In this document: piece by piece, positions 1-32,000 of the stretch
Layout of the letters: the number at the start of each line of letters is the position of its first letter
How positions within the stretch are numbered: the stretch's first letter is position 1
Assembly: GCF_001595965.1 (NCBI RefSeq)
Contig: NZ_LOJI01000001.1
Span: 246,178-278,177, forward strand
Source of the DNA: Polynucleobacter yangtzensis
Lineage (GTDB): Bacteria > Pseudomonadota > Gammaproteobacteria > Burkholderiales > Burkholderiaceae
Reading direction: 5' to 3'
DNA length: 32,000 bases
Translations under genes and position numbers: made by a program
Notes under the pieces: generated by a model
Seen by the model: the letters and a program-made list of their open reading frames with translations, nothing else
Told to the model about the DNA's origin: nothing
Databases searched by the model: none

Positions 1-692
1 ACCAGCTCCATCAGCAATAAAAATTTATCTTCTGGCAATGCCAACACTATTTTTTTGGAAAAAATTGAGCCAGCCAAAACACAAACTCCAATTAGAAGTC
101 CCTGCATGATAGCCATCATGTTCAAAAATCCTAGCTGGTGAAATGCTATGCCCTTGGTAAATAAAATTGAAAGGGTGCTTGCTGCCTCCGTGCCCAAAAA
201 GGCACCTTTACTTAAGCCATACGCCAAAAAGAATGGGGTATTGATTGCTCCGGTAGTAGCGACAATGCCTGTCAAGTAACCGATGATGGCGCCAACCAAG
301 CCCATCTGCCAAAGCTTTAAATAAAAATTCTTTTTTCGCATCCAGCGGCGGATTGGAACTAACAAAATTAGAAAACCGCCCAAAGTCATTTCGACCAATC
401 GCTCATCAAGCCGCACTAAAGTATTCACACCCAACACCGTGAATGGTATTGCTGTAAAACTATAGGCAATACAAACGCGCCACTGAATGAGATTCCACCA
501 CAAAAAAATACGCGAGAGATTGGCTACGGTTGCAACCAAAGCAATAACAGGAATTGCCTGAATAGGCCCATAAAAATAAACGAGAGCGGGCATTAGGATG
601 ATAGTGGTGCCAAAGCCAATGACACCACCCAAAACTCCGGCGCCCAGACCGAGCGAACCCAGGACTAGAGCCTGAAGAATCAGATCAGGCAA
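1..692 (-). CDS. TauE/SafE (TSUP) family anion exporter, partial (C-terminus runs off the window edge)
   Basis: My own minus-strand translation; the ORF is open at the window edge and so is missing from the ORF track. It reads (TTG)PDLILQALVLGSLGLGAGVLGGVIGFGTTIILMPALVYFYG...LAYGLSKGAFLGTEAAS..., is multi-TM and has a Gly-rich TM1. The TTG start at 692-690 is uncertain. Confidence 0.6.
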   Translation of the reverse strand, partial: MPDLILQALVLGSLGLGAGVLGGVIGFGTTIILMPALVYFYGPIQAIPVIALVATVANLSRIFLWWNLIQWRVCIAYSFTAIPFTVLGVNTLVRLDERLVEMTLGGFLILLVPIRRWMRKKNFYLKLWQMGLVGAIIGYLTGIVATTGAINTPFFLAYGLSKGAFLGTEAASTLSILFTKGIAFHQLGFLNMMAIMQGLLIGVCVLAGSIFSKKIVLALPEDKFLLLMEL

Positions 693-749
693 GCTTACTC
701 ATCTCAAATTATCAACAGTGGGTGACTAAATAAATACCCAGTCAATCCT

Positions 750-905
750 TTAGCGACCGCCCTGGCAATCTAGCGGCATTTCCCACATGGGCTTACCTTG
801 AGAATAGTTACAGTTAACCCCATCAGGAGAGGTTGTGCTGGCAAGACAGCCTGTTAGAGCCATAGCAACTAAAGTCGATGTACTAGTAAGAAGTAATTTT
901 TTCAT
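750..905 (-). CDS. Small putative lipoprotein (51 aa)
   Basis: My own translation gives MKKLLLTSTSTLVAMALTGCLASTTSPDG..., a signal peptide with an L-T-G-C lipobox. It is below the ORF-track length cutoff. Confidence 0.45.
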   Translation of the reverse strand: MKKLLLTSTSTLVAMALTGCLASTTSPDGVNCNYSQGKPMWEMPLDCQGGR

Positions 906-975
906 GATTTTTTATCCCGATTGAATGTATGAAATCCACTCTATTAGATATCCAATTTATAGCAGAACTTTTGTT

Positions 976-996
976 AAAAAAACTGCCCGCGGGCGG
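976..996 (-). terminator. Intrinsic terminator downstream of the MAPEG/dehalogenase operon
   Basis: A GC-rich stem CTGCC-CGCG-GGCGG is followed on the minus strand by a run of seven T. Confidence 0.6.
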
Positions 997-1042
997 TCTT
1001 AGAATTCCTCACCAGGAAAATTAAACGTGAATTGAATGATCC

Positions 1043-1441
1043 CTATGCAACCAGGCTATACAAGGGCCAGCCTACATTGAGGATTGCCAATGTAATGAGA
1101 GTCCCAAAAGTAAATTTCATTCCCAATACACGACTACTAAAGTTGGGCGGCGGCTCATTAATACCTTTGGCATGAATTAAGCGCCCAATGATTAAAGCGA
1201 TGCCGGGAAGAATTACAAGCCACCAAGGGGCGCCATTTAACTCAAGACAAGCAATCAAAATGAGTCCAATTGGCACATACTCGGCAAAGTTACCTTGAGC
1301 GCGAATAGCTCTTTCAAGATCGTCGTAACCTCCACTTCCTAGGCTAACTTTATTTTTTCTTCTAAGGCCAATTACCGCAAAAGAAAGCTTTACGAAAATA
1401 ATAGTCAAGATTGCGGCAATAATTGAAGTCATTAGCAACAT
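1043..1441 (-). CDS. MAPEG family membrane protein
   Basis: 132-aa protein with 3-4 TM segments. The motif RRKNKVSLGSGGYDDLERAIRAQGNFAEYVP is typical of bacterial MAPEG/YecN-like proteins. Confidence 0.7.
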   Translation of the reverse strand: MLLMTSIIAAILTIIFVKLSFAVIGLRRKNKVSLGSGGYDDLERAIRAQGNFAEYVPIGLILIACLELNGAPWWLVILPGIALIIGRLIHAKGINEPPPNFSSRVLGMKFTFGTLITLAILNVGWPLYSLVA

Positions 1442-1451
1442 TTATTTCTCC

Positions 1452-2135
1452 TTAAATAACTTCCAAAACTTTGCTTAAAGAATTTCCTTCGTAGTTTGGT
1501 TTTTCGCCAATCTCTTCAAAAGGATGGCCAAGACGATTGACCCAAAATACATCAAATCCATACCACTTAGCGGCTAGCGCATCCCAGGCATTGCTTGAGA
1601 CAAACAAGATCTCTTCTTTCTTCACTGGAAAAGCTTTTAATAAAAGTTCGTAAGCCTGCGGCGCCGTTTTAAACAAACGCACATCCTCAATCGTGACAAC
1701 CTTATCCAGGTATGGCGCTAGGCCATTACTTTCGACCACTGTTGCCAACATCTCTCTACTACCGTTAGACAGAATTGCGGTGGAAATTCCCATATCCTTA
1801 ATCGCTTTAAGAACGCTTAAGCTATCGTTAAAGCCAGTGAGCTTGGCATACTGATTCATGAGTCGCTTCTCACATTCTGCTGTGAGATTTAATTCCATGC
1901 GCTTACAAACATAGCGAAGCGAACGAATGGTTAATTCCCAGAATGGCAGATAGTGTTTGCTGCCACCCGGATTGGGATCGCTCATCGTAACTAAGCGGGT
2001 ATATTCAATTTGACGATCGCGCCACATTAAAGCAAAAGCTTGTCCGTGGCCAGGAAATAATTCTTCCGCCAACTGGCCCATCGAGTACACATCAAACAAT
2101 GTTCCATAGGCATCAAAGGCTACCAGCTTATACAT
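1452..2135 (-). CDS. Haloacid dehalogenase type II (HAD superfamily)
   Basis: N-terminal FDAYGTLFDV (DxYGT nucleophile motif), then SNG... and a C-terminal SSNAWD motif. The gene lies 10 nt upstream of the MAPEG gene. Confidence 0.85.
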   Translation of the reverse strand: MYKLVAFDAYGTLFDVYSMGQLAEELFPGHGQAFALMWRDRQIEYTRLVTMSDPNPGGSKHYLPFWELTIRSLRYVCKRMELNLTAECEKRLMNQYAKLTGFNDSLSVLKAIKDMGISTAILSNGSREMLATVVESNGLAPYLDKVVTIEDVRLFKTAPQAYELLLKAFPVKKEEILFVSSNAWDALAAKWYGFDVFWVNRLGHPFEEIGEKPNYEGNSLSKVLEVI

Positions 2136-2520
2136 GCAGTCTCCAGCTTTTTATTATGAGTTTCTATTGTCGCTTAATGGCCTTGAGGTCCGTGAGTGAT
2201 GGAAGCGACTACGTTCCTTATTGAAATAGGGGCTACTTTAATACCGGTTTTATTATCAATTTTTTCGATCAATAAGTTCAATTTAATTCATTTGACTAAT
2301 GATCTATCTAAGAACAAGATGAGTTCGTAGCAAGCAATAAGTAAGCGCCTAAAACTGGGGAAAGATTATTAATAATTTTTAACAAGGAGGGCATGTCATG
2401 AGCATTCTCATTACATATATGGCGGGCGAATAAAAATACTGTCTAGTACACAGACTATTTATAGCTTTATCAGTTAATCTGAACGACAGAGATTAACAAA
2501 TCAAATTATTAGTTATCTAA

Positions 2521-4686
<2,166 letters not shown>

Positions 4687-4704
4687 TTGAGCAATTCAGG
4701 CGCT

Positions 4705-4738
4705 AAACAGGGGGCAGTTTATGCTCCCTGTTTTTTTA
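4705..4738. terminator. Bidirectional intrinsic terminator between katG and the peroxiredoxin gene
   Basis: AAACAGGGGGC-agtttat-GCTCCCTGTTTTTTT lies between two convergent genes. Confidence 0.7.
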
Positions 4739-5290
4739 ATAGCTCTTCAAATAATCAATTACCCATGCTGGATCACTATCGCTTGGGAAAATGGGGTAAT
4801 GAACTGCCTCGATTACACCGTTGTTCGCAATGAGCGTGACTCGCTTTAAGAGAGTCATTCCAGCAGCAACAAATGTTGGCATATTCAATGCCTTTTGAAA
4901 TTCATAATTCACATCACTAACCACTGGGAATGGAAGGTGAAGTCTATCGGCCATCTCTTTTTGATACTCAGTAGTTTGAACACTCAAACCCACAACCTCT
5001 GCGCCCAATGCTTGAAGCTCTTGGTAATGATCCCTAAATGAACAGCTCTGCGGTGTACATCCTCTTGCTCCAGGAATTTGATCCCAACCATCTGGCAAAG
5101 CAACATTGGGCTGCCCTGTCATTGGGTAGCAATAAATAACCAACTTACCTTTGATGTCACCAAAGTTAATGGGCGTTCCATTGGTAGCATTTAAAGAAAC
5201 GTTGGGCAGCCTCATTCCCTTCAAATGATTAGTCGAGCCATCATCTTGAGGAATAGGGAGATCTGTAGGGAGCTGATTTAGGTTTGTCAT
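4736..5290 (-). CDS. Peroxiredoxin (AhpC/TSA-redoxin family, BCP/PrxQ-like)
   Basis: Contains the GARGCTPQSCSFRD CxxxxC active-site motif in a thioredoxin-fold context. Confidence 0.85.
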   Translation of the reverse strand: MTNLNQLPTDLPIPQDDGSTNHLKGMRLPNVSLNATNGTPINFGDIKGKLVIYCYPMTGQPNVALPDGWDQIPGARGCTPQSCSFRDHYQELQALGAEVVGLSVQTTEYQKEMADRLHLPFPVVSDVNYEFQKALNMPTFVAAGMTLLKRVTLIANNGVIEAVHYPIFPSDSDPAWVIDYLKSY

Positions 5291-5336
5291 ATCTAAATAC
5301 TATACAAAAAAGCCCCACATGAGGCTAAGGCAAAAT

Positions 5337-5430
5337 AAAAACCACCCGAAGGTGGTTTTGGTGTTTCTTGGTGGCCCGGGGCGGAATCGACCAGGACAGA
5401 GGGTGTATGACTCTAGCTCTAGACTACCCG
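5337..5430 (-). repeat. R1: terminator hairpin + tRNA-Phe 3'-end fragment + shared non-tRNA arm
   Basis: AAAACCACCCGAAGGTGGTTTT (5337-5359) followed by TGGTGGCCCGGGGCGGAATCGA (5369-5390). The next stretch, ...GACTCTAGCTCTAGAC, resembles R4. No tRNA 5' half is present. Confidence 0.85.
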
Positions 5431-5516
5431 CCAAAATAGATGACTCAATAAAAACCACTTTAAGTTTTCACCCAAAGTGGTTAAGTCCGTAGGAGCGGAC
5501 AAGCCGAAAATAATAA

Positions 5517-5837
5517 TTATTTTTTTCTTAAAAAAGCTGGAATATAGACTTCATCGTTTTGAGCATTGGTTGCTCTTATCCCAGAATGCTGTCTCCTGAA
5601 ATCCTCTAATTCAACCTCTAATGCCTTGGCATAAATCTGGGCATTAGTTAAAGTGCTCTCGGGTGCCTGCTTAAATCCCAACAGCTCACCATTTTCTATC
5701 CGAACAATTTCTTGAATTGCCAATCCGCAAGAGCCCGCTACTACGGGCAAGGTTAAGCTACGCATCTCTCTAGCCTCGCGAAGACGCTTACCCAACTGCC
5801 TAAAAGATTGAATTTCCAACAAAGTCATACAGCCCAC
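5517..5837 (-). CDS. Helix-turn-helix (XRE/Cro-C1-like) domain protein
   Basis: RLREAREMRSLTLPVVAGSCGLAIQEIVRIENGE is an HTH-like segment. The start may instead be the internal Met at 5828. Confidence 0.5.
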   Translation of the reverse strand: MGCMTLLEIQSFRQLGKRLREAREMRSLTLPVVAGSCGLAIQEIVRIENGELLGFKQAPESTLTNAQIYAKALEVELEDFRRQHSGIRATNAQNDEVYIPAFLRKK

Positions 5838-5950
5838 AACTTTAATAAATTAGGGCTTTATGTTCTCTCTGTAGCCTAGTCGGGTCAATTAGCCTTAGGG
5901 CGAATACGAAACCCATTACAAGTCACAGCCAATCCCATAAACTCTCGCGG

Positions 5951-7378
5951 ATGACACCTTTTACGATTCAAACCATTTTTTTGTTTTATAGCGCTCTGAG
6001 TTTTTTATCAGCGGCTCTTATTGGCGCATTATTTTGGAAGCGAAAAGATCGCTCAGCCAAACTGTGGCTTTGGGGCTGCTTGCTGACATCAATTGCCACC
6101 GCAATAACAGCTCATCGAAATAACATTCCACTAACCATCAGTTATAGCTTGATGGTTAGTTTTGAAGCCCTATCCATTCTCCTGTTTAGTGAATCATTAA
6201 AGCGTTTAGCCGTCAGTCAAGCAGAAGTAAAGCTTAGCTTACTTACCTTTATCATCCCCAGCACTCTTTTTCTTGTGATTGAATTTGCTAGGCAAATAGG
6301 CGGCGGAGAAATAACTCCAGCTATATCAGCACTGACAATGTCAACATTTGCTATCGCAAATGTATTTTGTCTTTATCAAACAGTACAAGTAAAAAAAGAA
6401 TTTGAAAATGAAATATTTTTTAATTTTTTGGGTATTGTTTTTGGAGTAGTAATCGCCCTGTATCTCGTAAGAATTTTTATCATTGCGAGCGGCTACAGTA
6501 GTCATTCATTTGACATTCAGACTTTAAATGTCATCACTTGGTTTGGACTGCTTTTATTTGGCGCTATCAGAAACCTTGCTTATATTGTTCTCAGGCTCCA
6601 TATGGGATTTACTGAACATACACGCTTAAATAGTATGAACCTACGACTCTCTGATGTTTTAGATGAACGCAATGAGATGATTCTTTCCTTACAAAAACTA
6701 AATAGATCGGCATCGATTAATGCCTTAGCCTCCACTATTTCACATGAGATTAATCAGCCTCTAGGCGCATCAAGACTCAATGCGCAATTTGCTGAGATGA
6801 AACTTGAATCAGACCCAGGCAATGTTTCACTTCTTAAAGAGCTTATTAAAAGCATATTAGAGGATATCAATAGAGCCTCAACCATTGTTAAAAATTTATC
6901 CAGATTAAGCTCTAATCAAAATAACAGCGTTGCCCATGTCAATCTTGCTGAATCGATTAATCAAGTTATTGAAATATCTAAAGGTAAGTTACGCTCCTCT
7001 AAAACCACCATTGAGCTTAATTGCGCTAGTCACTATCAAATTAATGTCAATGTGAGCGAGTGGCAGCAAGTATTAATTAACTTAATTAATAATGCGATTG
7101 ATGCTCTTGATGAGGCTGATATAGGTCACAAAAAAATAGAGATTTGCGCCAAACAAGAGGGCAAGACTATAAAAATTTCTATTCAAGACAATGGGCATGG
7201 TATTGCCGCTGGCCAGGAGACCAAAATTTTCGATTTAATGGTTAGCAATAAGGAAGCTGGGTCTGGAATTGGCCTGTGGCTCTCAAAAACTATCATCAAT
7301 AGATTTGGCGGTGAAATTAGTGCCCACAACACAAGTGATGGCGGAGCATGCTTTGTCATTGAACTACCCAAAGCCTAA
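5951..7378 (+). CDS. Membrane sensor histidine kinase
   Basis: About 6 N-terminal TM helices, H-box SHEINQPL, N-box NLINNAIDAL, G1 DNGHGI and G2 GSGIGL. Confidence 0.85.
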   Translation: MTPFTIQTIFLFYSALSFLSAALIGALFWKRKDRSAKLWLWGCLLTSIATAITAHRNNIPLTISYSLMVSFEALSILLFSESLKRLAVSQAEVKLSLLTFIIPSTLFLVIEFARQIGGGEITPAISALTMSTFAIANVFCLYQTVQVKKEFENEIFFNFLGIVFGVVIALYLVRIFIIASGYSSHSFDIQTLNVITWFGLLLFGAIRNLAYIVLRLHMGFTEHTRLNSMNLRLSDVLDERNEMILSLQKLNRSASINALASTISHEINQPLGASRLNAQFAEMKLESDPGNVSLLKELIKSILEDINRASTIVKNLSRLSSNQNNSVAHVNLAESINQVIEISKGKLRSSKTTIELNCASHYQINVNVSEWQQVLINLINNAIDALDEADIGHKKIEICAKQEGKTIKISIQDNGHGIAAGQETKIFDLMVSNKEAGSGIGLWLSKTIINRFGGEISAHNTSDGGACFVIELPKA

Positions 7379-7399
7379 GATGTCGTTTTAAACGACATC
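7379..7399. repeat. Perfect 21-bp palindrome GATGTCGTTT-T-AAACGACATC
   Basis: It starts 1 nt after the kinase stop codon and belongs to the TTTWAAA-centred palindrome family. Confidence 0.9.
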
Positions 7400-7421
7400 T
7401 AAACGTACCGCATAAACGAAA

Positions 7422-7495
7422 AAAACCACCCGAAGGTGGTTTTGGTGTTCTTGGTGGCCGGGGGCGGAATCGAACCGGGGCCGAGATGCTTAGAC
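7422..7495 (-). repeat. R2: terminator hairpin + tRNA-Phe 3'-end fragment
   Basis: Hairpin at 7422-7443 and TGGTGGCCGGGGGCGGAATCGAACC at 7452-7476, with 1 mismatch and 1 deletion relative to the consensus, followed by GGGGCCGAGATGCTTAGAC. Confidence 0.85.
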
Positions 7496-8014
7496 AAGTT
7501 GTTTTGTTAACAACACCAGCTTAAGGCCACTGATCTTAGGATTTCCAACGCCAGCATCTGCTGGATAGTCTGAGCTTACTTGCGTGGGCTCGTAGCCCCT
7601 ACGCAAATAAAAATCAAATAACTCTTTACGCTCTGAAATAACAAATAAATTAACCTCTGAAGACTCATATTGATTTTCGGCATACTCTTCTGCGAGCTGA
7701 AGTATTTCTTTGCCCAAGCCAAGATTTTGATATGACGGCTTAACTGTCAGCATGGCGATATAGCTTGCCCCAGCCTCTTCGTTGATATTCACGCAGGCAA
7801 CAATCTCACCTTTGTTTAGGCCGAGCAATATTGTCGACCCATCCCCATCAAGCAGATCAGCAAGTTGCTGTGTGTTGATTCTGTCGCCCTCTATAAGCCC
7901 TGACTCATGAGTCCAGCCGGTCTCAGGGCCGTTGGGACGATACGAGTTATTTATTAAGCCCACCAGCTCTGGTACGTCCCTTGCTGTGGCAATACGATAT
8001 TCGTCAATATTCAT
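7490..8014 (-). CDS. GNAT family N-acetyltransferase
   Basis: Carries the acetyl-CoA motif KPSYQNLGLGKEIL. I call the start at Met45 of the track ORF (MNIDEYRIATARDV). The upstream 44 codons of ORF 7490-8146 merely translate the tRNA fragment and terminator repeat. Confidence 0.8.
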   Translation of the reverse strand: MNIDEYRIATARDVPELVGLINNSYRPNGPETGWTHESGLIEGDRINTQQLADLLDGDGSTILLGLNKGEIVACVNINEEAGASYIAMLTVKPSYQNLGLGKEILQLAEEYAENQYESSEVNLFVISERKELFDFYLRRGYEPTQVSSDYPADAGVGNPKISGLKLVLLTKQLV

Positions 8015-8034
8015 GACGATAGTTTCACCCAAAT

Positions 8035-8115
8035 ATGAAAAAACCACCCGAAGGTGGTTTTGGTGTTTCTTGGTGGCCCGGGGCGGAATCGAACCACCGA
8101 CACAAGGATTTTCAA
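8035..8115 (-). repeat. R3: 81-bp perfect direct repeat of the tRNA-Phe 3' half (anticodon loop to CCA) plus terminator
   Basis: Identical base for base to 24944-25024. It covers tRNA positions ~32-76, the 9-nt spacer and the UUCG hairpin. The sequence past 8115 diverges and forms no cloverleaf. Confidence 0.9.
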
Positions 8116-8175
8116 GCATCCTCCGATTGACCGCTTCGCCAAGCATTTCAAGTGGTTATGCCAACCGAGACAGAT

Positions 8176-8238
8176 TGTGCGCAAAAAATGCTGAGCGTTT
8201 TCAGAAACTTACCGTAGCGTGTTGAAACTGTGCGCAAA
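8176..8238 (+). repeat. Two direct copies of TGTGCGCAAA (8176-8185, 8229-8238)
   Basis: A 10-mer repeated 53 bp apart, just inside the island end next to R3. This position fits arm-type recombinase binding sites, which is inference. Confidence 0.4.
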
Positions 8239-8335
8239 CCCAAATACCAATATGTAGCGGTGACTGACGTAAGGAGTACCAATAAATTAACTACACAAAT
8301 GCGCTAAATCTCGGTTCATGTATCAGTCAAAAATT

Positions 8336-8453
8336 GGTTCGACTCCTGCTCATGCCACCCAATTTTGGTTCGAATCCTAGTAGTGGTACCGAACAAAGTT
8401 TGGTTCTCAGCCATGCCACCAAACCTTTAGTTCGAATCCTGTGCCTGCAGCCA
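8336..8453 (+). repeat. Tandem cluster of four tRNA 3'-end-like fragments (T-loop + T-stem 3' strand + acceptor 3' strand + CCA-like end)
   Basis: The four units are GGTTCGACTCCTGCTCATGCCACCCA (8336-8361), GGTTCGAATCCTAGTAGTGGTACC (8367-8390), GGTTCTCAGCCATGCCACCA (8402-8421) and GTTCGAATCCTGTGCCTGCAGCCA (8430-8453). None has a matching 5' half. The units alternate A-B-A'-B', like a diverged ~64-nt duplication. Confidence 0.7.
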
Positions 8454-8469
8454 ACCATTGGTACTTGGA

Positions 8470-8488
8470 ATGTCGTTTTAAACGACAT
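8470..8488. repeat. Perfect 19-bp palindrome ATGTCGTTT-T-AAACGACAT
   Basis: Same family as 7379, 21842 and the others. It lies 17 nt after the tRNA-like cluster and upstream of the DUF3800 gene. Confidence 0.9.
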
Positions 8489-8564
8489 ACAAATACCTTA
8501 CTTTAATCTACTAAATTCTGTAAACTTTTCTGATTAATTAAAATCTTTTAAATCCATTTCTACT

Positions 8565-9284
8565 TTGTCAAATACAACCACTTCGCCACCTACGCATTAC
8601 AAAATATTTTGCGATGAAAGTTGTCATCTCCTAAGTGACAGCTCAAACATAATGGTATTTGGAGCGATTAAATGTGACGCAGATCAAGTGGCAAACGCCA
8701 TAAAGCAAATAAAAAGCTTGCGTGTCGTTCATAATTATCACACTGAAATTAAGTGGACTAAATTACATACCAAACATTTGCCGTTTTATAAAGCTCTCAT
8801 TAACTTATTTTTTGATTGTCATTTTTTAAAATTTAAAGCGACGGTTGTTCTTGATAAAAATCTACTAGATCACGAGAAATATAACAATGGATCTCACGCT
8901 GATTTTTATTACAAAATGGCGTACTACTCTTTAAGAGATTTTTTATCTACGCCAAATACTACATATCAAATTTATTTTGACTATGTAGATACACAAGGAA
9001 ACAATAAGGCCTCGCGTTTAAGAGATATTTTAATTAACAGGATGCATGGAAATCTTGAACTTTCAACTCAAGTCATAAGATCCCACGAATCGAACTTAAT
9101 TCAACTTTGCGATCTCTTGATTGGGGCGATTGGCTATGTCAATAGAAATGATCTAGCTCATTTAAGCAGTATAAAAAATCAAATTATTGAACACTTAAAA
9201 GTAAAAAGCCATAGAAGCTTAAATATTGCTTCGGCACCTTGGGAAGAAAAATTTAATCTTTTCCTTTTTAGCCCAAGAAAATAA
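8565..9284 (+). CDS. DUF3800-like protein
   Basis: N-terminal YKIFCDESCH (the DES motif) and C-terminal SNLIQLCDLLIGAIGY (the QxxD motif), as I recall for DUF3800. The gene is very AT-rich, and the TTG start with no clear RBS leaves the start uncertain. Confidence 0.6.
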   Translation: MSNTTTSPPTHYKIFCDESCHLLSDSSNIMVFGAIKCDADQVANAIKQIKSLRVVHNYHTEIKWTKLHTKHLPFYKALINLFFDCHFLKFKATVVLDKNLLDHEKYNNGSHADFYYKMAYYSLRDFLSTPNTTYQIYFDYVDTQGNNKASRLRDILINRMHGNLELSTQVIRSHESNLIQLCDLLIGAIGYVNRNDLAHLSSIKNQIIEHLKVKSHRSLNIASAPWEEKFNLFLFSPRK

Positions 9285-9285
9285 G

Positions 9286-9798
9286 ATGCTTCCTTCTATT
9301 ATCAATACAAGTGGCATTGATGCTACAAAGCTTTTTGATCATCTTTATAGATTTTTTCATCAAGATTTTGTCTGCAATAGGACATACCTGAATCAAACAA
9401 TTTACATAGATCCACAATCTAAACAACTAGAGGATGGCAAAGAAAAAACTTTTTGGCACCTCACGACAAAAAAGGATCAGTTAACCAAGATAAGGCTTTA
9501 CGATCCAAGACGTGCAGAGCGCCTCAATTGGGTAAAGGTAATCATTGAAAACCATTCGGCTCCATTAGTTTCATATTTTTATCATCAAGAAAATAATGCT
9601 AAAAAAGATATAAGACTATATCTCTGGGCAGAAAACCATGATTTTGTAGTCATCCTTCAAAAGCTCGGTAGATCCAGTTCAATTCTTGTAACAAGCTTTT
9701 ATATAGATCATCCCCATAAAAAGGTTGATTACAAAAAAAGACTTCATGCTTATCGCAATGGAACCAATCCAGCACTTATGAATGTTGATTGGTTTTAA
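9286..9798 (+). CDS. Hypothetical protein, translationally coupled partner of the DUF3800 gene
   Basis: The ATG lies 1 nt after the upstream stop (MLPSIINTSG...). The C-terminal ...DFVVILQKLGRSSSILVTSFYIDHP is reminiscent of small RelE/barnase-type toxin folds, a weak impression only. Confidence 0.55.
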   Translation: MLPSIINTSGIDATKLFDHLYRFFHQDFVCNRTYLNQTIYIDPQSKQLEDGKEKTFWHLTTKKDQLTKIRLYDPRRAERLNWVKVIIENHSAPLVSYFYHQENNAKKDIRLYLWAENHDFVVILQKLGRSSSILVTSFYIDHPHKKVDYKKRLHAYRNGTNPALMNVDWF

Positions 9799-9801
9799 AA
9801 A

Positions 9802-9824
9802 AAATCCGCCATGGAGGCGGATTT
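9802..9824 (+). terminator. Intrinsic terminator after the two-gene module
   Basis: AAATCCGCC-atgg-AGGCGGATTT, starting 4 nt after the stop codon. Confidence 0.7.
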
Positions 9825-10107
9825 AAGAATTTGGTCGCCTATTATGGACCGGGCGATACGGTCACCTCTTTCTACCAATTGGTAGGTGAGCGAAGTGATT
9901 TTGCAACATACAGCTCAAGATTACAAATCTAAATACCCTAATACAGTGAAAATACAACATCTATAATGCTGTAACTCATTGATTAAAATGAATATTTTTA
10001 ACTGCATCAAATTATTTACCCACTCGATGTATGGGTAAATAAACAACTCCCACACCCAAATAAATGAATTCCTGAAACTAAAATTGCTAATAACGGCAAA
10101 TTTTAGA

Positions 10108-10446
10108 ATGAAATCATTACCCAAAGAACTTAAAACTACTTCCGTTGATTCCAAGCTACCCACACAGGCTAGATTTGAGCAAAGCTTGCGAGATTCTATT
10201 GAAGGTCAGGAATCCATATTAAGCATTGGCTATTTGCAGTATGTTGCTCAATATCAATCTCATAACCCCTTTAGTCATTCACGCATCACCTACAAAGTAA
10301 TCCATAGAAATACAGGATGTTCTGTGCTCATTAAATTAACTAGGGTTTTAAATACTGGCTCAGGGCTACGCAAACGCCAGAGAATCAATAGAACTGCAAA
10401 GCGAATAGCAGTGAAATGGATGCCAAGACTCAAGACGAGGTATTGA
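10108..10446 (+). CDS. Hypothetical protein (doubtful)
   Basis: ORF-track entry 10084-10446 with an internal ATG at 10108. The C-terminus is basic, there is no RBS and I recognised no motif. Confidence 0.25.
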   Translation: MKSLPKELKTTSVDSKLPTQARFEQSLRDSIEGQESILSIGYLQYVAQYQSHNPFSHSRITYKVIHRNTGCSVLIKLTRVLNTGSGLRKRQRINRTAKRIAVKWMPRLKTRY

Positions 10447-10526
10447 TTTACGCATTACCTGTCAGCCAGATAATCTGTCAAACTCTAAAAAGAGTAATCA
10501 CCAGATCAAACCGCGATTTTGAATCA

Positions 10527-10922
10527 TTAGAGCGGTTTGGGCGTTTCGCCCCTTAAATAGTCCCTAAACATTTTTAACTCTTGCGGCGATTTAGTAGTAA
10601 TAGTGGGCCCTGTTGTAGCGGGTGACTTAGGTTGTGAAGGTGCAATCGTTTTAGCTTGAGCAACTGGCTTAGCTACTTTTTGCTGTACAGCTTGTGCTGG
10701 CCTAGTTACTGGAGCAGGCATAGCTCTTTGAAGCAAACTCACCGCCTTGGGTTTAGGTATCTTTGGGGCTTTGGGGGTCTTGGCTTTGGGCTTACTGGCT
10801 TGAGCCGCCTTCTGTTTTGCCTGTGTACTAGCTTGTTGGCTAATGGCACTCCAGGTGTTATTCATAATGATTCGCAATAATCCTAGCTGATCTTCTGCAT
10901 TGGCAATCTCATACATTCTCAT
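10527..10922 (-). CDS. Hypothetical protein with a Lys/Pro/Ala-rich low-complexity region
   Basis: Strong AGGAGA RBS. A ~30-aa N-terminal segment is followed by QAKQKAAQASKPKAKTPKAPKIPKPKA...KVAKPVAQAK repeats. Confidence 0.65.
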   Translation of the reverse strand: MRMYEIANAEDQLGLLRIIMNNTWSAISQQASTQAKQKAAQASKPKAKTPKAPKIPKPKAVSLLQRAMPAPVTRPAQAVQQKVAKPVAQAKTIAPSQPKSPATTGPTITTKSPQELKMFRDYLRGETPKPL

Positions 10923-10977
10923 GGCTTTCTCCTTTCCTTATATTTATCGGATCGTCTAGGATTTAGACGATCCCCAC

Positions 10978-11127
10978 CTAAACCTCTGTTGGCAAATGCA
11001 CCACATTGTTTGCACCATACTGCCCTTGCAATAAGAAATAAGCGGCTTGACTGTTATCGGCAACTACTTGAGTTTGCACTACCCAGCCCTGCGGCTGTAT
11101 ACGTACGTAGGCTACATATGTTTTCAT
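10978..11127 (-). CDS. Small hypothetical protein (49 aa)
   Basis: My own translation gives MKTYVAYVRIQPQGWVVQTQVVADNSQAAYFLLQGQYGANNVVHLPTEV. A 10-bp-stem hairpin, GGATCGTCTA-ggatt-TAGACGATCC (10949-10973), follows it. Confidence 0.35.
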   Translation of the reverse strand: MKTYVAYVRIQPQGWVVQTQVVADNSQAAYFLLQGQYGANNVVHLPTEV

Positions 11128-11183
11128 TTAATCCATCCATAGAAAAAGAGCTAACACTAGGATTAGCATTAGCTCGTGGTTAC

Positions 11184-11621
11184 TCACTTACCAAACCCAG
11201 CACGTACAGCGCCACTGGCTTGCTCTATCTGGGTATCTAACTCCCCCGCTTCTACAGCGCCTTTGATAATCTCTAAGGCTTTGATAAGCTCATCTGCAGT
11301 GGCAACTTCTACGGCTGTTTTGCCTTTTGCAAACTCAATCACGCGGCTTCCATAGCGAACGTTTAGGCAAACCTTGCCGTCACTAGACACAAACCACCAC
11401 TGACGTACACGCTTTTGATGCTCTACGGTTTTGCGAGAGCCGTCATAGTCTTTAACTGATTTAAATTTCTTAACAGTAAAAGTATTGCCTTCGCGTTGGG
11501 CCTTCGCAAGTTGGATCTGCTCCCATACTTTTGTAGAGAGCTTATTGCGTCGCTGCAAAATGGGTGGGATAGACGTTGGCTTTTTAGAGTTAACCATTTT
11601 CAAACTGTTTAATGTGCTCAT
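11184..11621 (-). CDS. Hypothetical island protein
   Basis: 145 aa with an AGGAGA RBS 7 nt upstream. It is transcribed divergently from 11767-12150. I recognised no catalytic motif. Confidence 0.6.
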   Translation of the reverse strand: MSTLNSLKMVNSKKPTSIPPILQRRNKLSTKVWEQIQLAKAQREGNTFTVKKFKSVKDYDGSRKTVEHQKRVRQWWFVSSDGKVCLNVRYGSRVIEFAKGKTAVEVATADELIKALEIIKGAVEAGELDTQIEQASGAVRAGFGK

Positions 11622-11675
11622 TTCATTTCTCCTTTGTAGTTAATGGGCACACTTAATTTATGGTCAGAGTTTTTG

Positions 11676-11687
11676 GTTGGACAACCT
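11676..11687 (-). promoter_or_regulatory. Shared promoter/operator motif AGGTTGTCCAAC (-35 region) upstream of 11184-11621
   Basis: Minus strand reads GGTTGTCCAAC-N..-ATAAAT, that is TTGTCC, a 17-nt spacer and ATAAAT, about 55 nt before the ATG. The same 12-mer recurs upstream of the integrase. Confidence 0.5.
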
Positions 11688-11766
11688 CTTTTTGCCAATA
11701 TCTGCCAGAACCAAAGGATTTAAGCCAGATCTGTTCTTCTTTTATTAGGTTTTGCTAAATACTTTT

Positions 11767-12150
11767 ATGAACTACAAGAAGAAACGATTAACTGAGGCAC
11801 AGTTTCAAATTAACAATCGTCAAAAGTACGATTCGAAAGTTACTAACAGCCTTCTAAAAGCTAATGGACTTAATCCGCAGACTTTTTCAACAATGCCTCT
11901 TGAATTAGTGCAAGCCCGCATCGTTGCAGTAGAACTACTCAAAAATTACTCACAATTTTTAACAAAACATCAAACTAAGGCACTCAATAAATTCAAAAGC
12001 AAAACCGCAGATAAAAAGAAATGCAATCAACTTAGCCCTACTTTGGCTTATCCGATACTCAATCTAGCAACCAAAATCAAAAGACAGGCTCATAAACAAG
12101 AACTGCAAGCAAGGCAAACTATCCAGGAACTAAGGTACAACCAACCTTAA
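11767..12150 (+). CDS. Hypothetical basic protein
   Basis: Track ORF 11752-12150. The first ATG is at 11767 (MNYKKKRLTEAQ...). The protein is Lys/Gln-rich. Confidence 0.5.
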   Translation: MNYKKKRLTEAQFQINNRQKYDSKVTNSLLKANGLNPQTFSTMPLELVQARIVAVELLKNYSQFLTKHQTKALNKFKSKTADKKKCNQLSPTLAYPILNLATKIKRQAHKQELQARQTIQELRYNQP

Positions 12151-12486
12151 CAAACAGGTACAAACGCGGGTTGTAATACGTCGGCTAATGAGCCCGCACT
12201 TGGCATAACTGCTCTAAAGGTTATGCAATACAAGTAGGCCGCAAGATTCCTAGATTTTCTAGGTTTGAAGTTTTAATACATCTGTCTTCAATAAATCTTT
12301 TTAGAGTCGTGTTGCTGAGGAACTCATCGTACCAATCTACACGTAGCGGCGGCTTTAGTACTTTCATAGTGCTATAGCCGTCGTTTGACTAAAGAATCTA
12401 TCAACCAATCAGCAATCAAAAGAAAGAAGATATGTGTGAGCGGAAGCGAAACACAGGACGAATGCAGTTCGTCCAATAAGGCTTGA

Positions 12487-12846
12487 TTAGATATTTAAAT
12501 TTTGTTCAAGTTGAGTATAAAAATCTGGCATTTCTTCTTTAGTAATTTCCCAACCAGAGCAGTTATTTCTGACTGAATCCCACAACCCCCAACCACCAAA
12601 AGCAACTACTGCTTGTCCAACCAGACCCATTACAGAGTCAATGATTTCCTGAGCCGTTGCTGTTGAGCCATCTTCATACGCACAGAGAACTGCAATGGGA
12701 ACCCCTTCATTGATAGCCATTGACTTTCCAAGATATCCTTTTGAGTCTTGTGACCGAATTCGCTCATCTAAAGCTACTGAGAAATTTTTTAATTCAAGCT
12801 GAATGGGGAAATTTTCAAATTCAAATATGGCGGCAACAGTTTTCAT
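12487..12846 (-). CDS. Hypothetical protein
   Basis: 119 aa, acidic and AT-rich, with no RBS and no recognisable motif. A hairpin, GGACGAA-tgcag-TTCGTCC, lies downstream at 12455-12473. Confidence 0.5.
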   Translation of the reverse strand: MKTVAAIFEFENFPIQLELKNFSVALDERIRSQDSKGYLGKSMAINEGVPIAVLCAYEDGSTATAQEIIDSVMGLVGQAVVAFGGWGLWDSVRNNCSGWEITKEEMPDFYTQLEQNLNI

Positions 12847-12859
12847 TTAAATTTTTATG

Positions 12860-12880
12860 AAATGTAATTGAATTGCATTT
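12860..12880. repeat. Imperfect palindrome AAATGTAATTGAATTGCATTT containing the AAATGTAAT half-site
   Basis: One of four AAATGTAAT/ATTACATTT occurrences in the 390-bp intergenic region upstream of the short recombinase. Confidence 0.7.
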
Positions 12881-12992
12881 TACCTGACTGGGTATAGACG
12901 CAAAATCACCACCCTGAATCTATAAGTACTTCATATAAATTTTTCGCAGCTCTATTTTTAAAGGGCACAGGACCCATTCGGGTATCAAATTA

Positions 12993-13064
12993 TTCGTTTA
13001 AGCGGTGATCTAGCTCACCCGCATACATGGGTAGCTGAGGGCTAAATATATATGCTTAAACGAA
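12993..13064. repeat. Long imperfect hairpin closed by an 11-bp perfect inverted repeat TTCGTTTAAGC / GCTTAAACGAA
   Basis: The arms lie at 12993-13003 and 13054-13064. There is inner pairing between AGCTCACCC and GGGTAGCT. Confidence 0.6.
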
Positions 13065-13091
13065 GGATTTAGCTGTGGCATTTAAGCCACG

Positions 13092-13123
13092 AAATGTAAT
13101 AGAAGTATGAAACTATTACATTT
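13092..13123. repeat. Inverted repeat AAATGTAATAG-N10-CTATTACATTT
   Basis: Perfect 11-bp arms. Confidence 0.8.
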
Positions 13124-13215
13124 AGAGCTAAGTCATTGAAATTGAAAAGATCTTTGTTTTGCCATTTTCGGTTGCTCAAACCAAACATAAGAAAACATAC
13201 TGTAGCTGCTTATTT

Positions 13216-13224
13216 ATTACATTT
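13216..13224. repeat. Half-site ATTACATTT, 12 nt upstream of the recombinase ATG
   Basis: It is the inverted partner of AAATGTAAT at 12860-12868, and the outer pair spans 365 bp. Confidence 0.6.
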
Positions 13225-13236
13225 TGGGAGCTACAT

Positions 13237-13803
13237 ATGTCACAAGCAAAAACACTAAACACAACAGAACTACGCAGAGTTCTTGATCACATCGCTACAC
13301 GCAAGCATTCTGCCCGCAATCGCTGCGCCTTACTTTTAACCCATTACGCAGGAATGCGAGTGGGGGAAGTTGCAGCTCTACGTATTTGCGACGTTTTAAA
13401 CGACAGCGGAACCATTAAAGATGAAATCCGCCTAAGGCCAGAACAAACTAAGGGCAAATACGCTAGAACTGTATATATCAATGCCCGTATGCAAAAAGAA
13501 ATTGCTCAGTACGTTAAATGGATACGAGTTACCGATACCAATAAGCCTTTGTTCTATACCCAAAAACGAGCTGGCTTCTCAGCCAATACGCTTACACAGT
13601 ACTTTCACTTTCTATATAGACGTGCTGGACTTGAAGGTTGCAGCTCACACTCAGGCAGAAGATCATTCTTAACTTCCTTGGCAAACAAGGGCACAGCTAT
13701 ACATATATTGAAGTCCCTAGCGGGCCATCGCAACATTAGTACTACCGCTGGGTATCTATACTCCAGCCCAGACCAGATGAAAGCGGCAGTGGAATTAGTC
13801 TAA
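13237..13803 (+). CDS. Short tyrosine recombinase (catalytic domain only), FimB/FimE-like
   Basis: 188 aa from the ATG with a GGGAG RBS. Motifs are HSARNRCALLLTHYAGMRVGEVAALRICDV (Arg I), HSGRRSF (H-x-x-R) and GHRNISTTAGYLY (His/Tyr). Both size and N-terminal motif layout resemble E. coli FimB/FimE. Confidence 0.8.
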   Translation: MSQAKTLNTTELRRVLDHIATRKHSARNRCALLLTHYAGMRVGEVAALRICDVLNDSGTIKDEIRLRPEQTKGKYARTVYINARMQKEIAQYVKWIRVTDTNKPLFYTQKRAGFSANTLTQYFHFLYRRAGLEGCSSHSGRRSFLTSLANKGTAIHILKSLAGHRNISTTAGYLYSSPDQMKAAVELV

Positions 13804-14574
13804 TAAATCTTCAGCAGGCTCAAAGTAGCCTGCATCTGGAAACCTTCCAACAGTTGCATTGGCTATCAACTTTTTCGTAGTGTCTAGAACATAGTCAAGA
13901 CGATCTAAAAGATTCTTCATTTCATCTGGAGTTACTTTTTCATCAGGCTTTAGGTGCCCCAATAAGCCATATTTTTGCGCTAGCTTATATGCAACAAAAC
14001 CTTGCTTTTGTGATTCTGACTGATATTCAAGATAGATTTTTAAATCGCGATTGATTCGATCGAACCCAAATTTCAGATTGTCTTTAAAAAGTCTTGTAGG
14101 GGCGGTACTTTCATCCCATCGATTGTATTTCTTTAGATTTTGATACTCTTCTTGAGCTCGCAAAATCTTATCGAATTGTTCTTTTAACTTATCGAGCGAC
14201 AAATTAAGCGGAATCTCCAATACCAGAGTTGATGGCTTAAGTTCCTTATTCGATCGTTTGATTTTGTAATCAAGTGAAACGGGCTTAATTGTTCTATACG
14301 GAACTTTTTCTTTAAAAATCCTGTGCCCTCTAATCTTCCACCATTCTTTAAAGTTGAGTTGGCTCAAGTCCCCGAACCTTCTATAGGTATGAGCCATAGC
14401 CACATTTCTAAATCTTCTGGTTGACTGTATTTCAGCGTACCAATGGGAGGCCTTCAGCACATTAAACCAAGCTTCATACATTGACCCCTCAGCTTTAGAG
14501 GCGGCAACCTCGACATCAAACCCCCATACATCGTTCTCGACGGGGAAACCTTTGTAGAAATTTAAATAGTCCAT
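13795..14574 (-). CDS. Hypothetical protein
   Basis: 259 aa. It overlaps the recombinase 3' end convergently by 9 nt. No motif recognised. Confidence 0.55.
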   Translation of the reverse strand: MDYLNFYKGFPVENDVWGFDVEVAASKAEGSMYEAWFNVLKASHWYAEIQSTRRFRNVAMAHTYRRFGDLSQLNFKEWWKIRGHRIFKEKVPYRTIKPVSLDYKIKRSNKELKPSTLVLEIPLNLSLDKLKEQFDKILRAQEEYQNLKKYNRWDESTAPTRLFKDNLKFGFDRINRDLKIYLEYQSESQKQGFVAYKLAQKYGLLGHLKPDEKVTPDEMKNLLDRLDYVLDTTKKLIANATVGRFPDAGYFEPAEDLLD

Positions 14575-14710
14575 TTATTTGTTCGGAAAAGTTGATAGTT
14601 CAGGTTTTTCGAATTTTCAGACGCTAAAACGCTCTCTAGAATTTTTTACAAGTAACGCAATCCTCTTAAAAACTTTATCAACCTGCGTTACGAAAAAGAA
14701 AGGTAACAAC

Positions 14711-15520
14711 ATGGAAATTCTAGCAAACGAAGCGGTAGAAGTAAAAGTGTCATCAGCTACGCTAGTAGCCAATGATGACAAAACATTTGGCAATGTCATG
14801 GCAAAAGTGTCAGCAACACCTATGCATTACTCAGTTGCCGACATCAAAGCAATGGAGGCGGCTCGTATTCACTGGGAGCAGGGGTCTTTGCGTAAAAGCA
14901 ATGAGGAGCTGTATCTAGTTTTACAAGATTGCAAAGCATTCTGCAAAGACTTGCCTTCTGCTGAAGCTAAGCAGCGTTCAGACTCATTAGCAAAGTTCTA
15001 CAAAGAGCGTGGCTGGCGTTACAACAAGGAAACACCCATTGAGACTCGCGTACTTCGCGCTGTCTTTGGGATGGAAAACCGTCGTCGCATCAGCAGCTAC
15101 TCCTTAGTGCTGCGCGAATCCAAAAAGCAGCGTGTTGGCGTTTCAAACTTAGCAGCTTGGATTGACGAGATGGGTGGCGTACAAGAAATTCGCCTTTCTC
15201 AAAGCAAGACTTTCATCTCGCCCGCTGAGAAGGCGCAGATCATGAAGGAACGTCTTGCTTCTCGTGGCTTCTTTATTGGCTTTGCTAAGTCCGAGCTGTT
15301 ATCGCATGTTGCTGACGCTGAGCACATGGGAGATGACTGCGTAATGCTGGGCAATCAACAACCAGATGGTTCATTTGGAGTTTACGCAGTACTTCGCTCT
15401 TCAGGTGTTTTGACAGCAGCTTATGTAGCCGCGTATGCAAAAGCTGAGGAAATCGAAGCTCAAGCGAAAAAAGAAATTGAGGCCGCTAACGATGCGGATG
15501 GAAAGCCTGTAGCGGCTTAA
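14711..15520 (+). CDS. Hypothetical protein with a coiled-coil C-terminus
   Basis: I call the start at Met45 of track ORF 14579 (MEILANEAVE...), preceded by AAAGG. This is the first gene of a four-gene same-strand cluster. Confidence 0.55.
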   Translation: MEILANEAVEVKVSSATLVANDDKTFGNVMAKVSATPMHYSVADIKAMEAARIHWEQGSLRKSNEELYLVLQDCKAFCKDLPSAEAKQRSDSLAKFYKERGWRYNKETPIETRVLRAVFGMENRRRISSYSLVLRESKKQRVGVSNLAAWIDEMGGVQEIRLSQSKTFISPAEKAQIMKERLASRGFFIGFAKSELLSHVADAEHMGDDCVMLGNQQPDGSFGVYAVLRSSGVLTAAYVAAYAKAEEIEAQAKKEIEAANDADGKPVAA

Positions 15521-15574
15521 CGAACCTGGTGGCAACTGCTACAGGTTGCCACCAACCATCACTGAGGAAAAGAC

Positions 15575-16246
15575 ATGTTTAATCAAGATGAAATTAGCCC
15601 TAAAACTCCCGATGACTTCATTTACAGCAATGAAGAATCACGCCTGCGCATTAAGGATGTTGTGACTGGTGCACAACCTTTGCCATATGCAGGCAAGAGC
15701 GGCGTATTGTTGTACGGCATTTATGGCACAGGTAAAACCACGCTTGCCAATATGCTTCCCAATGCAATTGAAAAAGGCACAACTGGACATGTTCAGGCAT
15801 TGCCTGAGTCATACATCGGCTGTCGCCAAGGCTTAAATGGCGTTCAGGTTTCGCAAACAATTGACAAGATTCTTTCGACGCAATCATTAAATGCCAGCGG
15901 CAAGCATTACATCATTTTGGATGAGGTGGATGTTCTGACTAAACAGGCACAAGAAAGTCTTAAGTCATCTCTGAATACAACACGTGGCGTATTTGTATTA
16001 ACCACCAATAGCGTATCTAAGCTAGATAAAGGCCTACTTGATCGCTGCATTTTAGTTGAGATGAATGCTGCTGATCCAGAAACCTATCTGCCAATAGCTC
16101 ACAAGGTTGTCGCAGCTCACGATGTCGTTTTAAACGACGAAGAGTTGATTCCGACTATCAAAGGGGCAAATGGATCGCTACGTAATGTCATTAACAACGT
16201 AGCTCGTCAAGCACGTCGAGCCAAATCTAATCAAGCTGCTAACTAA
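15575..16246 (+). CDS. AAA+ ATPase, clamp-loader (RFC/gp44/DnaX)-like
   Basis: Walker A GIYGTGKTT, Walker B YIILDEVD, sensor-1 VLTTN, and LLDRCILVEM in place of the SRC box. GAGGAAAA RBS. Confidence 0.75.
   Translation: MFNQDEISPKTPDDFIYSNEESRLRIKDVVTGAQPLPYAGKSGVLLYGIYGTGKTTLANMLPNAIEKGTTGHVQALPESYIGCRQGLNGVQVSQTIDKILSTQSLNASGKHYIILDEVDVLTKQAQESLKSSLNTTRGVFVLTTNSVSKLDKGLLDRCILVEMNAADPETYLPIAHKVVAAHDVVLNDEELIPTIKGANGSLRNVINNVARQARRAKSNQAAN
16121..16138. repeat. Palindrome-family copy GATGTCGTTTTAAACGAC inside the AAA+ CDS
   Basis: 7-bp arms GTCGTTT/AAACGAC, encoding HDVVLND. Confidence 0.7.
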
Positions 16247-16256
16247 GGAGAAAATC

Positions 16257-16553
16257 ATGCCAGCACCACACACACGCAAAAATGCTATTGCAGCAGAACA
16301 CACTGAAGTTACTAATGCTTATGCGATTCGCGTTACAAATGCAAAGTATCGCTCTGCAAATATTAATGGAGTGATCGAGCTTGCTAATGGCAAGAACTCT
16401 TTTCATGTTTTGGGTCAGGAACTTTGTGCTAAAGCAAAGCTGGCATGGTTTGACATGGAATTTAAAAAAGGGTTTCGCTCAATCAATTTGAGTGGCGCTC
16501 AAGTACAGATTTTGCCTAATTACACAGGCGAAGTTATTTCTAAACTTGCTTAA
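16257..16553 (+). CDS. Hypothetical protein
   Basis: 98 aa with a GGAGAAAA RBS, 10 nt after the AAA+ stop codon. Confidence 0.55.
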   Translation: MPAPHTRKNAIAAEHTEVTNAYAIRVTNAKYRSANINGVIELANGKNSFHVLGQELCAKAKLAWFDMEFKKGFRSINLSGAQVQILPNYTGEVISKLA

Positions 16554-16562
16554 GGGGCGACT

Positions 16563-17162
16563 ATGCGAGAGCTTATTGGAAATGAAAAAGAAGTTAAGTT
16601 TATTTTTTTTCGTCACGGCATTGATTACACACTACCCACGCCGAGCAATGTAAAGAAATTTTTAGGAACCAAATCTGCTGGTTTTTATAAAGCCGATGGT
16701 CATTATGCGGGAAATATTCATCAATTCAGTCATGTCTTAGATATAGTACATAGTGGTCTTAGCCTTAATTCAGTCATAGGTCATTGGCACCATGGACCGT
16801 GTTATATGAATACCGTATTACGTTTAGGTGGCGATGCCAAACGTAATGTTATGTTTGATCTAACACATAGTGAAGTTATTGTTGATCATTTAACTTTAAC
16901 TAAAGAATCTTTGGATCAACTTTGGGACATTTGCCAAGAAACATACAATACTGTTAACTCTATAAAGCAAGCAAAGAGCTTAATCAAACAAACTCAGGAT
17001 CTTGAAAAAACTGTAAACAAAAATAAGTTAATTGATCCATCATTGAAAGATTCTACGGAGCTACTTAAATCTGAGTGCTTCTTAAATTTTGCAAATCCAA
17101 CCTTAAAATTTTTAGAAGAAAAAATTAAGGGTTGGTACAAGTCTGCTAAATGGCTTGAATAG
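16563..17162 (+). CDS. Hypothetical protein (AT-rich)
   Basis: 199 aa with a His-rich patch IGHWHHGPC. It starts 9 nt after the preceding stop codon. Confidence 0.5.
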   Translation: MRELIGNEKEVKFIFFRHGIDYTLPTPSNVKKFLGTKSAGFYKADGHYAGNIHQFSHVLDIVHSGLSLNSVIGHWHHGPCYMNTVLRLGGDAKRNVMFDLTHSEVIVDHLTLTKESLDQLWDICQETYNTVNSIKQAKSLIKQTQDLEKTVNKNKLIDPSLKDSTELLKSECFLNFANPTLKFLEEKIKGWYKSAKWLE

Positions 17163-17178
17163 ATTGTTCTCTAGCACA

Positions 17179-18453
17179 TTAGGCCAATTGCTCAGCAGCC
17201 ATCGTAGGGGTTAGCTTGGAATAGTGTCGCTCAATCATGGCGGCGCTATTTCCCATTTGTTTGGCTAGAGTATGAATATCAGTCTTATTTTCAAGTAACT
17301 CCAAAGTGGCGTAAGTATGGCGCAATGAATACAAAGTACGCATCTGCCCATCCTGACTTAACCCCAAACCAGTATCTCTCATTAGTCTTTTAAACGCTCC
17401 GTCAATTCGTGCTGGCTGGTGTCCATCAGCAAATACAAAAATACGATTAGGCGCACGTGATTCAAATAATCTGTCAAATGAAATATCTTTAACGGCTAGC
17501 TGTCTACTATGTAATCGCTTGAGAGCATCTATAGCTTTATGTTTAGCAATTAACCAACGGCCACCTGTTTTGCCACTAACCCATATACGTAGATATTTTT
17601 TATCTCCTTGCGTATGCCATTCAATATTGTTCCAGCAGATATTCAATGCTTCGGTGCCATGCCGCATGCCTGTGTAAAACAAAATCTCCACATAGTCTCT
17701 TAATAATGGGCGGGTTAATTGCTCTATCTCCAATCTGCCATGATTAATCCAATCTTTCATGTACCCCAACAAATAATCCATCTCTTCTCGGCTAAATGCT
17801 GGGCGAGTTTTGCCTTTGTGCCCTCGTGTTGTTAGTTTTGGGATTGCCACCCTCTCACTAATCCAACCTTTATTAACTGCTGTCTGCTGTAACTTTGTCC
17901 AAGCACTGGCAAAGTTCATTAAGGTGCTGGACTTGGGTACTAGCCGCATCTGCCTATTACGCCAAATCTCAAACTCATGAATGTCTGTATAAGTTATTTC
18001 TTCTAGTCGCTTATCCTGAAAGTAAGGTAAAAAGTATTTCTCAATACACGTGATGTAACTTAGATAAACACTCTTTCCAATTCCTTCACCCAAATCACGC
18101 CGCATTTCATAAAGTGTGGCGTGCGCTATTTCTGCGAATGTGGGTGCTTTTTGCGCAAGCCCTAGACGCTGGCGAAATCTAGCTTCATCATATAAATCAC
18201 AGGCAACTCTGACAGCATGCTCAATTGATGCTTGCTTGGTTGAGACTCTGTCCCATGTGTTGTCATGTCGTTTAAAACGACATTGCCAGAGTGGGCTATT
18301 TGGCCTGCGAAAGAGAACTACGTCGCCATCACGCAGATAAAGCTCTGTGGGCTCTGCGTATTTGAGCTGACTTAGGGCTGTGGGTTGGAAATCTTGCTGG
18401 GGTGAGGAGATTACCTCTAGGTGGCTTTCGGGTACTTTAATTACCTTAGTCAC
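17179..18453 (-). CDS. Tyrosine-type site-specific integrase
   Basis: 424 aa. The C-terminal catalytic region has TGMRHGTEAL (Arg), LRHTYATLEL (H-x-x-R context) and IERHYSKL (Tyr). Confidence 0.9.
   Translation of the reverse strand: MTKVIKVPESHLEVISSPQQDFQPTALSQLKYAEPTELYLRDGDVVLFRRPNSPLWQCRFKRHDNTWDRVSTKQASIEHAVRVACDLYDEARFRQRLGLAQKAPTFAEIAHATLYEMRRDLGEGIGKSVYLSYITCIEKYFLPYFQDKRLEEITYTDIHEFEIWRNRQMRLVPKSSTLMNFASAWTKLQQTAVNKGWISERVAIPKLTTRGHKGKTRPAFSREEMDYLLGYMKDWINHGRLEIEQLTRPLLRDYVEILFYTGMRHGTEALNICWNNIEWHTQGDKKYLRIWVSGKTGGRWLIAKHKAIDALKRLHSRQLAVKDISFDRLFESRAPNRIFVFADGHQPARIDGAFKRLMRDTGLGLSQDGQMRTLYSLRHTYATLELLENKTDIHTLAKQMGNSAAMIERHYSKLTPTMAAEQLA
18265..18283. repeat. Perfect 19-bp palindrome ATGTCGTTT-A-AAACGACAT inside the integrase CDS
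   Basis: It is the exact reverse-orientation match of the intergenic copies and overlaps codons RFKRHD. Confidence 0.9.
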
Positions 18454-18504
18454 TTTGTGGGCAGATTACCGTTGTCATACCGCTATTTTATTTTCAGACT
18501 TAGA

Positions 18505-18516
18505 GTTGGACAACCT
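18505..18516 (-). promoter_or_regulatory. Shared promoter/operator motif AGGTTGTCCAAC upstream of the integrase
   Basis: Minus strand reads TTGTCC, a 17-nt spacer, then TAAAAT, about 55 nt before the integrase ATG. Confidence 0.5.
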
Positions 18517-18522
18517 GAACAA

Positions 18523-18547
18523 GAAACGTACTTTTAAAGGACGTTTC
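18523..18547. repeat. 25-bp near-palindrome GAAACGTACTTTTAAAGGACGTTTC
   Basis: Two arm mismatches, centred on TTTTAAA like the main family. It sits just upstream of the putative integrase promoter. Confidence 0.7.
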
Positions 18548-18711
18548 TATGGCTAAGCGCAGTCTTGATTTAACCTTTTATTCGACCTTTTCTGCATAAG
18601 TCTCTCTATAAACAGGCTTTAAGACTTTCACTAAATTATCAACATCCATTGCGGCTAAATTAGATCTGCCACCAATAATGTTAACTTCTTTAATGAAGTT
18701 TCTAAAACTAC

Positions 18712-19887
18712 TCAACGAAACATTGGGTATAACACTAGACCAAATAAAGCGGCCGCAATTACCACCACCGGCTCAGTGAGTTTCTTGTATTTCCAAAGCA
18801 ATGCGGTCGTCACAATAGCCAATACAGCAGTCGGAATATCCACAATAGAGCGCTGACCAATCACAATGACTGAACCAGTAATAGCACCAACTGCGGCGGC
18901 TGTTACTCCGTCAATAAAAGCAACCAGACTCGGATTCTTGCCATATTTCTTAAAGTAAGGTGCTGGAATAATAGTGAACAAGTAGCAAGGAATAAAAGTG
19001 GCCAATGCCGCAACACTGGCACCAGTAAAGCCAGCAATGAGATATCCAATAAAGCCAACAGTGATGACTACAGGACCTGGCGTAATCATTGCAACAGCCA
19101 CCGCATCGACAAACTGTTTCTCAGTTAGCCATTGATGCTCTACAACTACACCGCCATATAAGAATGGCACGATGGCTAATCCCGAACCAAATACAAAGGC
19201 GCCTGCTTTTGTAAAGAAGATGGCAATTTGACTTAGAAGTGAAAGATCAAAGCTACCCCAAATACTCGTAAATGCTGGTACTTGAGTAACGGCAATGGAG
19301 TTCAGTCCACCGCTCTTAAACCACTTTGGTGGCGCCTTAACAAATAAAGTAATAAGGCCTGCAGTAAAGACGAGTGAGGCAATTTCAGATTGAGTGATGA
19401 CGGTACTTACCACCATCACTACAAAGATTGCCCACAATAACTTATCTTTACCAATCGTTTTCTTAGTGAGTTTTTGGGCGCTAATCGCAATGATGCCAAT
19501 CACGGCGGCACCCACGCCATAAAAAACTGCCTGCATCCAAGCTAAATCTCCATAAGCCACATATGCCCATCCTAGAGCAACCACCATAAAAAATGAGGGG
19601 ATCACAAATGCAATACCTACTAAAGTTGCTCCAAGAATTTTGTAATGCACATACCCAAGATATATGGCTAATTGTGCAGCCATTGGACCAGGGGCCATCT
19701 GAGCTAAGGCCATTCCTTCTCTATAATCAGCTTCAGTTATCCAGCCATACTTCTCCACTAAATCTCGATTCATATAACCTACCAAAGCGACCGGTCCTCC
19801 AAAACCCCAAGTACCCAACTTGAGCATATAGATAACCAATTGCCAAAGTGAATAACTTGGTTTGAGTTGTTCTATTGAATTGCTCAT
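18712..19887 (-). CDS. chrA: Chromate ion transporter (CHR family)
   Basis: 391 aa with ~10-12 TM segments and the duplicated CHR halves: FGGPVALVGYM... and GSGLAIVPFL...ITPGPVVIT. Confidence 0.85.
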   Translation of the reverse strand: MSNSIEQLKPSYSLWQLVIYMLKLGTWGFGGPVALVGYMNRDLVEKYGWITEADYREGMALAQMAPGPMAAQLAIYLGYVHYKILGATLVGIAFVIPSFFMVVALGWAYVAYGDLAWMQAVFYGVGAAVIGIIAISAQKLTKKTIGKDKLLWAIFVVMVVSTVITQSEIASLVFTAGLITLFVKAPPKWFKSGGLNSIAVTQVPAFTSIWGSFDLSLLSQIAIFFTKAGAFVFGSGLAIVPFLYGGVVVEHQWLTEKQFVDAVAVAMITPGPVVITVGFIGYLIAGFTGASVAALATFIPCYLFTIIPAPYFKKYGKNPSLVAFIDGVTAAAVGAITGSVIVIGQRSIVDIPTAVLAIVTTALLWKYKKLTEPVVVIAAALFGLVLYPMFR

Positions 19888-20822
19888 TTCACACCCTCTT
19901 TCGTAAATGCGCCTACCAAGGCATCAAATACACCGCTGGCTTTGTCGAGCAATTGATCATCGGTTTTAGTGGATACCTTCAACCCCGCAATGATTGCCTC
20001 AACACCTTGCGCTTCAGCTGGTTGAATACCACCTACATCCAAAGCATGAATCACAGCGCCCAAACGCTTAATAGCCGCATCATCAATTCCAAAACTTTGG
20101 GCAATCACTTCAAATGTCACTAGGCCATCTATATGGGTAAAGGTAGCGCCATCAAAATCAAATCCCAACGCGGTCTTAGGGCACTCCTTTATTGATTTAA
20201 GCCAGATAAATGATGCCTTTGGGTCGATGTACTTACGGATAAGCCAAGCACTAGCGAGCCTATCAATCCAAAGTCTAGAGCGGGTTGCCCACCTCTTGCC
20301 TTGATAGTTCTTGATATTGAGCTTGGTAATTTTTCGCTGAATGGCATGCGGCTCACCTGGAGATTGAATGGCAGCAATCGCAAGCTCCAATTCTTCTAAA
20401 ACACGATTAGCTTGTCTGCTTGATTCACCAACATAAAAATCAATTGCTACTAATGCCTCATATTGCTTACGAAGTTTTCGCGCTTCTTTAATTTGTTCAA
20501 GTATTAATTTGGGTTTAAGTTTTTTAATCAGAGCCTTAGATTGCTGAATTAATTGGGCATAGTCTTCTGCTCGATCAAACAACGATTTAAAACTTTCGCT
20601 TGTCGGCTGTTCAATAGTCACTACATAAGCTGAACCACCCGCACTTAATACTTGCTCTGAAGCAAGCTCGAATGTTGTTTTGTGTTGCTTATCATTTGGC
20701 AAAATATATACACCATCTCGCAGAACAGCGGCGCCTGAAGCCTTTAAAGAACGCCAAATTCGCATCCGCTCCGTAGGGCTGGAAGTAGGCAAAGATAGGA
20801 TGAGGGCATAGAACTTGTTCAT
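19884..20822 (-). CDS. chrB: ChrB-like chromate resistance protein
   Basis: The N-terminal LSLPTSSPTERMRIWRSLKASGAAVLRDGVYILPN is typical of ChrB. A 4-nt overlap couples it to chrA. Confidence 0.75.
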   Translation of the reverse strand: MNKFYALILSLPTSSPTERMRIWRSLKASGAAVLRDGVYILPNDKQHKTTFELASEQVLSAGGSAYVVTIEQPTSESFKSLFDRAEDYAQLIQQSKALIKKLKPKLILEQIKEARKLRKQYEALVAIDFYVGESSRQANRVLEELELAIAAIQSPGEPHAIQRKITKLNIKNYQGKRWATRSRLWIDRLASAWLIRKYIDPKASFIWLKSIKECPKTALGFDFDGATFTHIDGLVTFEVIAQSFGIDDAAIKRLGAVIHALDVGGIQPAEAQGVEAIIAGLKVSTKTDDQLLDKASGVFDALVGAFTKEGVK

Positions 20823-20860
20823 GTAATATATGCTACATTAATGTATTAAATACTACAAGT

Positions 20861-20891
20861 ATTGATTTGTCGTTTAAAACGACAAATCAAT
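20861..20891. repeat. Perfect 31-bp palindrome ATTGATTTGTCGTTT-A-AAACGACAAATCAAT
   Basis: The longest family member, lying between the divergent chrB and TonB-like genes. Confidence 0.9.
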
Positions 20892-21010
20892 GACTCATCA
20901 ATGGCAGCCTATTCTGATTAAGACGCTTAAACGGCACCTAGCTAGCCATGACATGATGTATGGACAACAAGCAAACCTATAACGCAATCGATACAGTCTA
21001 AGCCTCTAAA

Positions 21011-21805
21011 TTGACCAAACAACCGGCGCCTATGCGCTCCGTCGCTATCTGGCTCTCCATCGCTCTTCACCTAGGGCTATTTCTGCTGTGGACATCATAT
21101 GAAGGCTTCACCCACTTAAAACCCAAAGATAAAAATCCAGACATCATTGAGGTTCAGCTTGAAGAGCCTATCGCTAAAACCAATAATGACTTAAACGCCA
21201 GTCAAAACATCGATAAACAGCCAGTATCATTGGCCGCTCCCTTAGCGCCAACAGCAGAAGAGTGGGCTTTTGCCTCAAAGTACACACTCAAAAATAGCAA
21301 AGGCTATCGCCATTCCTTTGGTCAGCAAGTGCGAAGTATGATGGGAACTGCTGTTGAGGGGCCAGACCAAGGGCAAGTGAGATTTAGAATTGAAATTGCT
21401 CCGAATGGCGCTGTCGTTAAAGTGGAAACACTTTGGAAAACATCGGACAAAGCAGAGCAATTGGCGAGAAAGGCAATGAAGTCTATGCCTGCTTTGCCGC
21501 CCACGCCAACTGGGAAATCACTTATTTTTGAGAGAACCATTTCATTTACGCCATTTGCTACAAATGATGCCCCAATTTACAGGGATGATTGCCTGCCTGA
21601 TACACCAGCGTTTGGCAATCCATTTGCCTGGGATGGCAAATCACCGCAAGAAATCAAGAAGAGCAAGTCTGCTGAAAAACTCAGCCCCGAAGCCTTGGCA
21701 GAATGCCTTAAGCAGTTACCCCAAGATTCTATTGATGGCATCACTGCTGAAGCTCAACGGCAACTAGACATATGGAGCTCAGGAAAACTTAATCAAAGAA
21801 AGTAA
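21011..21805 (+). CDS. TonB C-terminal-domain-like membrane-anchored protein
   Basis: An N-terminal TM anchor (VAIWLSIALHLGLFLLW) and a central VRFRIEIAPNGAVVKVETL... TonB_C-like segment. The start may be the ATG at 21032. Confidence 0.55.
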   Translation: MTKQPAPMRSVAIWLSIALHLGLFLLWTSYEGFTHLKPKDKNPDIIEVQLEEPIAKTNNDLNASQNIDKQPVSLAAPLAPTAEEWAFASKYTLKNSKGYRHSFGQQVRSMMGTAVEGPDQGQVRFRIEIAPNGAVVKVETLWKTSDKAEQLARKAMKSMPALPPTPTGKSLIFERTISFTPFATNDAPIYRDDCLPDTPAFGNPFAWDGKSPQEIKKSKSAEKLSPEALAECLKQLPQDSIDGITAEAQRQLDIWSSGKLNQRK

Positions 21806-21841
21806 GGTTTCTATATATACGTATATACGCATATATTTGTA

Positions 21842-21904
21842 ATGTCGTTTTAAACGACATCGACTGACGCAAGGATGCTAACTTGATTTATCCTTTTAAA
21901 GGGA
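21842..21904 (+). repeat. Conserved ~63-nt module: 19-bp palindrome + GACTGACGCAAGGATG + second TTTTAAA palindrome
   Basis: About 85% identical by eye to 24275-24336. A partial third copy of the middle motif, GACTGACGTAAGGAG, lies at 8262-8276. Confidence 0.8.
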
Positions 21905-21964
21905 CGACTCATGATGGGGCTAACCGAGACTAATGGCGTCCTGTCTCTAGACGCTAACAAATAA

Positions 21965-22064
21965 AAAACCACCCGAAGGTGGTTTTGGTGTTTCTTGGTG
22001 GCCCGGGGCGGAATCGAACCAGGGCCGAGGATGTCTGACTCTATTTCTAGACTGTCATTTTAAA
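21965..22064 (-). repeat. R4: terminator hairpin + tRNA-Phe 3'-end fragment + shared arm ending in half-site TGTCATTTTAAA
   Basis: Hairpin at 21965-21986, TGGTGGCCCGGGGCGGAATCGAACC at 21996-22020, then AGGGCCGAGGATGTCTGACTCTATTTCTAGAC and the half-site at 22053-22064. Confidence 0.85.
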
Positions 22065-22174
22065 AAATCCATAAGTTGCTTCATTTCATACAAAAATAGT
22101 TAATGTGAGGGGTATTAAGGCTTACCTTTTAGAAACTAATCACTAATAATAGAGCCATTCAATATGGACTTTCT

Positions 22175-23098
22175 ATGACAAAATTTTTCTTAACTATATT
22201 TTTGGTAGCAACATTCGGTTCAGCATCATATGCTCAAACCCTTAAAAGCCAAAAGATTAATGAATCTAGTTATGCCTTGATTGGTGAAATTGGCGGTAGA
22301 ACTTATGAGAACCAAGGTCTAAATGCCAACTATGGGGTTGTGGTTACAAAGGATGGAGTCATACTGATTGATAGCGGCGCATCAAAACAAGGAGCGGAGC
22401 TAATTAGTAAAGAGGTTCAAAAAATAACTGCGCAGAAAATACGATGGGTCATCAACACAGGCTCTCAAGACCATCGCTGGTTAGGCAATGATTACTTTAT
22501 ATCGCAAGGCGCTGAAGTGATTGCTCTTAGTAAAACGGTTGCCACGCAAAAATTGATGGCGGGCGGGCAAGTAGACTCGGTTAAAGCCGTTTTAAAGGAT
22601 CGCTTTAACGGAACTAAACCAGCATATGCTCAAAAACCAATTACTCAAAATGATGTTGCTCTGGATCTTGGTGGCACAAAAGTTCAGATTAAATATCTTA
22701 ATCACGCTCACTTTGAAGGCGATGTCGTGGTGTATCTTCCAGACCAAAACATCATGTTTTCGGGAGACCATATATACGTCGATAGATTGTTAGGAGTTTT
22801 GCCGCAAAGTAATGCCTCAACATGGTTAGATGCTTTTAATCAGATTGAATCTATTAATCCAAAGGTAATTGTTCCTGGACATGGCAATATTTGCGATCTA
22901 AACAAAGCAAAGAGACAAACAGGCGACTATCTGAAGTTTCTTGTTGATGGAACAAAAAAATACGCTGAGGAAATGGCGGGTGTTGAAGCCGCCGTTAAGG
23001 GCTTATCAAATGCCCCCCAATTTGAAAAGTTAGCGAACTTTAATGAACTACACAAAGGAAATATCAGCAGAACATATCTTAGGTTAGAGGCCCAGTAA
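22175..23098 (+). CDS. Secreted MBL-fold metallo-hydrolase-like protein
   Basis: It has a signal peptide and the later MBL ligand motifs HAHFEGD, SGDH and PGHG. The first motif reads TGSQDH instead of HxHxDH. Confidence 0.7.
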   Translation: MTKFFLTIFLVATFGSASYAQTLKSQKINESSYALIGEIGGRTYENQGLNANYGVVVTKDGVILIDSGASKQGAELISKEVQKITAQKIRWVINTGSQDHRWLGNDYFISQGAEVIALSKTVATQKLMAGGQVDSVKAVLKDRFNGTKPAYAQKPITQNDVALDLGGTKVQIKYLNHAHFEGDVVVYLPDQNIMFSGDHIYVDRLLGVLPQSNASTWLDAFNQIESINPKVIVPGHGNICDLNKAKRQTGDYLKFLVDGTKKYAEEMAGVEAAVKGLSNAPQFEKLANFNELHKGNISRTYLRLEAQ

Positions 23099-23099
23099 A

Positions 23100-23116
23100 T
23101 GTCGTTTAAAACGACA
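23100..23116. repeat. 17-bp palindrome TGTCGTTT-A-AAACGACA
   Basis: It starts 2 nt after the MBL stop codon. Confidence 0.9.
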
Positions 23117-23163
23117 GCGACAGGCAAAGTCGAACTGCGTTAATGCTTTAGCTAACAAATGAG

Positions 23164-23258
23164 AAAACCACCCGAAGGTGGTTTTGGTATTTCTTGGTGG
23201 CCCGGGGCGGAATCGAACCAGGGCAGAGGATATCTAGACATAATAACTGTCGTTTAAA
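23164..23258 (-). repeat. R5: terminator hairpin + tRNA-Phe 3'-end fragment + arm ending in half-site TGTCGTTTAAA
   Basis: Hairpin at 23164-23185, core at 23195-23219, then GGGCAGAGGATATCTAGAC and the half-site at 23248-23258. Confidence 0.85.
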
Positions 23259-23335
23259 TAGATATTTTTAATATTAGAGGCTTATTATTGCTTTTTATAC
23301 AGCCTTGGATTCTAGAAAACAGTTATCCTAAGACC

Positions 23336-24259
23336 ATGAAAAAATATTTGTCCACCTTAAGCATATCCCTGATCTGGTTTGGAATTCCTATGGTAGGCCA
23401 TGCCCAACCTGATGGAGTCGCACAAAATGATGCTATTAAGGCTACGGTTAGTGTTACGGGAATAAACCAATTTAATACCAGCCTAAATACGGGTGGGAAT
23501 TTTGGGTGGTCTAGTGCTGGCGCCACGCTCAATTTGCTGAAACCCATTTCAGCGGCAACTTCAATTGGCGTCTCTGTTCGCTATGGCAGCCAGTTTTGGA
23601 ACTGGAGCAATATGAATAGCTACGGCTATGGTGGGAAGAGTCCATGGACGACGATTAGCACTCCGGCACTGGGCCTCAGCTATTCTCACAAACTCGACTC
23701 TGATTGGAGGCTCAACTTTATTCCCACAATAGAGTCTTCTGCAGAGACTGGCGCCAATCTAAATAACTCCCTTACTTATGGCGCTATTTTTAATGGCTCA
23801 AAACAACTCTCGCCCACCTTAAATCTAGGCCTGGGTACTGGCGTCTTTCGCCAGATTGATACGAACCGAGTATTTCCATTTATTGTGATTGATTGGAAGA
23901 TCTCTGATCGCTGGAATCTAAATAATCCATTCCCAGGTGGTCCAGCGGGTGGCGCAGGTCTGGAGCTAACCTATAAGGTTACTAGTGACTTTAAAGTGTC
24001 GGGCGGTGCAGCCTATAATAGCTATCGCTTTCGCCTAAATGATTCAGGCCCTTACGCTGGTGGCGTTGGTCAAAACAAGTTCATTCCCGTATTTGCCAAG
24101 TTTTCCTATGCGATTGATAGAACCACAGCCCTAGATCTTTACGCCCTTGCCAATATGGGAGGAAGTGTGACTGCCATTAACACCAACGGCAATACTGCCC
24201 TTAGCACCAATTACAGAACTGCTCCCGCAGTCGCTCTAAACCTCGTTAAGCGTTTTTGA
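23336..24259 (+). CDS. Outer-membrane beta-barrel protein (putative)
   Basis: The start is at MKKYLSTLSISLIWFGIPMVGHAQ (signal peptide). The sequence shows alternating Gly/aromatic-rich strands and a C-terminal ...LNLVKRF terminal Phe. Confidence 0.65.
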   Translation: MKKYLSTLSISLIWFGIPMVGHAQPDGVAQNDAIKATVSVTGINQFNTSLNTGGNFGWSSAGATLNLLKPISAATSIGVSVRYGSQFWNWSNMNSYGYGGKSPWTTISTPALGLSYSHKLDSDWRLNFIPTIESSAETGANLNNSLTYGAIFNGSKQLSPTLNLGLGTGVFRQIDTNRVFPFIVIDWKISDRWNLNNPFPGGPAGGAGLELTYKVTSDFKVSGGAAYNSYRFRLNDSGPYAGGVGQNKFIPVFAKFSYAIDRTTALDLYALANMGGSVTAINTNGNTALSTNYRTAPAVALNLVKRF

Positions 24260-24274
24260 TTTCAGCGTCTAATT

Positions 24275-24336
24275 TGTCGTTTAAAACGACATCGACTGAC
24301 GCAGGGATGTCTAATTGATTTGTCCTTTTAAAGGAC
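24275..24336 (+). repeat. Conserved module: 17-bp palindrome + GACTGACGCAGGGATG + GTCCTTTTAAAGGAC palindrome
   Basis: Paralogous to 21842-21904. The second palindrome is perfect with 7-bp arms (24322-24336). Confidence 0.8.
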
Positions 24337-24375
24337 ACTTCTTAATCAGGCGCCCCATACGCAATTCTCCAAACA

Positions 24376-24450
24376 AAAACCACCCGAAGGTGGTTTAGGT
24401 GTTTCTTGGAGGCCCGGGGCGGAATCGGCCTGGGCCTAGGATGCTTAATC
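24376..24450 (-). repeat. R6: degenerate terminator hairpin + tRNA-Phe 3'-end fragment
   Basis: AAAACCACCCGAAGGTGGTTTA followed by TGGAGGCCCGGGGCGGAATCGGCC, with several substitutions, then TGGGCCTAGGATGCTTAATCC. Confidence 0.8.
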
Positions 24451-24463
24451 CTGCTTGCTACTA

Positions 24464-24859
24464 TTACATCTTCACAATTTTCCAAGCACCATTTAAGAAG
24501 CCGTCTCCAGTCTTATCTCCTGGCTTGGTATCTTTAACCCAGAAATACAGGGGCATTCCTTTGAATGCTAATTGCTTTTTGCCGTCATCACGAGTGATTA
24601 CAGAATAATCGCCAGACACTGCTGGACTACCATCAACTAATAGTGGTGGCCAGTTGGTGGCACATGGGCCATTACACATAGACTTACCTGAACCAGCCGC
24701 ATCTTTGGCAAAGGTATACAGGGTCATATTATTACTACCTACTAACATGCCATCATTTACTTTGGTATATGGCGCCATGGCTCCGCCCGTCATCGACGCA
24801 CATGCAGCTAATGTAGCAGCAGCGATCAAACTAATTAATACGCCCTTAATACGATTCAT
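24464..24859 (-). CDS. Lipoprotein with Yx(FWY)xxD repeats
   Basis: Lipobox LAAC and two repeats, LYTFAKD and LYFWVKD. Confidence 0.75.
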   Translation of the reverse strand: MNRIKGVLISLIAAATLAACASMTGGAMAPYTKVNDGMLVGSNNMTLYTFAKDAAGSGKSMCNGPCATNWPPLLVDGSPAVSGDYSVITRDDGKKQLAFKGMPLYFWVKDTKPGDKTGDGFLNGAWKIVKM

Positions 24860-24948
24860 GTAGATCCCCTTTAAAAGTTAAGTTAACACTCTACTGGTTA
24901 TTTATGTTTGAAGTATGACGTGATTAAAACTAAGGGGCTAGGCATGAA

Positions 24949-24970
24949 AAAACCACCCGAAGGTGGTTTT
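24949..24970 (-). terminator. Intrinsic terminator of tRNA-Phe
   Basis: Minus strand reads AAAACCACC-UUCG-GGUGGUUUUUU: a UUCG tetraloop stem plus a U-run, 9 nt after the CCA end. Confidence 0.85.
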
Positions 24971-24979
24971 GGTGTTTCT

Positions 24980-25055
24980 TGGTGGCCCGGGGCGGAATCG
25001 AACCACCGACACAAGGATTTTCAATCCTCTGCTCTACCGACTGAGCTACCAGGCC
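24980..25055 (-). tRNA. tRNA-Phe (GAA), CCA encoded
   Basis: The reverse complement GGCCTGGTAGCTCAGTCGGTAGAGCAGAGGATTGAAAATCCTTGTGTCGGTGGTTCGATTCCGCCCCGGGCCACCA folds as a full cloverleaf. The acceptor stem has 7 bp including one G-U, the D-arm is GCTC/GAGC, the anticodon loop is TTGAAAA and the T-arm is GGTGG/CCGCC. It closely resembles E. coli tRNA-Phe. Confidence 0.95.
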
Positions 25056-25148
25056 AAGACTTGGAATTATAACGAATTTGCTTTAAGCGCCCTTGATTTG
25101 GGGGATTTGCTTAATTTCATGGGCTTCATGCCCATGGTTAAAGGGGGT

Positions 25149-25832
25149 CTAGCTCTCGCCTTTATTCCGCGAGGTATCTATTCCAAGCGCCTTTAGCTTG
25201 CGATACAAGTGGGTACGCTCAAGGCCCGTGTACTCAGAAATCTTGGTCATACTGCCACCCATGATTTGCATCTGATGCTCAAAATACGCTTTTTCAAATA
25301 GATCTCTAGCCTCTCTTAACGGCAGGTCAAAGTACGTTTTTGCTATTCCGCTGATGAATTCACCCTCGGCAGGTGCTGGAGCTGATTCGACAACAGCCTG
25401 CTTTGGCGTTGTTACCGCATTTGTGTTGGCCTGAACAGCACGCTCTTGTTCGGGTTCAACATACTTAGGAGAGCTCTCTAAAGCCTTGCTAACCGTCTTC
25501 AAAAGCTTTTGTAGGGCAATCGGCTTTTCTAAAAAATTGAGGGCGCCAATTCGAGTTGCTTCGACAGCGGTATCAATTGTTGCGTGGCCAGACATCATGA
25601 CTACAGGCATTGTGAGTTGGCCAGTGTTAGACCACTCTTTTAATAAAGTAATGCCGTCGGTATCAGGCATCCAAATATCCAACAGCACTAAATCAGGTCG
25701 CATTTGTTCGCGAATCGTACGCGCTTGTATTGCGCTTTCTGCAGCGTACACAGTATGGCCTTCATCCGTCAGAATCTCATTGAGAAGCTCGCGAATTCCC
25801 ATCTCGTCATCAACAACCAAAATACTAGCCAT
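25149..25832 (-). CDS. NtrX-like response regulator (receiver + Fis-type HTH, no AAA+ domain)
   Basis: ILVVDDEMGIRELL...RPDLVLLDIWMPDTDGITLLKEW receiver domain and a C-terminal Fis-like HTH (ISEYTGLERTHLYRKLKALGI). Confidence 0.85.
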   Translation of the reverse strand: MASILVVDDEMGIRELLNEILTDEGHTVYAAESAIQARTIREQMRPDLVLLDIWMPDTDGITLLKEWSNTGQLTMPVVMMSGHATIDTAVEATRIGALNFLEKPIALQKLLKTVSKALESSPKYVEPEQERAVQANTNAVTTPKQAVVESAPAPAEGEFISGIAKTYFDLPLREARDLFEKAYFEHQMQIMGGSMTKISEYTGLERTHLYRKLKALGIDTSRNKGES

Positions 25833-25834
25833 GC

Positions 25835-28144
25835 TTAGGCTGCCTCTTTTGCTAGATTCATAAACAATATTGATACCTGCGCACCAACTACTTCATCGCC
25901 CTGCATACGATTTCTAATTTCAATTTTCGCAGCGTGATCATCAACAATCTTCTTCACCACTGCCAAACCTAATCCAGTGCCTTTGCTCTTAGTTGTTACA
26001 TACGGCTCAAAGGCTCTTGCCAATATCTTAGCTGGAAATCCAACCCCACAATCACTTATTGTTAAGCGCACCGCATTTTGGACAACGCCATTATGCTCAC
26101 CATAAGGCACCAACTCTGTTTTTACCTCTACTGGACTGGTGGGATTTGGGCCTTCAAGAGTAGCATCTTGAGCGTTTTGGAGTAAGTTATGAATTACCTG
26201 CCTCAGCTGGGTTGGGTCACCCATAATATTTGGGCAAGCTGGATCCAACTTCGTTTTCAATGGGCTACCTTCATAAAGCCCCAAAATTTCTGAAGTGAGT
26301 GTATTAATAGAAACCGGCTTCAATTGAGGGGTTGGCGTCTTGGCAAAATCCCTGAAGTCATTCACCATTTCTTTCATGGCTTGCACCTGGCCAATGATGG
26401 TTTCAGTACTGCGATTAATCATTTCTTCTTGCTCAGGACTTAACTTACCAGCAAGCTTATGTTGCAGTCTTTCAGCAGAGAGCTGAATAGGTGTAAGAGG
26501 GTTTTTAATTTCATGGGCAAGGCGTCTTGCTACCTCACTCCATGCAATCGATCTTTGTGCGCTCACCACATCGGTAATGTCATCAAAGACAACCATTCGT
26601 AAATCACCAGTCAACTCTGTGCCACGCACAAATAAGGTAACGCCTAATTCATTTTCAAACTCATTGGTGCTGTGTAGCTGAATTTGTTTTTGCCATACAG
26701 GCGCATTGGTTTGTTTGGCATTTTGTCCCGCGTCACCCTCGCTAACTACAGCCAGCTTCATGGTGGCAAAGCCTTCTTTAATGGCGCCCTCAAACTCTTG
26801 TAGAGCAGGGCTGCTACTTAAGGGCTTTCCGTCAAGCTGGGTGAGGTCTTGACCAAAAATTCGGTCAGCCCCTGCATTGCTAGAAACAACGTTGTAGTTT
26901 TTATCAAAAATACATACGCCTGCAGTAAGACTTCCCAGCACGCGCTCCAAGAATGCCTTAGATTCTTGTAAAGAGGTCCGAGTATCTGCCAACTGCCTTG
27001 TCATGACATTAAATTGGCGCGTAAGCATTCCTAGCTCATCGCCAGTATCTAACTCGGGCTTAGGCGACAAGTCACCCTGGGCAACCGCCTGCGTACCCCT
27101 CAACAACATTAGGAGTGGGCGGGCCAACTGCCTACCCAACATGAGCGCCAAGGTGATTGCAACAAATACCGCGAAAAAGAGTGTGAGGGTTAAAGTTCCG
27201 ACGAACATCTTGCGCAAACCTGTGCGCCCTAATGATTTTTCTTGATACTCACTATAGGCAGACTCAACCGCAAAAATGTTTTTTGCCAATGGGGCAGGGA
27301 TATAGCGCACCAGCTGTAAAAAATATTTATCATCCGCATCTTTACTGGAATCTGATTTGTTATGAATCGATTTTTTTCGTATTACAGGAACGATTGCTCT
27401 AATACGATAGCCACGCTGCCCGCCATCCACTTCAATCTGATCTAAGAAGGTGGTCCCTTTCTTTTTAAAGGCTTCAGCAACCACATCTGCACTAGGCGGA
27501 GGAAAGTATTTTTTGGGCTTTAACTCACTAGTAAGAATCAAATTACGCTGCATATTGAAGAGGCTCACCTCCTGAATACCAAACTGGTTACGAATCTTCA
27601 TAACCATAGTCGCAACTTGCTCCGTAGATGCGCCCGCTGGAACCAGTGCAATCTGCTCGGCAATAAAGTTACCTTCGCCCAAAATCTCTTCTTGAGCAAC
27701 ACGCAGAGTCACACGCCCCAGCTCCAAGCCAGAATTCAATGCCGACTCTACCTTCACATCAAACCAGGTTTCAATACTGCGGGATACGAACTGCAAAGAA
27801 ACGCCGTACAAAATTAAACCGGGAACAATGCCAACCAAAGCAAAAATCATCGCTAGCTTGGCAATCAAACGCGTGCCAAAATGACCTCGATACCAACGCA
27901 CTGCAATCACACCCACTAGAGTCAAAATAACTAAAGTCAGACAAATTCCAATAACAACATTTGCGGCATATAACCAAATGAAGTAGTTATCAAAAAACTC
28001 AGTATTGGATGAGGCTATTGCCAACAAAACCAAAAGCAATAAAGCGAATACACCAATTAAACCAATCGTGATTGGTACAACTTTTTTACCCAATGCTTTT
28101 GATGTAAAAAAGCCCGAGTCCAGCAGGGACGCTATAGATCTCAT
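25835..28144 (-). CDS. NtrY-like PAS/HAMP sensor histidine kinase
   Basis: 769 aa with N-terminal TM segments, HAMP and PAS domains, H-box AHEIKNPLTPIQLSAERL, N-box HNLLQNAQDA and G2 GTGLGL. Confidence 0.85.
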   Translation of the reverse strand: MRSIASLLDSGFFTSKALGKKVVPITIGLIGVFALLLLVLLAIASSNTEFFDNYFIWLYAANVVIGICLTLVILTLVGVIAVRWYRGHFGTRLIAKLAMIFALVGIVPGLILYGVSLQFVSRSIETWFDVKVESALNSGLELGRVTLRVAQEEILGEGNFIAEQIALVPAGASTEQVATMVMKIRNQFGIQEVSLFNMQRNLILTSELKPKKYFPPPSADVVAEAFKKKGTTFLDQIEVDGGQRGYRIRAIVPVIRKKSIHNKSDSSKDADDKYFLQLVRYIPAPLAKNIFAVESAYSEYQEKSLGRTGLRKMFVGTLTLTLFFAVFVAITLALMLGRQLARPLLMLLRGTQAVAQGDLSPKPELDTGDELGMLTRQFNVMTRQLADTRTSLQESKAFLERVLGSLTAGVCIFDKNYNVVSSNAGADRIFGQDLTQLDGKPLSSSPALQEFEGAIKEGFATMKLAVVSEGDAGQNAKQTNAPVWQKQIQLHSTNEFENELGVTLFVRGTELTGDLRMVVFDDITDVVSAQRSIAWSEVARRLAHEIKNPLTPIQLSAERLQHKLAGKLSPEQEEMINRSTETIIGQVQAMKEMVNDFRDFAKTPTPQLKPVSINTLTSEILGLYEGSPLKTKLDPACPNIMGDPTQLRQVIHNLLQNAQDATLEGPNPTSPVEVKTELVPYGEHNGVVQNAVRLTISDCGVGFPAKILARAFEPYVTTKSKGTGLGLAVVKKIVDDHAAKIEIRNRMQGDEVVGAQVSILFMNLAKEAA

Positions 28145-28722
28145 CGTTTAATCAGGTTGGGGCCATTTGAAGAGAACGGAAAGCGATACCAATCGCTAGA
28201 AACATTCCAATCACGGTTGTTTAGCGCGTTGACCTGAAAAGGTTTTGGCAGCTTACTAAGGTCTAGGTTCATGCGCATACTAGCCGTATAGGATTTACCT
28301 GGGTCTAGTTGTGAATTCTCCATTACACGCCATCCACCAATACTGCCCACTGCTTGTAACGCCTCAGACATCGATTTAGCTGAGAAAGTAAAGCCCTCGG
28401 AAGCAATGCGGTACTGCTGCGTTAAGGGCTGATATGACAAACGGGTTTGTCTTTGTACAAGAGCTGGCTTTTCATCAAACCAATACCAGCGAGATCTCGT
28501 TAAATCAAACTCAGTCTGAAAATACAGCACCACACCTTTTTGTACTGCATCTTCTAGGCCCGGGGATAATTCAATCTGAAACGTAGCGCTCAAAAGCCAG
28601 TCGTTATCAGACCTCTCCAACTCAAAGGATTTGATCTTGATACCTTCTGCACTCACGGTGGTTGAGAAAATTCCCAAAACCATCAAGAACAAAAAGAGGA
28701 ATTGTTTAATTCTTTGGCTCAT
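28141..28722 (-). CDS. DUF4390-like secreted protein
   Basis: It has a signal peptide, and its conserved position between rsmB and the NtrY-like kinase matches Burkholderiales as I recall. 4-nt overlaps on both sides. Confidence 0.6.
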   Translation of the reverse strand: MSQRIKQFLFLFLMVLGIFSTTVSAEGIKIKSFELERSDNDWLLSATFQIELSPGLEDAVQKGVVLYFQTEFDLTRSRWYWFDEKPALVQRQTRLSYQPLTQQYRIASEGFTFSAKSMSEALQAVGSIGGWRVMENSQLDPGKSYTASMRMNLDLSKLPKPFQVNALNNRDWNVSSDWYRFPFSSNGPNLIKR

Positions 28723-30035
28723 GGCCCATTTTTCTTAAACAAAGCATAGTAAAAACCGTCGTTTAGTTCACCAGGCAAAATCTGACCTGGAGCGCCTAAT
28801 CGTACCGCATCGCGGTGCTGCTCAGCAAACCAAGCGGCCTGATCCTCACCCTCTTCAAAAAATATTGAACATGTGACATATAGGAGGGCGCCCCCTGGTT
28901 TGAGCATCTTCCACGCCTGATTCAGAATACCGCGCTGCCTTTCTTGCAGGGCCCTTACATCAGCCTCACGTCTTAAAAACGGTATGTCTGGATGGCGAGA
29001 CACAATCCCCGAAGCAGAGCAGGGCGCATCGAGCAAAATTTTGTCAAAAGGAATGCCATCCCACCATGCAGCTTTAGAGGCATCTCCACGAAGCACTCTT
29101 ACCTTGTCAGAATGCAAGCGAAGGCGATCTAAATTACCGCCAATCTTTCCAATCCGCTCACCATCTAACTCCAAAGCCTGCACTGAGCAATCGGCAAGCT
29201 CTAATAGATGCGCTGTTTTGCCACCGGGAGCTGCGCAAGCGTCTAACACTAGCTCGCCATCTTGTGGGTTTAACAAAATTGCAGCAAGCTGAGCTCCCGC
29301 ATCTTGGACAGATACAGCGCCACTATAAAAACCTGGCAAATCAGAAACAGGTACAGCTTCTGGAATTAAAAGCGCAGAAGGCAAAGCAATACCAGCCACT
29401 TCATCAATTGGTTTTGATGCAATGCCAGCATCAGACAACAATGATTGATATTGCTCGCGCGTATATTGCCGTTGATTGACACGCAAAATTAATGGTGCGC
29501 GCTTAGCCTGCTGAAACAAAATCGCTTGCCACTGTTTAGAGTAATTGCGTTTTAAATTTGCGCGCCACCATGCGGGCACATACATTGGAATGGGGTCAGG
29601 CGGGTAACGCCTATCACCTTCGGGCGGCTGCACTAAGAGGCTGACCTTACGTAGAACCGCATTCATCAACCCCTTGGCATACATGGTCTTGTCATATTCG
29701 CCACACGCCTTCACAGCCTGATCAACAATGGTATGCGCTGGATATCCTTTGCCCTCTGTTGCATCCTGCAAAAATAAAGCGATTGCCACGCTTAGCAAGT
29801 GATCTGTTTCAGGCGGCGGAGTCTTTGGAATAAATTGCTTGATTAACTCATGCGAGCGCACCCACTTTCGTAGCGCATCAAAACTGAGGCTTTGAACGAT
29901 AGGTCGCTCATGCGGCTCAAGTTGATCCAAGACTTCTGTAAGCGATCTTCCGCTCATTACCTCACCGATTGCTTGTGCTGCAATAGTGATTGCTTCTGAA
30001 AGCGGGAGACTGCGTGGTGTTTTTTGGTCGGTCAA
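28719..30035 (-). CDS. rsmB: 16S rRNA (cytosine967-C5)-methyltransferase
   Basis: N-terminal NusB-like region, SAM motif DACAAPGGKT and catalytic DAPCSASGIVSRHPD. Confidence 0.9.
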   Translation of the reverse strand: MTDQKTPRSLPLSEAITIAAQAIGEVMSGRSLTEVLDQLEPHERPIVQSLSFDALRKWVRSHELIKQFIPKTPPPETDHLLSVAIALFLQDATEGKGYPAHTIVDQAVKACGEYDKTMYAKGLMNAVLRKVSLLVQPPEGDRRYPPDPIPMYVPAWWRANLKRNYSKQWQAILFQQAKRAPLILRVNQRQYTREQYQSLLSDAGIASKPIDEVAGIALPSALLIPEAVPVSDLPGFYSGAVSVQDAGAQLAAILLNPQDGELVLDACAAPGGKTAHLLELADCSVQALELDGERIGKIGGNLDRLRLHSDKVRVLRGDASKAAWWDGIPFDKILLDAPCSASGIVSRHPDIPFLRREADVRALQERQRGILNQAWKMLKPGGALLYVTCSIFFEEGEDQAAWFAEQHRDAVRLGAPGQILPGELNDGFYYALFKKNGP

Positions 30036-30036
30036 A

Positions 30037-30903
30037 TTAATTTGCTCCGGGGTATTCCCCGTTTTTAGCCATGTGCATTAAGCGTGCCACCCGCTCTTCT
30101 GTAGGGGGGTGGGTTGAGAATAGTTGCGCAAGGCCGCCAGCACTAAGAGGATTCAGAATCATCATCTGTGCAGTTTCTGGATGTTGCTCAACAGCCTGAA
30201 ATGGAATACCTTGGGCATAGTTATGAATTTTTTCTAGTGCATGCGCAAGAGCCTCTGGATCAGAGCTAATTTCTGCACCACCACGATCAGCCTCATATTC
30301 CCGTGCTCGTGAAATACTCATCTGAATCAGGCTTGCCGCTATTGGCGCCAATATCGCCACCATCAAACTCGCTATTGGATTGTTGGGTCTGCCCTCTGAA
30401 TCGCGCCCGCCAAAAAACATCGCAAAGTTTGCTAATGCAGAAATTGCACCTGCCATAGTTGCAGCCACTGTTGAAATCAAAATATCTCGGTGGCGAACAT
30501 GCGCCAGCTCATGGGCCATAACGCCGCGCAACTCACGATTCGAGAGAATTTTTAGAATGCCGGTTGTTGCGGCAACGGAAGCGTTTTCTGGATTGCGTCC
30601 CGTTGCAAATGCATTCGGCGCATCTTCATTAATCAAAAATACTTTAGGCATTGGCAAACCAGCCTTCTCGGCCAACTCTTTCACCAATGCATAAAACTGG
30701 GGCGCAGATCTTTCGTCCACCTGTTGTGCATTAGTCATCTTCAATACCATGGTGTCAGAAAACCAATAGCTGAAAAAATTCATACCGACAGCCATCAACA
30801 AAGCCATCAACATGCCTTGCTCGCCGCCCAGCATGCCACCAACCACAATAAATAACGCAGTAATGGCTGCCATCAAAACAGCAGTCTTTGCAAAATTAAA
30901 CAT
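30037..30903 (-). CDS. htpX: Zinc metalloprotease HtpX
   Basis: [10 protein letters not shown] (HExxH), 4 TM segments, and a typical HtpX N-terminus. Confidence 0.9.
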
Positions 30904-30905
30904 TT

Positions 30906-31904
30906 CTACTCCTTTGACAAAAAGTGCAACTGTTTTTGATCAACGCCAATCGACTGTAAGCAGGTTTTAGCGTCAATTTTTTTGCCCCCAGGTTTTTGCA
31001 TGTGCATAACCTCGACGACACCTTGACCACACTGAATATATACGCCATCACCACTGAACCCAAGCACATCACCAACGCTGCCGGTTGAGCCTACCGCCCC
31101 GATCTCCGGAATTCTGGAATCCCAAAGCTTCAACGCCAAACCACCAACCTGACCAGTAGCGCCAGGGAAAGGATTAAAGGCACGAATGCGTTGATCGATT
31201 TCTTTTGCACTTAAGGACCAATCAATTTCTGCTTCGCTCTTTAGTATTTTTTCAGCATAAGTAATGCCTTCGTTTGGCTGTGGCACCCGGTTCATATTTT
31301 TACTTTGCTGCAAAGCATCTAAGACGCTCACGATCGAATCTGCCCCAAGTTGTGCCAATCGATCATGCAAGCTTGCGCTTGTTTCATCGGGGGCAATATC
31401 AAGACCAGAAACTAAAACGGTATCACCAGTATCAAGACCTGCATCCATTTGCATAATGCAAATACCAGTCTTTGCATCTCCGGCCTCAATCGCCCGCTGA
31501 ATTGGCGCAGCACCACGCCAACGCGGAAGCAAGGAAGCGTGAATATTAAAGCTGCCAAATCTTCCGGGTCGTTCGCTAATATCCAAAATTTCTTGGGGCA
31601 AGATCAAGCCATATGCAACAACAACCATGGCATCAAACTCGATTGAGGAGAGGCGCTCATAGGCTTCGTCAGCTTGTACTTTTTTTTGTGGATCAACACT
31701 AGTGCGCCTTAGAGTTTCGGGCTGCAATACCGGAATATTGTTTTCTAAAGCAAACTCTTTAACCGGGCTTGCTTGTAAATGCATACCCCTGCCAGCACGG
31801 CGGTCCGGTTGAGTGAAAGCCAAAACAATTTCATGCCCAGCAGTGTGGATTGCACGCATGGCTTGCGCAGCAAACTCTGGGGTTCCAGCAAAGACAATTT
31901 TCAT
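30906..31904 (-). CDS. fmt: Methionyl-tRNA formyltransferase
   Basis: [13 protein letters not shown]..., the [18 protein letters not shown] motif, and position downstream of def. Confidence 0.92.
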
Positions 31905-31912
31905 TGGGGCGC

Positions 31913-32000
31913 TTAGCGCTGACCTACTAATTCTTTAGCGCGCTTCTTCATTTTTTGTGAGATACGAGTTCGCTTGAGGATTGATAAATATTCGACAAAT
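31913..32000 (-). CDS. def: Peptide deformylase, C-terminal fragment (N-terminus outside the window)
   Basis: My own translation gives ...FVEYLSILKRTRISQKMKKRAKELVGQR*, a typical Def C-terminal helix. The def-fmt gene order supports the call. Confidence 0.7.
   Translation of the reverse strand, partial: FVEYLSILKRTRISQKMKKRAKELVGQR

What the first reader, a model, noticed from the sequence alone, without database searches (positions are those of the whole stretch)
5337..25055. Seven same-orientation copies of the tRNA-Phe 3' end plus terminator cut ~20 kb into gene cassettes
All seven copies have the same layout. Each has AAAACCACC-CGAA-GGTGGTTTT (on the minus strand a UUCG-looped stem plus a U-run), about 9 nt of spacer, and then TGGTGGCCCGGGGCGGAATCGAACC. 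That last segment is the reverse complement of the T-arm/acceptor/CCA end of the tRNA-Phe gene.

The copies lie at 5337-5430, 7422-7495, 8035-8115, 21965-22064, 23164-23258 and 24376-24450, plus the real gene with its terminator at 24949-25055. Only the last copy has a 5' half and a cloverleaf.

The intervals between copies hold one or two genes each (HTH+kinase; GNAT; MBL hydrolase; OM barrel; lipoprotein) or a 13.8 kb integrase-bearing block.

Five copies (R1, R2, R4, R5, R6) leave tRNA identity right after GAATCGAACC. They instead share a non-tRNA arm (CAGGGCCGAGGATGTCTGACTCTA..TCTAGAC). This makes them look like attP-type junctions from a family of related small elements stacked by repeated site-specific insertion, rather than random decay of one scar.

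None of the small units encodes a recombinase. Several cassette genes also end within 0-2 nt of a repeat module or inside one: the kinase stop at 7378 abuts the palindrome at 7379, the MBL stop at 23098 precedes the palindrome at 23100, and the GNAT stop at 7490-7492 lies inside R2. This is an integron-like economy without an integron integrase.
Basis: partly seen in the sequence, partly recalled or inferred. Interest (0 to 1): 0.8.

Follow-up and report, generated by a model that had tools for sequence, protein, structure and literature searches.

The report
tRNA-Phe-anchored array of mobile gene cassettes
In this freshwater Polynucleobacter genome the tRNA-Phe gene is a docking site where small one- or two-gene cassettes, each carrying a copy of the tRNA's 3' end plus a terminator but no recombinase, are stacked and shuffled between strains and species much like integron cassettes.

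Summary
There are seven same-orientation copies of [terminator hairpin + 9 nt + tRNA-Phe 3' end], and only the last is a real tRNA.

The window comes from Polynucleobacter. Conspecific contigs with identical flanking proteins carry at least eight different contents between tRNA-Phe and the peroxiredoxin gene.

A genome-collection scan found 273 cassette-type junctions, always co-oriented in arrays. The median spacing is about 1 kb.

32 cassette types recur in different species, positions and orders. The window's DUF6268 cassette is 99.5-100% identical across three species. The window's MBL cassette has seven different tRNA-proximal neighbours.

The conserved non-tRNA arm travels with the cassette on the tRNA side, and the spacer plus hairpin usually travels with the next cassette. 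This places the crossover in the T-loop/T-stem 3' segment.

The 13.9 kb integrase island is a different class. Its identity to the tRNA starts exactly at the anticodon loop.

Best reading: this is an additive genomic island made of integrase-less attP-bearing cassettes that are inserted at the tRNA by a tyrosine recombinase supplied in trans and not yet identified, with homologous recombination also contributing. The category is known (additive flexible islands, tycheposon-remodelled islands, CIMEs). The integron-like fine anatomy appears to be undescribed.

The parts
24980..25055 (-). Intact tRNA-Phe(GAA) gene, the primary docking site at the proximal end of the array.
   Evidence: ARAGORN. 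Rfam tRNA hit at 68 bits. The native promoter region is identical to that of the near-empty strain L002.
24428..24983 (-). Cassette 1 (type C14). Terminator hairpin 24949-24970, Lipoprotein_15 gene 24464-24859 (same sense as the tRNA), P arm 24428-24456. Bounded by junction cores at 24984-25000 and 24411-24427.
   Evidence: The same cassette type is the first cassette in L065 and L111 (83% identity, with a different hairpin).
23216..24410 (-). Cassette 2 (type C3). Hairpin 24376-24397, palindromes 24321-24337 and 24275-24291, DUF6268 outer-membrane-type gene 23288-24259 (+), P arm 23216-23244.
   Evidence: It is 99.5-100% identical in L004, L018, L089 and L135, where it sits directly after the tRNA or a pseudo-tRNA-Phe.
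22017..23198 (-). Cassette 3. Hairpin 23164-23185, palindrome 23100-23116, metallo-beta-lactamase-fold gene 22175-23098 (+), P arm 22017-22045.
   Evidence: The exact protein occurs in 8 shown contexts, with 7 different tRNA-proximal neighbours (including the real tRNA in L145) and 2 distal neighbours. All breaks fall at the junction cores.
8092..21999 (-). 13.9 kb integrase-bearing island, a different att class. Contents: P' arm with hairpin 21965-21986 and palindrome 21843-21859; a 264-aa protein with no Pfam hit (21011-21805); chrB 19884-20822; chrA 18712-19887; tyrosine integrase 17179-18453; AAA/clamp-loader-like gene 15575-16246; a small 214-aa tyrosine recombinase 13159-13803; DUF6641 11184-11621; DUF3800 8565-9284; long P arm whose tRNA identity starts at the anticodon loop (8092-8115).
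   Evidence: Orthologous islands are found in L112, L099, L022, L011, L139-L150. Long-att identity starts exactly at TTGAAAA in the large majority of the 32 long-att junctions.
7473..8074 (-). Cassette 5. Hairpin 8040-8061, GNAT acetyltransferase gene about 8014-7490 (same sense as the tRNA, stop codon inside the P arm), P arm 7473-7501.
   Evidence: The same P arm precedes C11 in L017.
5390..7455 (-). Cassette 6 (type C11). Hairpin 7422-7443, palindrome 7381-7397, histidine kinase 5951-7378 (+), HTH protein 5517-5837 (-), P arm 5390-5418.
   Evidence: It occurs in L017 and L018 (97% identity) after a different neighbour, and the core variant CCCCCGGCC travels with it.
5338..5389 (-). Terminal junction. 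The displaced ancestral tRNA 3' end (core 5373-5389) plus the native terminator hairpin 5338-5359, followed by the conserved chromosomal flank (peroxiredoxin 4736-5290).
   Evidence: The sequence downstream of this core is identical in all conspecific contigs, whatever the array content.

Best explanation
The region is an additive genomic island: an array of small mobile gene cassettes docked at the 3' end of the single tRNA-Phe gene of a Polynucleobacter chromosome.

Each cassette is a self-contained unit. Read in the tRNA's direction it consists of:
- a spacer and a bidirectional terminator hairpin;
- in about one junction in seven, a conserved arm of about 150 nt that carries two palindromes (45 unique junctions);
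- one or two genes with their own upstream region;
- a conserved arm of about 28 nt (consensus TAGGATTAGACATCCTAGGCCCTGGT), which is a diverged copy of the tRNA's anticodon arm and variable region;
- the tRNA-identical segment from the T-loop to CCA.

Together, the arm, the tRNA segment and the hairpin form an attP-like site.

Inferred mechanism: a circular cassette recombines with the tRNA gene inside CGATTCCGCCCC (the 3' part of the T-loop and the 3' strand of the T-stem). The incoming cassette rebuilds the tRNA 3' end and supplies a new terminator. Older cassettes are pushed away from the tRNA. The recombinase is supplied in trans and is probably a tyrosine integrase of the kind that uses symmetric tRNA sublocations.

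The 13.9 kb island in the middle of the array is a separate, autonomous element. It uses the anticodon loop as its crossover.

Homologous recombination between the 60-90 bp repeats adds deletions and swaps.

Shown: the anatomy, the modularity, the linkage of each arm to its cassette, and the turnover between strains and species. Inferred: circular intermediates, the exact crossover point, and the identity of the enzyme.
For: Anatomy.

Same species, different arrays: the flanking RR and peroxiredoxin proteins are identical, but the content ranges from one cassette (L002) to more than 20 kb. The chromosomal distal junction is always the same.

Genus-wide spread: 273 cassette-type junctions, 32 long-att junctions and 39 junctions classed as full-length tRNA (four of which are pseudo-tRNA-Phe copies that ARAGORN does not call). 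All are co-oriented within each locus. Median unit length is 1060 bp.

Conserved arm with shared derived characters: CATCCT at 90% or more, and a 2-nt deletion relative to the tRNA, in positions the search pattern did not require.

Modularity: 32 cassette types recur in different orders and next to different neighbours. C3 is 99.5-100% identical across three species, and C8 and C10 are 97-99.8% identical. The MBL cassette has 7 different proximal neighbours but only 2 distal ones, which points to insertion at the tRNA end.

Linkage: the P arm goes with the proximal cassette body. The spacer plus hairpin goes with the distal cassette body (C8 4/4, C13 3/3, C2 7/7, C10 3/3, C11 3/3). One core variant, at core position 13, travels with the distal cassette.

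Terminators: the hairpins score as terminators on both strands, and at least six different hairpin sequences occupy the same position.

Compactness: 56 of 71 single-gene cassettes are co-oriented with the tRNA, and their stop codon lies a median 26 nt before the core.

Shared arm: the P' arm with palindromes is found on cassettes, on the island's attL and after real tRNAs.
Against: No recombinase for the cassette-type site was identified. Most array tiles contain no integrase homologue. The only integrase family seen at the locus crosses over in the anticodon loop, not where the cassettes do.

No circular or tandem junction was found for cassette C3 in the metagenome collection. No copy was found in viral contigs, plasmids or phages.

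The hairpin is sometimes swapped relative to its cassette (C1, C4, and the window copies of C3 and C14). A single fixed crossover does not explain this, and it fits homologous or illegitimate recombination better.

The crossover window rests on one informative shared variant.

60% of cassette arms lack one T of the T-loop, which is awkward if the T-loop itself is the overlap region.
Confidence: 0.65

Rival explanations
1. There is no dedicated recombinase. The 60-90 bp identical core plus hairpin repeats act only as portable homology. Cassettes are exchanged, deleted and reordered by RecA-dependent homologous recombination after DNA uptake, and the conserved arm is simply inherited from one ancestral junction.
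For: The cores and the commonest hairpin are near-identical over about 60 nt in most junctions. Hairpin swaps and variable breakpoints just past the T-run occur in C1, C4, C3 and C14. Most arrays have no nearby integrase. High homologous recombination is documented in Polynucleobacter, with r/m = 7.4 (PMC5644125).
Against: The arm is only about 70-90% alike between unrelated cassettes, so it adds little homology. Yet it keeps the same consensus, length and position in 259 unique junctions.

Cassettes with quite different hairpins still break at the same place.

C3 moved to a pseudo-tRNA-Phe at another locus in other species, with the break at the core.

The polarity of turnover (the proximal side is variable, the distal side conserved) is what insertion at one site predicts.

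Homologous recombination does not explain how new genes acquire the arm.
Confidence: 0.25
2. The cassettes are inert remnants of once-autonomous islands of the 13.9 kb kind that lost their integrase by deletion. This would make them decayed scars, or CIME-like elements mobilised only in cis by accretion with an intact island.
For: Cassettes and the island share the same P' arm with palindromes. The island sits in the array. Prochlorococcus islands contain such remnants (10.1101/2020.12.28.424599).
Against: Cassette arms share derived characters that the island's long arm lacks, and they have lost the TTGAAAA overlap that the island family uses. The median unit is one gene of about 1 kb, with the stop codon built into the arm, so it does not look like a random deletion product. 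Identical cassettes move singly, without an island.
Confidence: 0.07
3. The repeat is a dispersed MITE/REP-like element, or local tandem duplication and decay of the tRNA gene, with no role in gene mobility.
For: It is short, structured and repeated many times.
Against: No copy lies outside co-oriented arrays in about 750 kb of surrounding sequence. The units carry unrelated genes. The same units occur in other species in other orders.
Confidence: 0.02

Closest known systems
Additive flexible genomic islands at tRNA genes (Alteromonas: PMC4898812, PMC3698932; 'Ca. Methylopumilus' fGI-2 with repeats of the last 20 nt of tRNA-Lys: PMC10872708; additive islands of P. asymbioticus cited in 10.1101/2022.03.25.485477)
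   Same: The same chromosomal spot next to a tRNA in all strains. A variable number of cassettes marked by direct repeats of the tRNA 3' part. Near-identical cassettes in different species. tRNA-Phe is a favoured target in Alteromonas too.
   Different: Those descriptions are at gene-map level. The following features were not described in the papers I read: a median unit of one gene; a conserved non-tRNA arm of about 28 nt; a terminator as part of every unit; palindrome-bearing P' arms; toxin-antitoxin cassettes; a crossover window mapped to the T-loop/T-stem.
Integron gene cassettes (attI / attC / IntI)
   Same: An array of mostly single-gene units of about 1 kb without their own recombinase. 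Each unit ends in a recombination site that abuts or contains the stop codon. 79% of single-gene units are co-oriented. The newest units lie next to the primary site. Many cassettes encode toxin-antitoxin pairs. The same cassettes occur in different orders in different hosts.
   Different: There is no IntI and no attI. The sites are tRNA-3'-end mimics rather than attC hairpins, and the predicted arm hairpin is barely better than shuffled. The primary site is an essential tRNA gene that each insertion must rebuild. Every cassette brings a terminator and about 60 nt of upstream DNA, so it is not promoterless.
Tycheposons and the islands they remodel in Prochlorococcus (10.1101/2020.12.28.424599)
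   Same: A streamlined planktonic host. Tyrosine-recombinase elements at a few tRNA genes. Successive integrations push older elements inward, leaving partial tRNAs between blocks of flexible genes.
   Different: Tycheposons carry their own integrase and replication module, and the partial tRNAs are described as scars. Here the small units are a homogeneous family with a conserved arm and no integrase. No homology test against tycheposon hallmark genes was made.
CIMEs (cis-mobilisable elements) and site-specific accretion in streptococcal ICEs (PMC5704250, PMC7563491; from the search list and my own knowledge, not read in detail)
   Same: Elements bounded by att sites that encode no integrase and depend on one supplied by another element. 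They form tandem arrays at a tRNA or gene 3' end.
   Different: CIMEs are few per genome and are thought to derive from ICEs by deletion. Here there are up to 9 or more units per array, and they use a different crossover from the co-resident island.
Dehalococcoides ssrA-specific genomic islands in tandem (PMC3146451; from the search list)
   Same: Repeated 3' end of a tRNA-like gene separating tandem islands in a high-plasticity region.
   Different: Those islands are multi-kb and each carries its own integrase.

Membership tests
Integron | intI gene (tyrosine recombinase with the IntI-specific insertion) next to the array | tested here: not met
   No recombinase in the small units. The island recombinases score 21-39 bits against the NCBIfam integron-integrase models, whose cut-offs are 265 and 435 bits.
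Integron | attC sites: imperfect inverted repeats folding as hairpins, with R''/L''-L'/R' boxes | tested here: not met
   The repeated site is the tRNA-Phe 3' end plus an arm. The only candidate arm hairpin is 70% paired against 65% in shuffles.
Integron | Promoterless, co-oriented cassettes expressed from a platform promoter | tested here: inconclusive
   56 of 71 single-gene cassettes are co-oriented. However, each begins with a terminator and has a median 105 nt between the core and the start codon. Expression was not measured.
Additive flexible genomic island at a tRNA gene | Same chromosomal position in different strains, with varying numbers and kinds of cassettes | tested here: met
   Identical flanking proteins, at least 8 different contents.
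Additive flexible genomic island at a tRNA gene | [quoted passage not shown] | tested here: met
Additive flexible genomic island at a tRNA gene | Nearly identical cassettes in distantly related genomes | tested here: met
   C3 is 99.5-100% identical, C8 97-99.8% and C10 99.5% across GTDB species representatives.
CIME / integrase-less satellite of an integrative element | Flanked by att sites, with no integrase of its own | tested here: met
CIME / integrase-less satellite of an integrative element | Uses the att site and integrase of a co-resident autonomous element | tested here: inconclusive
   The P' arm is shared with the island, but the inferred crossover differs: T-loop/T-stem for cassettes against anticodon loop for the island. 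No functional test is possible with these tools.
Tycheposon | Tyrosine or serine recombinase plus replication module plus cargo, inserted at a tRNA gene | not tested
   The 13.9 kb island has two tyrosine recombinases and a clamp-loader-like AAA protein. No comparison with tycheposon hallmark families was made. The small cassettes lack all of these.
MITE / REP element | Copies dispersed at many unrelated loci in both orientations | tested here: not met
   All 344 junctions are co-oriented within arrays.

The most novel reading that the evidence does not exclude
Polynucleobacter and some related freshwater Burkholderiaceae/Alcaligenaceae may possess a second, independently evolved integron-like system. 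In it, an essential tRNA-Phe gene plays the part of attI. A module of about 100-250 bp (diverged anticodon arm + T-loop-to-CCA segment + terminator + palindromes) plays the part of attC. A recombinase encoded elsewhere in the genome, or borrowed from the anticodon-loop islands, captures, excises and reshuffles single-gene cassettes, including toxin-antitoxin stabilisers. The 17-bp palindrome would be the binding site of an accessory factor.
Probability: 0.35. Interest if true: 0.8.

Novelty: new variant of a known kind. Interest (0 to 1): 0.6.

Why it matters
Polynucleobacter is among the most abundant freshwater bacteria. It has a genome of about 2 Mb, and strain-level differences in gene content are thought to drive its ecological diversification.

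This locus shows, at base-pair resolution, how single genes for transport, stress, envelope functions, sensors and toxin-antitoxin pairs are added and swapped at one tRNA gene, and passed between species almost unchanged.

If a dedicated recombinase exists, this would be an integron-like gene-capture platform built on a tRNA gene. It would give a concrete mechanism for the 'additive flexible islands' reported in many planktonic bacteria, and a compact natural docking system (site + terminator + expression unit). It would also sharpen the question of how cassettes acquire their recombination site.

Tried and rejected
- Rfam scan of the window: only the tRNA.
- Scan of viral contigs with the cassette-junction pattern: 0 hits.
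- BLAST of the 236-nt junction module against plasmids and phages: no match.
- Metagenome scan for a circular or tandem junction of cassette C3 (its own P arm joined to its own P' arm): 0 hits. This was a long shot and is not informative.
- Search for a degenerate junction upstream of the island integrase (18454-18711): none seen.
- Test of a pseudo-anticodon hairpin in the arm: pairing barely above shuffled, so an attC-like folded site was rejected.
- A crossover at the pseudo-anticodon loop of the arm was rejected, because cassette-specific variants on both sides of that loop stay with the same cassette (C1).
- Exact-protein look-up of the GNAT with the start at 8014: not on record.
- Look-up of the island integrase gave only fragments of the same arrangement.
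Pfam instead shows a membrane histidine kinase.
- Literature search for Polynucleobacter + tRNA-Phe: nothing. PMC5644125 does not mention tRNA or integrase.

Full report
OBSERVATION. The window has one tRNA gene, tRNA-Phe(GAA), at 24980-25055 on the minus strand. The hairpin AAAACCACCCGAAGGTGGTTTT occurs seven times. The tRNA 3' end occurs six times at up to 3 mismatches, plus a more diverged seventh copy. All are on one strand, and none is expected by chance. Alignment shows a common module of hairpin, 9-nt spacer and TGGTGGCCCGGGGCGGAATCGAACC. R3 continues as tRNA as far as the anticodon loop (98% identity to the gene over 86 nt). R1, R2, R4, R5 and R6 switch to a shared non-tRNA arm. The small intervals encode an HTH protein plus a membrane histidine kinase, a GNAT, an MBL-fold hydrolase, a DUF6268 protein and a Lipoprotein_15 protein, with no recombinase. 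It is a separate repeat family with ten copies (8 exact or with one mismatch, 2 with two mismatches), all inside 7381-24337.

ORGANISM AND CONSPECIFIC VARIATION. Exact-protein look-ups of the two flanking genes (response regulator 25149-25832 and peroxiredoxin 4736-5290) returned contigs from genomes of about 2 Mb and from lake metagenomes. The later genome scan names the genus as Polynucleobacter. Between identical flanks the content differs widely. L002 has one small unit. L012 has two (amidohydrolase/GntR/TctC, then AraC+MFS). L018 has DUF6268, a 319-aa gene, and kinase+HTH. L011 has the island, a CDF transporter, and a GreA-like gene through GDH to a hydrolase. L008 has an MFS transporter. 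Every boundary is a copy of the module. The last junction, with the ancestral terminator and flank, is the same in all of them.

GENUS-WIDE PICTURE. I scanned one genome per species with a pattern specific to the cassette-type junction (CCTGGT[N]CGATTCCGCCCCGGGCC), which the real tRNA does not match. Nearly all are from Polynucleobacter or related freshwater Burkholderiaceae/Alcaligenaceae. A relaxed re-scan of all loci found 273 cassette-type junctions, 32 long-att junctions and 39 junctions classed as full-length tRNA-Phe. Four of those 39 are pseudo-tRNA-Phe copies with a degenerate 5' part that ARAGORN does not call (L050, L089, L123, L135). Within every locus all copies point the same way. 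Up to 8 junctions fit in 8 kb. The 212 inter-junction units have a median length of 1060 bp and an interquartile range of 704-2091 bp. The consensus in the tRNA sense is aatAGGaTtAGaCATCCTaGGCCCTGGT(T) | CGATTCCGCCCCGGGCCACCAAGAA | about 6 nt | hairpin | T-run. The arm is conserved (CATCCT at 90% or more) in positions the search pattern did not require. It aligns with the tRNA's anticodon arm and variable region, with shared derived differences: TTGAAAA becomes TTAGACA, and TGTGTCGG becomes AGGCCC. It is therefore a homologous, maintained arm and not independent decay.

MODULARITY. Clustering the units gave 32 types with more than one member. They are found in different species at different positions and in different orders, for example L030 C19|C4|C8|C13|C1, L040 C13|C9|C8|C4|.|C23|C1 and L038 C4|C8|C22. 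The window reads C14 | C3 | MBL | island | GNAT | C11. C3 is 99.5-100% identical in the window, in L004/L018, and in two other species representatives (L089, L135). In L089 and L135 it follows a pseudo-tRNA-Phe, which in L135 lies downstream of the tmRNA gene. The window's MBL protein occurs, residue for residue, with seven different tRNA-proximal neighbours: the real tRNA, another island's long arm, a BrnA/BrnT-type toxin-antitoxin cassette, lipoprotein cassettes, a 156-aa gene, and DUF6268. It has only two distal neighbours. That polarity is what insertion at the tRNA end predicts.

WHERE THE CROSSOVER IS. Within a cassette type, the arm up to ...TGGT stays with the cassette body on the tRNA side. 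For example, the C1-specific form GGATGAGAGTCTCC persists next to different following cassettes. The spacer and hairpin stay with the cassette body on the far side (C8 4/4, C13 3/3, C2 7/7, C10 3/3, C11 3/3). A core variant (CCCCCGGCC, core position 13) accompanies C11 behind two different neighbours. The exchange therefore lies in (T)CGATTCCGCCCC, meaning the 3' part of the T-loop and the 3' strand of the T-stem. This rests on few informative sites. Hairpin swaps in C1, C4 and the window copies of C3 and C14 show that other recombination also occurs there.

THE ISLAND IS A DIFFERENT CLASS. In the large majority of the 32 long-att junctions, identity to the tRNA starts exactly at TTGAAAA, and the upstream island end is conserved (…GCGAAAGCGGTCTATCGGAGGATAT|TTGAAAATCC). 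The window's R3 is one of these. The island carries a 424-aa divergent tyrosine integrase and a 214-aa catalytic-domain-only tyrosine recombinase. It also carries a clamp-loader-like AAA protein, DUF6641, DUF3800 and chrBA. Orthologues at 83-91% identity and relatives at 40-47% identity occur elsewhere, always paired with the small recombinase. In conspecific contigs L001/3/4/5/7/9, relatives of this island sit on the other side of the tRNA. The native promoter and 5' half are kept up to GGATTGAAAA, and a second promoter plus 5' half completes the gene further on. Identity thus ends or begins at the same 7 nt, which marks the anticodon loop as the overlap for this integrase family. That differs from the cassettes. 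From established knowledge (Williams 2002, NAR 30:866; recalled, not read here), integrase subfamilies that use symmetric tRNA sublocations can use either the anticodon loop or the T-loop. A relative of the island integrase is therefore a reasonable candidate for the cassette enzyme, but this is a lead only.

WHAT A CASSETTE CONTAINS. There are 141 distinct units, and 71 carry a single ORF. 56 of those 71 run in the tRNA's direction. Their stop codon ends a median 26 nt before the core, at the TAG on the left edge of the arm. Their start lies a median 105 nt after the core, which leaves about 60 nt after the hairpin. At least six unrelated hairpin sequences occupy the same position, each flanked by an A-run and a T-run. 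The window's copies score as terminators on both strands. After insertion the cassette therefore supplies both the tRNA's 3' end and its terminator, and the units are insulated from each other. The palindrome family GTC[G/C]TTTWAAA[C/G]GAC is seven-fold enriched in arrays (106 copies in 341 kb against 34 in 753 kb). It sits at -60 to -40 or +60 to +200 relative to the core. In 45 unique junctions, including the island's attL and real tRNAs, it belongs to a conserved P' arm of about 150 nt that carries two palindromes and a second copy of the ATTAnACATCC motif. I read these as protein-binding arm sites. That is inference.

CARGO. The most widespread cassettes are toxin-antitoxin units: C1 BrnT, C2 Phd/YefM, C12 BrnA, C18 Gp49/HigB-like and C26 ParE. 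Others confirmed by Pfam encode a lipid A acyltransferase, a glutathione S-transferase, DUF3024 and DUF3106, an outer-membrane-type DUF6268 protein, and MFS, CDF and DinB-family proteins (Pfam columns). By eye from the translations, further cassettes appear to encode K+ channel/antiporter proteins.

MECHANISM AND RIVALS. The best explanation (0.65) is site-specific insertion of integrase-less, attP-bearing cassettes at the tRNA by a recombinase acting in trans, with homologous recombination between repeats adding deletions and swaps. The main rival (0.25) is that homologous recombination alone moves the units. The long identical repeats, the hairpin swaps, the lack of linked integrases and the high r/m reported for the genus all favour that rival. 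Against it are the maintained but non-identical arm, the constant break point across different hairpins, the transfer to a pseudo-tRNA at another locus, and the proximal-side polarity. The readings as decayed island remnants (0.07) and as MITE/duplication (0.02) fit poorly.

COMPARISON WITH WHAT IS KNOWN. The category is known. Additive flexible genomic islands at tRNA genes, with cassettes marked by tRNA repeats, are reported in Alteromonas, where tRNA-Phe is among the favoured targets. They are also reported in 'Ca. Methylopumilus', with repeats of the last 20 nt of tRNA-Lys and units from 330 bp to 42 kb, and are cited for P. asymbioticus. Prochlorococcus islands are remodelled by tycheposons that leave partial tRNAs. 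CIMEs and Dehalococcoides ssrA islands are further analogues. The system works like an integron but fails the integron membership tests: no IntI, no attI and no attC. I found no paper that links Polynucleobacter and tRNA-Phe. None of the papers I read describes the conserved arm, the obligatory terminator, the palindrome arms, the one-gene unit size or the toxin-antitoxin content.

VERDICT. Novelty: a new variant of a known kind. Interest 0.6. A specialist would not be surprised by a tRNA-anchored island. The homogeneous, integron-like cassette family with an unidentified recombinase is a clear, testable lead.

Noticed in passing
L001, L003, L004, L005, L007, L009 around 10778-10815; L004 14240-14353; L003 17578-17649; L109, L120, L036: Islands stacked on the 5' side of tRNA-Phe. 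The native promoter and 5' half are retained up to the anticodon loop (GGATTGAAAA) and followed by foreign DNA. A second promoter plus 5' half (85-90% identical) lies 3.6-7 kb further on and completes the gene. In L109, L120 and L036 the integrase sits 5' of the tRNA and is divergently oriented. These elements appear to carry the tRNA's 5' half and promoter rather than the usual 3' part. None is present in the window.
   Followed up: partly
window 8330-8460 (+ strand): Three or four tandem fragments that resemble tRNA 3' ends (GGTTCGACTCC..CCACC, GGTTCGAATCC.., AGTTCGAATCC..GCCAACCA). They lie in the opposite orientation to the Phe array, inside the distal end of the island. ARAGORN and Rfam do not call them.
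   Followed up: no
L135 1434 (near tmRNA 2049-2407), L123 3112 (near tRNA-Arg/tRNA-Pro), L089 2479, L050 5000: A pseudo-tRNA-Phe with a degenerate 5' part (GGCCAATAGCRGYCG.TAGAGCAGAGGATTGAAAATCC...) anchors secondary cassette arrays away from the real tRNA-Phe gene in some species.
   Followed up: partly
window 7381, 8471, 13389, 16123, 18266, 20868, 21843, 23100, 24275, 24321: The 17-bp perfect palindrome TGTCGTTTWAAACGACA (variant GTCCTTTAAAAGGAC) is confined to the array and the island. Some copies lie inside coding sequence, including the integrase and the small recombinase genes. It is seven-fold enriched in arrays genus-wide. Its binding partner is unknown.
   Followed up: partly
window 13159-13803 (+): A 214-aa tyrosine recombinase consisting of the catalytic domain only (the size of FimB/FimE-type invertases). 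It always accompanies the large integrase in this island family, about 3.4 kb away and in the opposite orientation. Its role is unknown.
   Followed up: partly
L143-L150 versus window 18454-21999: The cargo between the island's attL and its integrase varies: chrBA plus a 264-aa gene in the window and L112, and shorter in L099 and L022. The island therefore has its own variable cargo bay.
   Followed up: partly

Follow-up and report, generated by a model that had tools for sequence, protein, structure and literature searches.

The tandem array at tRNA-Phe

The window, a 32,000-nucleotide stretch of the Polynucleobacter yangtzensis genome, includes six integrative elements arranged in tandem at a tRNA-Phe gene (5337-25055), each flanked by a direct repeat of about 57 bp composed of the tRNA-Phe 3' end and the tRNA terminator hairpin (Table 1). 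This longer repeat (hairpin AAACCACCCGAAGGTGGTTT plus tRNA-Phe 3' end) has seven copies (5339, 7423, 8041, 21966, 23165, 24377 and 24950), which the first-pass annotation missed along with the array itself. The third copy is the left border of a 14-kb integrase-bearing main island, and small integrase-less single-gene cassettes share the attachment-site arms of the islands. Islands and cassettes alike carry copies of a short palindrome, pal1, of the form (a/t)TGTCGTTT-W-AAACGACA(a/t), or of its sister pal2, TGTCCTTT-W-AAAGGACA.

The backbone of this tRNA-Phe-targeting island family consists of a tyrosine integrase (found in nine palindrome-bearing loci), a catalytic-domain-only tyrosine recombinase (sREC), a clamp-loader-like AAA protein, p269 and DUF6641. 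The Xer/invertase-like sREC retains the catalytic residues R, K, HxxR, H and Y, and no other gene family co-occurs with the palindrome as frequently. The disordered N-terminus of p269 in relatives carries pal1 (VVLND) or pal2 (VLLKD) at codons 15-20, a site that has decayed in the window copy; similarly, relatives have a pal1 copy after the DUF6641 stop codon that is absent there in the window. Searches of Pfam, NCBIfam, PHROGs and PADLOC for a DNA-binding protein gave no suitable hit, and no PDB fold matched the AlphaFold models of p269 or DUF6641.

Table 1. Coordinates of attachment repeats, palindrome sites and backbone genes in the window
Feature	Start	End	Strand	Remarks
att repeat 1	5337	5393		distal end of array; terminator hairpin and tRNA-Phe 3' end, reverse complement
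pal1	7379	7399		21-bp perfect; 1 bp past histidine-kinase stop codon, 22 bp ahead of att hairpin
att repeat 2	7421	7476		
att repeat 3	8039	8119		'long' class; tRNA identity extends to anticodon loop
pal1	8470	8488		main-island P arm; about 350 bp (351 bp) inside att repeat 3
DUF6641	11184	11621	-	conserved backbone protein
sREC	13240	13803	+	188 aa
Loose copy, 1 mismatch	13390	13404		in short recombinase CDS; encodes conserved peptide DVLND
p269	14711	15520	+	conserved backbone protein, unknown fold
pal1	16122	16138		in clamp-loader-like AAA CDS; encodes DVVLND, not conserved in homologues
Tyrosine integrase	17179	18453	-	main island; 424 aa; Pfam PF00589, phrog_1
pal1	18265	18283		in integrase CDS, codons 58-63 (CRFKRH)
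pal2-like dyad GAAACGTACTTTTAAAGGACGTTTC	18523	18547		loose relative; 70-95 bp upstream of integrase start codon
pal1	20861	20891		31-bp perfect; divergent chrB / TonB_C-protein intergenic region
pal1	21842	21860		opens conserved 'type A' P' arm of main island
att repeat 4	21964	22020		right border of main island, left border of MBL cassette
Half-site TGTCATTTTAAA	22053	22064		end of MBL cassette P arm; moves with cassette
pal1	23099	23116		straight after MBL stop codon; cassette-internal, identical in 10 contexts
att repeat 5	23163	23219		separates MBL and DUF6268 cassettes
Half-site TGTCGTTTAAA	23248	23258		end of DUF6268 cassette P arm; moves with cassette
pal1	24275	24291		16 bp past DUF6268 stop codon; cassette-internal
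pal2 TGTCCTTTTAAAGGACA	24321	24337		2-mismatch symmetric variant GTCCTTTTAAAGGAC; 46 bp centre-to-centre from pal1
att repeat 6	24375	24431		separates DUF6268 and Lipoprotein_15 cassettes
att repeat 7	24948	25004		live tRNA-Phe terminator and 3' end
tRNA-Phe(GAA)	24980	25055	-	integration target (attB side) of entire array; ARAGORN; Rfam tRNA, 68 bits

Sequence and distribution of the palindromes

The motif GTCGTTTWAAACGAC has eight exact copies in the window (7382, 8472, 16124, 18267, 20869, 21844, 23101 and 24276) and two loose matches (one mismatch at 13390, two at 24322), all within 7382-24336, against about 0.05 matches expected by chance and none of 100 shuffled sequences with more than one; the first-pass annotation was right to call the motif non-random. 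It had also seen no copy in the core flanks, and indeed none with up to two mismatches is present in 1-7381 or 24337-32000; the palindrome is absent both from 12.4 kb of core flank here and from the homologous core flanks of four other loci (L080, L025, L013 and L037). The first-pass annotation was also right about the perfect lengths (21 bp at 7379-7399, 31 bp at 20861-20891), the half-sites (22053-22064 and 23248-23258), the loose relatives (13390-13404, 18523-18547 and 24322-24336) and the placement of copies inside three island ORFs (AAA, 15575-16246; integrase, 17179-18453 on the minus strand; short recombinase, 13159-13803). Its description of copies lying immediately after stop codons fits those at 7379 and 23100, applies more loosely at 24275 (16 bp) and 21842 (37 bp), and does not apply at 8470, which is preceded by a cluster of tRNA-3'-like fragments, or at 20861. 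Two intragenic copies are largely explained by coding, since the integrase WQCRFK(R) and recombinase DVLN(D) peptides are both conserved; the left half of the integrase copy is dictated by the WQCRFK motif.

Both palindromes are strictly symmetric. There are 118 exact pal1 copies versus a handful of single-pair variants at each position, and positions 4 and 12 are G-C in 118 copies and C-G in 37, with only 16 asymmetric combinations. The centre is occupied by A or T, in either orientation (pal1, A 92, T 75, C 1; pal2, T 21, A 20 and no G or C, the pal2 counts being unbiased because those copies were by-catch), and the flank logo indicates a site of 17-19 bp with half-sites of 8-9 bp whose centres are about 10 bp apart. 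In one lineage (L007/L158), pal2 (GTCCTTTWAAAGGAC) replaces pal1 island-wide, occupying junctions where L039, L154 and L156 have pal1, and does so even within the p269 CDS, where the switch alters two amino acids (VVLND to VLLKD) and preserves the dyad. A strict dyad, a W-only centre and a concerted switch within a CDS imply that selection acts directly on the sequence. The two palindromes also coexist 46 bp apart in one arm, and the type A P' arm is ordered as pal1, 31 bp, a degenerate pal2 near 21890, about 60 bp, the terminator and the core.

Matches in the genome scan are mostly from Polynucleobacter, clustered, and number at least one to six per genome among the matches listed; within the same matches, exact copies number one to six per genome of about 2 Mb, grouped within 15 kb, and single-contig genomes of that size have one to three copies in one 8-kb block, so that the genome-wide count suggested in the first-pass annotation found the motif restricted to islands. 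Islands selected through sREC contain 29 sites in 70.9 kb (about one per 2.4 kb), a density unbiased for the motif because of that selection. Sites occur just inside both att arms (in the complete islands L154, L156 and that of the window, at 8472 and 21844), at junctions of gene modules and occasionally in codons. The palindrome is thus a hallmark of the islands of Polynucleobacter, a freshwater bacterium, and the internal signature of a mobile-element family stacked beside tRNA-Phe. It is nevertheless dispensable, since some related backbones with sREC (L021 and L051) have no internal copies and pal1 lies near only 39 of the 102 att copies.

A generic genome-wide repeat, either REP/BIME-like or an uptake sequence in inverted pairs doubling as terminators, was among the alternatives of the first-pass annotation and would suit a short palindrome that often follows genes and, like uptake sequences, is restricted to one genus. 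The few, clustered copies among the matches listed and the empty core flanks lead to rejection of the REP and uptake-sequence readings, and the terminator reading is rejected because the site has no U-tract and coexists with ordinary terminators (a GC hairpin terminator adjoins it in L007 and L158); a repeat of this kind has almost no probability of being correct.

Cassette junctions and recombination

Each cassette moves as a unit, with its junctions in the tRNA-Phe-derived repeat. Identical MBL cassettes are found in 10 metagenome contexts and identical DUF6268 cassettes in six, and in all of them homology spans the half-site, gene, palindrome and arm, and breaks only inside that repeat; among 304 ends of segments sharing 95% identity or more, 181 (60%) fall in the att repeat. 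The cassette boundary proper is therefore the longer repeat and not the palindrome, which is not the crossover point because it always travels with the gene, the half-site and the arms, and which is not needed for movement, as many mobile cassettes lack pal1. These alignments contradict, for recent cassette mobility, the lead proposal of the first-pass annotation that strand exchange in the palindrome centre leaves a 5' half-site and a 3' full site on each cassette. The half-sites at 22053 and 23248 do end at the dyad centre, and a pal2/pal1 hybrid combination of half-sites exists in L011 and L034, but the integrity of the cassettes in all 16 contexts, the concentration of recent junctions in att and the occurrence of palindrome-less cassettes in several contexts make such exchange scarcely credible.

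The main rival to a binding-site role, though unlikely, is that pal1 and pal2 serve sREC as core recombination sites, with inverted arms of 5-7 bp around a 7-bp AT-rich overlap (TTTWAAA), between which recombination would swap, delete or invert single gene modules, the A/T centre base setting the relative orientation of two sites. Besides the recurrence and complete catalytic residues of sREC, this reading is favoured by pal1 beginning 1-2 bp past the sREC stop codon in L039, L154 and L156, by the site density in islands selected by close sREC relatives, and by the presence in a few distant sREC islands of other 7-1-7 dyads in the same GTC...GAC style. Several rearrangements point the same way: the boundary between conserved arm and variable cargo coincides exactly with the palindrome edge in more than 20 cassettes, half-sites terminate at its centre, the P' arm of the DUF6268 cassette in the window is chimeric with pal2 (24321-24337) as its switch interval, p259 and f119 are alternative genes in one site-flanked slot, and in L101 and L201 the p259-p313-AAA block lies inverted between two sites. 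The two flanking sites in L039 have opposite centre bases, as inversion would require. The backbones are also mosaic, each gene having its own similarity pattern among islands.

On the other hand, recent junctions are in att and not at the palindrome, and apparent ends at palindrome edges arose where alignments ran on through arms of about 80% similarity. Coincidence is likely, because viable rearrangements in gene-dense islands must end in tiny spacers that the sites occupy. Recurrent dyads are missing from most distant sREC islands, L021 and L051 have the enzyme without internal sites, and the sREC copies of L039, a pal1 island, and L007, a pal2 island, are 92% identical; hybrids of pal1 and pal2 half-sites are rare, recombination at sites in p269 and integrase codons would be destructive, and 17-19 bp is short for a tyrosine recombinase. 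If sREC did act on these sites, a second tier of gene shuffling, likened to that of integrons, would be nested within the tRNA-Phe cassette system.

Mosaic backbones with discordant gene identities, and homology blocks that often stop at the outer edge of a site, might instead reflect conserved linkers at module borders, spread by hitch-hiking without a dedicated factor and kept because divergent islands could use them, in either orientation, as short homology for exchange of the RecA type or mediated by microhomology; the two parental arms of the chimeric arm have no longer identical stretch in common than pal2. Efficient RecA-dependent exchange requires more than 15-19 bp, however, and the dyad symmetry, W-only centre and concerted switch in a CDS imply selection on the site itself, leaving this explanation quite improbable.

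Candidate roles of the palindromes

Palindrome copies are 89% intergenic, versus 27% intergenic sequence, and of 104 intergenic copies 68 have a 3' end as their closest gene end, and 25 lie within 10 bp of the stop codon. This arrangement would suit a hairpin in RNA or single-stranded DNA that is recognised mainly through its fold and less through its duplex sequence, either a folded signal in a single strand or a stem-loop in the 3' UTR with a part in stabilising, processing or insulating cassette transcripts. For a hairpin of this size the predicted stability is high (-6.8 kcal/mol, z-score -4.7), the exchange of G-C for C-G at positions 4/12 is compensatory, and pal2 variants in type A arms are mostly G-U-compatible on the mRNA strand. 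Yet neither the weak T-A pairs nor the 'loop' vary, the centre takes A and T equally and not G or C (a signature of duplex symmetry), RNAalifold found no covariation beyond the dyads, and there is no U-tract, real terminators adjoining the site. Divergent promoter regions and N-terminal codons carry sites as well, independent hairpins would not be expected to switch to pal2 island-wide, and most cassette 3' ends lack the palindrome (57 of 61 on the P side), so that a hairpin is improbable.

The best explanation, held tentatively and somewhat short of probable, is that the palindrome is a double-stranded DNA site for a dimeric, element-associated protein, serving as an operator or accessory site. 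Pal1 and pal2 would accordingly be cis-acting sequences of one tRNA-Phe-targeting Polynucleobacter island family, putatively recognised as duplex by a symmetric dimer. In favour of this reading are the non-random, island-restricted distribution, the array with its cassette boundaries in att, the dyad symmetry and A/T centre typical of sequence-specific duplex recognition, the concerted switch to pal2, and the lack of terminator features. Operator or accessory sites had been another of the first-pass alternatives and stand as the best reading, but the integrase autoregulation attached to them is weak because the intragenic copy encodes a conserved peptide. Sites in both att arms of complete islands, upstream of the integrase gene (18523-18547 in the window, and in L158 and L105), at the p269 5' end and in the chrB divergent region are compatible with control or accessory roles. 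Against this reading, the domain and fold searches gave no suitable DNA-binding protein, and the site is dispensable; against an operator, many sites are at convergent 3' ends or in codons, which is unexpected for classical operators; against a single binder, pal1 and pal2 in one arm would need relaxed specificity, a poor fit with the rarity of asymmetric hybrids; and the mosaic backbones, inverted site-flanked block, half-sites and chimeric arm switching in pal2 fit a recombination site equally well.

Under the preferred binding-site reading, a dimeric protein, either encoded by the elements or a host protein exploited by them, would bind pal1 and pal2. The sites ahead of int, in the divergent region at chrB, at convergent gene ends and at the p269-AAA operon 5' end may govern or insulate transcription, and others may shape the att arms during recombination. 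Such a role resembles those of the dual regulator/excisionase proteins and the KorB-type global regulators of other mobile elements.

The tRNA-Phe tandem array and its cargo

A unit of ~57 bp (AAAAACCACCCGAAGGTGGTTTTGGTGTTTCTTGGTGGCCCGGGGCGGAATCGAACC), consisting of the 3' end of tRNA-Phe and a bidirectional terminator hairpin, recurs in seven direct repeats, so that six integrative elements stand in tandem at tRNA-Phe across 5337-25055 (Table). Core genes flank the array, with katG and a redoxin gene to one side and rsmB, fmt, a response regulator and a kinase to the other; the right flank of the window is 95% identical to Polynucleobacter sp. 86C-FISCH. The 14-kb island, element 3, encodes a PDC-M04-like pair, a DUF6641 protein, the short recombinase sREC (188 aa, only the catalytic domain of a tyrosine recombinase), a clamp-loader-like AAA protein, a 424-aa tyrosine integrase (int) that matches PF00589 and phrog_1 (E = 4e-29), chrBA and a TonB_C protein. 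Sequence features of an array targeted to a tRNA by a tyrosine integrase are present: an intact border tRNA, bounding 3'-end repeats, an integrase in at least one unit, and units that occur independently with junctions inside the repeat.

Features of the array, by window position (repeats aligned; palindromes from a mismatch-tolerant scan)
Feature	Position	Strand	Description
tRNA-Phe(GAA)	24980-25055	-	ARAGORN, Rfam
tRNA-derived repeats, n = 7	5339, 7423, 8041, 21966, 23165, 24377, 24950		AAAAACCACCCGAAGGTGGTTTTGGTGTTTCTTGGTGGCCCGGGGCGGAATCGAACC
Element 1			HTH + histidine-kinase cassette, leftmost
Element 2			GNAT cassette, right after element 1
Element 3	8095-21964		14-kb island
PDC-M04-like pair	8565-9798		DUF3800 protein + overlapping downstream ORF
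sREC	13240-13803	+	short recombinase
int	17179-18453	-	integrase
p264	21011-21805		TonB_C-like domain
Element 4			metallo-beta-lactamase-fold (MBL) cassette, single gene
MBL gene	22175-23098		
Element 5			DUF6268 outer-membrane barrel cassette, single gene
DUF6268 gene	23288-24259		
Element 6			Lipoprotein_15 cassette, single gene
Exact palindromes, n = 8	7382, 8472, 16124, 18267, 20869, 21844, 23101, 24276		GTCGTTTWAAACGAC
One-mismatch palindrome	13390		
Two-mismatch palindrome	24322		GTCCTTTTAAAGGAC, symmetric variant of GTCGTTTWAAACGAC
Extended palindromes	7379-7399; 20861-20891		21 bp; 31 bp
Half-sites	22053-22064; 23248-23258		

The array belongs to a known kind (additive tRNA-anchored islands, tycheposon-like arrays, CIME-like units) and is unusually cassette-like. 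Additive islands have a border tRNA, partial 3'-end repeats between units and an integrase in some units only (PMC10872708; bioRxiv 10.1101/2020.12.28.424599). Like Prochlorococcus tycheposon arrays, the 'Ca. Methylopumilus' tRNA-Lys repeat island and integrase-less elements of the CIME type, the window combines a border tRNA and 3'-end repeats with a tyrosine integrase in only some units, recurrence of the same unit beside different neighbours, and niche-adaptive cargo (chromate resistance, a metallo-beta-lactamase-fold protein, an outer-membrane barrel and a kinase). Unlike them, it has many single-gene units of 0.6-2 kb, related loci having up to eight att copies in 8 kb (L041), which is almost integron-like, and its repeat includes the tRNA terminator hairpin. 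The tycheposons of Hackl et al. reportedly have an integrase of their own tyrosine-recombinase clade and a primase/helicase replication module; no primase or helicase match was found in the island backbone, which includes the clamp-loader-like AAA protein and uncharacterised proteins.

Comparison of the att copy at 8039-8119 with others (loci L014, L024, L068, L079 and L108) distinguishes two classes, of which the short one leaves tRNA identity at the T-loop and continues with AGGGCCGAGGATGTCTGAC, and the long one (8039-8119) retains it to the anticodon loop, followed by ..ATCCTCCGAT.GACCGC. Their sequences suggest two crossover positions, or two integrase types, at one tRNA. Between the third att repeat and the palindrome at 8470 lie four fragments resembling tRNA 3' ends (8290-8470, + strand; GGTTCGACTCC..., GGTTCGAATCC..., ...GCAGCCAACCA), opposite in orientation to tRNA-Phe and unlike it in sequence, which may be relic attachment sites for other tRNAs; in distant sREC islands, too, tRNA-3'-like sequence directly follows sREC. 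The DUF3800 protein and the ORF overlapping it downstream match the PADLOC candidate defence system PDC-M04 (M04A, E = 2.5e-79; M04B, E = 2.5e-65), and thus the main island carries a putative anti-phage pair.

A symmetric palindrome private to the islands

The palindrome pal1, (a/t)TGTCSTTTWAAASGACA(a/t), is a perfect TTTWAAA-centred dyad of 17-19 bp. The first-pass annotation held that it forms a non-random family, and the scan of the whole window confirms this with eight exact and two loose copies against 0.05 matches expected from shuffles, as well as the two extended palindromes and the two half-sites that had been described; positions 1-7381 and 24337-32000 contain no copy. The copies inside int and sREC are largely dictated by conserved peptides, and the one in the AAA gene is lineage-specific. 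Only tRNA-Phe passes the Rfam covariance models across the window, with no match at any palindrome (weak matches to CRISPR-DR47 and potC were dismissed as chance). Neither this sequence nor any other Polynucleobacter palindrome was found described in the literature searched or in Rfam, and the literature on additive tRNA islands and tandem arrays, as far as searched, reports no element-wide perfect palindrome. The GNAT cassette, which has no pal1, contains a different AT-rich hairpin (GTTGTTTTGTTAACAAC, 7478-7505) between its P arm (one of the attachment-site arms) and the GNAT stop codon.

A scan for TGTCGTTTWAAACGACA in one genome per species found at least 119 stretches. Among the 119 matches listed, 48 are from named Polynucleobacter, most other multi-copy stretches are from freshwater betaproteobacterial MAGs with GC contents of 0.40-0.45, and other taxa have single, chance-like matches. 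Exact copies among these matches number 1-6 per genome, in clusters that span no more than 15 kb and often lie at the end of a contig; genomes of ~2 Mb in a single contig have 1-3 copies in one 8-kb block. REP/BIME and DNA-uptake sequences are present in hundreds to thousands of copies spread across the core genome. The palindrome resembles Neisseria DUS pairs and enterobacterial REP as a short genus-specific sequence with palindromes downstream of genes, but it is restricted to islands, has no terminator tail and is not dispersed over the core; the earlier suggestion of a genome-wide REP or uptake sequence is therefore excluded by the 1-6 clustered copies per genome among the matches listed, with none in the core flanks. 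The palindrome-bearing loci also hold multiple tRNA-Phe cores, and the preferred position of the palindrome centre is 63-213 bp from a core, towards the terminator. Seven IMG/VR viral contigs (L124-L130), among them a 254-kb UViG and a giant-virus MAG, have one exact 17-mer each.

The paired positions are essentially invariant except 4/12, which are G-C in 118 copies, C-G in 37 and asymmetric in only 16. The centre base is A in 92, T in 75 and C in one copy of pal1, and T in 21 and A in 20 copies of the sister dyad, pal2, with no G or C; an unbiased flank logo widened the site to 17-19 bp. In the L007/L158 lineage, pal2 occupies junctions that hold pal1 in other islands, and within the island protein p269 the switch to pal2 turns VVLND into VLLKD through two symmetric substitutions, the protein being altered to keep the dyad. 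Such a pattern is what sequence-specific recognition of duplex DNA with two-fold symmetry would leave, and the palindrome does not look like a structure-only hairpin. A Rho-independent terminator has a GC-rich stem followed by a U-tract. The palindrome was rejected as an intrinsic terminator, a role the earlier annotation had entertained, in view of its AT-rich stem near the loop, the absence of a U-tract or T-run and the true terminators that adjoin the sites; a terminator scan of the window listed, among palindrome copies, only the pal2 at 24321.

Cassette junctions and island backbones

The index of an assembly collection lists the identical MBL protein in 200 blocks and the identical DUF6268 protein in 286, next to many different neighbours; both cassettes are thus highly abundant, and hardly vary, in many freshwater metagenomes. 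In ten MBL contexts (one of them adjoining the live tRNA), identity begins at the left hairpin and core, spans the P arm, half-site, gene, stop codon, pal1 and 63-bp P' arm, and stops at GGAATCGA(A)CC of the next core, with divergence beyond. The junctions of DUF6268 behave in the same way in six contexts, and 181 of 304 internal alignment ends (at least 95% identity) lie within 45 bp of a core, a zone that makes up 1.3% of the sequence. Because the 16 contexts break in the core and so many alignment ends fall there, crossover is placed in the tRNA-derived repeat, the palindrome and half-site being, by these alignments, internal to the cassette. The first-pass annotation had proposed strand exchange in the palindrome centre, to be checked by aligning cassette boundaries; the breakpoints lie in the tRNA-derived repeat rather than in the palindrome centre, and that model is left unsupported by the MBL and DUF6268 contexts alike. 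The boundaries of the cassettes are thereby corrected to tRNA-derived repeats.

Opposite-facing cassettes (GNAT, Lipoprotein_15 and an MFS gene) lack pal1 yet occur in several contexts, of 102 cores only 39 have a pal1 copy 300 bp away or less, and among 73 distinct cassettes the dyad is on the P' side in 25% and on the P side in 8%; pal1 is thus dispensable for cassette mobility. The possibility that the palindrome is an integrase arm site is weakened by 63 of the 102 att copies, which are without pal1, and by the L007 island, whose proximal P' arm has none. That it marks every gene 3' end was rejected, since it is absent from 57 of 61 P-side cassette 3' ends. Fourteen high-identity junctions at a palindrome edge proved, where inspected, to be extensions of the alignment through arms of ~80% similarity, the true 99%-identity boundary being the terminator/core; the f135 cassette common to L101 and L105 has its breakpoints away from palindromes.

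Many metagenome contigs (L131-L139) share a 6-kb block (17177-23236; int, chrA, chrB, the TonB_C protein and MBL) at 95-98% identity. The start of the block coincides precisely with the integrase stop codon, and this sharp mosaic breakpoint has no palindrome in the window; the AAA-int slot to the left of the block is empty, or holds a 135-aa gene or the 98-aa and 199-aa pair of the window.

The arm at 21842-22064 is 72-83% identical to ~20 loci, with homology that begins exactly at the palindrome and stops at the half-site. Alignment of 39 such modules defines a 'type A' arm: pal1, TCGACTGACGCAGGGATGAATAATTGATT, pal2 (TGTCCTTTTAAAGGACA), ~60 bp, a clade-specific terminator and the tRNA 3' end, followed by a real tRNA body or AGGGCCGAGGATGTCTGACTCTATTTATAGAC and, in some modules, by pal1 in full or in half. 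For 16 type A arms, RNAalifold gave no supported structure besides the two dyads and the terminator. Spacing from pal1 to the core falls into helical-phase-like classes of ~134, 145, 154 and 165 bp, based on 2-3 indels only.

The commonest gene families in palindrome-bearing loci are sREC (11 loci), the integrase (9) and DUF6641 (8), then p313/p269, AAA and p259. In the complete islands L154 and L156, sites are found at conserved positions: in the P arm ~150 bp from the core, after DUF6641, at the convergent sREC/p259 junction (1-2 bp past the sREC stop), in codons 15-20 of p269 and 58-63 of int, after cargo genes, and in the P' arm; the AAA/int junction is a further position in some islands. 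Exact copies are intergenic in 104 of 117 cases, against 27% intergenic sequence, and 25 begin no more than 10 bp from a stop codon. The tRNA-Phe hotspot is built from single-gene cassettes, which are extremely widespread in lake metagenomes, and the integrase-supplying islands carry a private, strictly conserved DNA signal.

Candidate functions of the palindromes

The palindromes are tentatively predicted to bind a dimeric protein in an operator or accessory role, a reading given a little less than an even chance. Sites at both att arms, upstream of int (18523-18547), at the 5' end of the p269-AAA operon and in the chrB divergent region would control or insulate transcription, and may also shape the att arms during recombination. 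The KorB/KorA proteins of IncP plasmids have 13-bp palindromic operators at many places on the element, some of them distant from any promoter; P2 Cox and 186 Apl are dual regulators/excisionases with sites in attP and at promoters. By analogy, the palindrome set might work like KorB-type operators or Cox/Apl dual sites: as in those systems, a short, strictly conserved perfect dyad recurs along a mobile element at intervals of a few kb, and copies lie in promoter regions, inside or behind genes and close to the recombination site. The sites of Cox and Apl are direct repeats rather than palindromes, and no DNA-binding family, whether KorB, Cox/Apl or other, was detected among the island ORFs searched in Pfam, NCBIfam, PHROGs or PADLOC, including no Pfam or NCBIfam match to ParB/KorB. 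AlphaFold models of p269 (pLDDT 69) and the DUF6641 protein (pLDDT 75) have no PDB fold match at E < 0.1, and PDB sequence searches with p313 and p259 were empty. The recurrent palindrome-associated gene p264 was rejected as the partner, since its TonB_C-like domain makes it cargo. If it is a regulatory or accessory site, the palindrome could lead to the control protein of these elements and would also be a simple sequence tag for island DNA in metagenomes.

In look, the set resembles pdif or attC punctuation. The pdif sites are 28-bp Xer sites with 11-bp XerC/XerD arms and a 6-bp centre, which bound gene modules on Acinetobacter plasmids; attC sites are imperfect palindromes of 57-141 bp with R''/L''/L'/R' boxes and GTTRRRY, and integron cassettes are co-oriented and moved by an IntI-type integrase. 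As with these, gene-sized modules have short dyads right after stops, in varied contexts, beside an Xer-like recombinase (sREC); unlike these, the palindromes are perfect and 17-19 bp long, cassette orientation is mixed, and recent junctions are at the tRNA repeat. An integron was rejected (integron-integrase models score 39 bits against a cutoff of 265; no GTTRRRY; mixed orientation), as was a Xer/dif-like pdif site, conservation spanning only 17-19 bp with a single-base centre. The palindrome thus lacks the defining features of integron, dif, REP/DUS and terminator sequences.

The main rival reading, unlikely though worth weighing, is that the palindromes are recombination sites for sREC, which is catalytically intact by its residues; they would then represent a new gene-capture mechanism. 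Alternative genes (p259 or f119) occupy a site-flanked slot, the p259-p313-AAA block is inverted in L101 and L201, backbones are mosaic, half-sites stop at the dyad centre, and a chimeric arm in the window has pal2 as its switch interval; however, recent junctions fall at att, the apparent junctions at palindrome edges are alignment artefacts, the sREC of a pal1 island and that of a pal2 island share 92% identity, and some sREC islands have no internal sites. It is likewise unlikely that gene shuffling has two tiers, a system not described before, in which the minimal sREC would act on the 17-19-bp symmetric sites, with the A/T centre base encoding orientation, to swap, delete and invert island modules that then spread as single-gene cassettes at tRNA-Phe. 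Polynucleobacter ranks with the most abundant bacterioplankton of fresh waters, and its micro-diversification is attributed to genomic islands; if two tiers do operate, one of the most abundant freshwater bacteria has an integron-like device made from different parts.

A scan of metagenomes for sREC relatives, which is unbiased with respect to the motif, found 29 pal1/pal2 sites in the 70.9 kb of nine loci with at least 75% identity to sREC. More distant relatives have mostly zero such sites, and a few have other 7-1-7 dyads of similar style; no universal dyad downstream of sREC was found among 80 relatives. The other perfect 7-1-7 dyads, GTCGGTTnAACCGAC, GTCCAGAnTCTGGAC and GTTACTTnAAGTAAC (the last in up to three copies per locus), lie beside distant sREC relatives (L176, L179, L180; L191, L194, L196; L225, L229) in hosts with other GC contents, and each by far exceeds what chance would give in 600 kb.

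Follow-up and report, generated by a model that had tools for sequence, protein, structure and literature searches.

Tandem tRNA 3'-end-like segments in one arm of a genomic island at tRNA-Phe of Polynucleobacter yangtzensis

A genomic island of about 14 kb at the tRNA-Phe gene of Polynucleobacter yangtzensis carries in one of its arms a tandem array of four plus-strand segments (8336 to 8453) with the layout of a tRNA 3' end from the T-loop to CCA. Coordinates are those of the window, the whole stretch of 32,000 nucleotides that was analysed (contig NZ_LOJI01000001.1, positions 246,178 to 278,177). The array may be a stack of drifted copies of a tRNA 3'-end att core, leftover debris of recombination sites that now belongs to the island backbone, and we put the chances of this at about even. 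The layout of the units, their boundary at T51/G52, their position in the island arm and the variation in unit number between islands all point to att-core copies that have been multiplied and have drifted. We infer both such an origin and the absence of a present function. Counted against this explanation are the lack of a partner repeat, the inverted orientation at about 220 bp from the core, and uneven conservation. The array is neither a gene nor part of the DUF3800/PDC-M04 cargo that follows it.

Layout of the array

Eight matches to GGTTCGANTCC with no more than one mismatch are present in the window, compared with 1.0 expected by chance: three plus-strand matches at 8336, 8367 and 8429, and five in the tRNA-Phe gene and its scars, all of these on the minus strand. 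The strict layout GTTCGANTCC-N11-CC, in which the T-loop box is followed by exactly 11 bases, the canonical distance to C74 C75, also has eight matches (0.01 expected), namely the tRNA-Phe gene, four of the scars, and units 1, 2 and 4 only. Fifteen fixed positions of a tRNA 3' end are matched at canonical length in this way. Because units 1, 2 and 4 fit the strict layout, these three have, counted from G52, the exact 25-nt length of tRNA positions 52 to 76. The array of T-loop-to-3'-end units described in the initial annotation is therefore real, but its four units about 30 nt apart are three of exact length and one, unit 3 (8402 to 8421), shortened by about 5 nt, with starts spaced 31, 35 and 27 nt.

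Unit 1 (8336 to 8360), of 25 nt, reads GGTTCGACTCC-TGC-TCATGCC-A-CCC and is flanked by the inverted repeat AAAATTGG/CCAATTTT. Unit 2 (8367 to 8391), also of 25 nt, reads GGTTCGAATCC-TAG-TAGTGGT-A-CCG and has a tail unrelated to those of the other units. The degenerate unit 3 (GGTTCTCAGCCATGCCACCA), with a tail that matches unit 1, lies inside the inverted repeat AAAGTTTGGT/ACCAAACCTT, and unit 4 (8429 to 8453), again of 25 nt, reads AGTTCGAATCC-TGT-GCCTGCA-G-CCA. The CCA-like ends that had been attributed to every unit are in-register CCA in units 3 (ACCA) and 4 (GCCA), but units 1 and 2 end in ACCC and ACCG. A small hairpin can form in each of units 1 to 3.

Pairwise similarity among the units is 69-72%, with the T-loop boxes identical at 12-13 of 14 positions and the tails at 2-5 of 10. 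The A-B-A'-B' pattern formerly proposed, a diverged duplication of about 64 nt, is only approximate because the tail of unit 4 is closer to that of unit 1 (5/10, or 7/10 for the copy of unit 4 in the related island L177, which ends GCCTGCC-A-CCA) than to that of unit 2 (2/10). Tandem Repeats Finder reported no array at the units. Outside the T-loop and CCA, the units match tRNA-Phe at 3-6 of 10 positions, in agreement with the earlier observation that they differ from tRNA-Phe and partly from each other; the observation that the array faces the opposite way to the tRNA-Phe core and scars also holds. On the left, conservation among the units begins between TT and GGTTCGA, that is, at T51/G52, the same start as in the five T-loop-class tRNA-Phe scars in the window.

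Screens for tRNA and other RNA genes

A full tRNA gene on either strand was ruled out, since ARAGORN found no tRNA or tmRNA at the array at the default, 95% or 85% thresholds, and Rfam, with the tRNA model included, gave no match there at the gathering threshold or at E<=10. The positions that would be the 5' strands of T-stems pair at only 2-4 of 5 positions, and the original descriptions of the units as lacking complementary 5' strands and belonging to no tRNA gene are borne out. A structured RNA was also rejected: the segment 8300-8495 folds no better than shuffled sequences on both strands (MFE z -1.0 and -0.9). A small RNA framed by a promoter and a terminator was discarded as well, with no sigma-70-like promoter on either strand between 7900 and 8900 and no terminator called at 8468-8490. 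The hairpin downstream of the array is without a T-run and is a dispersed palindrome, some copies of which are located inside coding sequence. The Rfam models DUF3800-I to XI have no match at the array at the gathering threshold or at E<=5-10. A tRNA-mimic decoy RNA serving the neighbouring defence gene is unlikely.

The island and the tRNA-Phe locus

The window contains a tandem array of elements at tRNA-Phe (24980-25055, minus strand), where copies of the 3' end of the tRNA and its terminator (scars) are found at 5369, 7452, 8071, 21996, 23195 and 24407. Five of the six scars share an upstream arm, CATCCTCGGCCC, and their identity to the tRNA starts at T51/G52. The minus-strand fragment at 8071-8115, which extends from the anticodon loop to CCA and adjoins a copy of the tRNA terminator (8040-8061), is the distal att repeat of the island. 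The island itself (about 8116-21995) encodes a tyrosine integrase of 424 aa (17179-18453) and also carries cargo that includes a small second recombinase and genes for chromate resistance. Its integrase crosses over at the anticodon loop and not at the T-loop. The array is located about 220 bp inside the island, in the arm remote from the integrase, within the conserved terminal 400 bp or so.

Crossover in the T-loop by a tyrosine integrase duplicates the segment from T-loop to CCA. In the explanation favoured here, the 3'-terminal 25 bases of a tRNA gene would have been copied as an att core, and the units would have arisen or multiplied by tandem duplication with unequal or site-specific crossover between their shared T-loop boxes. 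They would have drifted since then, and the island at tRNA-Phe would now carry them as backbone DNA in its non-integrase arm. The suggestion that the units are att cores or scars carried along by the island agrees with their location in the conserved terminal region and with a start in common with five scars, but no intact tRNA gene, 5' tRNA half or direct repeat matching the units was found in the window. Other plus-strand T-loop-like sites in the window are limited to two inside coding sequence.

Displaced tRNA 3'-end fragments reportedly flank genomic islands in tRNA genes, as Reiter 1989, Williams 2002 and the Islander database are said to document. The array is like such fragments in extending from T-loop to CCA at canonical length, in having the boundary of T-loop-class integrases, and in belonging to an integrase-bearing island at a tRNA gene in a window with many true scars. 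It is unlike them in consisting of four copies only about 31 nt apart, in having no adjacent or matching intact tRNA or partner repeat, and in lying inside an island arm, inverted with respect to the island's own att core. At one att site, tandem accretion arrays can be formed by integrative elements and by CIMEs, which are cis-mobilisable elements without an integrase. The tRNA-Phe locus, with six elements in a row of which five are integrase-less single-gene cassettes, resembles such accretion arrays, whereas the units enclose no cargo and are far too close together for usual element boundaries.

The six stacked elements occupy 5369-25055, and the five small cassettes without integrase, mostly of a single gene, encode a lipoprotein, a DUF6268 protein, a metallo-beta-lactamase fold, a GNAT protein and a histidine kinase. 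Each of the five ends with the arm CATCCTCGGCCC and a T-loop-to-terminator copy of tRNA-Phe. The locus illustrates well how serial accretion occurs in nature, here in a freshwater bacterium of high abundance. Beside the distal scar, the arm at 8116-8190 (minus strand) looks like a degenerate 5' half of tRNA-Phe interrupted by an insertion of about 23 nt. The island variants L192 and L195 have an equivalent stretch, and the attP of the island may therefore derive from a copy of the whole tRNA-Phe. At the corresponding site, L182-L190 have a complete tRNA-Phe gene. The arm of L182 contains an inverted fragment of the D and anticodon arms, further tRNA debris in the arms of these islands. A short tyrosine recombinase of about 188-214 aa, consisting of the catalytic domain only, is encoded at 13159-13803 (plus strand); being kept in every island variant examined (L177, L178, L182, L192 and L201), it is probably functional and not a truncated pseudogene.

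Comparison with related islands

The array is identical in 23 of 23 contigs that encode the identical DUF3800 protein. A diverged array of three units, at the same distance from the distal scar as in the window, is found in L177, an island bounded by a tRNA-Phe gene on one side and a distal scar on the other, with an integrase of the same cluster (at least 90% identity) and no DUF3800 gene. The window and L177 are homologous over a stretch that starts at the scar, includes the array and stops with the palindrome at 8469-8488, with no homology past the palindrome; the cargo slot of the window, 8487-10782, corresponds to about 300 nt in L177. The presence of the array in L177 without DUF3800, together with the end of homology at the palindrome, assigns the array to the island backbone and not to the defence cargo. 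The first unit of L177 combines the T-loop of unit 1 (GACTCC) with the tail of unit 2, and the two arrays differ by exactly 31 nt, as expected from unequal crossover between shared boxes. The variation in unit number would thus be a record of unequal crossover at the T-loop boxes.

More distant island variants (L182-L200), reached through the backbone protein DUF6641 (80% and 86% identity), have retained the tRNA-Phe repeat of the anticodon-loop class as well as the palindrome, with unrelated sequence instead of the units. A search with a unit profile over all related island loci found no further copies. These distant variants, which have the scar and the palindrome and do without the units, indicate that the array is lineage-specific and dispensable for the island family.

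A stretch of 67 nt at 8246-8312 is specific to the window and missing from L177. It contains two TACCAATA repeats 32 nt apart that are complementary to ATTGGTA at 8457-8465, just past unit 4. An element boundary at 8330, where the Logan contigs L005 and L008 start, was considered and set aside; population variants upstream explain these contig ends equally well.

Searches beyond the island family

No relatives of the array were found in plasmids, phages or viral contigs, and three patterns for a source tRNA of the units had no match in 2.9 million viral contigs. A metagenome scan for CATGCCACC-N5-12-GTTCGAATCC gave 36 chance matches only. Public genomes were scanned for two T-loop boxes 15-25 nt apart, and the matches listed, which do not include the host genome, are diverse and mostly unrelated: tRNA genes with their own scars, coding repeats, and cyanobacterial short repeats (L071 and L072). 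Among the matches listed are 125 T-loop clusters (L017-L136) of at least two boxes no more than 45 nt apart, and 59 of these 125 overlap a called tRNA gene, with a second copy of that gene's own T-loop-to-3'-end segment 26-36 nt later. The scan suggests that in bacteria and archaea alike, tRNA genes often have a very short att duplication beside them. Orphan stacks are few among the matches listed; L045 and L129 are stacks of two different tRNA-like 3' ends. Remnants of tRNA fragments left by the integration of elements are pervasive (PMC9897764).

The neighbouring DUF3800 genes

Two genes downstream of the array, at 8565-9284 and 9226-9798, match two proteins of the PADLOC candidate system PDC-M04, with Pfam family DUF3800. 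The DUF3800 protein is annotated as 210 aa in many assemblies and as 239 aa in WP_068319945; the TTG start at 8565 is better, because homologues span all 239 aa including the N-terminal IFCDES motif. Six related modules of DUF3800 and its partner (55-61% identity) are present in Deefgea, a Methylococcaceae genome, Pseudomonas syringae and three metagenomes. There the gene pair is kept and directly follows another gene (hsdS, HepT, a helicase, an HTH gene or DUF6538), and there is no T-loop box within 800 nt upstream. The array motif was found in none of 11 related DUF3800 loci. A tie between the array and DUF3800 was ruled out by the six related modules without the array and by the array of L177 without DUF3800.

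Structured RNA motifs, 11 in number and without an assigned function, are associated with DUF3800 genes, and terminators follow several of them (PMC5737381); for this reason the idea of an RNA at the array was worth testing. The array is like the DUF3800-I to XI RNA motifs (Weinberg et al. 2017) in being non-coding, located beside a DUF3800 gene and followed by a hairpin, but unlike them it has neither an Rfam match nor a conserved fold, is not co-inherited with DUF3800, and is present without it. The succession of tandem repeats of about 30 nt, a hairpin and a defence-module gene also recalls type III toxin-antitoxin systems (ToxI-like), from which the array differs in its strongly diverged repeats, the lack of a terminator T-run, and the existence of related modules without repeats.

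The PDC-M04 partner gene and its terminator are followed at 9831-9895 (plus strand) by a non-coding element of about 60 nt (GGTCGCCTATTATGGACCGGGCGATACGGTCACCTCTTTCTACCAATTGGTAGGTGAGCG). The element hardly varies among six loci (the window, L010, L011, L014, L137 and L139) in which the proteins are only 55-61% identical; it has an invariant core, CACCTCTTTCTAC-N4-TGGTAG-N-TGAGC, and a few compensatory changes in its 5' part. It has no match in Rfam. Copies are also present in five IMG/VR viral contigs (L211-L215) with no DUF3800 or partner gene nearby, and the copy in L215 adjoins NinG/NinB-like genes. The element may be a new RNA or DNA site associated with DUF3800/PDC-M04, possibly copied by phage, and it may merit more attention than the array.

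Alternative explanations of the array

The conservation of the boxes above that of the remaining sequence, an unevenness that would not be expected of neutral debris, the higher identity of the array than of the adjoining arm, and the lack of a partner repeat or source tRNA leave room for a working DNA site or for units derived from different tRNAs. Identity to L177 is 90% for the array and about 81% for the adjoining arm (8116 to 8333), and the T-loop boxes of the two islands differ at about 2 of 39 positions (by our own count) as opposed to 26 of 139 in the arm; these contrasts are weak, since the array is represented by only two independent sequence versions.

It is somewhat unlikely that the T-loop boxes are working DNA sites, either an array phased at about 31 bp for a recombination protein in an attP arm, or pseudo-attB sites at which T-loop-targeting cassettes, such as the five without an integrase at this tRNA-Phe, could dock and be carried along by the island. 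The boxes are the slowest-evolving part of the region, the tails that separate them are near random between units, the units are 27-35 bp apart, about three turns of the helix, the unit boundary is that of the T-loop-class scars, and the array lies in an island arm adjoining the point where cargo differs between variants, all of which would fit such a role. However, no copy of the box was found in the other arm or elsewhere in related islands, distant members of the family at the same tRNA-Phe site have no boxes, none of the units contains an inserted cassette, no plus-strand T-loop partner is found to the right of the cargo, and the integrase of the island has its crossover point at the anticodon loop. 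The known arm-type sites of lambda, P2 and HP1 are repeats of 8-11 bp placed close together, and arm-type repeats of attP are near the core and usually in both arms; the repeats of the array are situated 220-340 bp from the core and in one arm only.

The units might instead be the 3' ends of several different tRNA genes, gathered serially by a T-loop-crossing integrase as a record of its past sites, which we consider fairly improbable. A T-loop box and a length of 25 nt in common, with tails that differ (2/10 between units 2 and 4), are as expected from such a history, and the orphan stacks L045 and L129 demonstrate that two different tRNA-like 3' ends can be stacked elsewhere. On the other hand, the spacer flanks (TT before GG, AA after CC) are common to the units, as is the tail TGCC-A-CC to units 1, 3 and 4, and these shared sequences point to one ancestor. 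Unit 2 would imply an acceptor stem with A1-U72 and A73, which is atypical for a bacterial tRNA, and no tRNA in viral contigs matches the units.

Decidedly improbable, and the most unusual reading, is a multi-site docking array of decoy or secondary attB sites made from tRNA 3' ends, where T-loop-targeting, integrase-less cassettes would insert and travel with the island, like an integron cassette platform, or alternatively a mimic RNA working with PDC-M04. If the boxes did capture cassettes in this way, they would be a new route for islands to gain cargo.

Weakest of all, and very improbable, is the proposal that the array is transcribed into an RNA that mimics tRNA ends, whether as decoy or as RNA partner of DUF3800/PDC-M04, comparable to the structured RNAs beside other DUF3800 genes or to repeat-encoded type III antitoxins: the location directly upstream of the DUF3800 gene and before a hairpin, the motifs already known near DUF3800 genes (PMC5737381) and the small hairpins of units 1 to 3 speak for it, but such a decoy, offered in the initial annotation, is not supported in view of the absence of the array upstream of the six related modules, its presence in L177 without DUF3800, the lack of a promoter-like site, ordinary folding, the lack of an Rfam DUF3800 match, a hairpin that has no T-run and recurs in coding sequence, units without T-stem or acceptor partners, and a different conserved element (9831-9895) downstream of the partner gene. 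Read as drifted att-core copies, the array is both a caution and a marker: tRNA-end look-alikes may lie in island arms far from any tRNA gene and may be mistaken for RNA mimics.

Dispersed palindromes

The palindrome AATGTCGTTTTAAACGACAT (8469-8488), where the backbone common to the window and L177 ends, recurs as an identical 20-mer in the other arm of the island (21841-21860) and is the sole sequence that the two arms have in common. Its 15-bp core, the palindrome GTCGTTTWAAACGAC, has nine copies in the window (0 expected), all of them in the island region 7382-24290, at 7382, 8472, 13390, 16124, 18267, 20869, 21844, 23101 and 24276. The 15-bp palindrome is often located 50-140 nt past a tRNA-Phe scar, and its possible roles include those of operator, recombination hotspot and module boundary. 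Related islands contain no more than five copies each.

Follow-up and report, generated by a model that had tools for sequence, protein, structure and literature searches.

What does a compact, AT-rich pair of genes at the end of a mobile island contribute to its host? We addressed this question for a locus in a 32,000-nucleotide stretch of Polynucleobacter yangtzensis DNA (contig NZ_LOJI01000001.1, positions 246,178 to 278,177; hereafter the window), where a first-pass annotation had proposed a DUF3800-like protein and a coupled partner as a candidate defence or toxin module. Both genes are intact as described there, and the TAA stop codon of the first and the ATG of the second are separated by a single base (g at position 9285; Table 1). 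The TTG at 8565 is the sole canonical start codon between the in-frame stop at 8535 and the conserved YKIFCDESCH block. Automatic gene callers place the start at M30 instead, resulting in a 210-aa product without the catalytic D-E, and often miss rlfB altogether. The GC content of the module is 33.3% compared to 43.0% for the window, ranking third lowest among 616 equal-sized windows, and GC3 is 0.27-0.28, which bears out the AT-richness noted earlier.

The cassette appears to start at about position 8490, because the region 8121-8489 is also present in related islands that do not carry rlfAB. The AT-rich leader following this region is the probable promoter region. A sigma-70 consensus scan of the leader (8490..8564) gave no match. 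A TAAAAT sequence at 8539-8544 and the end of an RNA contig at 8552 are only suggestive of a promoter. Downstream of the pair, the hairpin that had been taken for a shared terminator is present (AAATCCGCC-ATGGA-GGCGGATTT). It scores as a terminator on the minus strand only, where a T-run lies 3′ of the stem, while the plus strand has an A-run before the hairpin and AAGAATTT after it. Taking these flanking runs together, it looks bidirectional and is probably a terminator between convergent units. Metatranscriptome contigs cover positions 8552-8790 and 8897-9763, the second spanning the gene junction; none lies over 9833-10260, and coverage ends between 9763 and 9832. This pattern, obtained at low depth and with possible DNA carry-over, fits one transcript for both genes.

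Table 1. Features of the rlfAB-like cassette and the island carrying it (positions in the window).
Feature	Position	Strand	Remarks
Terminator hairpin and 3′ half of tRNA-Phe (fragment), island left end	8035..8120	-	Repeat family D1
Mobile island, 10.5 kb, cassette at left extremity	8040..18548	.	98.9% identical to metagenome contig L081
AT-rich leader, probable promoter region	8490..8564	+	Starts right after palindrome 8471-8489
rlfA-like gene	8565..9284	+	TTG start; DUF3800 protein of 239 aa and predicted RNase HII-like nuclease
rlfB-like gene	9286..9798	+	170-aa partner, ATG start, alpha/beta fold
GC-rich hairpin closing the cassette	9802..9824	.	9 pairs, T-run on minus strand
Second tyrosine recombinase of the island	13159..13803		
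Tyrosine recombinase (integrase), 424 aa, island right end	17179..18453	-	Weak Pfam Phage_integrase match on the identical gene in contigs L081 and L082

The product of the first gene matched the Pfam DUF3800 profile (PF12686) with 48.6 bits (cut-off 21; E 1.9e-12; profile positions 2-148 of 149) and is 40% identical to RlfA of phage P1 (E 2e-53). Foldseek comparison of its AF2 model (pLDDT 90.4) revealed RNase HII as top match (1eke; E 8e-6, TM about 0.5), and each of the 19 PDB matches at E <= 1e-3 was an RNase HII/H2A. A profile search of PDB sequences retrieved no RNase H for this protein and no relatives for either protein. RNase HII/H2A enzymes (1eke, 3puf and others; E 8e-6 to 1e-3, TM 0.45-0.5) are the nearest structural matches, and the acidic residues of the gene 1 product probably occupy comparable positions in the chain, whereas sequence identity to these enzymes is only about 14-16%. 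The protein thus belongs to DUF3800 and has a predicted RNase HII/H2A-like fold, in agreement with the RNase H-like arrangement suggested by the first-pass annotation. The two motifs highlighted there, C16-D17-E18-S19 and Q180-L-C-D183, are invariant or nearly so among 25-29 homologues. D17-E18 and Q180...D183 are invariant in both homologue alignments, and C-D-E-S, D139 and QxxD are (near-)invariant in RlfA homologues of 48-61% identity. The DUF3800 motif has been defined as an N-terminal D-E and a C-terminal QxxD (PMC7736814), and the protein shares both, together with an RNase H2-like fold, with the DUF3800/NamA-type RNase H-fold domain. Because it carries DUF3800-specific Cys, Ser and Gln residues and has a patchy, mobile distribution, we do not regard it as a housekeeping RNase H.

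Other DUF3800 proteins are associated with the reverse transcriptase (RT) and msDNA of type VII retrons, with Csx32 in Cas13 CASK operons, or with one of 11 structured RNA motifs, or occur as TPR fusions beside Cas12a2/a3. In contrast, the fixed partner here is an RlfB protein, and an Rfam DUF3800 RNA motif is absent. Rfam searches of the whole window at the gathering threshold and of positions 7900-10600 at a permissive setting displayed no DUF3800-associated or other RNA near the pair. With regard to a type VII retron (RT, ncRNA and DUF3800), the neighbouring genes encode no RT domain and Rfam found no retron RNA.

The second gene encodes a protein with a confident AF2 model (pLDDT 91). Pfam and NCBIfam assigned it to no family, structure and sequence-profile searches of the PDB gave no significant match, and no sensor, DNA-binding or enzymatic domain was identifiable in RlfB with these resources. 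Structural analysis thus delivered a reliable model of this protein, but not a solved relative. A small RNase-toxin fold, as previously proposed for its C-terminal segment, was not substantiated. HigB, BrnT and ParE toxins are among the top PDB matches, but none is significant (E >= 0.059, TM 0.2-0.39): the best Foldseek match, 6af4, reached E 0.059 and TM 0.24/0.32, and BrnT a TM of 0.39 over 50 residues. A structure search of BFVD returned one uncharacterised phage protein and nothing else. Among 1.84 billion representative proteins, a profile search yielded 901 RlfB relatives, nearly all of them stand-alone proteins of 155-185 aa and therefore devoid of informative domain fusions. The family is highly conserved, with a mean column identity of 63-64%. 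It is carried by 18 of 2.9 million viral contigs, and a tblastn search with gene 2 gave no match at 1e-5 in 50,697 phage records.

The first-pass annotation did not connect the pair to any named system. This has to be revised, since NCBI lists homologues of gene 2 as "RlfB protein", and both products match the two components of PDC-M04, a candidate anti-phage system in PADLOC-DB v2, over their full length and in adjacent genes. Residues 11-238 of the gene 1 product align with positions 4-229 of 232 of the PDC-M04A model (PDLC04353; E 2.5e-79), and residues 1-170 of the gene 2 product with positions 1-166 of 166 of PDC-M04B (PDLC04360; E 1.7e-65). RlfA and RlfB of phage P1 match the same models. 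By sequence, the cassette is a member of the RlfAB/PDC-M04 family, homologous to P1 rlfA/rlfB. PDC-M04 is a catalogue entry alone; our literature search found no paper on it and no published mechanism or phenotype. The literature characterises PDC-x systems as unpublished, unverified candidates, and two of them, PDC-M63AB and PDC-S04, showed no defence when tested.

The closest named relatives, at 54-57% identity, are found in Burkholderia and Deefgea. RlfB of P1 is 25% identical to the gene 2 product across 96 aa (E 4e-9), a link that came from pairwise and profile comparison, and this low identity makes the window pair a distant branch from P1 rlfAB. The P1 pair (rapA in P7) comprises members of both families in identical order and is likewise tightly coupled, the rlfA stop codon overlapping the rlfB start. 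Both pairs are low-GC accessory cargo; in P1-like phage-plasmids rlfA/rlfB lie in a low-GC variable region (PMC9603915). Their surroundings differ. P1 rlfAB is located directly downstream of the lytic replicon repL/oriL, behind an annotated operator of the C1 repressor (Orlf/Op55), and is induced with the early lytic genes, whereas the window pair resides at the end of a chromosomal integrative island. The linkage to the lytic replicon, from which the rlf name derives, has no counterpart there: no replication-initiator domain was detected in ten island proteins scanned. Both P1 genes are dispensable for lytic growth and were left without assigned function in our sources, including a genome-wide CRISPRi study of P1 from 2023 (PMC10695390). 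The literature found on rlfA/rlfB comprised annotation-level statements on P1 and a 2013 prediction that RlfA/NamA-type RNase H-fold proteins are RNA-cleaving toxins of conflict systems (Anantharaman et al. 2013; PMC3710099); it contained no experimental test of this family.

Comparison of genome loci confirmed that the pair is a conserved unit. A DUF3800 gene lies directly upstream of RlfB on the same strand in 74 of 79 loci from many phyla, at distances of -5 to +50 nt, so that order and adjacency are kept as anticipated; of the five other loci, four are fragments or lie at contig edges and one is a genuine solo RlfB. Type I restriction-modification (R-M) subunits flank approximately 45% of the homologous pairs (hsdM-hsdS-rlfA-rlfB-hsdR), for instance in H. 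influenzae, Francisella and lake MAGs. The nearest upstream gene encodes HsdS in 18-19 and a methylase in 8 of 66 loci, and the nearest downstream gene HsdR in 21 and HsdS in 6-7 of 62. The pair is then on the same strand as the hsd genes, and rlfA often overlaps the hsdS stop codon. In Burkholderia, the pair adjoins a DUF4238 gene in a prophage or satellite-like region. The window contains no hsdM, hsdS or hsdR beside the pair, which is flanked by the tRNA-Phe fragment and island genes. Adjacent hsd genes are likewise lacking in about half of the loci and in phage P1, and the pair therefore moves and persists on its own.

In the window, this mobility is evident from the island itself. The block 8040-18548 recurs in metagenome contig L081 between different flanking genes. 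It includes the tRNA-Phe fragment, a repeat that shares 98% identity with the genuine tRNA-Phe copy at 24944-25029; neither ARAGORN nor Rfam called a tRNA at 8035..8120. The content of the cassette slot differs across 35 related islands. The first-pass description of an AT-rich pair lying as cargo on the edge of an integrase-bearing island thus holds. Ten proteins encoded as alternative cargo in this slot displayed no recognisable defence domains in Pfam; the slot is a variable cargo site, and these proteins do not support its status as a defence hotspot. Among the island proteins, PADLOC reported nothing for nine of ten and weak AAA matches for the tenth, and no other recognisable defence gene was found. 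Fragments resembling tRNA 3′ ends at 8337-8460 were considered as RNA partner or leader of the cassette and rejected, as they are also found in related islands that have no rlfAB. Beside rlfAB in 74 other loci, T-loop-like motifs show no enrichment (0.17 versus 0.16 per kb), and the predicted RNA fold of 8300-8570 is not unusual (z -1.45). For these reasons we assign the fragments to the island end.

A role in defence is the best-supported reading of the pair, judging from the PDC-M04 matches and the frequent embedding in type I R-M operons. We propose that RlfAB is an autonomous, abortive-infection-like module carried as swappable island cargo, in which RlfA serves as the nuclease effector and RlfB as its regulator or sensor, and put the probability of this reading at about 0.5. 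According to the structure model, RlfA would be a metal-dependent, RNase HII-like endonuclease with an active site formed by D17/E18 (end of strand 1), D139 (end of a central strand) and Q180/D183 (in a helix). RlfB, which translational coupling would keep in fixed proportion to RlfA, may bind the nuclease and either hold it inactive or supply trigger or substrate recognition. Infection would release or activate RlfA to act on RNA, RNA:DNA hybrids or DNA, and this activity would stop phage replication at the expense of the cell. One observation on P1 points in the other direction. The C1 operator upstream of rlfA suggests that rlfAB is repressed in lysogens, which is unusual for prophage-borne defence and counts against such a role. 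A more elaborate proposal, which we consider unlikely, is that RlfAB represents a novel type of immune module: RlfB with its undescribed fold would gate the RNase H2-like effector in the way retron RT-msDNA or structured ncRNAs do for other DUF3800 nucleases and, in hsd operons, the most frequent setting of the pair, the module would serve as a tripwire sensing phage inhibition of type I restriction.

The hsd context also permits a reading in which RlfAB is a back-up of restriction. PrrC is an ABC-ATPase with a HEPN-like anticodon nuclease, and prrC lies inside the EcoprrI hsd locus. By analogy with this and other type I R-M-embedded nucleases, RlfAB might be a guard that is silent as long as the Hsd complex is intact and unleashes its nuclease when an anti-restriction protein of a phage disables restriction; copies without R-M genes, such as the window pair, would be orphaned or have another partner. 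The many pairs inserted between hsdS (or hsdM) and hsdR, often with overlapping reading frames, are in line with such a guard, but the loci lacking hsd genes are not, and PrrC and RlfAB are related neither in sequence nor in fold. We therefore consider dependence on R-M unlikely. An equally improbable explanation is an addiction module, in which a nuclease toxin RlfA and an antidote RlfB, or the reverse, would mainly stabilise its carrier, be it the island, the plasmid P1 or an R-M operon, instead of stopping phages. Compact, translationally coupled gene pairs on mobile elements are what such a function would predict, the top structural matches of RlfB, weak as they are, belong to RelE/HigB/BrnT/ParE toxins, and P1 is a plasmid prophage already relying on the addiction genes phd/doc (PMC9603915). 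However, the similarity to RelE-like folds lacks significance (E >= 0.059, TM <= 0.39), and in neither protein did Pfam or NCBIfam detect the DNA-binding domain that type II antitoxins typically carry. The high conservation of RlfB and the size of the proteins (170-240 aa), large for classical toxin-antitoxin pairs, likewise argue against addiction. Toxin-antitoxin and abortive-infection functions are not mutually exclusive.

Least probable, and very unlikely in our view, is the "replication-linked function" of the P1 nomenclature, that is, an element-maintenance enzyme with RNase H-like processing of RNA:DNA intermediates (primers, R-loops) in replication or transfer. The position of the P1 pair next to repL/oriL, its C1-controlled operator and early lytic induction would suit this role, as would the activity of RNase HII-like folds on RNA:DNA hybrids; the RlfB family bears the label "replication protein" in PHROGs, which was transferred from P1. 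Against it, CRISPRi knock-down of rlfA or rlfB caused no drop in P1 plaquing (PMC10695390), about 45% of the loci belong to chromosomal R-M operons that have no replicon close by, RlfB is very rare on viral contigs, and the scan of ten island proteins showed no replication domain, RepL-like or otherwise.

Taken together, this analysis links the window cassette, P1 rlfAB, PDC-M04 and the embedding in type I R-M operons. DUF3800 is a recurring unexplained component of bacterial immunity that occurs in type VII retrons, at Cas12a2/a3 and Cas13-CASK loci, and with 11 orphan RNA motifs. RlfB has a confidently predicted fold without a solved relative, and its structure or function would be new. The pair is a concrete candidate that is easy to test, as E. 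coli offers a host in which the P1 genes themselves can be assayed.

The two open reading frames described by the first-pass annotation were confirmed, and a single base lies between the stop codon of gene 1 and the start codon of gene 2. The TTG codon of gene 1 is the sole canonical start 5′ of the conserved N-terminal block and the only one available, because an in-frame stop codon occurs at 8535. Public gene calls start at M30, giving a 210-aa product without the presumed catalytic D-E. The GC content of the module was 33.3% compared with 43.0% for the window, the third lowest value among 616 equal-sized windows. As the T-run of the hairpin behind gene 2 is located on the minus strand, the most plausible reading of this element is a bidirectional terminator that separates the pair from the convergent genes to its right. 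Contigs from a sediment metatranscriptome covered positions 8552-8790 and 8897-9763, including the gene junction, at a depth of only about 5, and no coverage by these contigs was found at 9833-10260. This pattern fits one transcript terminating at the hairpin, with DNA carry-over as a possible contribution.

Features of the cassette and its surroundings in the window
Feature	Position	Strand	Description
Gene 1 (rlfA-like)	8565-9284	+	239 aa, TTG start
Gene 2 (rlfB-like)	9286-9798	+	170 aa, ATG start
GC-rich hairpin	9802-9824		9 bp; T-run on minus strand
Terminator hairpin with tRNA-Phe 3′ fragment, 7 copies	~5392, ~7475, 8035-8120, 21960-22045, 23159-23244, 24371-24456, 24944-25029		8035-8120: terminator and 3′ half of tRNA-Phe, left end of the island
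Intact tRNA-Phe	24980-25055	-	last of the 7 copies
Palindrome TGTCGTTTTAAACGACA and variants, 17-19 nt	8471-8489, 13392-13408, 16123-16141, 18266-18284, 20868-20886, 21843-21861, 23100-23118, 23248-23266, 24275-24293, 24321-24339		
Listed ORF	7490-8146	-	218 aa
tRNA-like fragments	8337-8460	+	3-4 in tandem
Short tyrosine recombinase	13159-13803	+	mid-island; Pfam Phage_integrase, E 2e-25
AAA ATPase and two further proteins	15575-17162	+	223 aa, then 98 aa and 199 aa without family; inside the island
Tyrosine recombinase	17179-18453	-	424 aa; right end of the island

Gene 1 was correctly assigned to DUF3800 (Pfam 48.6 bits, cut-off 21). Its AlphaFold2 model, calculated from a 29-sequence alignment, reached a pLDDT of 90.4 and a pTM of 0.89, and all 19 Foldseek matches in the PDB at E ≤ 1e-3 were archaeal RNase HII or eukaryotic RNase H2A (top match 1eke, E 8e-6, TM ~0.5). 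Among homologues of 48-61% identity, C16, D17, E18, S19, D139, Q180 and D183 are invariant or nearly so. In the model, strand 1 ends with D17/E18, a central strand ends with D139, and Q180/D183 reside on a helix. The predicted order of the acidic residues along the chain resembles that of the RNase HII carboxylates, to which they may correspond residue by residue. Gene 2 belongs to no family in Pfam or NCBIfam and has no sequence relative in the PDB. It was modelled as an alpha/beta protein (pLDDT 91, pTM 0.86). The toxin fold suggested for it was not supported, since no PDB structure matched significantly in Foldseek and the top match, a HigB toxin, scored E 0.059 and TM 0.24/0.32. The one significant match in a viral structure library was an uncharacterised phage protein. 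A search of 1.84 billion representative proteins with the RlfB profile yielded 901 relatives, nearly all stand-alone proteins of 155-185 aa.

The first-pass annotation regarded the pair as a candidate defence module without a name. The candidate-defence logic was borne out and the absence of a name was not: PADLOC-DB v2 families PDC-M04A and PDC-M04B match gene 1 (E 2.5e-79) and gene 2 (E 1.7e-65) over their full lengths, and homologues of gene 2 are labelled "RlfB protein" in NCBI and UniRef. The same families match RlfA (1e-95) and RlfB (1.3e-51) of phage P1, which share 40% identity with gene 1 (E 2e-53) and 25% identity over 96 residues with gene 2 (E 4e-9). PDC-M04 was not mentioned in the literature searched, and PDC-x systems are, according to PADLOC users, unpublished and never verified.

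A scan in which each species was represented by one genome revealed 79 RlfB-encoding loci in Gamma- and Betaproteobacteria, Campylobacterota, Desulfobacterota, Nitrospirota, Planctomycetota, Verrucomicrobiota, Bacteroidota, Chloroflexota, Streptomyces and an archaeal MAG. The pair co-occurs across these genomes, with a DUF3800 ORF directly 5′ of RlfB on the same strand in 74 loci (gaps of -5 to +50 nt); of the other five, four are fragmentary or at a contig edge, and L067 has a true solo RlfB. The nearest upstream neighbour was HsdS in 18-19 and an N6 methylase in 8 of 66 loci, and the nearest downstream neighbour was HsdR in 21 and HsdS in 6-7 of 62 loci; thus, roughly 45% of the pairs sit inside type I R-M operons. 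Examples are hsdM-rlfA-rlfB-hsdS-hsdR in H. influenzae, ArdA-hsdM-hsdS-deaminase-rlfA-rlfB-hsdR in Francisella and hsdS-rlfA-rlfB in a lake bacterium. The Francisella deaminase (L093, 5461-7269), encoded between hsdS and rlfA, is 602 aa long and contains a cytidine/dCMP deaminase domain. Two dynamin-like GTPases adjoin rlfAB in the R-M operon of the lake bacterium (L091/L092, 8775-11513). A Burkholderia pair adjoins a DUF4238 gene in a prophage or satellite-like region.

In viruses the pair was found in 18 of 2.9 million contigs, mostly P1-like, and the P1 version is present in 121 of 5426 complete E. coli genomes, nearly always plasmid-borne. A Bifidobacterium prophage has the pair as well; in the record of phage Bbif-1 (L097), an unannotated rlfB ORF lies behind rlfA (~3700-4214; RlfB profile E 6e-14). 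In many P1-like plasmids in RefSeq, the region matching rlfAB has an annotation for the DUF3800 gene alone, and the label "oxidoreductase" is sometimes given to rlfB. P2-like Mannheimia phages (L096, PHL101, 3980-4789) contain a distant DUF3800 gene (26% identity) that lacks an RlfB partner; it lies between the cI region and tail gene D and has a promoter and a terminator of its own.

The cassette itself (~8490-9830) resides in a mobile 10.5 kb island (8040-18548), as this segment is 98.9% identical to metagenome contig L081 with unlike flanks on both sides (mreBCD...DUF1003 and UDG/CMD). Two tyrosine recombinases are encoded in the island. One neighbouring protein falls into a cluster of ≥90% identity with a protein from a Polynucleobacter MAG, and freshwater and groundwater metagenomes commonly contain the sequence, which makes Polynucleobacter the probable host. 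The DUF6641 backbone gene led to 80 related islands in lake metagenomes, 35 of which also hold the tRNA-Phe fragment. In these 35, the length of the DNA separating the fragment from the backbone ranges from 0.8 to 6.5 kb and rlfAB is absent throughout, which identifies the cassette as exchangeable cargo of a variable slot. Most of ten alternative cargo proteins had no Pfam family, the exceptions being a TPR protein of 765 aa and a pair formed by a phosphodiesterase and a sulfatase, and these results do not establish the slot as a defence hotspot. No other island protein had a convincing PADLOC match; the AAA ATPase gave weak TRIP13/IetA matches (E 1.7e-6 at best).

The tRNA-Phe fragments differ in length and divide about 20 kb into cassettes, several of them single-gene; their recurrence suggests serial integrations of many elements at tRNA-Phe. 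The palindrome occurs in about 10 copies, mostly at gene or cassette boundaries, and related islands also have it immediately behind DUF6641. Possible roles are those of a REP-like terminator or of a recombination site. The tandem fragments at 8337-8460 resemble T-arm, acceptor and CCA ends of other tRNAs, were not called as tRNA by ARAGORN or Rfam and also occur in a few related islands that lack rlfAB. Most likely, they are remnants of attachment sites and have no link to the DUF3800 pair. The listed 218-aa ORF runs at its N-terminus through a tRNA-Phe fragment and terminator, and the true gene probably starts at an internal MNIDEY (~8014).

DUF3800 proteins accompany retron RT/msDNA in type VII retrons, are fused to TPR next to Cas12a2/a3, constitute Csx32 of Cas13 CASK operons and adjoin 11 different structured RNAs; the literature on these systems provided no established DUF3800 activity. 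In contrast, the constant partner in the RlfAB branch is a protein, and neither an Rfam motif nor an unusual RNA structure was found beside the pair in the window by Rfam and RNA fold check. RlfA has been placed with the "NamA" RNase H-fold domain, for which RNA-cleaving toxins were predicted (Anantharaman et al. 2013, PMC3710099).

The best-supported reading is that RlfAB represents an autonomous conflict module acting in abortive infection. RlfA would be an RNase HII-like nuclease effector, and the tightly co-expressed RlfB may regulate it, possibly within a complex, or supply trigger or substrate recognition. The C1 operator annotated 5′ of P1 rlfA is at odds with a defence that lysogens express. 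A back-up function of the PrrC kind, coupled to type I restriction, would account for the embedding of the pair in R-M operons, but many copies, including that of the window, stand alone; an addiction module is a further alternative. The "replication-linked function" of P1 was named on position alone, the genes coming after repL/oriL. This idea is weakened by the rarity of the pair in viruses, by its chromosomal R-M contexts and by CRISPRi knock-down of rlfA or rlfB, which left P1 plaquing unaffected (PMC10695390). In P1-like phage-plasmids both genes lie within a low-GC variable region (PMC9603915). The cassette of P. yangtzensis is a new, distant member of this known yet uncharacterised candidate family.
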